A stretch of DNA of 39,961 nucleotides from a bacterium (GTDB taxonomy: Bacteria > Muiribacteriota > UBA6191). Location of the stretch: assembly GCA_036339875.1 (NCBI GenBank), contig JAYZAC010000143.1, positions 1 to 39,961 on the forward strand, given 5' to 3'. Shown here piece by piece: positions 1 through 39,961 of this stretch (positions are counted from its first letter, which is position 1; every line of letters starts with the position of its first letter). The position numbers were made by a program, and so were the translations under genes. A model generated the notes under the pieces. The model was not told the origin of the DNA. It was given only the letters and a program-made list of their open reading frames with translations, and made no database searches.

Positions 1-81
1 ACAGGCGAGGGATTAACATCTGCGCGCACTTTCACCCGACAGCGTAGATGTGTACTCAAAGGGCACTTTCGGATTACTTAG
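1..81 (+). CDS. 3' end (partial) of a CoA-acylating aldehyde dehydrogenase, EutE/PduP family
   Basis: Not in the ORF track. Frame 1 reads TGEGLTSARTFTRQRRCVLKGHFRIT* (TAG 79-81), matching the EutE/PduP C-terminus (TGEGxTSARTFxRxRRCVL...FRI). Followed by rpiB and a BMC pentamer gene. Confidence 0.88.
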   Translation, partial: TGEGLTSARTFTRQRRCVLKGHFRIT

Positions 82-89
82 GGTCTTTT

Positions 90-539
90 ATGAGAATAGC
101 GATTGCGTCTGATCACGGTGGTTACCGTATGAAAAATATTCTCAAACAGTATTTGGCTACCGAATTAGCAATAGAGGTAATTGATGATTTTGGCCCCTAC
201 GATTCCAACAGTGTTGATTATCCAGATTTTGCTGTGATGGTTGCTCGGTCTGTTGCTAATGGAAGTTACGACATTGGTATTATGTTAGACGGTGTTGGAA
301 TTGGTTCAACAATGGCAGCTAACAAAATACCAGGAGTCCTTTGTGCTAACTGCTGGGATGATTTTACTGCCAACAATGCTCGTGAGCATAACCATGCAAA
401 CATGCTTTGCATAGGTGCGCAAATTATTGGAGATAGCTTAGCTAAAACTATTGTAAAGAAATTTATAGAAACTGAGCCAGCAACTGGCCGGCATTCTGCT
501 AGAGTTAGTAAAATAAAAGCTTTGGAGCCCGCCTTGTAA
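90..539 (+). CDS. rpiB: Ribose-5-phosphate isomerase B (RpiB/LacAB family), Asp variant
   Basis: Motifs MRIAIASDHGG, VDYPD, DGVGIGSTMAANK, AREHN, GRHSARV. Start placed at ATG 90, just after the upstream stop at 81, rather than 48. Confidence 0.9.
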   Translation: MRIAIASDHGGYRMKNILKQYLATELAIEVIDDFGPYDSNSVDYPDFAVMVARSVANGSYDIGIMLDGVGIGSTMAANKIPGVLCANCWDDFTANNAREHNHANMLCIGAQIIGDSLAKTIVKKFIETEPATGRHSARVSKIKALEPAL

Positions 540-551
540 GGTGCTTGTGAT

Positions 552-812
552 ATGATTTTAGCTAAAGTTTGCGGTAATGTAGTGGCTACACATATTGAGC
601 CGGGTTTTCATTCGGTACCACTCAGATTCGTAGTAAAAGTTTTCGACCTTAATGATTCGGAAACAGTAGGAGAACCTTTCATTGCGATAGACAGAATAGG
701 CGTTTGTGATGGAGAATTCGTTTTATTAGAGACGGCAATGGAATCGGGACTTGGTATGTCTCGTCGATGTGGTGCTGATGCGGCTATAATTGCAATAGTA
801 GACAAAATCTAA
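552..812 (+). CDS. BMC vertex (pentamer) protein, EutN/CcmL family
   Basis: 86 aa; MILAKVCGNVVAT start, IAIDRIG..GEFVLL, DAAIIAIVD end. Confidence 0.88.
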   Translation: MILAKVCGNVVATHIEPGFHSVPLRFVVKVFDLNDSETVGEPFIAIDRIGVCDGEFVLLETAMESGLGMSRRCGADAAIIAIVDKI

Positions 813-825
813 GTCAGAGGTAATT

Positions 826-1272
826 GTGTTAAGAGTAAGGGTTTCTGGTGCGTTAGTTAGGAATGGTGACTTGCTGTTAATCGAACATACCAAGAATTCT
901 GAAATTTACTATTTGTTACCGGGGGGAGGAGCTGAGGGCTTTGAAGATCTTAAAACTTCTCTAAAACGTGAATTCCTTGAAGAGTTGGGAATGAATGTGA
1001 TCGTGGGCGAGGTATTGCAATTGGCTCAAAATATTGCACCTGATGGAAGTAGAAACATATTTCACGTAATTTTTTCTGTTAGCAGTAATGACGATCCTAA
1101 AATAAATGAATTTGGTGGGCGTATTACCGGATTCAGATGGCTTGATACTAGTGAGCAGAGTGCCTATCAAGAGCTTGTGTTCTATCCTCCGGTGCTCGAA
1201 CATCTTCTTGAATTGCTAAATAATAGCTCATATAATGGAATAGAAATGCTAATGCCGGGTTGGCAAGATTAA
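826..1272 (+). CDS. Nudix hydrolase
   Basis: Nudix box LPGG-GAEGF-E-DLKTSLK-REFLEELG; GTG start after GAGG. Confidence 0.88.
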   Translation: MLRVRVSGALVRNGDLLLIEHTKNSEIYYLLPGGGAEGFEDLKTSLKREFLEELGMNVIVGEVLQLAQNIAPDGSRNIFHVIFSVSSNDDPKINEFGGRITGFRWLDTSEQSAYQELVFYPPVLEHLLELLNNSSYNGIEMLMPGWQD

Positions 1273-1292
1273 TAGGTAGAAAAGGTAAACTA

Positions 1293-2246
1293 TTGAGAGT
1301 AAAATTCTGGGGATGTAACGGCTCAATAGCCTCGCCATGTGATTCTGAGCAGATTGAATCTAAAATTAAGCACGTTCTAAAATTAGCTAAGCCTGATGAT
1401 ATAGCTAATGAGCAATCTATTGAAAATTTTCTCGATTCGCTACCGCATGGCTGTAAAGGTACATACAAAGGCAATACCTCATGTGTTCAGGTTACAACCG
1501 ATTCAGGAGTAAATATTGTATTTGATAGTGGTACTGGAATCCGTAAAATGGCATTGGAATTGATGGCATCTCCTTTGGGTAAAGGACAAGGTGAACTCCA
1601 CATTTTTTACTCTCATCTGCACTGGGATCATATTCAAGGTTTTCCTTTTTTCGTTCCCGCTTATATACCCGGAAATAAGATACATATTTACGGGGTCATT
1701 AAAGAACTCGAGGAAAAATTTAGAGGGCAAATGACGCACCCTTACTTTCCAGTTCCATTTGATGGACTGGGTGCGGATATCGAGTTTCATGAATTACAGG
1801 AAGGAGAGGAAGTGACTATCAATCAGTCAGTTAAAGTGAACTCTGAAAAATTGTATCATCCTCAGGTTTCACATGCTTATTCCGTAGAAGAGAGTGGAAA
1901 AAAAGCTGTGTATATGACTGATAGTGAGTTTCATATGACTAATATGCAACTCATTCAAAATGCGGTCAATCTTTGTAAAGATGCTGATTTATTTGTTTTC
2001 GACTGTCAATTCACATTTCAAGATGCTATCAGCAAGATTGATTGGGGTCACTCAAGCGTTTTTACGGGTATAGATATTGCGACATCTGCGAACGCTAAGT
2101 CCTTATATTTGTTTCATCATGAGCCAGCATATGATGACTTCAAAATCGAAAAGATTATTGATGAGGCGATCAAGTATCAGAATGCAGCAGGTAACCCAAA
2201 TCTTATTGTGCAAGGTGCTTACGATGGTCTTACAGTAGATCTTTAA
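1293..2246 (+). CDS. MBL-fold metallo-hydrolase (RNase Z / phosphodiesterase-like)
   Basis: RVKFWGxxGS, GNTSC, DSGTG, HxHxDH (SHLHWDHIQG), YMTDSE, WGHS, FHHEP. ORF is open from 1260; TTG 1293 after AAAGGT is preferred. Confidence 0.85.
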   Translation: MRVKFWGCNGSIASPCDSEQIESKIKHVLKLAKPDDIANEQSIENFLDSLPHGCKGTYKGNTSCVQVTTDSGVNIVFDSGTGIRKMALELMASPLGKGQGELHIFYSHLHWDHIQGFPFFVPAYIPGNKIHIYGVIKELEEKFRGQMTHPYFPVPFDGLGADIEFHELQEGEEVTINQSVKVNSEKLYHPQVSHAYSVEESGKKAVYMTDSEFHMTNMQLIQNAVNLCKDADLFVFDCQFTFQDAISKIDWGHSSVFTGIDIATSANAKSLYLFHHEPAYDDFKIEKIIDEAIKYQNAAGNPNLIVQGAYDGLTVDL

Positions 2247-2287
2247 GTTTTCACTAGTAGCTCTATTTAACTAGTCCTTGAGGTTTT

Positions 2288-2641
2288 CTAGGAATTGTAG
2301 GATTCCATTGCCAGCTCTATTGAGCCATATATGCCAATTAAGTCTGTTATTCCCATAAGTTCGAAAATACTTCCAACCTCACTACTCAAACCCGCTAAAC
2401 AAAGGTTACCATTTTTCTTTTTAACGCTTTTTTGAAAAGATAAAATTAATCCCACGTAGGTGGAGATTATGAAACTAACTTCACTAAGATCTAAAATGAT
2501 ATTGTAATTTTCTAGATCAAATTCTTTATTGAAGACTTCACGAAAAGCTTCTAAAGAGTGAATATCTAGTCTACCTTCAAAAGCAAGTGACACGATTCTA
2601 TCTGAAACTTGTTTACGATATATCTGTATTCTGGAGCCCAT
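2288..2641 (-). CDS. STAS-domain anti-sigma factor antagonist (SpoIIAA/RsbV-like)
   Basis: 117 aa; EGRLD, IILDLSEVSFIIST, LCLAGLS..V..IFELMGI. Confidence 0.85.
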   Translation of the reverse strand: MGSRIQIYRKQVSDRIVSLAFEGRLDIHSLEAFREVFNKEFDLENYNIILDLSEVSFIISTYVGLILSFQKSVKKKNGNLCLAGLSSEVGSIFELMGITDLIGIYGSIELAMESYNS

Positions 2642-2806
2642 AAATTAAAAATATATTTTCCTGTGTAAGGTTTGTTAAATCTTAGTTCTCAATCCTCAAG
2701 AAGTAGTGGACAGATTTAATAATATTCCGAAACACCATTCTTAACTAACAACAGAACATGTTCTTTATCTGAGATTGTTAATCAATTCCAGACGAAGGTA
2801 TCAAAG

Positions 2807-3157
2807 TTAAAATTCTGCTAATGCTTCCGCATCACTATTGTAAATATTAAGTATGGTTGTTAGCTGTAAAAGGTCAAAAATTCCATAAACTTCTTCAGTT
2901 AATGAACTAAATTTTAGGTCACCACCTGCTGATTGTGCCTTCTTGTAATTTGACATGATTACCCCTAAGTGAGTAGACACAATGAAATTTACTTGGGACA
3001 TATTCAGAACAATTTTGAAATTTCCTGCATCAAATTCGTCGGCAAAAACATTCTTAAAATCTTCTAATGCGTTCATATCGAGGCGGCCTTTAATGTGGAG
3101 TAGAACTGTCTCGCTATTCTCCTTCTTTTCCCGCTTCGTAATCAAAGGATTTGTCAT
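2807..3157 (-). CDS. STAS-domain anti-sigma factor antagonist, paralog of 2288-2641
   Basis: 116 aa; KGRLD, IVLNMSQVNFIVST, GGDLKF, IFDLLQL, EALAEF. Confidence 0.85.
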   Translation of the reverse strand: MTNPLITKREKKENSETVLLHIKGRLDMNALEDFKNVFADEFDAGNFKIVLNMSQVNFIVSTHLGVIMSNYKKAQSAGGDLKFSSLTEEVYGIFDLLQLTTILNIYNSDAEALAEF

Positions 3158-3289
3158 AATTACAGAACCTTTTTCCAGCTACTTTTATACCGAATTCATA
3201 CTAACACAGCACAAAGTTGGATGCCAATTACGACGACTTAATTTTGAATTCATGGATGACTTGATAGCGTGATGTTGATTTGACATACT

Positions 3290-4345
3290 GTGAGTCATAT
3301 GTCTAAAAAAATTTCAATAACTCTGATCTTACTTAATTTGGGGGCGGCTATTTGTTTGTTTATATCTCTGAATAGTTATCTGGGAAATTTTTCACCAAAT
3401 TCTACAGTTACACCTCATGAGAGTTTATTAAATGAACAAATTAGAGTTGAATCTGAATACCTTAATTATATGGATCAGCTTAAGGAAACTGTCGTGTCTG
3501 TTTCCTTGAGTAAAGATGTGCAAAAATTGCGTAGGGGTAGTTTGAGAAAAAAATACTTCTTACCACGAAAGGCAGATGTATCTCAATCTACATTGAGGTA
3601 TGCATCATACACTGTAAAAAAAGATGAGTCGGATATTATTATTAGGCCCGTCTATGAGACCTTCAAGTCAAAACTTTTTTGGGATAAATTGTTGAAGATT
3701 ATGGCAAGACAAGCGCTTGTTTCTACTGATGAGATGAAAATCGCGTTACATCCCAATGGTGGTGAAAAGTTTACTGAAATTATAAGTATTTTCTTGAAAG
3801 ATGCAGGTCTTGCTAATTTGGAATACCCAGGAAATTTCAGTGAGTTTTCAATGCTTGGTGAAGATATTTTACTGTACTGGGATATTGTTTATAAAAAGTG
3901 TAGTTCATCAATTCGTAAAACAACAGGGAGCACTCAATGTGTCAAAGGCATTTTTACAGGTGAGATTGATCGCCTTAATTCTGTGAGAGATTTTGCCTTA
4001 AATTGGCAGGAAAATAATAATAATGCGAATGATATTGTGACAGAATTTGGGCAGATAAAGAGAAGCTATAGTAAAAGTTTTATTGAAGCTTATTGGCCTT
4101 CCATTGAACATTCAAATAGGTATCTGGGAGAAAATATAAATAAATTTTTGAAAGATCGTGGATGTCGATTCTTTAGAGAGGGTGACAAATTAGCTCTTAT
4201 ACGGAAGTCGCAAATCCTTCCAGATACCTTGCTAGTTAGTAAGGTTGAAATTAGTGGTAATTCCAATTTGACGTATTCTTTTGTTGCATTTTTATTATTA
4301 ATTTTGTCTATCTTAATATCTGTATATTTTATAAAAGGGACTTAA
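3290..4345 (+). CDS. Hypothetical membrane protein with N- and C-terminal hydrophobic helices
   Basis: 351-aa ORF; hydrophobic ISITLILLNLGAAICLFISL and YSFVAFLLLILSILISVYFI. Start could be ATG 3299. Confidence 0.65.
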   Translation: MSHMSKKISITLILLNLGAAICLFISLNSYLGNFSPNSTVTPHESLLNEQIRVESEYLNYMDQLKETVVSVSLSKDVQKLRRGSLRKKYFLPRKADVSQSTLRYASYTVKKDESDIIIRPVYETFKSKLFWDKLLKIMARQALVSTDEMKIALHPNGGEKFTEIISIFLKDAGLANLEYPGNFSEFSMLGEDILLYWDIVYKKCSSSIRKTTGSTQCVKGIFTGEIDRLNSVRDFALNWQENNNNANDIVTEFGQIKRSYSKSFIEAYWPSIEHSNRYLGENINKFLKDRGCRFFREGDKLALIRKSQILPDTLLVSKVEISGNSNLTYSFVAFLLLILSILISVYFIKGT

Positions 4346-5565
4346 ATCCAATCTGGTAGAGCTGTTTGGCTTAAATTGGTTGTTTCGATTTCTCTATCAG
4401 AGTTTCCATTTGAATATTGCTTCAATTTGTTTGGAATAATTCTAAAATTGGGATTAGATTGAGCAACTTGGCCACCTTTAAAGAGTTGATTTGCCAGAGG
4501 GATTAGCGGCTGAGTAGTTTTTGTTGGATAATTAATAAGCCACTTTTTAGATTGTACCAGCTTGTGTTTGAGTATATTAAATTGGATGGTTTGGTGGTCT
4601 ATAAATTTGGTTATTTTTTCGAGAAAATCCTTTTGAAGGTTTCTGTAATTGAGTACCTCGGCTCGGGTGGCACTGCGACTATATGGTAATGTTTTAGGTT
4701 TTATTGCATCTCTATTAACCAAGATTTGAGACTCAGCATAAATATAATTTTGTTTAATTTGTTTGAAGTCCTTCAATTTTTCTCGAGTCAGATTTTTTAT
4801 ATCTGTTACGAGTACCGCTTGTTCTTTGAGTAAAATACTCTCAAAAGATTTTTCCCAATGCTTACCGTTGATAAGCTCAACTTGTTGAATTATCGAATCT
4901 AATTTTTTAACTAATTGTTTTAGTTGGTAGGTCTGTAAGGTTGCAACATGATCAATGTAGAAACCTAAAGTATCTATTAGAAAATTTATTCTAGCTTGGC
5001 TAGTTAAGAGTTTTGAGTAATAAGATGTTTCAATAAATTGAATCGAATTATTTTGTACTTCTTGAGTCAGCTTTTTCATGAAAACGGAAACTTTAATCAA
5101 TTGCTGTCGAGTTTGAATTGATGCTTCGGTTCCTTGAAGAATTGAATTTCTTAATTGCTGAGTACGAATCTTAAATTCTTTAAGACCTAGTTTGGGTCGT
5201 AATTTTAGGAATTGAATCCAATATCGAAATACTTGAACATTTTGAAGGAATGTCTCATGTAAATTTCTGAAATACTCCAAGCTTAGTGACTGAATTGCAC
5301 CTAGTCGACTTCTTTTCAGTTGAGTATCTTTTGTATTTTTTTTTGTTAGTTGCATACTATTCTTAGTATTTATTCTCACTGGTTTTAAGGACTTTTCACT
5401 TGGAGTTCTTAAATATTTAGCATAGGAGCTAATACGATCTTTGAATGGCTCTTTTCTTACTTCTTTCAAATCACTGAAACATTGAATAGAAGAATTTAGG
5501 AGTGATATAAATAATAAAATATGAACAACGTGTATTTTCGTTACCATATGTTTTATTTCGCCCAA
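4342..5565 (-). CDS. Hypothetical, probably exported, basic helical protein
   Basis: 407-aa ORF; N-terminal hydrophobic stretch, K/Q/L-rich body; no family recognised. Start may be ATG 5547. Confidence 0.6.
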   Translation of the reverse strand: MGEIKHMVTKIHVVHILLFISLLNSSIQCFSDLKEVRKEPFKDRISSYAKYLRTPSEKSLKPVRINTKNSMQLTKKNTKDTQLKRSRLGAIQSLSLEYFRNLHETFLQNVQVFRYWIQFLKLRPKLGLKEFKIRTQQLRNSILQGTEASIQTRQQLIKVSVFMKKLTQEVQNNSIQFIETSYYSKLLTSQARINFLIDTLGFYIDHVATLQTYQLKQLVKKLDSIIQQVELINGKHWEKSFESILLKEQAVLVTDIKNLTREKLKDFKQIKQNYIYAESQILVNRDAIKPKTLPYSRSATRAEVLNYRNLQKDFLEKITKFIDHQTIQFNILKHKLVQSKKWLINYPTKTTQPLIPLANQLFKGGQVAQSNPNFRIIPNKLKQYSNGNSDREIETTNLSQTALPDWI

Positions 5566-5690
5566 TTTACCTTTGTAATTAATCGAATTTGCTCAAATTT
5601 GTAAATTCATGAAATTTTCTAAAAGTGCCTTGCTTCTAGTTATGTATTATGGTTTAATCCCCACTCTATATTTCCTGGCCGGAGTTTTAA

Positions 5691-5999
5691 ATGTATACAC
5701 TTATAACTGTCATCCACATCTTTGTTGCACTTTTGTTGATAGGGATAGTTCTTTTCCAAGCTGACGAAGGTTCGGGTTTGGGCGGTGCCTTTGGTACCTC
5801 TATGGCTGGAGGTGGCGGTGGCTCAATGTTCGGAAAAAAAGGTGCAGTGGGTGTTTTAACTAGGTTTACGGCGATTTTAGTTACCATATTTTTAATAACA
5901 TCTTTCGCCTTAACATTGATGATCTCCAAAGGTATGGTCGATGATGACGAACTGTCTCGTAACTCGGCCGTCAATGTACAGATTCCCGCGGGCCAATAA
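5691..5999 (+). CDS. secG: Preprotein translocase subunit SecG
   Basis: Two TM segments flanking LFQ..EGSGLGGAFG...SMFG..GA..VLTRFT; GGAG RBS. Confidence 0.93.
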   Translation: MYTLITVIHIFVALLLIGIVLFQADEGSGLGGAFGTSMAGGGGGSMFGKKGAVGVLTRFTAILVTIFLITSFALTLMISKGMVDDDELSRNSAVNVQIPAGQ

Positions 6000-6021
6000 T
6001 CTGCGCTTTTGTTTGTAGTCA

Positions 6022-6042
6022 CAGAAACATTGATTGTTTCTG
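6022..6042 (+). terminator. Hairpin downstream of secG (possible terminator or operator)
   Basis: Perfect 8-bp inverted repeat CAGAAACA-N5-TGTTTCTG; no strong U-tract directly after it. Confidence 0.3.
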
Positions 6043-6102
6043 AAGCTCACAGTTTTCAACCCTAGCTAACTAATTTGTAAGGCTTTGAGATTATGATGTT
6101 TT

Positions 6103-6714
6103 TTGTCCGTTTTTTTCCTTTGTCTGAAGGTCGATACAGCTTCTATGACGCGGTCAAGAATGATTACAAGTTGGCTTTTTTTGTTGACATTATATTGTAG
6201 TTTTTCTAATCCGTGCATTCGTTGGATTCTACACAACACAAACACTGCAAGTTTGAAGTTACAGGATGAGTTTGTAACTCAGTATCATCACTCATTTCCA
6301 GAACATTTGGATGTTAGTATTCATAAAACTTGCTCATCTAAATGGCGAGTTGAGGGATATATTTATCGAAATGATTTTAATGCTCCCTTTCTCAATTCTA
6401 TTTTCGGGGCTTTTGGTTCCTCTAATAGTTCCAGATCGGAGATAATACAACTAAATTTTTCAGTCTCTGATGTACAAATTCCGGACAGGGATGCTGAGCA
6501 TGTTTTGATTGAATATTTAATATCGGATAAAAGCCATAAACGAAATCAAGTTTTACATGATTTAATTCAGTCTTTTAACAAACAACTTCTAAGTATTATG
6601 GAGGCTGAATCGTTGGATGGTCCGATTTACTTAAAGTCTGGTAGTAATAGCTCCACGAAGGATCATCTCGAATTCTGGTTAAAACAGGATTTTGACTTTA
6701 AGACTCTGCGCTAA
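6103..6714 (+). CDS. Hypothetical protein, possibly exported
   Basis: 203-aa ORF filling the gap; start uncertain (an internal ATG precedes hydrophobic WLFLLTLYC). Confidence 0.5.
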   Translation: MSVFFLCLKVDTASMTRSRMITSWLFLLTLYCSFSNPCIRWILHNTNTASLKLQDEFVTQYHHSFPEHLDVSIHKTCSSKWRVEGYIYRNDFNAPFLNSIFGAFGSSNSSRSEIIQLNFSVSDVQIPDRDAEHVLIEYLISDKSHKRNQVLHDLIQSFNKQLLSIMEAESLDGPIYLKSGSNSSTKDHLEFWLKQDFDFKTLR

Positions 6715-6715
6715 G

Positions 6716-9430
6716 TTACTGTGGTCTAAAGGTTTTTTGGTCAATCACATGCGGCCAAGCCTCCTCAAGGGTTATTTGACCTGTGTGTATAAGATCCTTT
6801 AATGTTTGATCTAGAGATATCATTCCATCTTTTTTCGATGTTTCAATCATTGTAGGTAATTGTTCAGTTTTACCATCTCGAATTATATTTTTTACTGCGG
6901 GGGTATTGATCATTATTTCGCAAGCGGGGATTCGTCCTCCGCCCGTTTTTCTTCGCAATAAGCGTTGCGAAACTATGGCTTTGAGATTAAAAGCAATTTG
7001 TTTACGTATATGCTCTTGATGTTCTGCTGAGAAGAAGTCCATTAGTTGCTCTACTGCAGAGGTACAAGTTGGGGCATGCAAGGTTGTAAGCACGAGGTGC
7101 CCTGTTCCAGCGAGGGTGATTGCAGTTTCCACACTTTCTTCATCTCGCAATTCGCCAATCAAAATTACATCTGGGTCCTCACGTAAGGTTGCTCTGATTC
7201 CACTTGGAAACGAGCTTACGTCTCTCAATACTTCTCTTTGCGAAATATAAGACAGTTTGGAAGTATGTAGATATTCGACTGGATCTTCAATACAAATAAT
7301 ATGCTTATGAGCTAAAACGTTAATATAATTAATCATCGAGGCGAGAGTGCTAGATTTGCCTGATCCGGTGGGCCCAGTCAGAATAACCAGCCCATTTTCC
7401 AAGGTGCTAATTCTCTGCATGACTGAGGTAGGTAATCTTAAACTTTCAAAAGTAGGGACTTTGTCAGATATAAACCGGCCAGCTAATTCGTAGCCAACTA
7501 GAGTTTTATAAATATTTATTCTTAAGCGTGTTCCAACTTCCGTTTGATAGGACGTGTCAACTTGAAAGTTTCTCTCTAATCTATCAAGATGCTTATCTTT
7601 CAAGATTTGTTTTGCAAAGATAACAACATGCTCATTGTTGATTTCCGATTCACGCATGCTTGATAATTTTCCGTTAACACGAATTATTGGCGGATGTCCA
7701 ACTTTTAAGTGAATGTCCGACGCTTCAAGGTTGAACGCCTGTTCAAGTAGAGTATTTAAATCAACTGGATAATGTTCAGAGTCGCTTGTATCCGGTAACG
7801 ATGTTATATCAGTTTGATAATTGGAAGCATTTTGTGCTGCCACAGTATTTTGTTGGTCTATGCCCACATTAATTGCCCTGGAGCTTCCGGTTTGTGATGC
7901 GTTTTCGTTGATTGATTGTTCTATTTTAAATAGCACAGGATTTTTTTTTCGTAACTGCTGGCAGAGTATGTTTTGATCAGCTAACTTGAGATTTCGTAAA
8001 TACAGTTGAGGCGAGTCAAACCCTTGAGTAATCTGATCTATGAATGCTTCAGCACCAATCAACTCCATTCGTTCTAAGGTTTTCAATGACCAGAAAAGGA
8101 TATTTTGATTTTGAGAGCAGCTTCCGATTAGAAGATACACAATCGGATACTGGCTGCATTCGACAAACAGTTCACTGGCTCTTTGTCTCACTTCCCAGCG
8201 ATCATTATCGAATGCTTCAATAAAAATCTCACAACATTCTTCGGTATTAATTTGAGATATTGTTTCCAAGGCAAGTAAGCGTAATTCTTTATCTTCAGAA
8301 TGAAGTAGTGTGGATATGCTGCTTAGAGTAGTAGGTTCAGCTATGGCTCCCAAACTATTTAATGCCCAGTATACAAGATCTTTTTCAGTAGACTTTAAGG
8401 TTTCGAGTAGAGGGCTAATGGCGTAGGTTTGTAATTGACTTAACTTTTCCATAGCAACTTTTCTAATGGCATAGCGTTCGTCTATAAATCGTCGGATAAG
8501 AATTCTTGCAGTTTCCTGAGACTTGAAGCTTCCCAAATGAATTACGGCTAAATAGCGAGATTGAGCATCGCTAGATTCGAATAACTCTGATAAATCCGAA
8601 ACCACCTCATGTCCGTAGCAATTTGCTGCGACCCTAAGCATGGTTTCAAGAGCTAAACCGTCCAATTTGCTTTTAAGCAGTTTGATAACATCATTTTTAT
8701 GGTTAATAGCAACTTTACACAATGAGCGAAAAACTTGTTCACGTATCAGAAAAGAATCAGTTTTCAGGAAATTTAAGAGACTTTTAATGACTCTAGGATC
8801 ATCAATCTCGCCTAGATTTGATACTGCATACAATGATATTTTCTCATCGTCGGGTACTTCTTTAATAAATTTGGAAAAATATTTTACTGCACTGCTTCCC
8901 AATATTTTGGCAAGGATCTTAAACGTCCAAAATCTTTGATGATCGTTACCATTAATAAATTTATTTTCTATAAAAGGCACGACCTTTTCACTCATAGTAA
9001 TAAGATTTCGAGAGGCTCTTTCGCGAATTTCCCAGTTATCGTTTGCCAATAATTGATATAGAAAAGATGTAAATTCTTCTCGTTCTAGATTAGGATTATT
9101 ATCCAGAACCATCTTACGAATATGATGATTTCCAGATTGAAATAAATTTTCAATAAGTTTTACTGAAATGCCAGATTGCTCTCTAATGATGGTTGTTAGC
9201 CAATAGCAAAGCGTCTGTTTCCGCTCTTGATCTGACTCTGCAGATATTTGATTTAATAGAAATTCGTGAGCTTCAACGCCGCCGTCAGAGAATATTTGGC
9301 TGGCTGATTTACGTATATTCCAGTCCTCATGGAACAGATATAAGATGAGTTGCTTCATTCCCTCAGAGGAGTCTTCTTGAATATTTGTTCTGATTTCGTC
9401 GAGCATTTGATCAAGAAATTGTTGGCACAT
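6716..9430 (-). CDS. HEAT-repeat / PilT-PilU family type IV pilus ATPase fusion
   Basis: aa ~555-904: ASDIHL, Walker A GPTGSGKSST, Asp box IEDPVEY, Walker B DPDVILIGELRD, His box TGHLVLTTLH, AVKNIIRDGK (AIRNLIRE-like). aa ~30-460 are HEAT repeats. Confidence 0.9.
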   Translation of the reverse strand: MCQQFLDQMLDEIRTNIQEDSSEGMKQLILYLFHEDWNIRKSASQIFSDGGVEAHEFLLNQISAESDQERKQTLCYWLTTIIREQSGISVKLIENLFQSGNHHIRKMVLDNNPNLEREEFTSFLYQLLANDNWEIRERASRNLITMSEKVVPFIENKFINGNDHQRFWTFKILAKILGSSAVKYFSKFIKEVPDDEKISLYAVSNLGEIDDPRVIKSLLNFLKTDSFLIREQVFRSLCKVAINHKNDVIKLLKSKLDGLALETMLRVAANCYGHEVVSDLSELFESSDAQSRYLAVIHLGSFKSQETARILIRRFIDERYAIRKVAMEKLSQLQTYAISPLLETLKSTEKDLVYWALNSLGAIAEPTTLSSISTLLHSEDKELRLLALETISQINTEECCEIFIEAFDNDRWEVRQRASELFVECSQYPIVYLLIGSCSQNQNILFWSLKTLERMELIGAEAFIDQITQGFDSPQLYLRNLKLADQNILCQQLRKKNPVLFKIEQSINENASQTGSSRAINVGIDQQNTVAAQNASNYQTDITSLPDTSDSEHYPVDLNTLLEQAFNLEASDIHLKVGHPPIIRVNGKLSSMRESEINNEHVVIFAKQILKDKHLDRLERNFQVDTSYQTEVGTRLRINIYKTLVGYELAGRFISDKVPTFESLRLPTSVMQRISTLENGLVILTGPTGSGKSSTLASMINYINVLAHKHIICIEDPVEYLHTSKLSYISQREVLRDVSSFPSGIRATLREDPDVILIGELRDEESVETAITLAGTGHLVLTTLHAPTCTSAVEQLMDFFSAEHQEHIRKQIAFNLKAIVSQRLLRRKTGGGRIPACEIMINTPAVKNIIRDGKTEQLPTMIETSKKDGMISLDQTLKDLIHTGQITLEEAWPHVIDQKTFRPQ

Positions 9431-9589
9431 CTATTCCGCCTTTACTTTCGAACTGTTAAGCTAACCCTTACACATACTGGAGTAGAAAGCATTTTACCTT
9501 TAATTAGATTTGGAATCCAATTCACTGGCATTGTCGAATGCTTGCCTGTAACATACGGCCTTTCAAAAACCTGTAGTAAAGTAGAGTAA

Positions 9590-10432
9590 ATGTCACAGAA
9601 CGAACTCATTAGAGTAGGCATGATTGATTTTTTAAATGGTGCTGTCCCAGATTATCAATTGAATTTAAATGGATGTGAAAAGATTTATGGAATGCCCTCA
9701 GACTTAAATAGCAAATTAAGAAGAGGTGAATTAGATGTTTCTCCGGTGAGCTCAATGGAATACATTCTTAACCATATGAAGTATAGAATTCTTCCTGGTT
9801 TGTGTATACGAGCGGATCGACGGGCGGCAACAGTTGGTGTTTTTAGTTCTTTACCCCCTCAAGAATGGCATCGAAAAAAACTTTATTTATCTGGTGCTTC
9901 GTTAACCTCGATATATTTACTAAAACTGTTATGTAAGGCTTATTATAAAATCCAACCCGTATTTATTCAGCAGTCACTAGATAATGTGATTCATGAAAAC
10001 CTTTCTGATGCTCTTAAGTACAATGATGCCATGCTTATCATTGGAGATAGAGCTTATGAGGAACAGAAAACGATGAGTTCAGATATCACTTACTATGATT
10101 TGGCTGAAGCTTGGAGAGCTTGGACAGGATTACCTTTCATTTTTGCACTATGGCTTGTACGAAGTGAAATAGTAGATTTACGTCGGTCATGTATTGCGGA
10201 AATCCATAAAGCTTTTCTCAGATCGATTAGCTTAGGTCTTAAGAATCTTGATGATATTTGTGACCAATTATCATACAAATGGTCTCGTAAACAGATTATG
10301 GAATATTTTCAAATCAATTTAGCTTATGATTTACATGAGGATGGCATTCGTGGACTAACAGCTTTTATTCACGAACTTTACTGTCATAATTTAATTCCAC
10401 AAAAAGTTTCCTTACGGTTCTTTGAATCCTAG
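9590..10432 (+). CDS. mqnA: Chorismate dehydratase MqnA (futalosine menaquinone pathway)
   Basis: RVGxIxFLN, PSDLNxxLxxGELDVSPVSSMEY, SLTS, LIIGDRA, DLAEAW..WTGLPFIFALW. Confidence 0.85.
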   Translation: MSQNELIRVGMIDFLNGAVPDYQLNLNGCEKIYGMPSDLNSKLRRGELDVSPVSSMEYILNHMKYRILPGLCIRADRRAATVGVFSSLPPQEWHRKKLYLSGASLTSIYLLKLLCKAYYKIQPVFIQQSLDNVIHENLSDALKYNDAMLIIGDRAYEEQKTMSSDITYYDLAEAWRAWTGLPFIFALWLVRSEIVDLRRSCIAEIHKAFLRSISLGLKNLDDICDQLSYKWSRKQIMEYFQINLAYDLHEDGIRGLTAFIHELYCHNLIPQKVSLRFFES

Positions 10433-13144
10433 ACCCGAAGGGTTTTGTTGATTGGACTTGTTTTCTAAACACCGATTGAGTGCTGCTATTAAATCTTGCG
10501 CAGAGCATGGTTTATGCAGAAATTCCTTGACCCCAAAAGATCTGAAAATTTGGATATAATCTTCTGTAAGTTTACCACTGAGTACTATAAATTTTGGTTG
10601 ATCTCGAGTAAATTTTTTAATAATAGATTCGCAAAGTTTAACTCCGTCTAAGGGTGGCATTTGCACGTCAGTAATGATTACATCAGGTGGACGATTCGCT
10701 TTAGTTATAGCTAACATAGCTTCATTTCCATTATTGTAATTCTTGATATTTTGATAACCAGCTGATTGTAGAATTGTGGTGATTAACTGTGCAATTGCTT
10801 TTTCGTCATCTACGATGTAAATGATCGAGTTCAAAGAATGAATTGCAGTTTTCTCATTTTGAGGCGATTTAGTCGTTTGTTTATGGGCTTCACGAATTGG
10901 GATATAAATTGAGATCTTTGTACCAATACTTAGAATTTTTTGTTCATTATTTTGATAATCACCCCGACTCAAATCCCCGCGCGTTGCAGTGTGAACTTCT
11001 ATTCGACCCTCATGAGACTTTACCACTGAAAAGACCATCGCGAGACCAAGTCCCGTACCCTTTCTGTAATCGCGATTTTTCGTAGTGAAAAAAGGATCGA
11101 AAATGCGAGGCAAAATGTTCTTATCAATACCTGTACCCGTATCCAATACATTAATCACAATATGATTATCAGTTTGTTTGACGATAATACTAAATCGCAT
11201 CTGAAAATCAGATTCTGTGTTCTGTGAGATCTCTTCTTCCATAGCATGCATACTATTAGCTGTAAGGTTTATTAATGCATCGCGAAGCTGACCTCTATCT
11301 AAGAGACATTTCGGTATAGTACCTAAAATTTGTACATTAACATCAATGCCTCTTGTTTCTAGTTGATGCTTCATGATTCCCATTGCATCATCGATTACTT
11401 CTTCTATGTTCGTTGGTTCGGTTTTAGATACATTGGATCTGCCTAATGTAAGTAATCGATTTGTAAGATCACTAGCTTTTCCCACGTATTTACTGATATT
11501 TTTTAGATTAAATAATATTTCATCAACCGGTTCGTTTTTCTTAAGTAAGACACTGGCAACCTCCGAGCTGAGGCCGATTGCAGCTAAAATATTATTGAAA
11601 TCATGAGCAATGCCAGCAGCTAAAGTTCCAAGTCCAGCAAACCTTTCCGCCCTAATTAAATCCTTCTGAGCATTTGCTAGTTTTTGTTCGGCAAAATGTT
11701 TATCTGTTATATCGCTTATTATTCCAATCGTGCCATTGAACTTTGGATTAGAGGAGATATCTTTTGTCCAATAGCCACTTGAATTAACCTCAGTGAAAAA
11801 AAAATTTGGATGATTATTGGGTAAATTGGGATAGAGGTCTGAAAAATTAACGTGTGGACCTGGAATTATTCTGACTTTAATTAATTTGGAACCTCTTTTA
11901 CCTGTACGTCTTTCATCAAATAGGCCGGGTGCGTTCTTATCTCCTGTGGTCTTACCAAGGTACTTTGGAAGTACAGCATCTCGCGACACACTATTAAAAT
12001 CATCGGTATGGACTATTTCCTTAAAGTGCTTACCGATTAAGTCCTCGCGCATGTAACCCCATTTGATAACTTCCTGGCTAATATATAAGAAGTTGCCGTT
12101 CTCGTCTAAGCGATAAAGCACTTCAGGTATGGTTTCTAGTAGTGACTTTAATTCAGTCTGTGTGGCCAGACTTTCATGCATAAACCTAAAAGTATTTAAG
12201 TGGCTTGATAGAGTACGCGAAATAGTTTGAATCTGTTGAATATCCAAGTCATTGAACTGTCTCGTGCTATTGAGCACCTGTAAAACACCAAAAACTTTAT
12301 TTCCCAAAAGTAAGGGTGTAACAAGAGCAGATTTAGTCAAAAAGCCCGTTACCTGGTCGATTGATCTTGAAAATTCATGTTTCTCGTAAGGCTGATTTGT
12401 AAAAAAGGTTCTTTTGGTTTTAAGGCAGGAACCAACTAAACCTTCATATTTTCTAACAATGATGGGTTCATGTAATCCTTCAGCATGGATTGATTGTAGT
12501 ATTTTTTTGGATTTGTCATAAGCGAAGAAGGTGCTGCGTTCTGCACAGAAATGTTTGCTGATGATAGGGCAGCTTAGGGCTATTAATTGTGCTGGGTTGC
12601 TGATTTCCGCACTATTTTGAAGGAGCTTATTAAGACTGAACCTAGTGTGCATTAAAGCTAAATCTTTCTGCTTTGACTGCAGTTGATAAGCGACGCTCAT
12701 ATATGTCATTATTCGTTCTAAAATAATGACATATTCCATATTAATTTCTGTACCACTAAAAAGAACAAATGCTATGACTTTCCGGCCCTTCATTAAAGGA
12801 AAGTAGTGTAAGATTTCTCCGGTATTACCTTGAGTTGTTGTTAAGCCAGACTGGATTCGTTGAGTGTCATTCCAGCTCATATACGTTTTAATTTTTATTA
12901 ATTTTTTAAGTATGTTTAGTTGGTCCCTTGGCTCAGTATCTAAACATAATTCGGGATTTCCGTAGATAGTTAAAAAAGAACGCTGACTGCGACTTACTAA
13001 CCCATAATGGTTAGAGTTTACCAATTTAGATATTTTCTTTAGTATTGCTGGGATATATTTAGCAGAGTCCTTTGAAGAGAGAAGGGACACTTGAATTTCT
13101 TTGCCCAGATCTTCAAGCTTGCTTAAGGTTGTTTTACTCATCAA
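10412..13144 (-). CDS. Hybrid sensor histidine kinase (GAF-PAS-HisKA-HATPase-REC)
   Basis: GAF (IDQVTGFLTKSALVTPL..GVLQVLN), PAS, H-box AGIAHDFNNIL, INLTANSMHAM, DTGTGI, FDPFFTTK, GTGLGL, receiver IVDDE..DVQMP..KP. Confidence 0.92.
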   Translation of the reverse strand: MMSKTTLSKLEDLGKEIQVSLLSSKDSAKYIPAILKKISKLVNSNHYGLVSRSQRSFLTIYGNPELCLDTEPRDQLNILKKLIKIKTYMSWNDTQRIQSGLTTTQGNTGEILHYFPLMKGRKVIAFVLFSGTEINMEYVIILERIMTYMSVAYQLQSKQKDLALMHTRFSLNKLLQNSAEISNPAQLIALSCPIISKHFCAERSTFFAYDKSKKILQSIHAEGLHEPIIVRKYEGLVGSCLKTKRTFFTNQPYEKHEFSRSIDQVTGFLTKSALVTPLLLGNKVFGVLQVLNSTRQFNDLDIQQIQTISRTLSSHLNTFRFMHESLATQTELKSLLETIPEVLYRLDENGNFLYISQEVIKWGYMREDLIGKHFKEIVHTDDFNSVSRDAVLPKYLGKTTGDKNAPGLFDERRTGKRGSKLIKVRIIPGPHVNFSDLYPNLPNNHPNFFFTEVNSSGYWTKDISSNPKFNGTIGIISDITDKHFAEQKLANAQKDLIRAERFAGLGTLAAGIAHDFNNILAAIGLSSEVASVLLKKNEPVDEILFNLKNISKYVGKASDLTNRLLTLGRSNVSKTEPTNIEEVIDDAMGIMKHQLETRGIDVNVQILGTIPKCLLDRGQLRDALINLTANSMHAMEEEISQNTESDFQMRFSIIVKQTDNHIVINVLDTGTGIDKNILPRIFDPFFTTKNRDYRKGTGLGLAMVFSVVKSHEGRIEVHTATRGDLSRGDYQNNEQKILSIGTKISIYIPIREAHKQTTKSPQNEKTAIHSLNSIIYIVDDEKAIAQLITTILQSAGYQNIKNYNNGNEAMLAITKANRPPDVIITDVQMPPLDGVKLCESIIKKFTRDQPKFIVLSGKLTEDYIQIFRSFGVKEFLHKPCSAQDLIAALNRCLENKSNQQNPSGLGFKEP

Positions 13145-13157
13145 AGTATATTGACTA

Positions 13158-14627
13158 CTAGCTATTGCCCGTATGGGATTCCTGTAAAAATCTCATTTCA
13201 AATGCGACCTTAAATGAGCGCCAAAGCTCTTCGAATGATTTCACCCTTCCTAGCGCTCTCAGAACATATGAGGGTCGGTAGTAAAATTCCATGTAGGCTT
13301 TGTGACATAACTCTTGGATTTCCTGGTCAGTCATATTACAGCCAGGCCTAGGTATCGCTATCTGAGATGTTGGATTTTTGATGTAGTCTTTCCAATAATC
13401 TTCCTTAAATTCTTGCAAATAAAGTGCATATAATTGAGTTGCAGGCATCGGTGTGACTTTCGAGAACTGAGCGTAGTCTAGATCTAGTGTTTTTGAAAAA
13501 TCGATAGTTTGTTGAGCAGTCTCTGGCGTCTCACCAGGAGAACCAACCATAAAATATCCAAAGGTATCGATCCCCACTTTTTTGGTGAGAGCTATTGTTT
13601 TACGCATACGGTCAAAATTGGTATCTTTTTTGAGTGTTTTGAGGATACATGCATTACCAGATTCAATACCGTAGTAGACTCTGTTACAACCCGCTCTGGC
13701 TAGCATTACGAGCATTTCTTCATTCATACAATCTACACGCGAGCGTACGGCCCAGTGGACTTTAAGGCCTGAATCTATTATTGCCTGACATACTTCCAGT
13801 ACTCTCTTCTTATTAATTGTGAAGCTGGAGTCGAACATGTCGAATTCACGAATTCCATATTTTTCGTAGCAGAGCTGGAGTTCTTCCAATACATTTTCAG
13901 CACTACGTCCTCTAAATTTAAGTTCCCCTTGTTCACAAAAAATACATTTGAAGGGACAACCTCTTGAGCTTACAAAGCAAGTAAAATTTTTATACTTGGT
14001 TATAAAGGAGAAATATTTGGAATTATCAACTAGATGTCTCGCTGGAAAATGAGCGTTATCAACATTTTGCAATTGTGGTGCCGGTCGTGTTCTTCGGTAG
14101 CGACCGTCACGCTTGAATATAATACCTGGTACTCCGCTGAAGCCATCTAGGTCCATGACATCGCATTCGAGAAACATTGGCAGTGATATTTCTATTTCAC
14201 CGATGAATCCAACATCAAAAACATCGTGACTCATACTTTCCTCGGCGTAGATACCCATGTGTACACCGCCCACTAATACCGGGCATGGATAGGCTTCTTT
14301 GAGGTTTCTTGCAAAGTCTAAATTTTCCTTAAATTGATATGTAGTGAGAGTGTATAAGATGTAGTCAGGCTGGAATTTACGCAGAGTTTCTATTGTTGTC
14401 TCTATTGGTTCCGGATTAGCATTTAGGTCGATGAACAAACAATCATGCCCAGCTCCTTCAGCTGTTCCCGCTACATATAGTAAACTAAGAGACGGGAAAA
14501 CCCCGTAATTTTCCTTCACAACTTTGAGCCCGGGTTCGTTGTCAATGACACCATAAGGGGGATAAATAAAGGCTAACTTTTTAGGATTCGAAGATCGGAA
14601 ATCCTTTATTTCGTTTTCCTTGAGCAC
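13158..14627 (-). CDS. Cobalamin-binding radical SAM protein (class B methyltransferase / BchE-like)
   Basis: CxxxCxxC in RGCPFKCIFC; B12-domain PSLSLLYVA and VGGVH; GIESGN, FMVGSPGET; GTG start with GAGGAG RBS. Confidence 0.9.
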   Translation of the reverse strand: MLKENEIKDFRSSNPKKLAFIYPPYGVIDNEPGLKVVKENYGVFPSLSLLYVAGTAEGAGHDCLFIDLNANPEPIETTIETLRKFQPDYILYTLTTYQFKENLDFARNLKEAYPCPVLVGGVHMGIYAEESMSHDVFDVGFIGEIEISLPMFLECDVMDLDGFSGVPGIIFKRDGRYRRTRPAPQLQNVDNAHFPARHLVDNSKYFSFITKYKNFTCFVSSRGCPFKCIFCEQGELKFRGRSAENVLEELQLCYEKYGIREFDMFDSSFTINKKRVLEVCQAIIDSGLKVHWAVRSRVDCMNEEMLVMLARAGCNRVYYGIESGNACILKTLKKDTNFDRMRKTIALTKKVGIDTFGYFMVGSPGETPETAQQTIDFSKTLDLDYAQFSKVTPMPATQLYALYLQEFKEDYWKDYIKNPTSQIAIPRPGCNMTDQEIQELCHKAYMEFYYRPSYVLRALGRVKSFEELWRSFKVAFEMRFLQESHTGNS

Positions 14628-14637
14628 GTTTCACTCC

Positions 14638-15537
14638 TCATTTCCGGCGTACTGAGCCCACCAAACCTGCGGAAAGTTTCATTGAAAATGCCCAGAAGCA
14701 AAGTACCGCTGCCAAGCAAAATAATCGTACTGACTTATGAGTTTTGAGTGCAGAGCCCGAAGCCACAAAAACCCAAATGAAACTATTCCATACAATCTCT
14801 ATTATAGAGCATTGATGCATTTGATGCGCTAAAATCTGACTTTTAGAGTGATTATAAATAAGCTTTGTTAGTGATAGTAGTGAATCTTGTCGCAGGTGAA
14901 ATACCTTGAAATCTGGTTCATATTGTATGTTATGACCCATATTTTTTAAGCGAAGCGAGTACTCAATATCTTCACCATAATTACCCATTTTTCTATCAAA
15001 TTCACCTACTTTTCTTAAAATTTCTCGCGAGGCGGCAAAAGCTATTCCAAAAAAATATGGTGCTTCCGGTATTCTTTGATAGCCTTGCGTTTGGATCCAA
15101 AAATATCTTCGGAATTTGTTTACTAAACCTGTTTCGGGACTTCGATATTCTGCTCCTGCTATTAAGCTTTTCCCGTCCCAATGTTGAACAATTGATGCAA
15201 ACGAGCCTTTAATCAATACTGCATCAGCATCCAAAAAAATTATAAAATCGCCTTTACATTCTCTCAATAAAACATTTCTAGCGTTTGCAAGACCTTGGTT
15301 TTTTTCTAATGTTATACATCGTGTAATAGGAGGTAGCTCTTGTTCGGGAAGAGGGGAACCATCAAGAAGTACTAATATCTCGCAAAGTTTCCAAGGATTT
15401 AATTCTTCTTTAAAATCTACTATGGCAGTTAAAACATTAGAAATACTTTCCGGTTTACAGTAGTAGGGGATCAATACAGAACAATTTTTGATTAAGTTCA
15501 TAGTTTTATTATATCTATCCCGACACCAGTCATACAT
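14638..15537 (-). CDS. Glycosyltransferase family 2
   Basis: SVLIP, LLDGS, NQGLANARN, DxD in FLDADA, GEDIEYSLRL; hydrophobic C-terminus. Confidence 0.88.
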   Translation of the reverse strand: MYDWCRDRYNKTMNLIKNCSVLIPYYCKPESISNVLTAIVDFKEELNPWKLCEILVLLDGSPLPEQELPPITRCITLEKNQGLANARNVLLRECKGDFIIFLDADAVLIKGSFASIVQHWDGKSLIAGAEYRSPETGLVNKFRRYFWIQTQGYQRIPEAPYFFGIAFAASREILRKVGEFDRKMGNYGEDIEYSLRLKNMGHNIQYEPDFKVFHLRQDSLLSLTKLIYNHSKSQILAHQMHQCSIIEIVWNSFIWVFVASGSALKTHKSVRLFCLAAVLCFWAFSMKLSAGLVGSVRRK

Positions 15538-15624
15538 TTAAGATCAAAAAAAAACAAAAAATGTCTTACAGTTTAGGGTTCTAAACGTTAAAAGTTGTTT
15601 GATTTGCACCGAAATCATTTTGTA

Positions 15625-16872
15625 ATGAAGCGTATATACTGTCTATTTTTATTCCTACTTCTATCAACCGCTAGGAGCGATGCGCTAATGATGAAAGGTA
15701 GCATCGAGGTGGTTAAGGGGCGTGCTTATGTTTATCGTAATGGGCGCGTAATTCAGGCAGCCGATGATATGACAATTTACACTGGTGATGTAGTAGAAAC
15801 TTCGCGACATGGATCGATTTTACTTCAAATGATGGACGTCGGAATCATCAAACTCAAGCCTTTAACACAAATAAAATTTCCAGAAAATGACACTGATCAA
15901 ATTCAGGTGTCACAGGTTAAGCTATTGTTTGGTGAGGTATGGGCAAAAATTCGCAAGATGAAAGCAGGTGAAAGTTTTGAGGTTTTCACTAAACATGCTG
16001 TGTCTCTTGTCAGTAATGCAATTTCTGTAGCGGCTTTTGATAAAAGGCGTAGCAAGTCAACATTCAGTATTATCGAGGGTGATGTAGAAGTTCATAAAGA
16101 TCAGAATCATTATTTTATGACTGCTGGAGAGAAAATCGTCTTGGATGGTCGTAAGAACTCAAAAGCTAGACATCGTAAAATAGATATTTATCGCTTAAAT
16201 CAAGATTGGAAAAAAGTAATTACCATTCGAGAAAAATTAGGACGTAAATTCAGAGAAAGTTTGCGTATGACTTCTAAATCGGGCAAGGATCAGGATTACG
16301 AAGCACCGTTGGTACATATTGTTAATCCAGTTGAAGGTGTACCAATTAAGAATCGCAGAGTCACTATTCGAGCAACTATATATGAAGAACATTTAGATAG
16401 GCTTATTCTGACGGTTAATAAGAAAGTAGTCCATGATGTCAATACTAGCTTGAAGTCTTTTGCCAAGGAGATATCGCTTCAGCCCGGTGAGAATATTGTA
16501 GAACTCAAGGCAATTGATCGTTTTGGTAATTTTGGAGTAGATGAGAAGGTATATAAGTTAAATGATATGCCGCCATCGATTAGTATATTTTTTCCTTTTG
16601 ATAACCTTGAACTCAACACAAGATTTGTTAGCCTCCAAGGCGTTGTTGATGATCCTGATGTTCGAGAAGTTAAAGTCTATCTAAATAATCGAATGATAGC
16701 TAGAGACAGAGCTGTACCCACTTTTCGAATTCCCATTATTTTAGATGTAGGTGAAAATTTGATAAGAGTAGAGGCCACAAATAAAGTCGGTTTAACGGGG
16801 AAAAATGAAATAACTGCGTATACGACTAAGCAATCGAATGTCGTTATTCAATTTAATCAATTTTTGAATTAA
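15625..16872 (+). CDS. Exported FecR-domain protein with two C-terminal Ig-like domains
   Basis: Signal peptide MKRIYCLFLFLLLSTARSDA; FecR pattern (GDVVET, LLFGEVW, FEVFT, IEGDVEV); Ig-like APLVHIVNP..LQPGENIVELKAIDRFGN and PPSISIFFP..GENLIRVEATN. Confidence 0.75.
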   Translation: MKRIYCLFLFLLLSTARSDALMMKGSIEVVKGRAYVYRNGRVIQAADDMTIYTGDVVETSRHGSILLQMMDVGIIKLKPLTQIKFPENDTDQIQVSQVKLLFGEVWAKIRKMKAGESFEVFTKHAVSLVSNAISVAAFDKRRSKSTFSIIEGDVEVHKDQNHYFMTAGEKIVLDGRKNSKARHRKIDIYRLNQDWKKVITIREKLGRKFRESLRMTSKSGKDQDYEAPLVHIVNPVEGVPIKNRRVTIRATIYEEHLDRLILTVNKKVVHDVNTSLKSFAKEISLQPGENIVELKAIDRFGNFGVDEKVYKLNDMPPSISIFFPFDNLELNTRFVSLQGVVDDPDVREVKVYLNNRMIARDRAVPTFRIPIILDVGENLIRVEATNKVGLTGKNEITAYTTKQSNVVIQFNQFLN

Positions 16873-16876
16873 TAGT

Positions 16877-18628
16877 ATGAAGTACAAATTGCGACATATT
16901 TATCTTTTGGGGCTCATCAGTTTGAGTCCTGTCTCAGCTACTTCCGACTATGTAAAAGACTTTATGAAAGTTGTTGAAGATAGCGATTATTTTTCACCAA
17001 TAGAGAAAGATTTTGCTAGACAATTAATGAACGGTGCAGACATGGATGACTCAGTCTTAGACGCAATTATAGAGTCTCCAGTTATTTCTTCTAAACAGAA
17101 AGAAATGGCCAAGCAGTACTTTCAAGAAAGGCAAAAACCGAAGCGTGTGAAGTTTAAACAACGCCGCTATGACAAAGATATTCAGTTAGTTAGTCCTCGT
17201 ATGAGATTCCATGGTGATTTTGATTTCCGACTTAGAAGCATAGATACTGCTAGAGATATTTCGAATCATTTTCCATTGGATAATGCAGATCAGGACCCCG
17301 GAATTGCTCACATAATTAAAGGTCAATTGCGTTATCGACCTGAGGGTCAGAAAGATCCAAAATCTTGGGGTCAAATCGATGTAGATGTGCAAGGAAGAGA
17401 CGGTGAAACAGAAATTATTAATGGTCATTTTCAAAATGATCAAAATTATCTAAAAATTGGAACTTTTTTAAGTCCTAATATGAGCGAGTTTGGATTGAGA
17501 AATACCGAATTCTCTGGTGTACATTTTCATTGGGAACAGAATAAGTGGAACATAGATGTTCTTAGAGGAGATACAGTTGAGGATTACGTTCCCAACCTAG
17601 ATAGTTTGAGCGTGGGAGGCTTCGTAGCAAGGCGCTTGTTAAAGAATAATTCTCGAGATTATATTGGCTTGAGTTATTTTGACTCATCTGATTCACACTA
17701 CTTTGGAGTTTTAGGACAAGCATTTATGCTTGATAATAATCTAAAACTGTACTCCGAAATTGTAAAACAGGATGTAGGTACGCCCGGACAAGATGCGACC
17801 GCTGTCGAATTTGAAATTGATTTTGAAAATGAAAAAGTTATATTTCTTAATGAGATACAGAAAACGACAGCTTTCTTTCAATCGAGTCTAAATCCCGAAT
17901 ATTCAAATCTGGGAACAAGTCTAAGCGAGTATCAAAATCAAGAGCATGCTTTCACTTATCGTTTTGATCCATATGTGACCAGTTCTGTGGTCCTTAATTC
18001 CAGAAAAGTTACTCCATTAAACGGCATCTCTGAATTTGATTCCATTGATGGAGCTTGGACATTAATGACGCATCGACCAGATCGACCTAAGTATATGTTT
18101 GTTGTAAAGAGCTCAAGCAATCAGGATACCGCAAATAGCTCAATTGATGATCGACAGTTTATTATGATGGGTCGGAGTTCTTGGAGACATAGAGATATAC
18201 TGACTCATGTTGATGTCATGCGCACAGACTTTACTGATCATTTATTAACCGACAATTCATACGTATTAAATTCGGTATCAGTTGAATTTTCGAGGCCGTT
18301 TTTAAATAAAATTCGAGTTAAAAATAAGCTAACTTTGTTGGATCAAAATTTTGAAAATTCAGTCAACGATGCAGAGTCTCAGCACAATATGTTTCAAGTG
18401 GATTATCAGATGGATAGTCGCACAAGTCTACAAGGACGACACAACTATCGTCGCGTGGCTCGCAAGGCCTTTACGAATAAATACAAGAATATTTGGTCGT
18501 TAGATGCTAGACGTCAAGTAGATGAAAATTTAGCCTACAACTTAAGGCTAAGTTCTTACAATAACAATGAATTCACTCGAGGTTACGACGCAGCTCTTGT
18601 AAGCCTAGGCGCTGACTTTAGCTTCTAG
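16877..18628 (+). CDS. Putative outer-membrane beta-barrel protein
   Basis: Signal peptide, short helical N-domain, many alternating amphipathic strands, C-terminal LGADFSF ending in Phe (BAM-type signal). Confidence 0.7.
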   Translation: MKYKLRHIYLLGLISLSPVSATSDYVKDFMKVVEDSDYFSPIEKDFARQLMNGADMDDSVLDAIIESPVISSKQKEMAKQYFQERQKPKRVKFKQRRYDKDIQLVSPRMRFHGDFDFRLRSIDTARDISNHFPLDNADQDPGIAHIIKGQLRYRPEGQKDPKSWGQIDVDVQGRDGETEIINGHFQNDQNYLKIGTFLSPNMSEFGLRNTEFSGVHFHWEQNKWNIDVLRGDTVEDYVPNLDSLSVGGFVARRLLKNNSRDYIGLSYFDSSDSHYFGVLGQAFMLDNNLKLYSEIVKQDVGTPGQDATAVEFEIDFENEKVIFLNEIQKTTAFFQSSLNPEYSNLGTSLSEYQNQEHAFTYRFDPYVTSSVVLNSRKVTPLNGISEFDSIDGAWTLMTHRPDRPKYMFVVKSSSNQDTANSSIDDRQFIMMGRSSWRHRDILTHVDVMRTDFTDHLLTDNSYVLNSVSVEFSRPFLNKIRVKNKLTLLDQNFENSVNDAESQHNMFQVDYQMDSRTSLQGRHNYRRVARKAFTNKYKNIWSLDARRQVDENLAYNLRLSSYNNNEFTRGYDAALVSLGADFSF

Positions 18629-18641
18629 AATAAGTAATCTT

Positions 18642-20354
18642 CTACGAATAATGTAGAATGCTTTCTATGCGGTACTTATCTAGTTTCTTTCTACCTGATA
18701 GGAAGTCTAATTCAATTAAGAATAGCATTTGTATAACTCGACCTTCGGCATTTTCAATCAATTGAGCAGTTGCTGAGGCGGTACCACCCGTCGCCAACAC
18801 ATCATCTACTATGACTACATTTTGCCCTTGAAGGTGTCCGGCCTGGACTTCTAATTCAGCGCTTCCGTATTCAAGCTCATAGCTTACACTCATGCACTCT
18901 CCAGGTAATTTACCTTTCTTACGAATTGGGATAAAACTACAACGCATTGCTTGAGCTAGTGCGGCCCCAAAAATGAAACCACGAGATTCAATTCCTGCAA
19001 TTACATCCACTTTGCAGCCTCTTAGTTGAGATTCAAACATTTTGACCACATCAGAAATACCGTGAGCCGACATTAATAGTGGAGTTATGTCCTTAAAAAC
19101 GACACCAGGTATAGGGAAATCGGGAATATCTTTAATTAGATTTCTAAGTCTTTTTGTAATTCCTCGTTCTTTTTTTGATTTTAGATCGTTGAAAATCGAG
19201 CGAGTAAATTCTTGCACCCACTCATCATTTACTTGCTGACGAACTTCTTTGGTTTCACCCAGCTTGTTTAAGGCGACCAGTGCATTTTTTCTAACATATT
19301 CACTACTATCTCGAAGAGCGTCAACCAAATCAAGTGTACTTGACTCTTCTCCCATCTCTCCAAGTGCCTGCGCGGCAGAAGCTCGGACACTCCAAGTGAC
19401 ATCATGTTTCATGATTTTAACTAATTCTGGTGCATATTGCACAGCCTGCAACTCACCCAAAACCTTACAAGTCCAGAATCTAATATTGTCATTTTTACTT
19501 TTTAGAGAGCGGCCAAGCTCATCTTCTCCATATTCTCCAACTTCCCATAGAGCATCAGCAGCTAACTTTCGAATGATCCAATTTTCATCTCCGAGCATCT
19601 GAACGAGTGGCGGGATTACCTCTGATGACTCAAAGTTTCTCAAGGCGGTGATGAGTACTTGTTTTTGATCAATGGTCGTCTTGTCGGAAAGAGCCTTATC
19701 TATGAGTGCTTTTCTAGCTGAGTCTCCACCAATCTGACCAAGAATTTGAATTGCCCAAAACTCCAAGTCTGGAGTTTTACAGCTCGTTAGTTTAGCAACT
19801 CCTTTAACAGCTTCTGGGCCTAGTTGGACCAATGCTGAAGCTGCACTTCTGCGAATTGTCCAAGGAGAATCTGCAAGGCAGTCAAGCAATGGTTTAACGG
19901 CTTCTTTCACACCTGTTTTACCTAGCGCTGATATTGCGCATAATTTCCGAGGCAGATTATCACTCTCCATGACTTCAACCAATGTTTTCACAGCTTTTGT
20001 TCCGAACTGCGATATCACCTCGCAAATCCAGAATTGTATATCGTCATCATTGCTTTTGGCGAGATCTAGAAGCATGTCGAGAAATGAATTTCCCAGTCCT
20101 ACTAAAACTTTGGAGGCATTGCGACGAACTCCATACGAAGTATGCTTCAAAGCTTCTATCATTTGGGGAATAACTGCGTCACCTTTGTCTTTAAGGATAC
20201 GAATTGCCTCGCGCGTGACAGCTTCGTTTTCGTCACTAAGGGCCTGTACTAAAAGCGTCAAACTATCCCCATCGGGGATATCTTTGAGTGCTACAACGGC
20301 TTCTTTACGAACTCTAAAATCCACATCGCGTAGTCGTTCTAAGAGGTCTTTCAT
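18642..20354 (-). CDS. apt: HEAT-repeat / adenine phosphoribosyltransferase fusion
   Basis: aa ~400-570: IPDFPIPGVVFKDITPLL, GIESRGFIFG, RKKGKLPG, YELEYG, PRPP motif VVIVDDVLATGGT. aa 1-370 are HEAT repeats. Confidence 0.92.
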   Translation of the reverse strand: MKDLLERLRDVDFRVRKEAVVALKDIPDGDSLTLLVQALSDENEAVTREAIRILKDKGDAVIPQMIEALKHTSYGVRRNASKVLVGLGNSFLDMLLDLAKSNDDDIQFWICEVISQFGTKAVKTLVEVMESDNLPRKLCAISALGKTGVKEAVKPLLDCLADSPWTIRRSAASALVQLGPEAVKGVAKLTSCKTPDLEFWAIQILGQIGGDSARKALIDKALSDKTTIDQKQVLITALRNFESSEVIPPLVQMLGDENWIIRKLAADALWEVGEYGEDELGRSLKSKNDNIRFWTCKVLGELQAVQYAPELVKIMKHDVTWSVRASAAQALGEMGEESSTLDLVDALRDSSEYVRKNALVALNKLGETKEVRQQVNDEWVQEFTRSIFNDLKSKKERGITKRLRNLIKDIPDFPIPGVVFKDITPLLMSAHGISDVVKMFESQLRGCKVDVIAGIESRGFIFGAALAQAMRCSFIPIRKKGKLPGECMSVSYELEYGSAELEVQAGHLQGQNVVIVDDVLATGGTASATAQLIENAEGRVIQMLFLIELDFLSGRKKLDKYRIESILHYS

Positions 20355-20387
20355 GATGTCTCCTGGTGCTCGACTTCTGAGGCTTGA

Positions 20388-21521
20388 TTACATAGAAAGC
20401 GACATGATAACACAGACATGCTCGAGGTTTTCTGACTGATTCTTTGGCCAAAAATAAGCAGGCATACCCTCTCCCTCACATTGAATGGCTACCGTATTAT
20501 CGCCAATTGACCCGAGATAATCCAACAGAAATTTAGAATTGAAGGCAACTGTCATTTCCTCCTGAACTTTTGAACCTTCCTCAAGACCAATTTCACGGTA
20601 ACCTTCTCCAAATTTTTCAGAAAATGAACTAATACCAAGTTGTTGAGGGTGAATTTCTAACACGATTCTATTTCCCGATTCACGTGCTACGGGTAACAAG
20701 CCTTTGAGATGCCCAATAAATCGACTATTATCAAGATGAAGACCTTCTGAAAGATCCTCTGGAATATAGTCTTCGTAGTCTACAAACTCTGCATCAGAAA
20801 GAGCAGATTGGAAAATAGTACTACCAAATTGTAATAGAAATTTATTGTGTTGCTGACGTATTAAAATAGGGTCGTCCGGTAGAATTTTGAGTAATTCGGA
20901 AACCACGTCCATTGAGATTAACCAGCGAATCTTTTGATCTACCTGGATCGGAGAGGGGCTAGTCGCTTTGACTAGTCTGTTACCATCCATTGATGCTACT
21001 GTGAGTTTGTTACTTGAGATATCCATACAAATACCTCGAAAGCCTTGAATTGAATTTTCAGTGGTAGCGGAACAAATGCTTCCAATTTTTAAGATATCTT
21101 TGAGATTGCTGCCAGGAATTTCCATTTCCATTTCTGCAGTAATTAGTTCCACCTCTGGGTAATCTTCTTTGCCTCTTCCCGGTAGTTCATACCTTGCAGA
21201 TTCTCCCTCCAACGTTAGCAAAACCCGATTATTACTTGGATTAACATCAATCAGGATCTTTTCTTTGTTGAATTCACGAAGATTGTGTATTAATTCTAAA
21301 AAAAATTGACCTTGAACTAGAATTTCTCCCGGTCGATCTATTTCGGCTTTAATTTGAGTTGAAATAAAAGTTTTGATGTTCGTAGCACTTAATCGTATCG
21401 CATTATCTAGAGTTTCCAGACGAATGTGAGTAAGTTCGGGTATGGCTGTGGTAGTCGGCAATGCGCGCGTAGTAATTTGTAATGCGTTCTGAAGTTCGTT
21501 TTTGTCACATACAATTTTCAT
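20388..21521 (-). CDS. dnaN: DNA polymerase III beta sliding clamp (divergent)
   Basis: 377 aa; LSATN, PGEILV, DYPE, ASMDGNRL, FVDY, AFNSKFLLD, terminal VIM; AGGAG RBS. Confidence 0.85.
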   Translation of the reverse strand: MKIVCDKNELQNALQITTRALPTTTAIPELTHIRLETLDNAIRLSATNIKTFISTQIKAEIDRPGEILVQGQFFLELIHNLREFNKEKILIDVNPSNNRVLLTLEGESARYELPGRGKEDYPEVELITAEMEMEIPGSNLKDILKIGSICSATTENSIQGFRGICMDISSNKLTVASMDGNRLVKATSPSPIQVDQKIRWLISMDVVSELLKILPDDPILIRQQHNKFLLQFGSTIFQSALSDAEFVDYEDYIPEDLSEGLHLDNSRFIGHLKGLLPVARESGNRIVLEIHPQQLGISSFSEKFGEGYREIGLEEGSKVQEEMTVAFNSKFLLDYLGSIGDNTVAIQCEGEGMPAYFWPKNQSENLEHVCVIMSLSM

Positions 21522-21558
21522 ATGTAAATCTCCTGAAATGTTTGAAGTGGGGCTGTGG

Positions 21559-21587
21559 AGTATAGCGGAAGCCTTTTATAGAGTCCA
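21559..21587 (-). promoter_or_regulatory. Candidate sigma70 promoter for dnaN
   Basis: Minus strand TGGACT (21587-21582), 17 bp, TATACT (21564-21559); back-to-back with the ffs promoter. Confidence 0.45.
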
Positions 21588-21598
21588 GTATACTAGTC

Positions 21599-21626
21599 TT
21601 GCAATTAATTAGATTTTTGCTACAAT
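21599..21626 (+). promoter_or_regulatory. Sigma70-type promoter of SRP RNA
   Basis: TTGCAA, 16 bp, TACAAT with extended -10 TG; 7 nt upstream of the predicted RNA 5' end. Confidence 0.65.
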
Positions 21627-21633
21627 CGCGGCC

Positions 21634-21755
21634 GGAAGGTGTTGATCTGAGTCTCCAGTGGCAGCGAACAGCCCCGAACCCCGCCAGGTCCGTGATGGAA
21701 GCAACGGTAGGGAATCTGTTGGTGTGTTGTTGGATTTGGGCTCAGGGAGCCTTCC
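21634..21755 (+). ncRNA. ffs: Small signal recognition particle RNA (4.5S)
   Basis: Helix-8 core GAACCCCGCCAGGTCC-loop-GGAAGCAACGGTAGGG; long closing hairpin (GGAAGG/CCTTCC, CTGAG/CTCAG, AACAG/CTGTT) followed by a T-run. Confidence 0.9.
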
Positions 21756-21853
21756 CTTGTTTTTTCGGAGCTAACTAAAAAAACCTAATGTCTATCGCTT
21801 CTCATTTTTAAAAATTTTTATTATTCTATTGATGTGCCTAATGGTATTTCGTT

Positions 21854-22864
21854 ATGGATAATCTAAGTAATCAAATCGGGTCATTTGAGTCAATTGAGGT
21901 TGAATTTGGGGATTTGGATTCATCAGATGATGGTTCATGGGAAGAGAGATATGCTTCCTTAAAGCTTCTTGTACAAAGCGATGCGGGTGATCTCTACAAA
22001 CTGCGTGAAATGAAAGACGCACTCAACGATAGTAACGCTGCCGTTCGTTATTTGGCCGCGAATAGTCTCAAAGCGCTCGATTGTGAAGGGGTGGTAGATG
22101 CATTATTGTTTGCACTCACTGATTCGTATGAATGGATAAGAATTAGGGCTATCGAGGGTCTGGGTGATCGGCGGGCAGTTGAAGCTGTTGAGCCCTTCAT
22201 TCAATATTTAGATAAAGATTCTAATCCCAAAGTTAGGGCTACACTCGTGAAACATCTTGGGCGATTTTGTGAGTTGAAACTGGTTCCCTTGATTGCCTCT
22301 TATTTGTCTGATGATGATGCCCGTGTTCGCGCTAATGCTGTGGAGGGTTTGGGATTTTATCCACCAGAATTCGTTGCCGATATTCTTCGTCCTCTCAAAG
22401 ATGATGATAATGCTCGAATTCGTGCTAATGTTGCAGTGGCCTTATCCAAAGGAGAAGCAAATGTATCCAGAGGAACAATTGATCAATTGCTTAGCTCTCC
22501 AGATCTTTATGAGCGTATGGGTGCAATCTATTCTATTGGCGAAACGAGAGAAGAGACTTATATTCCCATTTTATTGCAGTATTTGAATGACCCGTCTTAC
22601 CTTGTGCAGCGCAATGTTTGTGATGCTATGATCAAATTCGGTATCAAATTGCAAGGGATTTTATTAAAGGAAATCCGCACAAGAAAGACTGAAAGTTTTT
22701 TACTGGGTTCTCTCAGAGTGCTTGCCTCTATCGCAGACAAAAAGGCTTTGAAGACTTTACTTAAACTTCAGGAGACTGGAGAAGGAGAAGTTAGAGAGGC
22801 TGCGGAAAGGGCGATCGACGAGATTTACTCACGCGCCAAACGACTTCCTACTCACGTCATCTAA
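21854..22864 (+). CDS. Stand-alone HEAT-repeat protein
   Basis: Repeats such as DSNAAVRYLAANSL, DSNPKVRATLVKHLG, DDDARVRANAVEGLG, DDNARIRANVAVAL; acidic N-terminus. Confidence 0.85.
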   Translation: MDNLSNQIGSFESIEVEFGDLDSSDDGSWEERYASLKLLVQSDAGDLYKLREMKDALNDSNAAVRYLAANSLKALDCEGVVDALLFALTDSYEWIRIRAIEGLGDRRAVEAVEPFIQYLDKDSNPKVRATLVKHLGRFCELKLVPLIASYLSDDDARVRANAVEGLGFYPPEFVADILRPLKDDDNARIRANVAVALSKGEANVSRGTIDQLLSSPDLYERMGAIYSIGETREETYIPILLQYLNDPSYLVQRNVCDAMIKFGIKLQGILLKEIRTRKTESFLLGSLRVLASIADKKALKTLLKLQETGEGEVREAAERAIDEIYSRAKRLPTHVI

Positions 22865-22891
22865 CTCCAAAATGGTTTTTTTTTTATATTA

Positions 22892-22924
22892 TCCAATGGA
22901 TTTATTGCATTGGAATATTTTTTC
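22892..22924 (+). terminator. Possible intrinsic terminator after the HEAT gene
   Basis: TCCAATG-N9-CATTGGA followed by ATATTTTTT; AT-rich, weak stem. Confidence 0.3.
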
Positions 22925-23123
22925 AGTAAATAAAATCGCCGATATCCTTACATAAATTGGGATAAATCTTCTGTTTTTGTTATAGTACTCAACCAATTGA
23001 ATTATTCAAATACAGGGGTGCATTTCTCCTCGGAAACCCTTAGGTGACGCAGAGTAGACTCCTGGAAGGAACTCGAAAATCTCGTTTTATTGCAAAATTC
23101 AGATTCCTTCTGCAGGCCACATA

Positions 23124-25088
23124 GTGGTCTACGTAGTGCTGTCCTTGTTATTCCTACACTCTTCAATGTACGCAGCGTCTCAGGGTAAAATTGAATTTAG
23201 TGCGGATTACCAAGAATACAATCAGCGATTAGGTTTAGTGATACTAAAAGATGGAGCTCGCATTGTTGGTTCTGATTTTGAAATCGCAGGCAAAAACTTG
23301 CAGTATAATCTTTCAACAGGTGACATTCATGCAAGAGGTCAAGTAGAGCTGCAGCGCGATGATGAAGTTTTAGAAGCTGATATATTGCATTATAATGTAA
23401 AAACGAAGGTTGGTAGTACAGAAGGTATTGAAGCGATCTTCCAAAATACTTTTGTGGAAGCAGAATCAGCTGAGATCGATAGGTCGGGGTTACTTTTAAG
23501 AAACGGTTGTGCGTCCACCTGTGATGATGTTCATTATCACTATCATATTCGAGCTAGGAAAATAGTTTTAGTTCCAGATAAGGCTTTATATCTAAAAGGT
23601 GTAAAGTTCTATTTGGGGAAAACGAAAGTTCTTAGTCTACCGGCATATCGCTTTAACTTGGCAGGAAAAAGATTTGAGGCTCCGCTTAAGCTGGTTCCTG
23701 GTTTTGATGCTTCTAGAGGTTTTTATTCTAAGGTAGGTTGGGACTTTTACTTTAATCCAAAATTCTATGGTGAACTTAACTTGGTACCTACTTCTCGTCA
23801 AGGCGTCGAGTTAAAAATGGATCTTCAAATAAATCAAGAGACAAAGTTTCCAGCACGAGTAAAGTATGAGCAGCAGCATAATCAATTTACAAGTAGGACC
23901 ACTCGCCGCGCGAATCTGAATCAACGGTATAAAAAGAGTGATAAAGGTTTTGCTGATCTTACAATTAATTATCTAGAGGATGAGTTTAGTTCAATACAAT
24001 CAAATAAGGAGTTAAATACTCGTCTTCACTGGACTAGGCATATGCCTTTTGGTTGGCGCGGTGAATTGGATTATGAAGTTAGGCATGATTTAGATAAGGA
24101 CGTATATTTAGCGGATAATCGCGTACAAAGTTTGGATCGATTACCTAGCTTATATTTTGAGTCTCCCACTCGAAGTATGGATTCCATTCCGTGGAACTTT
24201 AGGCTGGGTACTAGATTTACAAGATTTCGCGAAAATTCTTTTCAGGGTCGAATTGCTCATGATGTTAAAGAGGTGTTTCTGAATGCTTTTCAAGATACCT
24301 ATCAATATGGTCGTTCTACTTTCAGTATGAATTCGCAATTTAGATTTAGTCATTACAGCGGAGGAATTCAGCGAGAGTACTTGCGGCTTAATGCTGGTTG
24401 GAACCATGATTTTGGAGAGGGTTGGAATAGCTCGACTCAGTATCATACGCACCATGTTGGAGGACGTAGTCCTTTTAGAACATTTGATTTGTTGACTCCG
24501 CAAGAAAGATTGACGCAGCGCTTTAGTTATAGAAAAGGTAATTGGTCAGGAACTCTTTTGCAGTTGGGTTATAATTTTAAGAGTGATCTGTATGATGGAT
24601 TAAGTTCCTATTTACAGTATCGCGATAACTGGAGACAGAAGCCTTACTTTTTGAGTTTGAGAGCGAGTTATGGCAATAAGCTTACTCCTGGTAGTCTAGG
24701 AAACTTATCTATTGATCAGCTGTTTATGAGTTTTCGTATGCAGGACTCGGATCACTGGGACTTCGACTTCAAGGCAAAATATAGTAATCTTCGATCACGC
24801 TGGGAAAGTTTTACGCATTCAACCGATTATTTAATCGGTAATCGGACTAGATTGAGCTTTCAGGAACATTACAATGCGGTAACCAATGAGTTTACCAGGA
24901 TAAGATTGGGTTGGATACGAGATTTACATTGTTTAGAAAGCCGAATGGATTGGGATTTAAAGCAGAAAGAGTTTACCTTTCAGGTTTATCTCAAGCAGGG
25001 GCGCGGTGATGGTTTAGGTTTGCGATTAAATTATGAAGATGCACTTAGTGTTAAGCCCGACTTACCAGGAATTGATGAAAATTACTAA
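23124..25088 (+). CDS. lptD: LPS-assembly protein LptD-like
   Basis: Signal peptide, OstA-like jellyroll (IEFSADYQEY, ARGQVEL, ADILHYN), STCD..HYHIRA, barrel strands, C-terminal RDLHC. Confidence 0.75.
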   Translation: MVYVVLSLLFLHSSMYAASQGKIEFSADYQEYNQRLGLVILKDGARIVGSDFEIAGKNLQYNLSTGDIHARGQVELQRDDEVLEADILHYNVKTKVGSTEGIEAIFQNTFVEAESAEIDRSGLLLRNGCASTCDDVHYHYHIRARKIVLVPDKALYLKGVKFYLGKTKVLSLPAYRFNLAGKRFEAPLKLVPGFDASRGFYSKVGWDFYFNPKFYGELNLVPTSRQGVELKMDLQINQETKFPARVKYEQQHNQFTSRTTRRANLNQRYKKSDKGFADLTINYLEDEFSSIQSNKELNTRLHWTRHMPFGWRGELDYEVRHDLDKDVYLADNRVQSLDRLPSLYFESPTRSMDSIPWNFRLGTRFTRFRENSFQGRIAHDVKEVFLNAFQDTYQYGRSTFSMNSQFRFSHYSGGIQREYLRLNAGWNHDFGEGWNSSTQYHTHHVGGRSPFRTFDLLTPQERLTQRFSYRKGNWSGTLLQLGYNFKSDLYDGLSSYLQYRDNWRQKPYFLSLRASYGNKLTPGSLGNLSIDQLFMSFRMQDSDHWDFDFKAKYSNLRSRWESFTHSTDYLIGNRTRLSFQEHYNAVTNEFTRIRLGWIRDLHCLESRMDWDLKQKEFTFQVYLKQGRGDGLGLRLNYEDALSVKPDLPGIDENY

Positions 25089-25102
25089 AGATTCCAATAC
25101 TA

Positions 25103-25137
25103 GAACAAAATTGGCTTGATTTTCCTTGATTTTGTTC
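25103..25137. repeat. Inverted repeat between lptD and fliG
   Basis: GAACAAAAT-N17-ATTTTGTTC, overlapping a tandem CTTGATTTT direct repeat. Confidence 0.4.
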
Positions 25138-25161
25138 ATTTAATATGGGGTTGGAGAATTT

Positions 25162-26175
25162 ATGGCCACCAAGAAAAAGGAGCTTAGTGCTCGATCTAAA
25201 ATAGCAATATTCCTTATGTTTCTTGGCGCAGATTTATCACGTGATGTGGTAAAGATGCTCACCGAAGAAGAAATGGAGGCTATTGCTGTTGAGATTGCTC
25301 GAATAAGAAAAGTTGATCAAGAGGATCGAGATCAAGTTGTGGAAGATTTCTACAATATGCTCAAAGCTCAAGAATTTATAACTCAAGGTGGGGTTTCGGC
25401 GGCACGAGATTTCTTGACCGGTGCCGTCGGCGATGAAATGGCTGAAAATATAATTTCCAAGTTAACTTCTTCTTTGGAGGTCCAGCCTTTCGATTTAATT
25501 CGAGCAGCAGATCCGGAACATCTGAAAAACTTTATTTCGGGGGAGCATCCTCAAACAATAGCTTTAATTTTGGCTTATCTACAGTCCGATAAGGCCGCAA
25601 TGATTTTATCTTCATTTTCGCCAGAGGTGCAAGTTGAGGCTGCTAAACGTTTGGCACAAATGGATAGGACATCGCCAGAAATCGTACGTGATGTAGAAGC
25701 TATATTAGAGAAGAAGCTTTCGACAGTGGCTAGCTCTGATTATACCTCCGTGGGTGGAGTTGAGGCTCTGGTTGATATTATCAATAATGTAGATCGTGGA
25801 ACAGAGAAAGCTATCATAGAAAATCTTGAAATTCAGAATCCGGATTTAGCAGAGGAAATCAAAAAACGAATGTTTGTTTTTGAGGACTTAAATACTCTGG
25901 ACGATAGGGGTATGCAGAGAGTTTTGAAGGAAGTGGATTCCAAGGATTTAGGCCTAGCCTTAAAGGGTGCGTCCGATGATGTCAAAGGAAAATTTCTTAA
26001 AAATATGTCCAAACGTGCCTCGCAAATGCTTCAGGATGAGATGGCATTTATGGGTCCCGTGCGTATAAAGGACGTAGAAGAGGCACAGCAGAAAATTGTT
26101 AATGTGGTTCGAGGTTTAGAGGAAGCTGGCGAATTAGTTCTTAGCCGTGGTGGAGAGGATGAATTGATCACTTAA
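25162..26175 (+). CDS. fliG: Flagellar motor switch protein FliG
   Basis: Full length; QGG, EHPQTIALILAY, GGVE, MFVFEDL, ALKGA, NMSKRA, GPVRIKDVEEAQQKIV; GGAG RBS. Confidence 0.96.
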   Translation: MATKKKELSARSKIAIFLMFLGADLSRDVVKMLTEEEMEAIAVEIARIRKVDQEDRDQVVEDFYNMLKAQEFITQGGVSAARDFLTGAVGDEMAENIISKLTSSLEVQPFDLIRAADPEHLKNFISGEHPQTIALILAYLQSDKAAMILSSFSPEVQVEAAKRLAQMDRTSPEIVRDVEAILEKKLSTVASSDYTSVGGVEALVDIINNVDRGTEKAIIENLEIQNPDLAEEIKKRMFVFEDLNTLDDRGMQRVLKEVDSKDLGLALKGASDDVKGKFLKNMSKRASQMLQDEMAFMGPVRIKDVEEAQQKIVNVVRGLEEAGELVLSRGGEDELIT

Positions 26176-26285
26176 GATTGTAATCATTGTATTTATCTAA
26201 GCGCTTTTGGAACGTTAAATATTCAGTACTTGCGTTGATTAGGTATATGGGTTAAAGTGCCGACACAATTTTCTCGGGAAATATT

Positions 26286-26504
26286 ATGGCAAAAAATGAT
26301 GCAATAGAAGTGGATGGTACGGTAGTTGAGGCTCTGCCTAACGCTATGTTCAAGGTTCGCCTTGAGAATGACCATGAAATACTAGCTCATATCTCTGGGA
26401 AAATGAGAAAATTCTACATACGTATTATTCCGGGTGACAAAGTGAAAGTAGAAATGTCCCCTTACGATCTTACACGTGGAAGAATTACTTACCGAGCAAA
26501 ATAA
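26286..26504 (+). CDS. infA: Translation initiation factor IF-1
   Basis: 72 aa; [30 protein letters not shown]. Confidence 0.98.
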
Positions 26505-27468
26505 GTTTCTCAATATCCTGTCTGACCTCTCAAAAACCCATGGAGTGATCTGGCGAAATACTCATATTCTAGTTGCTTTATCTGGCGGGTTAGATTCCGT
26601 TTGTATGCTTAGACTATTAAATAGCTGCCAAAACGTACTTGGTTATACCCTGAAAGTGATTCACTTTAACCATGGTTTACGAGGTGCAGAATCTGATTCG
26701 GATAGAGATTTTTGTTTAGAAATATGTAGATGTCTTGGTCTACAGATAGATTCGGTTGATCTGCAAATGAGTAAGAAATCTTCAAATTTACAGGCGACTG
26801 CCAGAGAAAAGCGCAAGCAGTATTATGCGACTTGGAAATGTTTTGGGTCAGATTATCTTGTAGCTACGGCTCATCATAAAGATGATTTCATCGAATCGTT
26901 TTTTATTGGAGTCCACCAAGGTCGTCTAGATGAGCGCCTGATTCCTTTGGAGATAATTGACTTGGATACGCAATATTTGCGGCCTTTAGCAATTTATCAT
27001 AAAGCTGAATTATTAGATCTTGCAGTTAAAAATGACTGGGAATGGTGCGAGGATAGCAGTAATTTCGAAACTAATTACTTAAGAAATTTTTATCGTAAAG
27101 AGTTGCTTATGGATACTGATTTGGTTGAATCTGTATCTAATTTTACTGATTGTCTAGCTAACTTAGATTTTGAGCTAAGAAATTGGCTGGATATTCAATT
27201 AAAAAAGTTTGATGAAAATGGTTTTGTATTAGACCGACATGACTGTAAGTTGTGGGAAAATCCTCGATTCAGAGATTTCTGGCTAGCTATTTTACAGCGC
27301 GACTATCCACAGTTTCTGAAAAGTTTTGACGCCAAACGTTTGAAGCAAATAAGAATCGAGAGATATAAAGGTAATCGACGTTTTCAGATTGGACATGGTC
27401 AAGTCGGCTCGATGGGTAAACTAATTTTAGTAGAGACGCTTCGTGGTTATCATTTGGAGATGGAGTAA
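26476..27468 (+). CDS. tilS: tRNA(Ile)-lysidine synthetase, short form
   Basis: PP-loop [35 protein letters not shown]. Start uncertain (GTG 26476 or GTG 26545). Confidence 0.85.
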
Positions 27469-27579
27469 GCTAGATGCATTATTCTTTTTGAAATCTGATA
27501 TAAGACTCCAAGTTTGATACTAAATCCAGTAGAATGTCTCGGTGGAAGCGGACTTGGATATGGACCTTCCCAAAATAGT

Positions 27580-30500
27580 ATGCGGATTCTTTTTTTAGCA
27601 TTTCTAGTTTTTGTTTTTAGCACTGTAGTGGGTGCTGCAGATTTACCTTCCATGAATACACAATCGGAATGGCACTACAAAGTCATAATTTCTGAAGTAA
27701 TCATGGATGATGACGGTAAATACGCAGCATTACCGGCCCAAGGTTTTGAAGGTGGAAAGTGGAAGCATTCGGCTGAGGTAGATCTGACACTAGAACTACT
27801 AAACATATCTGGCTCAGATATAGATATAGAAGGGTGGACTATTTGGTATGTGACAGAGCCTTATGATTTCTCAGGGGATTCAACATTACAGGCTACAGGA
27901 ACCACCGACATTAATGTTGTTCCGCCGGAAAATTATGATCTTTGCGGTATTAAGTCCAACTCAACTCATGGTGATAACGTACAATCTAATACTTTAAATG
28001 TTCAGAGTGGCTCAATAATTATATCTGCTAATCAAGAACTTGTTATTTATGAAAATCCAAAGAATGTTGGACTTACAACAGGTTTGCTTATTTTCCCTCC
28101 TGAAATTAATCGAGAGACTTTTTTAGCAAAAGGTAATACTTTGGCGTTAGGGTCGAGTCCAACCAAACATGAGTATCCGGATGCAGGAGAGACTTATTCA
28201 TCAACAATTGGTCAAGTGGATTATGATCGGCTATTTTTAGGATATTTAAATAATTATCAAGGTCGAAGTAATGAATCAGATGCTCTGGAAGGCGACATGG
28301 AGGGTTACATTACCGGGGCAGTTGGTTGTTCTGCTTCAGACCCACATTGTCGATTTGCTCAGCCCTATCAAGGGCAAGAGCCAGGATACGGTGTACCTAG
28401 GACCTGTTTTGGGAATAAATTTACTAATGATGCTCACTATACCACGGATGGTTATTATGCCAGTTCTCCCGCCGTGCAGACATTATCTGATACTTTGAAG
28501 CCTGTAGACGGTCACAGGTTTACAATTGTTTTGACGGATGATCAAAACAAAGTGGTCGATGTTTTTTCTGTGGCGCAGGATAGCTCGGATATTAATGCTC
28601 AGAATGATTTGACAATTGAAGGTTTTGATTTCTCTGCTGCGGGCCCTGGATTCCCCGCAACCAGTGCTCTTGCTGTAGCGAACGTTGATCTAAGTTCTTA
28701 CTCTTGGACGAAAACTAATTTAGCTCCAGCTTCAAGTCGAAACTCTTATGTTATAACCGTTGCAAGTGAGGGTTCCTACGGAAGTATAGGAGGTACTACT
28801 GGCACGACGGGTAATCCAAAGTGGAGTTTAGATGACTCATCTAGTTTTGTTAAGGTTTTAAGAGCGGATCCGGGCCTTGGTGACCCTCCGGGTGCCAATA
28901 TTGGAGATCCTGAGTCCACATTCCGTCTTGAAGCTAAGCTTAATGCGGGACTGGGAGTAGATATTCTTCGTGTAGGCTTTAAGATATTTAAGATTGATAA
29001 CCCTGATCTACTGCTGCCTAGTGCAACAAATTTTTTAGGAATGGATTTTAACTCAAGTACTGGTAAATATCAGGCCACATTCGTACCATTTTCAGAATCA
29101 TTAGGCAATGAGAGCCCCGTAACTTCTACGGCATACGGTGTGATTATTGAGGCTCAGGATGAAGATGGAACCAAGCGAGAAACTCTCAATAGTGGAGCTA
29201 CTATTTTTACAATTGATCCTGCAGGTCCGGTTCAACAATTTTTCTCTACCAGTCCGAACATAAATAATGGAGTTGTATCTTCGTTAGAATTGAATTCATT
29301 ATTAACTTTGAGTGTAAGTGCGATTGATTTAGGTACTTCAGTTATTTCAGACGTATATGTGGAACCGGTTCAGAGTAGCGGTGCGGCGCTTGGCATCACT
29401 TATCCTTTTCAATCAACTGATGGTATCAATTACACTACTGACTTCGTAGTTTCCGGCGATCTCACACCTGATACTACTTACCATCTTAAAATTACGTCCG
29501 TGGATAGTTTTGGACATGAGTCTGAGGTTTCTTACGCATCCTATGAATTCAAGTTGGTTGAAGCGCCTTATCTTAATCCTAACCCATATGTCGTGAGCGT
29601 TGTTAAATCAGAAACCTTAACGATAGCGGATCTGAGAACTAATGGTATTACTGTAATCCCAGTGGGAATGCCAGGTAGTTTGGATGACGTTAACTACGAA
29701 TTTGTAAGTTTAAGTAGTGAACTTGACTCTTGCAGTCTTGTTCCTTTTCCTTCAGTTTCAGGAGTAGCTCAAAAGTTAGAAATAATTGCTGGTAGTACTC
29801 CAGGTACAGGTTATTGTACGATTTCATTAGAGCTAGGAGGTGTTGAAAACAGTCAAATAGTTAAAGTGAATATTTTAGAGACTCCGGATACAGTTTTATC
29901 AGCTTTAAAAGTAGCACCTGCCACTGATCCTTTGTTTCCTGGAGTACTCACTGAGAAAGGGCGGGTAAGTTTTACAGATTTTGTAGAATTTGAGGCTACT
30001 TTATCAGATGTCGACGGATTGGTAGGCGGCTCGGTTGTGATGCATCTGGTAGTGACAGACCCGAATCAAACGCAAAGTCAAGGTGGAGTGCTGCCATCTG
30101 TCCCCGTAACTGTCTACAAATTATTTATGTACGACGATGGTTCTGATGTCAGAGATCTTCCTACCGCTGCATTTGGTTCTCGCTATCTGCCAAATACGAC
30201 CTACGTTTATAATGATGCTGATGCCCTTGAGGTTGAGGGTCAAATTACTCCAGACGCAGGGGGGCAAAAGTTTCCTGTAAGTGATCCAGGAATGCCAAAT
30301 TTTAAGTTATTTAAGGCAGACATAGGTTCTCCGAATAATGATATTTTTCATATTACTTTAAAGCCCTACGACTTAGCTTTTTCTACCGATTATCGGATAG
30401 ATTTAGAGGTGACCGACTCCATTTCTAACGTCACGTATTTACCTGATGCGGGTAATGTGAATATTTGGGCTGGACCGGGCTGGATACATCCTGCTGAAGC

Positions 30501-33500
30501 TGAGACTGATTTTTCAGGGACTGAGACTGATACGCAGCAGACTGTGAATTTTAGATTGTTTGATTATGAATGTAATGCTCCTACTCATGTTTACGGACAT
30601 TCATGTGGATCAAAGGGAACTCCGCCCAATGCAAGTTTAAGTTCTGTTGGTCACGATTCTTTAGTATGGGAGGTAGATAGTTGGGATACACAGTTTTACC
30701 TCTCGGTAGATACAAATGCTGGCCAAATAAGTCAGGACGGTTTTGATGCGATTGTACTACCGCATCGCTGTGGTACTGGACAAATAGTTATGCGAGTCAC
30801 GGATTCGTTAGGATATAGCGCAACAACAGACGCATTTTCTCTTAACTTAAATTGTGTAAATGATCCACCAACTTACTCAGCAGAGTATCAATCTGGTGAT
30901 CCCTCAGTAATTTTGATTGATGAGGATAGAGCAGCGCAAAGAATATCACTTACCTCCATAGGCTTTGAAGTTACGACTGGTTACTCGGAGACCGATAATA
31001 CCTTACTGACCTGGATATCACATGATAGCTCACCCTCTGTAGACGCCAGTAATTTAATTAGTTGGAATATTGATGGGTCTGATCTAGTTATAACTCCGCA
31101 GCCAGATTTTTCTCATACTACTGGAACATTTGATTCACTTGTTTTGTGTGTTTCTGATGCGGCTGGAGCCAAAGCTACAGGAGGAACTTTGCCTCATCCA
31201 GATGGCACAGCTAACGCTTGTGTGGTGGTTCGATTTCAAATAATCGCTATGGATGATCCTCCGGTGATTACTGTTGACGGACAAATCCCAGCAACACCAA
31301 TTCCGAGCACCATTTATTCGTTTGAAGATCAGGTTTTGACAACTACAGTTGGTTTTTATGATTCTGATGGGCTTTCAGGTTTAACTACTTGGAATGCCTC
31401 TTATATTAGTGGCCCCGCAAGTTTAATTAATACGATTACGTTTTCTAGACAGAGTACTTTAGGTACAAATGCAGAACTTTGGAATATGTTAATAACTCCG
31501 AATGCTAATCAATTCGGAGATGTGATTTACGATATTAGTGTCTTCACAGGGCCCTCTAGTAGCGATACTCAGCGGGTTACTTTTTCAGTGGCTGAGGTGA
31601 ATGATGCGCCCTACTTTAGTGCGTCCCCTTGTAGCCCTACCACGATTGTTACAGACGAAGGCTTTGCTCAAAAAATAATTAGCTTGAGTGAAGCATCGAT
31701 TAACGATACGAGTGACACTGACCACGGGGTTGTTGAAGACTATGCATGGTCTTTGGCCAGAGTTGATTACGATGGGGCCTACTACGATCAAACAAGCGAT
31801 CCAACAAGACCGCAAGTTAAACGAGTTTCTGGGTCTTTTACTCCTTCGATTTCTGAAGCGAATGCACTAGCTGTGGTTAATAATCTGAACAATCATTCGA
31901 TCTTTGAAATTCAAGTGACAACAGCAGGAAGTTTAATATTAAACTCATTTGATTATGCCTCGGTCACCTCAGCAATGATTCATATAAATGTGACTGATCG
32001 TGGAGGTCTGGCGAATTCGTTAACTGCTCAAGGTCAATGTGGTTTAGTCATAAATGACATCTCTGATTCTCCTCAAATCGATAGTGCAATACTAACTGAA
32101 AACAGAGAGCTTCAAGAAGATGTTGTCTTTCAATTTCCATTGGGTGCATTTGAGTTGGATCCATTTAATCCTAAAACTAGTGATGAAGAATATGATGCTA
32201 ATCTACAGTGGTCCGTCAGATTAGCAGAACCAACTACAATGTTTTCAATAGATGTCCAATACCCTACTAGTTTTCGTGCATACCTGCAAAATCGTAATGT
32301 GGTTGAAGGTTTGAACGACCGAATAGCTTTAGGTAGTGTTAATCCTGACATAAGCACTACATCCACGGGTCCTGATTCAATTGCTGATACAGATGATACA
32401 CCTAATATGCTTAATGCGATTGACGATCTTCTATATATATCCACGGCTCCCGATGTTCACGGAACTTTTGCATTGGAGCTATCTTTGCAACATGTTGGGC
32501 CATCTTCTGGTGCAACTCCCGCAACTACAATCTTAACCTTCTCTATACTTTCTGTGAATGATCCACCTCAAATAACGATTCTCGATTCTTTTGATCCATC
32601 TGTAGAGGTCACCAGCGATATGATTACAATGCCAGTTTCAGAGTCTATTCGTAGAATAGATTTAGTCAGCTGGGAGAATGATGCACGTGATTTTGTTTAT
32701 CCTACGACGGATGGAAATCCGAACGGATCAAAAATTTATTGGGATCATACGGAATTTGCAAGCGATGACGAATCTGTTATTACGCTGGGATGTCCCGGTT
32801 CGCCTACGAAGCTCGGAGACCCAGATTTACAAACTGATGATATTTTATGCCTTAATAGGGGACCCGGAGTCACTGGATTTGAATTTAAGGCAACCAATTT
32901 GAGATTGTATCTTTTGGACCAGGATGTACCAGTCGCTTCAGAGCGAGTCATCAGGGTTGAAGTCCTTGGAGAAAATCAGCATCCCACGATTGCTGGATTA
33001 GACAAAATTTTTATAAGCGAGGATGATCCTAATTTCAGCGAAGAACTCTCTCAATATGCTTTCGATGCAGAGGAGGCCTTGGTGGACGAAGATGGGCCTG
33101 GGGGTAATGTTGATAATATTCCACTGATGCAGTGGTATTTTTTACCGGAAAATCTTGGATTAAAATTCTCAGAAAATGCATTGACTTCAACAACTGTCAG
33201 CACATCGACTACGCTAGGTGTTTTTTCGATTGAAAATAAAAGTCAGCTATCAGTAATACCATTGACTAATGCCACCGGAGAAATTCAGAAATTCATGGCC
33301 GTTTGTGATCTTGGTAATGGTTGGCAAAGTAGAGAAAAGTTATGTACATCAACGGTAGTAACTTTCGTCCTAAACGATGTCAACGACTTACCTTTGGCAC
33401 CTGGCTTACCTTCTATGATTAGTACGCAGGAAGGTAGTTGTATGAGTCTTGATCTAACTTCCTATGAAGTAGACTATGATAATGATGCATTGTCTTGGAC

Positions 33501-36500
33501 GATTAAGTCAGACATTATTAATCCCATTAGTTTCAATGATACTATTTTCACTACACCTGAAATTGAAGTTATTTCTGGGGGAATTCTCAGCGCTAGGCCT
33601 GGTGGACAGGAGACTAGCTGTGATCCGATTTCAGTAGGTAGTGCTTCTTTACGCGCCTATGGTAGTTTGAGTCTTACTTTAGCTCTCAGTGATGGCAATG
33701 TAAGTGTAGATTTTCCAATGATTGTTTCATGGATACCAAACTGGACGACCCCGGTAATAGATTTAGCGGCAACTCCATTTAATGGTTCTAGCTCATGGGC
33801 CATTGACGAAGATAGCACCTCAGGAGACATCAATGTGACGTTTTCATTAGAGCGTCCGCAGTTTCTGATTGACCATGATTGGGATGGTCAACCAGCGGGT
33901 TTTGGTGAAACAGTAGGGGACTTTACTTGGTCTTTAATTAAGGATGAAATAGTTACTCAAACTTACTCAACGACAGGTTTTTCGATCAATATTCTCACAA
34001 ATACGGGACCGCTAGGGGAGGACTATTTACAATTTCTGCCAGAAGCAAATTTTAATACTTCCGGTGTCACGATTACTCTTAAAGTCACCGACTCGCAGGG
34101 CTTAGAAGATTATGAAACAATCACTCTTGTTGTAAACCCGATAAATGACACTCCAGTGTTTACTAATTTTCCTGATCTTTCATGCAATCTTCCTGGCGTT
34201 CCTGATGCAATTGCACAGAAGCAAATTTATTGTCTCTTAGAAGATGGTTCAATATCTCCGGTTGATCTTACGGTTGTAGCTTCAGATGTTTATGATATTC
34301 CTCCGGACTCGCTAGAATGGTACTTCACAAATGCTCCGATTGGTGAAAATTTTGAGGAGGGCGGCGCTTACTCTTGTATTTCAGGTTCTAATACCATTGA
34401 TACTACTAATTTTACAGCGGTGGTGGATAATTTGAATGAATTGTTAACGGTTACTGGAAAATTAAATCGTTTCACCGAATCGACCTCTGCAGCAGAGACT
34501 GTGACCTTATGTGTTTCTGATGGTCAGAAATTCTCAACTACTACCTTACCCATCTATATTAAGCCTGTTAATGATGATCCGGTGATTCTTGAGCCTGTTG
34601 ATAATACTATGGTCGTTGTATCAGAAGATACGATTAAGCAGATTGATTTACTTGGTAACGATGAAAATGACTTTAGAGATACTTTTGAATCAAGTCATCT
34701 TGCGTGGGAAGCTAGTAAGGTGGATTTAGGAGATCCTTCATTTACGCTTTTACCCAATGAAAATGGTACTTCTCTGAGTATTACGCCTGATCCCAATTAT
34801 AATTCAACACAGGTGATGAATTGGACTTTGACCTTAAAGGAGATCGACACAAATCCACCACGCTCAACATCAATAAATTTGATGATAAGTGCTACGCCAG
34901 TGAATGATGCACCAACTATTAGCATTAATAATCCAAATAGTAATGCAGATTTCATTTCTATTGAAGATACGTCAGATGAATTTTTACTATCAGATTATTA
35001 TTTTGTTCGAGATGAAGAAGGGTTGTCAGCGGCTACTCACTCTTGGTCTTTTGAAGCTGGCGGCAATGTTATCCAGAAGACTTTTTTAACCGCTGCTGGT
35101 AAATCTGTTGATTTGGAAATTATTGATCCAACAGATATTAATGGAAGTTCTGTTTTGAGGTCGACTACAACAGAAGCAGAAACAACTGGCACGCTACAAG
35201 GTTTAGAACTTTATATCCTAGACTCTGCGGGGCCTAGCGTTCTAATGACAAATGTCACAGTTGTTTATCAATTTTTATCACAGAATGATCCACCTGCGAT
35301 ACAAGCGCAGATCCCGGCTGGTGGATTACAGTTAATAAAAAATAGTTCTACGGCTTTAGAGATAGATATTAGTAGCTGGAAGATTGATGCAGATACACCA
35401 CAGAATCAATTATGTTTTGATGTGGCAAGTTACGATTCGTTGATGATCTTTCCTTCATTTCCTCAAGGGTATGGGCCCCCCATTCAGAATCAAGATAATT
35501 GCATTAATGATAAATTACTTCTGTTTCCTGTTCTGAATGCAGAAGGACCTACTTCATTCCAATTATTCTTATTTGATACTGTGGATTTGAATTCGACTAG
35601 TGAGGTTATTCAAGTAAACATTGTGAGTTCACAACCAAAGTTTGTGATGGATTATTTATCACTCGAAGCACTAACATTTACCTCAGATATCCGTAAGGAA
35701 ATTGATTTAACTCAGCTTTTAATTGATGATCAACCAGTCAGCACTCAAGTATTGGGTTCGCTGTCTGATAATCCCGTAGCGGGAGGCTTCTATATAGATA
35801 AAAGTAATTTAGATGATCTGGCACTTGTAGACATAAGTTCAGGGGTGCTGAGAATTAATCCAGATTATGAAATTTTGAATGAGGGAAGTTCTGATTTTAC
35901 AATCTATTACAAAGATAGCTCGGGAAATCTCGCACATGCGACGGCAACGGTTACGAAGAATCATGCTTTTCTAAAAGCAACTCATTTCGATGATGTAAAT
36001 GGGGATGGTATATACGGAAAGGGAGATCGAATCCAACTACAGTTTTCCAATAGTTCGGGGGGAATTGTGGGTGTCACTTCAACTACACCCATCACGGGTA
36101 GCACCATTGCTCTGCCAATTACTACAGCTAATTTAACTCAGGCTATAAAAGGTTTACATGGTGGTTCTGAAAATTCGCAAGCCTTTGGTAGCTCAATCAA
36201 AAAAATTGAATTATTAGATTCTAACTTTGGTAGCACTCAAGCGGGTGGATCACATTTTTTAGAGATAACCCTAAATGAGGGTTTTGACCCTACTCTATCT
36301 GAAATATTTGCATCGCATACTCCGCAGCCTCCTACCACTTTAGCTCTGGTTTACAGCAGTGGACTCGTAGGATACGATAGTTCGGTAACTTTAGACAAAA
36401 CAACAGATGCAGTCGCTCCTCGTTTAGAGGCAGCATATCTCATAGATGTTGATGGAGATGGCTTAAGTCAATTTGATTCAGATGATCGTATTGAACTATT

Positions 36501-39500
36501 ATTTTCAGAAACCATAGACAATTTACCGAGTACGTTTAGTGACTCTTTTAGAGTTCAAAATATGGTCATTGGTAGTAACCCTTTAATCACTCAAGATGCT
36601 AACAAGGTAGTCATTGAATTGGGTACAAATGCTAGCATAATAGCCGCTTTTGCACCCACAATTGAGGCTATTGATAATGTAAGAGATGTTCAAGGAAATC
36701 TTATTAATCCTAAAGCTAACAAGTTGAGTTTGCAAAATAATGACGATCTTGGGCCTAAGTTGACTAAGTTAGAATACGATAAAAGATCTACGGTTTCTGG
36801 GACATATAATGAAGGCGATCGAATTTTCATAACATTTAGTGAGCCCTTGAATACTTCAAGCGTCAGTTCAAATAATTTATCGGGTCAGCTAGATCGTGAG
36901 CTGGGATTAGGTAGTTTAGTAACATTTGGTTCGGATGCAACGGTAGAGTGGTTAGAGTCGGACCATGTATTAGTTATAACATTAGGATCTAATACAAATG
37001 GTTTGAATTCGAGTACGATCCTATTACCTTCAGAAAATATTCTTGATAAATTAGGTAATGCTTATGGAAGTAATCGTAATGTTGCTGATTTTGGAATTTC
37101 ATTACCACTCAATGACACGGTAGCGCCTACAGTGGAATTCAGCTTCTATAAAGATAATGTGGAGCTAAATTCTGATTCTCTCGAATTTATAGGTCCCGGT
37201 GTTATAGAGATCAGAGCCGCTTTTAGTGATACGCAGTCAAGTATTCCTGAAATACTTATTTCAAATGGTAATCTTACAATATCAAGCGGAGCTATGACAT
37301 TGCTCGCCGGAGATGCTACTGGCAAAATTTACTTTTTCAATCACACCGTTATGTTAGAGGATGGACAGTCATCGATTGATGGTCTTCATACTGTGACTGT
37401 GACTGGTGACTCAGATCCAGTTTCTGGAAGTAGTATAATTATCAAAGAGCCTCGTGATTTCACCGTCGATACAAAAGCTCCGGCAGTCACATTAAATTCC
37501 TTTGGACAACTAGAAAATATTTCAGGACAGGATAAAAGAATTACAGAGATAGATAATATTTCTATAGATGGGTCGGCAAATGAAGATTTAATAAGCTTTC
37601 AGGCTCAAATTATCTCTCCAATTGGTGGAGTTTCTATTTTTGGATCGCTCCAATCGGGTTCTAATCAAAATTTTGAATTTCAACTAATTAATCTACAACC
37701 TGGGGATAACATATTTCGCATCATCGTTCAGGATCGAGCAGGAAACCAATCGTTACTTCAAAGCCAGATTTACTATAAGAGTGATGGCCTAGATGTAATA
37801 GTTCAAGATCCTTTAGATCGTGATGGAGACGGTATAATTAATTTTGAAGATGCTTTTCCTGATGATCCTACCGAGCAGTATGATACTGACGGTGATGGTA
37901 TTGGTGATCGAGCTGATACGGACGACGATGGCGATGGATTGCTTGATACTGATGAGTTGGAAACGATTATCAATTCCGAGACAATAGACTTGTCCTTAGA
38001 TTCAGACAATGATGGTATCCCTAATTTCTTCGATTCGGATGATGACGCCGATGGTATTGAAGATAAGGATGAATTAGGTTACCAAAGTGAATTCAGGGTA
38101 ACAGGTCAAGTTTTGGATAGTGACAATGATAATTTGCCAAATCCTACCGATGCTGATGATGACAATGATGGTTTAACTGATATTCAAGAACGATCTATAG
38201 GAACAAGTGTTTTCAATGTAGATACTGACGGTGATGGACTTATGGATGGGCAGGATTCAGCTCCATTAGATCCATTTCTTCCAGATGCTACGATTCCTGG
38301 AGGAGTTCCGGTAGCGTGTCAAAATCAATACCCACAAGGCTCAATTGATTATGATCAAGATGGGATCTTAAATGCTCAAGATCTTTTTCCATACGATCAT
38401 GATAATGACGGAATACCCGACCATTTGGATTGTGATGATGATAGTGATCTCATTGACGATGGCTTAGATGAAATTTTAGTAGTTTCTTTAACAGACTATG
38501 ACGGTGATGGTTTATTAAACAATGAGGATGATTTTCCCTGTGATGTCGAAAACGATGGAATTTCTGAACAAGTTTTTTCTGGTGGGGTAATTCGTTTTGG
38601 ATTAAATTTTGATCGAGATAATGATTGTATTCCAGATAGTGAAGACTCTGATAAGGATGGCGATAAAATTCCAGATGAGCTTGAAAAATTAATAGATGAT
38701 AATCAGGATGTGCAACTGGAGGCTGCAATTCCTAAAGATAATCAAGGTAACCTTATCTTTAAGTTAGGTAGCCAAGGATTACAGGAAGAAGTCGTTTACG
38801 ATACCGCACAACTATCGGACGATTATAAGCTGTTGGAATCTTTAAGATTACCACCAGATGAGGATTATCTGGATGTAATACCAGTGATACAGGTGAAAAA
38901 TGAAGCCCAGACAACCCTAGCTAACAATATGCCTACTGGATTTGAAGCTTTAGGGAAAGTTATTTCGATAAAAGGGAAGCTGAAGCCCAATGGCTCTGTT
39001 AGATTTCCGTTTCCGTTACCAGCTTTTCTGAAATTTGATAATACGTTGACTACTTCAGATCTTAGGCTTGAATTTTACGAGCAGGATTCTAATAATCCAA
39101 TTATCGGTACTTGGCGTCAAAGTGGAACTGGATTTAGTTTAACTCCTGGAACAGGGGTTTTGTATGCTGATGTAACACATTTTTCTGACTGGAGAGTGTT
39201 AAGAAATACTGGTAATGTTTTTTCAAATAATGGAGGCGGTCAATTGGCAACTACAACTGGTGGCGGAGGCGGAGGAGGATGTTATATCGTTACTGCGTCT
39301 AGTGGTTCTACTAGTCATTGGATGGTAAAAGTTTTTAGTATCTTTCGTGATAAGTTTTTAATAGATAATTCATTGGGCGAATGGTTTATCAATCAGTACT
39401 ATGTTTTTTCACCAACTATTGCAGCTATAATCAAGTCCAATGTGGTTTTTCAGTGGATTAGTTTCCTATTTCTATTGCCGATAGCTTTACTAACGAGTGG

Positions 39501-39576
39501 TTTGATTTTTTGGACGAATTGGCTTCTTTTAATATTACTGATATTTAGTGTGCTAATGTTAAGGCGCATTAGGTAA
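27580..39576 (+). CDS. Giant (~4,000 aa) cell-surface / adhesin-like protein with CFI-box-CTERM-type anchor
   Basis: Signal peptide MRILFLAFLVFVFSTVVGA at ATG 27580 (ORF open from 27514); LTD-like start; about 12 NDxP-delimited cadherin/Ig-like repeats; DxDxDG TSP3-like repeats; GGGGGGGCYIVTA..FRD..YY..SP, TM helices and basic tail. Confidence 0.85.
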   Translation: MRILFLAFLVFVFSTVVGAADLPSMNTQSEWHYKVIISEVIMDDDGKYAALPAQGFEGGKWKHSAEVDLTLELLNISGSDIDIEGWTIWYVTEPYDFSGDSTLQATGTTDINVVPPENYDLCGIKSNSTHGDNVQSNTLNVQSGSIIISANQELVIYENPKNVGLTTGLLIFPPEINRETFLAKGNTLALGSSPTKHEYPDAGETYSSTIGQVDYDRLFLGYLNNYQGRSNESDALEGDMEGYITGAVGCSASDPHCRFAQPYQGQEPGYGVPRTCFGNKFTNDAHYTTDGYYASSPAVQTLSDTLKPVDGHRFTIVLTDDQNKVVDVFSVAQDSSDINAQNDLTIEGFDFSAAGPGFPATSALAVANVDLSSYSWTKTNLAPASSRNSYVITVASEGSYGSIGGTTGTTGNPKWSLDDSSSFVKVLRADPGLGDPPGANIGDPESTFRLEAKLNAGLGVDILRVGFKIFKIDNPDLLLPSATNFLGMDFNSSTGKYQATFVPFSESLGNESPVTSTAYGVIIEAQDEDGTKRETLNSGATIFTIDPAGPVQQFFSTSPNINNGVVSSLELNSLLTLSVSAIDLGTSVISDVYVEPVQSSGAALGITYPFQSTDGINYTTDFVVSGDLTPDTTYHLKITSVDSFGHESEVSYASYEFKLVEAPYLNPNPYVVSVVKSETLTIADLRTNGITVIPVGMPGSLDDVNYEFVSLSSELDSCSLVPFPSVSGVAQKLEIIAGSTPGTGYCTISLELGGVENSQIVKVNILETPDTVLSALKVAPATDPLFPGVLTEKGRVSFTDFVEFEATLSDVDGLVGGSVVMHLVVTDPNQTQSQGGVLPSVPVTVYKLFMYDDGSDVRDLPTAAFGSRYLPNTTYVYNDADALEVEGQITPDAGGQKFPVSDPGMPNFKLFKADIGSPNNDIFHITLKPYDLAFSTDYRIDLEVTDSISNVTYLPDAGNVNIWAGPGWIHPAEAETDFSGTETDTQQTVNFRLFDYECNAPTHVYGHSCGSKGTPPNASLSSVGHDSLVWEVDSWDTQFYLSVDTNAGQISQDGFDAIVLPHRCGTGQIVMRVTDSLGYSATTDAFSLNLNCVNDPPTYSAEYQSGDPSVILIDEDRAAQRISLTSIGFEVTTGYSETDNTLLTWISHDSSPSVDASNLISWNIDGSDLVITPQPDFSHTTGTFDSLVLCVSDAAGAKATGGTLPHPDGTANACVVVRFQIIAMDDPPVITVDGQIPATPIPSTIYSFEDQVLTTTVGFYDSDGLSGLTTWNASYISGPASLINTITFSRQSTLGTNAELWNMLITPNANQFGDVIYDISVFTGPSSSDTQRVTFSVAEVNDAPYFSASPCSPTTIVTDEGFAQKIISLSEASINDTSDTDHGVVEDYAWSLARVDYDGAYYDQTSDPTRPQVKRVSGSFTPSISEANALAVVNNLNNHSIFEIQVTTAGSLILNSFDYASVTSAMIHINVTDRGGLANSLTAQGQCGLVINDISDSPQIDSAILTENRELQEDVVFQFPLGAFELDPFNPKTSDEEYDANLQWSVRLAEPTTMFSIDVQYPTSFRAYLQNRNVVEGLNDRIALGSVNPDISTTSTGPDSIADTDDTPNMLNAIDDLLYISTAPDVHGTFALELSLQHVGPSSGATPATTILTFSILSVNDPPQITILDSFDPSVEVTSDMITMPVSESIRRIDLVSWENDARDFVYPTTDGNPNGSKIYWDHTEFASDDESVITLGCPGSPTKLGDPDLQTDDILCLNRGPGVTGFEFKATNLRLYLLDQDVPVASERVIRVEVLGENQHPTIAGLDKIFISEDDPNFSEELSQYAFDAEEALVDEDGPGGNVDNIPLMQWYFLPENLGLKFSENALTSTTVSTSTTLGVFSIENKSQLSVIPLTNATGEIQKFMAVCDLGNGWQSREKLCTSTVVTFVLNDVNDLPLAPGLPSMISTQEGSCMSLDLTSYEVDYDNDALSWTIKSDIINPISFNDTIFTTPEIEVISGGILSARPGGQETSCDPISVGSASLRAYGSLSLTLALSDGNVSVDFPMIVSWIPNWTTPVIDLAATPFNGSSSWAIDEDSTSGDINVTFSLERPQFLIDHDWDGQPAGFGETVGDFTWSLIKDEIVTQTYSTTGFSINILTNTGPLGEDYLQFLPEANFNTSGVTITLKVTDSQGLEDYETITLVVNPINDTPVFTNFPDLSCNLPGVPDAIAQKQIYCLLEDGSISPVDLTVVASDVYDIPPDSLEWYFTNAPIGENFEEGGAYSCISGSNTIDTTNFTAVVDNLNELLTVTGKLNRFTESTSAAETVTLCVSDGQKFSTTTLPIYIKPVNDDPVILEPVDNTMVVVSEDTIKQIDLLGNDENDFRDTFESSHLAWEASKVDLGDPSFTLLPNENGTSLSITPDPNYNSTQVMNWTLTLKEIDTNPPRSTSINLMISATPVNDAPTISINNPNSNADFISIEDTSDEFLLSDYYFVRDEEGLSAATHSWSFEAGGNVIQKTFLTAAGKSVDLEIIDPTDINGSSVLRSTTTEAETTGTLQGLELYILDSAGPSVLMTNVTVVYQFLSQNDPPAIQAQIPAGGLQLIKNSSTALEIDISSWKIDADTPQNQLCFDVASYDSLMIFPSFPQGYGPPIQNQDNCINDKLLLFPVLNAEGPTSFQLFLFDTVDLNSTSEVIQVNIVSSQPKFVMDYLSLEALTFTSDIRKEIDLTQLLIDDQPVSTQVLGSLSDNPVAGGFYIDKSNLDDLALVDISSGVLRINPDYEILNEGSSDFTIYYKDSSGNLAHATATVTKNHAFLKATHFDDVNGDGIYGKGDRIQLQFSNSSGGIVGVTSTTPITGSTIALPITTANLTQAIKGLHGGSENSQAFGSSIKKIELLDSNFGSTQAGGSHFLEITLNEGFDPTLSEIFASHTPQPPTTLALVYSSGLVGYDSSVTLDKTTDAVAPRLEAAYLIDVDGDGLSQFDSDDRIELLFSETIDNLPSTFSDSFRVQNMVIGSNPLITQDANKVVIELGTNASIIAAFAPTIEAIDNVRDVQGNLINPKANKLSLQNNDDLGPKLTKLEYDKRSTVSGTYNEGDRIFITFSEPLNTSSVSSNNLSGQLDRELGLGSLVTFGSDATVEWLESDHVLVITLGSNTNGLNSSTILLPSENILDKLGNAYGSNRNVADFGISLPLNDTVAPTVEFSFYKDNVELNSDSLEFIGPGVIEIRAAFSDTQSSIPEILISNGNLTISSGAMTLLAGDATGKIYFFNHTVMLEDGQSSIDGLHTVTVTGDSDPVSGSSIIIKEPRDFTVDTKAPAVTLNSFGQLENISGQDKRITEIDNISIDGSANEDLISFQAQIISPIGGVSIFGSLQSGSNQNFEFQLINLQPGDNIFRIIVQDRAGNQSLLQSQIYYKSDGLDVIVQDPLDRDGDGIINFEDAFPDDPTEQYDTDGDGIGDRADTDDDGDGLLDTDELETIINSETIDLSLDSDNDGIPNFFDSDDDADGIEDKDELGYQSEFRVTGQVLDSDNDNLPNPTDADDDNDGLTDIQERSIGTSVFNVDTDGDGLMDGQDSAPLDPFLPDATIPGGVPVACQNQYPQGSIDYDQDGILNAQDLFPYDHDNDGIPDHLDCDDDSDLIDDGLDEILVVSLTDYDGDGLLNNEDDFPCDVENDGISEQVFSGGVIRFGLNFDRDNDCIPDSEDSDKDGDKIPDELEKLIDDNQDVQLEAAIPKDNQGNLIFKLGSQGLQEEVVYDTAQLSDDYKLLESLRLPPDEDYLDVIPVIQVKNEAQTTLANNMPTGFEALGKVISIKGKLKPNGSVRFPFPLPAFLKFDNTLTTSDLRLEFYEQDSNNPIIGTWRQSGTGFSLTPGTGVLYADVTHFSDWRVLRNTGNVFSNNGGGQLATTTGGGGGGGCYIVTASSGSTSHWMVKVFSIFRDKFLIDNSLGEWFINQYYVFSPTIAAIIKSNVVFQWISFLFLLPIALLTSGLIFWTNWLLLILLIFSVLMLRRIR

Positions 39577-39652
39577 AGTAATTACCATAGCTTGCTTACA
39601 AAAAGTACATTAAATCCTCACTTGTTGTATTCATTATTAATTAATAAAACTC

Positions 39653-39680
39653 TTGTCTTCCTTGTGAGATGTGCTATTAT
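39653..39680 (+). promoter_or_regulatory. Sigma70-type promoter of the tRNA operon
   Basis: TTGTCT, 16 bp, TATTAT with extended -10 TG; 14 nt before tRNA-Val. Confidence 0.55.
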
Positions 39681-39694
39681 CAAGACTCCATTTG

Positions 39695-39768
39695 GGGCGT
39701 TTAGCTCAGTTGGCTAGAGCACCTGCCTTACAAGCAGGGGGTCAGAGGTTCGAGTCCTCTAACGCCCA
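39695..39768 (+). tRNA. tRNA-Val(TAC)
   Basis: Acceptor GGGCGTT/AACGCCC, anticodon arm CCTGC-CTTACAA-GCAGG, T-loop TTCGAGT; CCA not encoded. Confidence 0.97.
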
Positions 39769-39784
39769 TGTGAAATGGAAAAAG

Positions 39785-39858
39785 GGGCGTGTAGCTCAGT
39801 TGGTTAGAGTGCCTGCCTGTCACGCAGGAGGCCGCGAGTTCGAGTCTCGTCACGCCCG
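39785..39858 (+). tRNA. tRNA-Asp(GTC)
   Basis: Acceptor GGGCGTG/CACGCCC, anticodon arm CCTGC-CTGTCAC-GCAGG, G73 discriminator; CCA not encoded. Confidence 0.97.
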
Positions 39859-39873
39859 TCTTTTTTTGCCCGA

Positions 39874-39946
39874 GGGTAGATAGCTCAGTCGGTAGAGCAG
39901 TAGACTGAAAATCTACGTGTCGGGGGTTCAATTCCCTCTCTACCCA
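39874..39946 (+). tRNA. tRNA-Phe(GAA)
   Basis: Acceptor GGGTAGA/TCTACCC, anticodon arm GTAGA-CTGAAAA-TCTAC, T-loop TTCAATT; CCA not encoded. Confidence 0.97.
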
Positions 39947-39961
39947 CGTGGCCTTTTTTCT

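Follow-up and report, generated by a model that had tools for sequence, protein, structure and literature searches.

Two enzymes encoded in the window, by which we mean the whole 39,961-nucleotide stretch of DNA analysed here, carry N-terminal arms that sequence comparison assigns to a single, recognisable subtype within the ordinary HEAT_2 repeats of PBS-lyase type, with no new fold. One arm precedes a PilT-type ATPase and the other an adenine phosphoribosyltransferase (APRT). The explanation that we favour overall, and consider probable, is that paralogous members of a HEAT_2 subfamily built from units of three repeats (A-B-C) were fused independently to the two enzymes as tethered arms, with no pilus-purine system behind them. 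Three HEAT genes of the window enter the argument:

6716..9430, minus strand: HEAT::PilT gene, an open reading frame of 904 residues with Pfam HEAT_2 and T2SSE and TIGR01420 matches
18642..20354, minus strand: HEAT::APRT gene, 570 residues, separated by 33 bp from the co-directional dnaN upstream
21854..22864, plus strand: third HEAT gene, 336 residues, a plain 31-residue PBS-type array without the signature described below

A three-HEAT signature within HEAT_2

The subtype is marked by an aromatic pair, [WYF]-x-[IV]-R followed 35 residues later by [FY]W, within a period of about 92 residues that spans three HEAT repeats. The initial annotation had read this pattern by eye, and its positions stand: all five [WYF]-x-[IV]-R starts of the 904-residue PilT fusion (W37, W133, F227, Y320 and W412), the Trp residues of its [FY]W elements (77, 168, 355 and 447) and the pairs Y74/W109, W165/W200 and W259/W294 of the 570-residue APRT fusion are correct, and both the 5-residue insertion ahead of W77 and the absence of FW from the F227 unit are visible in the unit alignments. 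Two further [WYF]x[IV]R sites in the APRT fusion, F13 and W321, were absent from its list. The claimed unit of about 91-96 residues agrees with BLOSUM autocorrelation, which gives the three-HEAT period of about 92 residues in both arrays, with peaks at lags 92 and 187 for the PilT fusion and 94 and 185 for the APRT fusion; the third HEAT gene, which does have the RVRANA-type repeats ascribed to it, peaks at lags 31, 62 and 93.

Among the 4,070 six-frame ORFs of the genome with 80 residues or more, five contain the pair motif. Four are HEAT arrays with 12 pairs in total, and the sole non-HEAT ORF is an M16 peptidase with one match. The four carriers, among 20 HEAT ORFs in total, are the two window fusions, a second HEAT::PilT-like protein on contig C43 with degenerate Asp and His boxes, and a HEAT-only protein on contig C21; none of the other 16 has the signature. 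Full-length orthologues of both fusions hold the pair at the same positions down to 46-53% identity, and the signature positions are kept by orthologues spanning 29-92% identity, the first pair being unmatched in P0094-P0096, three distant orthologues of the APRT fusion, and in the shorter cluster representative P0093. Trp at position 23 is invariant in all seven B repeats scored.

At the family level the arrays are generic HEAT, because Pfam models match all three window proteins (HEAT_2, PF13646, cut-off 27.7 bits, scores of 91.8, 227.3 and 133.8; HEAT_PBS, PF03130, cut-off 20.9 bits, scores of 27.5, 78.8 and 43.5) and a global search with the unit profile reaches 47,109 proteins at E<=1e-3. 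AF2 models the arms entirely as helices, paired about every 31 residues at a pLDDT of about 90, as in an alpha-solenoid. The best solved-structure matches, by sequence and (setting APRT matches aside) by fold, are chains of alphaRep, the artificial design for which HEAT_2/HEAT_PBS is the natural family, and the arms keep the register V-R-x-x-A-A-x-A-L-G. They differ from this family in having a fixed A-B-C order of about 92 residues in place of a single 31-residue unit, and in their invariant aromatics at alphaRep position 18 of repeat A and positions 22/23 of repeat B.

Relationships within the genome were ranked with leave-one-protein-out HMMs built from the units, by which each window array places the other in the top 3-4 of the 20 HEAT ORFs. 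The PilT-only HMM gives 170 bits for C43, 123 for C21 and 100 for the APRT fusion before dropping to 53 for the next ORF; the APRT-only HMM scores the PilT fusion at 99.5 bits and a generic array, C126, at 95, and the boundary between subtype and generic HEAT is, by these scores, graded rather than sharp. BLAST finds the nearest in-genome relative of both arms in the same array, that of contig C43 (E = 1e-44 for the PilT arm and 1e-24 for the APRT arm), and links the PilT arm to the APRT arm at 2e-14. In a tree of 56 units, which largely lacks resolution, APRT units 1 and 2 group together, and the grouping of the two arrays expected from the initial annotation does not appear as a supported union of PilT and APRT units.

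Among the 150 best of the 47,109 global matches, 85 carry the signature with a spacing of 91-94 residues. They are chiefly HEAT-only proteins (45 of 85), HEAT proteins with TPR repeats (12 of 85) and PilT fusions; neither a PilT nor an APRT domain was detectable in the 65 unsigned matches, most of which are at least 1,200 residues long. As to the attached domains, which the initial annotation proposed to list, PilT fusions recur, but most carriers are HEAT-only or TPR proteins with neither enzyme. Within the phylum, the subfamily is by sequence spread across the relatives sampled.

Whether such arrays can be told from generic HEAT at all, a doubt raised with the original proposal, received a mixed answer, in that the Pfam models match all three proteins and the signature nevertheless singles out four HEAT ORFs of the 20. 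The extreme form of this doubt, that there is no distinct subtype and that the period and Trp positions are incidental to generic HEAT_2 arrays, draws on the HEAT_2 model itself, which comprises 88 positions and three repeats and matches all three proteins, on the breadth of the profile search and on the unresolved tree. We regard it as extremely improbable and largely refuted by the conservation of the signature among orthologues, its specificity within the genome, where a single occurrence falls outside HEAT, and its global recurrence at constant spacing.

The alphaRep register places the aromatics on the solenoid. In repeat A an aromatic residue, mostly Trp, lies three residues N-terminal of the canonical Arg, and in repeat B the [FY]W immediately follows the canonical-Arg position; in the HMMER alignment to alphaRep, W259 takes the first of the variable positions preceding V-R, while F293 and W294 take the two positions that follow V-R. 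According to PMC3754942, the variable positions of alphaRep are 18, 19, 22, 23, 26 and 30, and the concave faces encompass the surface residues that were allowed to evolve. Signature residues therefore map, at the level of alignment, to positions that are variable and concave-facing in the engineered proteins. The same source adds that crowding between neighbouring modules generally keeps the side chain at position 23 small, so the Trp found there may be a packing rather than a binding residue.

Two fusions of separate origin

The HEAT::PilT protein is divided as follows:

7931..9334, minus strand: five three-HEAT units of about 92 residues, residues 33-500 (AF2 pLDDT about 90 over residues 20-500)
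7766..7915, minus strand: Q/N/S/T-rich linker from the HEAT arm to PilT, residues ~506-555
6752..7759, minus strand: complete PilT/PilU-family ATPase domain, residues 558-893 (TIGR01420 positions 2-336 of 343)

With the type IVa pilus retraction ATPases of TIGR01420 the protein shares a full-length domain scoring above the cut-off (409 against 319.1 bits) and the Walker A (GPTGSGKS), Asp-box and His-box stretches, which are nearly fully invariant among orthologues. Blocks invariant in 14 orthologues are G686-K692, E715-P717, D752-D754/E760-D763 and T776-V780/H785, so that Walker A, Walker B, the Asp box and the His box are all intact. These motif names are also used in PMC13584747, in which the word 'HEAT' does not occur, and the literature searched yielded no description of a HEAT-PilT fusion. 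Unlike TIGR01420 ATPases, the protein has an N-terminal HEAT arm of about 500 residues and a linker of about 50, and it is encoded singly, apart from pilus genes: the gene is monocistronic, divergent from mqnA (9590-10432) and convergent with 6103-6714, and neither the four T2SSF platform genes of the genome (8 domain matches) nor any of its 17 T2SSE matches adjoins it. The nearest non-HEAT relative of its PilT domain is P0019 (40% identity; pilT_fam, 440 bits), one of the PilT-family ATPases that have gained an N-terminal sensor domain. Its layout is alike, with a complete PilT preceded by an accessory domain; there it is a ligand-binding, cyclic-nucleotide-binding domain, whereas here it is a repeat solenoid.

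Full-length orthologues of HEAT::PilT were found in nine of nine same-family genomes and, at 37-38% identity, in five of eight same-class genomes, with further paralogues at 25-32%; the fusion also occurs in metagenome-assembled genomes with record titles naming Wallbacteria and Riflebacteria. This distribution marks HEAT::PilT, as judged by homology, as a family of long standing, of which a genome has several paralogues. Mean orthologue identity to the window residue is 0.82 in PilT, 0.65 in the arm and 0.30 in the linker, where pLDDT is below 50 over residues 512-542 (AF2; means of 27-35 in 10-residue blocks).

The APRT fusion has a shorter arm:

19314..20147, minus strand: three three-HEAT units of about 92 residues, residues 70-347 (AF2 model, pLDDT 83.9)
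18648..19157, minus strand: APRT catalytic domain, residues ~400-569, with an invariant PRPP loop (DDVLATGGTA)

Its enzyme, the only APRT found in the genome (85% complete), resembles adenine phosphoribosyltransferases in its scores (192.5 bits against a cut-off of 185.85 for TIGR01090; 217.1 against 125 for NF002636), its fold (Foldseek match to 4lza_B, TM 0.89, 50% identity) and its PRPP loop. It departs from known APRT in its N-terminal HEAT arm of about 390 residues; other APRT fusions that the search turned up join the enzyme to MTA phosphorylase, SecF or MtnA-type domains rather than to HEAT. Mean orthologue identity is 0.66 for the arm and 0.69 for APRT, and the linkers between arms and enzymes have low pLDDT in both fusions.

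The dnaN block and the proposed pilus-purine link

The neighbourhood of the APRT fusion is anchored by one further gene:

20388..21521, minus strand: dnaN (beta sliding clamp), the sole copy in the genome

HEAT and apt are fused in nine of nine same-family genomes (in one, the gene is split into two frames) and are separate neighbours in all five class-level genomes with an orthologue. In seven of eight relatives' loci, which span families of the phylum, the HEAT orthologue comes right after dnaN and is read from the same strand. All eight stand-alone orthologues are signed, seven with three pairs and one with two, and seven end in a Cys-rich ribbon; on the one ribbon tested, Pfam DZR scores 29.3 bits against a cut-off of 27.3. 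The order dnaN-HEAT-[ORF]-apt-third HEAT orthologue recurs in four of five class-level loci, where the third gene's orthologue, 33-38% identical, comes just after apt; this order links the gene of the APRT arm, apt and the third HEAT gene, not PilT. The situation resembles a Rosetta-stone fusion, with neighbours in the class having become one gene in the family, and goes beyond a plain one in the loss of the zinc ribbon and of an intervening ORF of about 280 residues. We infer that HEAT::APRT arose within one family, when a stand-alone HEAT-zinc-ribbon gene following dnaN fused to the downstream apt and lost its zinc ribbon in doing so. The third HEAT gene, nearer to generic than to signature arrays, is an old member of the dnaN-HEAT-apt-HEAT block that was since flipped by an inversion.

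The constancy of the block also invites the reading that the dnaN-linked HEAT protein, and with it the APRT arm, is replisome- or clamp-associated, placing adenine salvage at the replication machinery or under its control, with the PilT arms as paralogues that serve other partners. We think this unlikely. The HEAT gene does follow the sole dnaN on one strand in seven of eight loci, with a gap of 33 bp in the window, the stand-alone form has a terminal zinc ribbon, and conservation is as high in the arm as in the enzyme, but adjacency by itself is weak evidence of interaction and no clamp-binding motif was identified, short of a systematic motif search. Because the block contains other housekeeping genes (apt, hprK and an outer-membrane protein gene), it may be mere conserved gene order.

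A system linking the pilus motor with purine salvage, as the initial annotation had suggested, finds no support in the gene arrangement or in the history of the fusions: HEAT::PilT and HEAT::APRT are 9.2 kb apart, separated by six unrelated genes in mixed orientation, and HEAT::PilT is present in lineages with unfused HEAT and apt. HEAT::PilT shows neither co-directional adjacency to, nor exclusive co-occurrence with, HEAT::APRT and the third HEAT gene, and synteny around the three HEAT genes is that of the whole block. On this comparative evidence the two fusions arose independently and form no dedicated system. The idea of a shared module survives insofar as one HEAT subtype sits on both enzymes. 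That it docks the PilT motor, APRT and the third HEAT protein onto one scaffold, linking pilus or DNA uptake to purine salvage, seems to us quite unlikely, even though the conserved subtype is common to both fusions, both arms are predicted to be flexibly tethered, and the three genes lie inside 16 kb with the gene order of the block conserved in relatives. Beyond the lack of co-transcription and the separate origins, the APRT arm is a separate HEAT-zinc-ribbon protein in same-class relatives, the third gene is without the signature, and most signed proteins have neither enzyme.

What the arms may do

The arms probably act as flexibly tethered candidate binding modules, a view that fits linkers which are poorly conserved and modelled by AF2 at low confidence. 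Each would be a rigid solenoid on a flexible linker, binding a putative partner and thereby placing or regulating the attached enzyme; different arms need not have the same partner.

A more specific function can be imagined for the aromatics, which might form a groove for a small molecule (nucleobase, nucleotide or tetrapyrrole), akin to bilin binding in PBS lyases, with the arm as ligand sensor. PilT and APRT both handle adenine compounds, the invariant aromatics occupy positions that vary on the surface of the parent family, and there is weak NCBIfam similarity to NblB, CpcE and CpcF. All of these scores are below the cut-offs, however, those for NblB and CpcE/F far below (89 against 300 bits, for example), and the signature is also found in long HEAT-only and TPR proteins; we rate the groove as very unlikely. 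By the NCBIfam cut-offs the three proteins are not phycobilin lyases or NblB (NblB, 57.9, 89.4 and 56.0 against 300 bits; CpcF, 30.2, 86.2 and 26.6 against 220).

It is likewise unlikely, if somewhat less so, that the A-B-C arms form a dedicated adaptor family of this group of candidate phyla, in which an invariant stripe of aromatics on the concave face would bind a single ligand or scaffold shared by the arms, for instance a peptide motif or nucleotide-like molecule, to place or gate unrelated effectors. The effectors would, with no better odds, comprise active and degenerate PilT motors, the zinc-ribbon protein coupled to dnaN and, in a single family, APRT. Were this true, the shared docking module first proposed would be correct in its general idea, but not in joining pilus and purine salvage into a system.

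HEAT arrays are mostly annotated as featureless 'HEAT repeat proteins'. Here, a checkable signature of about 92 residues, with A-B-C order and fixed aromatics, singles out a conserved subfamily whose members, in several uncultured phyla, are joined to motor ATPases of the pilus type and which, across relatives in one of these phyla, also includes the gene following the sliding-clamp gene. The locus further shows, stepwise, how a housekeeping APRT gained a 390-residue arm through fusion with its neighbour. If the arms bind no defined partners, they represent a tidy lineage-specific expansion and fusion of repeat domains; if they do, they would provide a handle on the regulation or positioning of PilT-like motors in little-known bacteria.

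The three-HEAT unit and its signature

The window, contig C143 (JAYZAC010000143.1) of a 2.9-Mb MAG (85% complete, G+C about 38%), carries three HEAT genes, two of which are fused to enzyme domains:

6716-9430, minus strand: HEAT::PilT, 904 aa; HEAT_2 repeats, then a T2SSE ATPase domain
18642-20354, minus strand: HEAT::APRT, 570 aa; HEAT_2 repeats, then a phosphoribosyltransferase domain
20388-21521, minus strand: dnaN, ending 33 bp ahead of the HEAT::APRT start
21854-22864, plus strand: HEAT3, 336 aa; HEAT only
Between HEAT::PilT and HEAT::APRT: mqnA (plus), hybrid histidine kinase (minus), B12/radical-SAM (minus), GT2 glycosyltransferase (minus), FecR-domain (plus) and an unassigned 583-aa gene (plus)

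The ATPase domain of HEAT::PilT is a full-length member of the PilT/PilU family (NCBIfam, 409 bits; cut-off, 319.1), and the transferase domain of HEAT::APRT is assigned to APRT (NCBIfam TIGR01090, 192.5 versus 185.85 bits; NF002636, 217 versus 125 bits). Both enzymes are complete and conserved, and both HEAT arms are confidently predicted solenoids. Further along the window, a 4,020-aa ORF (27514-39576, plus strand) has a signal-like N-terminus, long repetitive Ser/Thr/Asp-rich regions, a D-x-D-x-D-G-type Asp-rich repeat block close to the C-terminus, and a hydrophobic tail at that end.

Both arms are built from units of about 92 residues, each comprising three HEAT repeats in a fixed A-B-C order. 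The unit is marked by a signature pair: a [WYF]-x-[IV]-R at the start of repeat A and an [FY]W in repeat B, with the Trp 35 residues on. All positions given for this pair in the initial annotation were correct on re-checking (W37, W133, F227, Y320 and W412, with W77, W168, W355 and W447, in HEAT::PilT; Y74/W109, W165/W200 and W259/W294 in HEAT::APRT), and HEAT::APRT has two additional [WYF]x[IV]R sites that it did not list, F13 and W321. Autocorrelation of sequence similarity gives peaks at lags of 92 and 187 in HEAT::PilT, 94 and 185 in HEAT::APRT, and 31, 62 and 93 in HEAT3; the three-repeat period is therefore real in the two fusion arrays and lacking in HEAT3, which bears out the earlier description of a unit of about 91-96 aa in both fusions and a different repeat in HEAT3.

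The artificial alphaRep proteins, engineered from the same natural family, are the closest solved structures in both sequence and fold. In HMMER alignments to alphaRep chains, the repeat A Trp aligns with the first variable position ahead of V-R and the repeat B [FY]W with the two variable positions that follow it, residues being placed solely by this register mapping. PMC3754942 numbers these variable positions 18 and 22/23, describes the variable surface residues as encompassed by the concave faces of alphaRep and gives small side chains as normal at position 23, probably owing to crowding between neighbouring modules. In the B repeats the Trp at position 23 is invariant (7/7), and in six of the eight A repeats the aromatic residue at position 18 is too, so that, on this mapping, the signature occupies positions that normally vary in the HEAT_2-type family and are here frozen. 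For both fusions, full-length orthologues keep the signature positions unchanged at identities as low as 46-53%; the first pair is unmatched in three distant HEAT::APRT orthologues and one shorter representative. Of the novelty proposed for the super-repeat, the periodic signature thus stands as real and conserved, but the repeats are ordinary at the family level, where HEAT_2, HEAT and HEAT_PBS all match.

Relatives of the arms within and beyond the genome

Among 4,070 six-frame ORFs in the genome, only five contain the signature pair: four HEAT arrays and a single chance match on contig C202, which was rejected as a fifth array on account of its ORF encoding an M16 peptidase. A unit HMM retrieved 20 HEAT ORFs, with the signature carried by HEAT::PilT, HEAT::APRT, a 945-aa ORF on contig C43 (five pairs, spaced by 91-94 residues) and a HEAT-only ORF with one pair at the end of contig C21. 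Two adenylate/guanylate cyclase fusions among the 20, of about 1,070-1,100 aa with C-terminal generic HEAT_2 arrays (C6:8504-11803, locus L005; C154:4461-7667, locus L008), lack the signature.

Leave-one-protein-out profiles rank the four carriers together. A PilT-only HMM scores the C43 ORF at 170, the C21 ORF at 123 and HEAT::APRT at 100 bits, with the next match at 53; an APRT-only HMM gives 133 (C43), 100 (C21) and 99.5 bits (HEAT::PilT), with a generic array at 95, so the boundary of the subtype towards generic HEAT arrays is, by profile score, a graded one. In BLAST comparisons, the PilT arm (1e-44) and the APRT arm (1e-24) are each closest to the C43 arm, and HEAT3 matches generic arrays only. 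The two arrays had been presented as paralogous; in a phylogeny of 56 units (about 92 aa each), the PilT and APRT arms are neither united nor set apart. Of its 53 inner branches, 32 are open, and the groups it recovers are limited to positional orthologues and a weak cluster of HEAT::PilT unit 2 with units 2-3 of C43 and of Wallbacteria.

Searching 1.84 billion representatives with a profile of 25 units returned 47,109 proteins at E<=1e-3, of which 1,261 reached E<=1e-30. Among the best 150 matches, 85 have one signature pair or more, including 65 with at least two, for which the usual spacing is 91-94 residues; the other 65 of the 150, which lack the signature, are mostly giant generic HEAT proteins. 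The 85 carriers divide into 45 HEAT-only proteins, 10 with a detectable PilT domain and 30 with other extensions (12 TPR, 1 NACHT and 17 with only HEAT-type Pfam families, 5 of which have unassigned tails of 300-420 aa). No APRT fusion is present among these best 150. Record titles of cluster members include Candidatus Wallbacteria (for a PilT/PilU ATPase), Candidatus Riflebacteria (for a protein named TadA) and Candidatus Muiribacterium; members from the window's own lineage are titled Candidatus Cloacimonadota/Cloacimonetes, and one locus title gives UBP17_UBA6191. An ESM Atlas search with the PilT arm found generic HEAT clusters only.

Histories of the two fusions

HEAT::PilT and HEAT::APRT have histories independent of each other. 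Full-length HEAT::PilT orthologues are found in 9/9 same-family genomes, and orthologues at 37-38% identity, in frames of about 920 aa, in five of eight same-class genomes. There are also extra paralogues at 25-32% identity, among them the C43 type:

C43:4736-7570 (locus L001; L027:4784-7573): second HEAT::PilT-like fusion, about 930-945 aa, five signature pairs

The ATPase domain of this fusion scores 173.8 bits, under the PilT cut-off of 319. On alignment, the C43 and Riflebacteria proteins retain the Walker A lysine but have other residues in place of the Asp-box Glu/Arg and of both histidines of the His box. The neighbours of the C43 gene are unassigned genes of 547 and 696 aa on either side, with atpI-atpB-atpE nearby. 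More widely, many PilT-domain matches at 37-41% identity, confined to residues ~550-900, lie within 900-1,010-aa frames of same-phylum genomes (G013, G018, G019, G024, G025, G029, G033 and G035-G040), so that PilT-like proteins with an N-terminal extension seem to be widespread in the phylum.

No pilus genes adjoin HEAT::PilT in the window. Its divergent upstream neighbour (gap 9431-9589) is mqnA, a gene of the futalosine pathway of menaquinone synthesis, in all eight relatives' loci that extend upstream. These mqnA-adjacent loci, among L018-L026, have PilT-fusion identities of 50-88%; a functional link between the two genes is not evident. Elsewhere, the genome has 17 T2SSE matches, including six GspE/PilB-like proteins of about 580 aa and several PilT-like proteins of about 350 aa, together with four T2SSF platform genes; by this count, secretion/pilus ATPases are numerous for so small a genome.

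HEAT::APRT is fused in 9/9 same-family genomes, in one of which (the same-genus G002:C26:16919-18783) it is split into adjacent frames covering residues 1-172 and 152-570, which implies a frameshift, whether genuine or introduced in assembly. In all five same-class genomes with an orthologue, HEAT and apt lie on one contig as two distinct genes, and the stand-alone HEAT protein (449-491 aa) is 36-41% identical to HEAT::APRT residues 1-395. Four of these five loci share the order dnaN, HEAT, an ORF of about 280 aa without a Pfam match, apt, a HEAT3 orthologue (33-38% identity) and a homologue of the 23124-25088 gene; in the fifth, HEAT lies immediately next to apt. One scanned same-class locus (L032:3647-7002) has hprK (HPr kinase) between the HEAT3 orthologue and the 23124-25088 homologue; the corresponding two genes adjoin without hprK in the window (21854-26175), followed by a complete fliG (25162-26175). 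Three more distant same-phylum genomes have a HEAT orthologue at 29-30% identity, directly after dnaN in two of them, with apt elsewhere.

The signature pairs lie at the same places in 8/8 stand-alone orthologues (three pairs in seven, two in one), and a Cys-x2-Cys ... Cys-Pro-x-Cys-Gly ribbon closes seven of the eight; the one tested scores as a double zinc ribbon. The separate neighbouring genes and ribbon-ended stand-alone forms indicate that an old dnaN-linked HEAT-zinc-ribbon gene was fused to apt in the window's family, with loss of the ribbon; a later inversion left HEAT3 and dnaN in divergent orientation. No APRT other than the fused gene was found in the genome. The idea that the window dnaN is a specialised second copy was rejected, as it is the only clamp gene found.

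Putative role of the arms

The initial annotation had further proposed a candidate system, possibly linking a pilus motor with purine salvage, for which gene order, history and distribution give no support. Co-folding of HEAT::PilT residues 1-505 with HEAT::APRT residues 1-375, on orthologue alignments and without controls, gave a score of 0.00 (mark, 0.32), which weighs neither for nor against binding.

Literature searches for HEAT-PilT or HEAT-APRT fusions and for bacterial PBS lyase/HEAT-like architectures returned no paper on these fusions among those listed from the library covered, and searches for HEAT repeats with PilT twitching motility, or for a HEAT gene downstream of dnaN/sliding clamp, found none. 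The word HEAT is absent from a paper on M. xanthus PilT paralogues (PMC13584747). The present analysis adds three points: the arms of both fusions belong to one A-B-C subtype, the signature of this subtype falls on alphaRep positions 18 and 22/23, and the stand-alone precursor linked to dnaN carries that signature as well.

By mean orthologue identity to the window residue, the arm of HEAT::APRT (0.66) is nearly on a par with its enzyme (0.69); the HEAT::PilT linker, at 0.30, is poorly conserved and has low model confidence, and the connector in HEAT::APRT is likewise modelled with low confidence. We propose that each arm is a binding module on a tether, through which its enzyme is positioned or regulated.

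Follow-up and report, generated by a model that had tools for sequence, protein, structure and literature searches.

The window, a stretch of 39,961 nucleotides, carries on its minus strand an open reading frame (18642..20354) of 570 amino acids plus a stop codon, which begins with ATG and joins HEAT repeats to an adenine phosphoribosyltransferase (Apt) in one polypeptide; a Pfam scan of the 570-residue product returned HEAT_2, HEAT and HEAT_PBS, together with Pribosyltran at aa 447–561. Immediately upstream lies dnaN, the conserved neighbour that encodes the beta clamp (20388..21521, minus strand; three Pfam DNA_pol3_beta domains), separated from the fusion by a spacer of 33 nt (20355..20387, minus strand) in which GGAG stands 6–9 nt before the ATG of the fusion. 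GGAG also precedes the ATG of dnaN itself, and in four relatives (G069, G070, G076 and G077) the dnaN and fusion ORF calls overlap. An earlier note on this DNA had described an intact APRT fused in frame behind HEAT repeats, in a gene 33 nt downstream of dnaN and with no methionine near the start of the APRT part; all three points hold, as the ORF is single and matched by full-length equivalog models, the coordinates agree, and the sole start-type codon in frame (ATG, GTG or TTG) over aa 343–428 is the GTG of V380, after which the next methionine of the fusion is M428, inside the Apt fold. No Shine–Dalgarno-like motif was found before the V380 codon. Because this GTG is not preceded by such a motif and M428 is located within the fold, the fusion ORF has no plausible internal start for a free Apt. 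A look by eye for a terminal beta-clamp-binding motif of the QL[SD]LF type saw none in the fusion. The sequencing runs that contain the window's DNA are labelled as marine or seawater metagenomes.

The Apt domain extends over aa 400–569 (18648..19157, minus strand), in keeping with the position that had been proposed for it. In its textbook form, Apt is a free dimer that converts adenine and PRPP to AMP and PPi. Two NCBIfam apt equivalog models exceed their cut-offs on the domain (NF002636, 217.1 bits versus 125; TIGR01090, 192.5 bits versus 185.85) and match it end to end, with model positions 1–169 falling on aa 400–569; within the phylum, TIGR01090 gives fused Apts 182–199 bits and free Apts with intact genes 207–235 bits. 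Compared with PDB 4lza (E 1e-47), the domain has 50% identity, and its catalytic and hood segments align gap-free. In the AlphaFold2 model, block pLDDT is mostly 82–94 over the Apt fold (aa 430–570), and a Foldseek search with this model listed about 40 APRT chains that superpose on the Apt half, most of them at TM 0.84–0.90 on the target (0.90 for 4lza), one chain at TM 0.75 being the exception.

The motifs that we take to define Apt, namely the hood D-F-P-x-P-G...F-K-D-I-x-P-L-L, E-x-R-G-F, R-K-x-G-K-L-P, Y-x-L-E-Y-G and D-D-V-L-A-T-G-G-T-A, are all invariant across 21 aligned fusion sequences; the flexible catalytic loop (Glu-Tyr), the PPi-loop arginine and the hood presumably have the roles assigned to them in work on the human and E. 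coli enzymes. The N-terminal hood segment (aa 409–427, DIPDFPIPGVVFKDITPLL; 19074..19130, minus strand) is unchanged in 21/21 sequences at D409, P411, D412, F413, P414, P416, G417, F420, K421, D422, I423, P425, L426 and L427. Similarly, Y492, L494, E495, Y496 and G497 are invariant in all 21 within the catalytic flexible-loop segment (aa 491–497, SYELEYG; 18864..18884, minus strand), as is the run from D517 to A526 within the PRPP-binding motif (aa 513–526, VVIVDDVLATGGTA; 18777..18818, minus strand), which has the form of an acidic pair followed by A-T-G-G-T; E456-R458-G459-F460 and R478-K479 do not vary either. Stand-alone bacterial Apts (PDB 4lza, 2dy0) share the fold, the PRPP, loop and hood motifs and the full-length equivalog match with the fusion; however, they are single domains of about 170–185 aa, whereas the fusion has 570 aa with a 395-aa HEAT solenoid at its N-terminus, and it therefore departs from them in architecture while the catalytic domain remains alike.

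A search for a second, stand-alone apt found none in the window's genome (85% complete, 203 contigs). No purF was found over the cut-off in any of the ten genomes of the window's family, here termed f1 (66–95% complete), and purF exceeds the cut-off in 14 of the 87 genomes of the phylum. For purM the count in f1 is likewise 0/10, the best matches reaching about 200 bits in frames of 473–498 aa. A free-standing hpt is present in 9/10 f1 genomes, and the window's genome has four PNP_UDP_1 genes, the products of which are possible adenine sources. Because the motifs are intact, the genome holds a sole apt and purF was not found, the fused Apt is very likely an active housekeeping enzyme of salvage-dependent organisms, for which the incompleteness of the genomes is a caveat, and it is probably the only Apt of the cell.

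The earlier note had offered two functional readings of the fusion, a scaffolded or regulated salvage enzyme and an adenine or PRPP sensor. In the latter, the Apt domain would mainly sense adenine, AMP or PRPP and control binding by the HEAT part, with catalysis being secondary. PRT folds do serve as PRPP sensors; for instance, the PRT fold of B. subtilis PurR senses PRPP and is attached to a DNA-binding domain. As in the fusion, the PRT fold of PurR thus sits on a non-catalytic N-terminal module, and PurR structures (PDB 1p4a, 1o57) are matched at E 1.5e-6; moreover, Apt stands in the fusion where a HEAT protein that already existed had its terminal zinc ribbon, an arrangement that would suit a sensor. 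Against this, the Apt domain has no degenerate part, its catalytic motifs being invariant throughout, the apt equivalogs stand over their cut-offs with the PurR model far below its own, and in a genome with no other apt and no purF found the enzyme is needed; a sensor is accordingly held to be very unlikely, and the scaffolded salvage enzyme fits better with the motifs kept, the sole apt, the purF count in f1 and the constraint on the arm described below. Membership of the fusion among PurR-type regulators was rejected on a TIGR01743 score of 37.3 versus 258.7 bits, the lack of any HTH or wHTH in the Pfam scan and the intact catalytic motifs.

The arm, or HEAT-A domain (aa 1–395; 19170..20354, minus strand), comprises about 12 helical hairpins (24 helices) as delimited from Pfam HEAT_2, AlphaFold2 and the HEAT-A proteins of sister families. 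Of the HEAT repeat families tested (Pfam PF13646, PF02985 and PF03130), HEAT_2 scores highest, with 227.3 bits over 8 stretches, compared with 102 bits for HEAT and 78.8 bits for HEAT_PBS. AlphaFold2 places 24 helices over aa 2–392, with block pLDDT mostly 81–95 up to aa 360, and the arm is thus modelled as a tandem array of helix-turn-helix units of about 30 aa, an alphaRep-like solenoid. Foldseek with the whole model returned APRT and designed alphaRep chains only and gave no functional lead for the arm; the alphaRep chains, which share a HEAT-like repeat of about 31 residues with the arm, match it at E 1e-44 to 1e-10. One chain retrieved, PDB 7p0h, is a man-made alphaRep fused to the PRT-like ComF and was set aside as a curiosity rather than a relative of the fusion. 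HEAT proteins of the PBS-lyase type (CpcE/CpcF, NblB) have the same repeat of about 31 residues, and membership in the phycobiliprotein lyases or NblB was rejected with the NCBIfam models NF058515, NF058502 and NF045915, which give scores far below their cut-offs, in this order 86.2 versus 220 bits (CpcF), 64 versus 330 (CpcE) and 89.4 versus 300 (NblB).

What had been called a helical linker between the two parts is better described as a terminal HEAT half-repeat (aa 375–395; 19170..19232, minus strand) followed by a junction of 6 residues (aa 396–401, ERGITK; 19152..19169, minus strand), the latter delimited by coordinates and by alignment with free HEAT-A. By eye, aa 375–395 match the final repeat of free HEAT-A, of the form EW-V-R-R-Y-A-A-E-x-L-E-K-x-K-x-K-K, which precedes a zinc ribbon in that protein; MAFFT left the two stretches unaligned. 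W379, T384, F388 and L391 in this half-repeat are invariant in 21/21 fusions. The junction marks the place that was formerly taken up by the zinc ribbon, by the stop codon and by the spacer. The whole AlphaFold2 model, built from a 21-row alignment, has a mean pLDDT of 84.4 and a pTM of 0.60; around the junction, pLDDT drops to 47–67 over aa 375–420 and below 50 at aa 387–397. AlphaFold2 predicted no docking of the HEAT arm on Apt, giving two confident domains in an arrangement that is not confident.

An error of assembly or sequencing that joined two separate ORFs would produce the same picture, and one relative, the f1 genome G074, does have the gene as two ORFs, with an apt frame of 454 aa; however, the break in G074 is a scaffold gap of 100 N with duplicated flanks, and it is the only split found among the close relatives that were checked for separate ORFs. 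In a scan of 87 genomes of the phylum, the apt frame is 571–619 aa long in the remaining 9/10 genomes of f1; in the other families it is 171–244 aa, apart from two long stop-to-stop frames in which the apt ORFs measure 170 and 181 aa, and free Apts in the phylum range over 170–207 aa. Searching proteins with a word index brought up another 20 full-length clusters of 569–570 aa with HEAT and PF00156, 46–92% identical and from several sources, and the alignment of these with the window protein, 21 fusions in total, has no indel at the junction. Moreover, a DNA contig of a separate run (X2) covers 19121–19690 and crosses the junction gap-free. With these clusters, the nine other f1 genomes and the independent contig all against it, an artefact is scarcely credible.

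Both halves of the fusion have been conserved to a comparable extent. In three within-genus pairs, pN is 0.02–0.18 versus pS of 0.50–0.74 for either half, with dN/dS of at most 0.09; synonymous differences are near saturation and nonsynonymous ones few, in HEAT and Apt halves alike. These substitution patterns indicate strong purifying selection on both halves, the HEAT arm being as constrained as the enzyme. Contigs from metatranscriptome libraries X15, X16 and X17, 100% identical to the window, cover stretches within the Apt half (18867–19144) and within the HEAT half, as well as the boundary between dnaN and the fusion (20284–20472); none of the contigs from these libraries crosses the HEAT/Apt junction, and libraries of this kind can hold DNA too.

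The gene order in related families shows how the fusion came about. The neighbourhoods of apt were compared in the window and 67 genomes of the phylum (68 loci), G071 being left out. At the eight other f1 loci the order begins with dnaN and the fusion, and in five of them a further HEAT-repeat gene, HEAT-B (about 333 aa), follows directly; in three f1 genomes (G069, G072, G073) HEAT-B is succeeded by an LptD-like outer-membrane protein and then FliG. In the window, HEAT-B encodes 336 aa on the plus strand (21854..22864; Pfam HEAT_2 133.8 bits), as the block from HEAT-B to FliG has been inverted in the window's genus and is now divergent from dnaN. The sister families f2–f5, which belong to the same class as f1 (five loci, L022–L026), have dnaN, a free HEAT-A of 437–466 aa and a free apt of 172–185 aa; HEAT-B and then the LptD-like gene come after apt in f3–f5 (4/5 sister loci), and no HEAT-B was found at the f2 locus. 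Thus, dnaN stands upstream of HEAT-A or the fusion at 14/14 loci examined in families f1–f5. The free HEAT-A proteins are 36–40% identical to aa 1–395 of the fusion, and the Apt parts 42–48%. In free HEAT-A a further clear HEAT repeat is followed by a C-terminal Zn_Ribbon_1 and a stop codon, whereas the fusion has no zinc ribbon. The gap between HEAT-A and apt is only 34 nt in f2; in f3–f5 it contains a gene whose product, of about 225–270 aa, is secreted, and this gene is absent from the f2 locus and from the window's genome. HEAT-A is single-copy, and in each of the 14 genomes, from five families, in which it was found it is either joined to apt or next to it. On this comparative evidence, two long-standing neighbour genes have been joined, and among the families examined the joining is limited to f1; the fusion is real and well conserved, but it is a fairly ordinary case of neighbour genes becoming one.

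The wider databases agree with this distribution. Of 822 proteins with an Apt part (313–998 aa, E ≤ 1e-20), the best 120 include 21 entries in which HEAT and Pribosyltran occur together, all from the window's family, so the architecture is confined to that family among the proteins examined. Among 1.84 billion representatives at 50% identity, both halves were matched by one full-length cluster and one fragment in the best 150 listed; both database searches are blind to independent HEAT-PRT fusions with unrelated HEAT parts. Full-text literature searches, judged by titles and abstracts, found no published description of a HEAT-Apt fusion, and the unrelated papers retrieved for HEAT repeat and phosphoribosyltransferase were, by the same titles and abstracts, mostly proteome lists and eukaryotic work.

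Beyond f1–f5, HEAT genes recur beside apt throughout the phylum. At 61/68 loci, apt is either fused to a HEAT ORF or has one within 400 nt on the same strand, 9 of the 68 having the HEAT part fused. HEAT-B lies directly downstream of apt at 31/68 loci (f1, f3–f8, f11 and part of f10), and a HEAT ORF lies directly upstream at 35/68, made up of 33 cases of HEAT-C, a distinct HEAT protein of about 500 aa in f10, one HEAT-A (f2) and the gap artefact of G074. The seven apt loci that have no HEAT neighbour are four of f9 and three of f10 at contig ends, with 1–660 bases of room upstream. The gene upstream of the apt-HEAT-B pair varies, being recJ (f7, f8, f11), a sigma-54 regulator (f6), HEAT-C or HEAT-A, and a TPR protein often comes next after the pair.

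This recurrence would accord with HEAT proteins being dedicated Apt partners throughout the phylum, with the fusion as their "Rosetta stone" and with HEAT-A and HEAT-B docking Apt onto another machine or controlling its activity. Such a partnership, which is considered unlikely, would imply a scaffolded adenine-salvage unit in organisms that have no purF, and its constant neighbours, dnaN and recJ, would suggest a connection with DNA turnover. However, apt and HEAT genes need not go together elsewhere in the phylum, because HEAT-C persists in f10 genomes that have no apt: it is kept in 50/51 genomes of f10, 11 of the 12 apt-less ones among them, and in G034, for example, HEAT-C is followed by a cytidylyltransferase, as in G020 minus apt. 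HEAT-B orthologues (at least 252 bits, frames of 231–365 aa) are found in 41/87 genomes; about 31 apt-bearing genomes have no HEAT-B orthologue, and in f9 HEAT-B is about 10 kb away from apt. All 41 HEAT-B genomes carry apt, and the apt-less genomes belong to clades that have no HEAT-B anyway or are incomplete genomes in which the whole locus is missing, such as the incomplete f4 genomes G063, G064 and G067, in which HEAT-A, apt and HEAT-B are all missing; the co-occurrence therefore carries no weight for or against coupling. A complex prediction for the Apt domain (aa 396–570) with HEAT-B scored 0.01 versus a mark of 0.32, a value that likewise speaks for neither side. HEAT_2 repeats are also plentiful in the window's genome (74 matches in about 27 frames), so a HEAT neighbour of apt is less special than it seems at first. 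A fusion of HEAT repeats with a T2SSE ATPase likewise occurs in the window.

Apt is a frequent fusion partner in other proteins too, but it is a repeat scaffold with no enzymatic function that sets the present case apart. Natural fusions include MTAP-Apt (about 425–430 aa), SurE-Apt, CobU-Apt, NUDIX-Apt, RpiA-Apt, RecJ-Apt (717 aa), SecF-Apt and RelA-HD-Apt; in the same best 120 of the 822 proteins, the partners are pathway enzymes in some cases (MTAP, SurE, RpiA, NUDIX) and mere operon neighbours in others (RecJ, SecF, RelA-HD). The latter cases lend weight to a neutral accident within an operon, in which neighbours with unrelated jobs lost the intervening stop codon, the halves remain independent and selection acts separately on each. 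The survival of HEAT-C after the deletion of apt and of Apt after the loss of HEAT-B, the AlphaFold2 model with no confident inter-domain packing and the abundance of HEAT proteins in the genome are equally in line with such an accident. It is a serious contender, though a rather doubtful one, as HEAT-A is fused or beside apt in every one of the 14 genomes in which it was found, in five families; the apt-HEAT-B pair persists while its upstream neighbour changes; and the fusion has been kept with no junction indel down to 46% identity.

The preferred reading, which is favoured with modest confidence, is that Apt is active and that its HEAT arm binds protein, thereby placing Apt or providing it with a partner. 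The stand-alone HEAT-A gene that lay between dnaN and apt in the ancestor was stripped of the part for the C-terminal zinc ribbon, of its stop codon and of a short spacer, so that HEAT-A now forms the N-terminal arm of the housekeeping Apt. Judged by its sequence, the Apt domain should keep its normal reaction, and dimerization through the Apt core, as expected by homology, would result in a two-armed particle. The conservation of the arm points to a specific protein-binding role, and the fusion sets a 1:1 ratio of Apt to HEAT-A and the same location for both. That the arm is an adaptor for Apt or a regulator of it, rather than a domain with an unrelated job, is suggested by the gene order together with the fusion; this argument is weakened by the decoupling of HEAT-C and HEAT-B from apt, the lack of predicted docking, the other Apt fusions and the abundance of HEAT proteins.

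HEAT_2 proteins are very common in bacteria and uncharacterised, and the sole Apt of a clade with a conserved arm of 395 aa offers a way to ask what they do; at the same time, the locus offers a way to ask whether purine salvage is spatially organised in bacteria that seem to lack de novo purine synthesis. If the arm proved to be a passenger, the locus would still be a clean and datable fusion of neighbour genes, achieved at the cost of no more than a zinc ribbon, a stop codon and about 34 nt. Public records of some relatives read [quoted passage not shown], a database name that gives no hint of the additional two thirds of the protein.

A second ORF of the window joins HEAT repeats to an enzyme: at 6716-9430 (-), a 904-aa protein carries HEAT repeats in its N-terminal part, followed by a T2SSE (PilB/GspE-type) ATPase. 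At the f10 locus L032, a 759-aa HEAT and TPR gene lies two genes upstream of apt and shares a 4-nt overlap with the gene of a 348-aa PilT-like ATPase. The HEAT-T2SSE fusion may be read as a second HEAT "Rosetta stone", a fused form hinting that separate partners cooperate, in which case an ATPase of pilus or secretion type would be the partner of such HEAT proteins.

PDB 7p0h, which matches both halves of the HEAT-Apt query, is man-made, consisting of an alphaRep (designed HEAT-like) module joined to the PRT-like protein ComF; it is no relative, and the likeness is a coincidence of design. In genome G074, the fusion gene shows as two ORFs around a run of 100 N (L021, about 7600-7700) flanked by a duplicated stretch; this form is a scaffolding artefact, easily mistaken for a natural split.

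Across the phylum, purF scored above the cut-off in only 14 of 87 genomes, including 10 of the 44 of high quality and none of the 10 of the window's family (f1), and de novo purine synthesis may be out of reach for much of the phylum. The salvage gene apt is gone from one otherwise kept gene order: in G034 (L090, 3476-5691 (-)), as compared with L032 (3504-6249 (+)), HEAT-C, the HEAT gene of about 500 aa upstream of apt in f10, and the cytidylyltransferase gene remain in order without apt between them. The genome scan of the phylum also found no apt in G021, in both genomes of genus g33 or in all seven of g35.

In sister families f3-f5, a secreted-protein gene is located between apt and HEAT-A, the free HEAT protein that follows dnaN (L023, 2456-3190 (+); L025, 5657-6478 (+); L026, 2091-2771 (-)). 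Its products (~225-270 aa) are mutually homologous and belong to no Pfam family, one member giving weak STN and FecR_C matches; the gene is missing in f2 and in the window's own genome.

At 23124-25088 (+), the window encodes a protein of 654 aa whose N-terminus resembles a signal peptide and which drew no match in a Pfam scan. It is probably an LptD-like outer-membrane protein, judging by a weak LptD_N match in an f3 orthologue and by its conserved position. The gene adjoins HEAT-B, the HEAT gene usually downstream of apt, in three f1 genomes, while its orthologue lies downstream of HEAT-B in f3-f4 and near apt in f2. FliG follows at 25162-26175 (+), with 87-99% identity across f1 genera versus 40-60% for neighboring genes; it lies apart from this genome's fliF (contig C186) and flhA (C33).

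The stretch 15595-18628 (+) holds two genes, the first encoding a 425-aa FecR and Glucodextran_B/Ig-like protein and the next a 583-aa protein without a Pfam match. Both occur in five other f1 genomes, and the former alone in a sixth, not always alongside the fusion. A giant ORF of 4020 aa occupies 27514-39576 (+).
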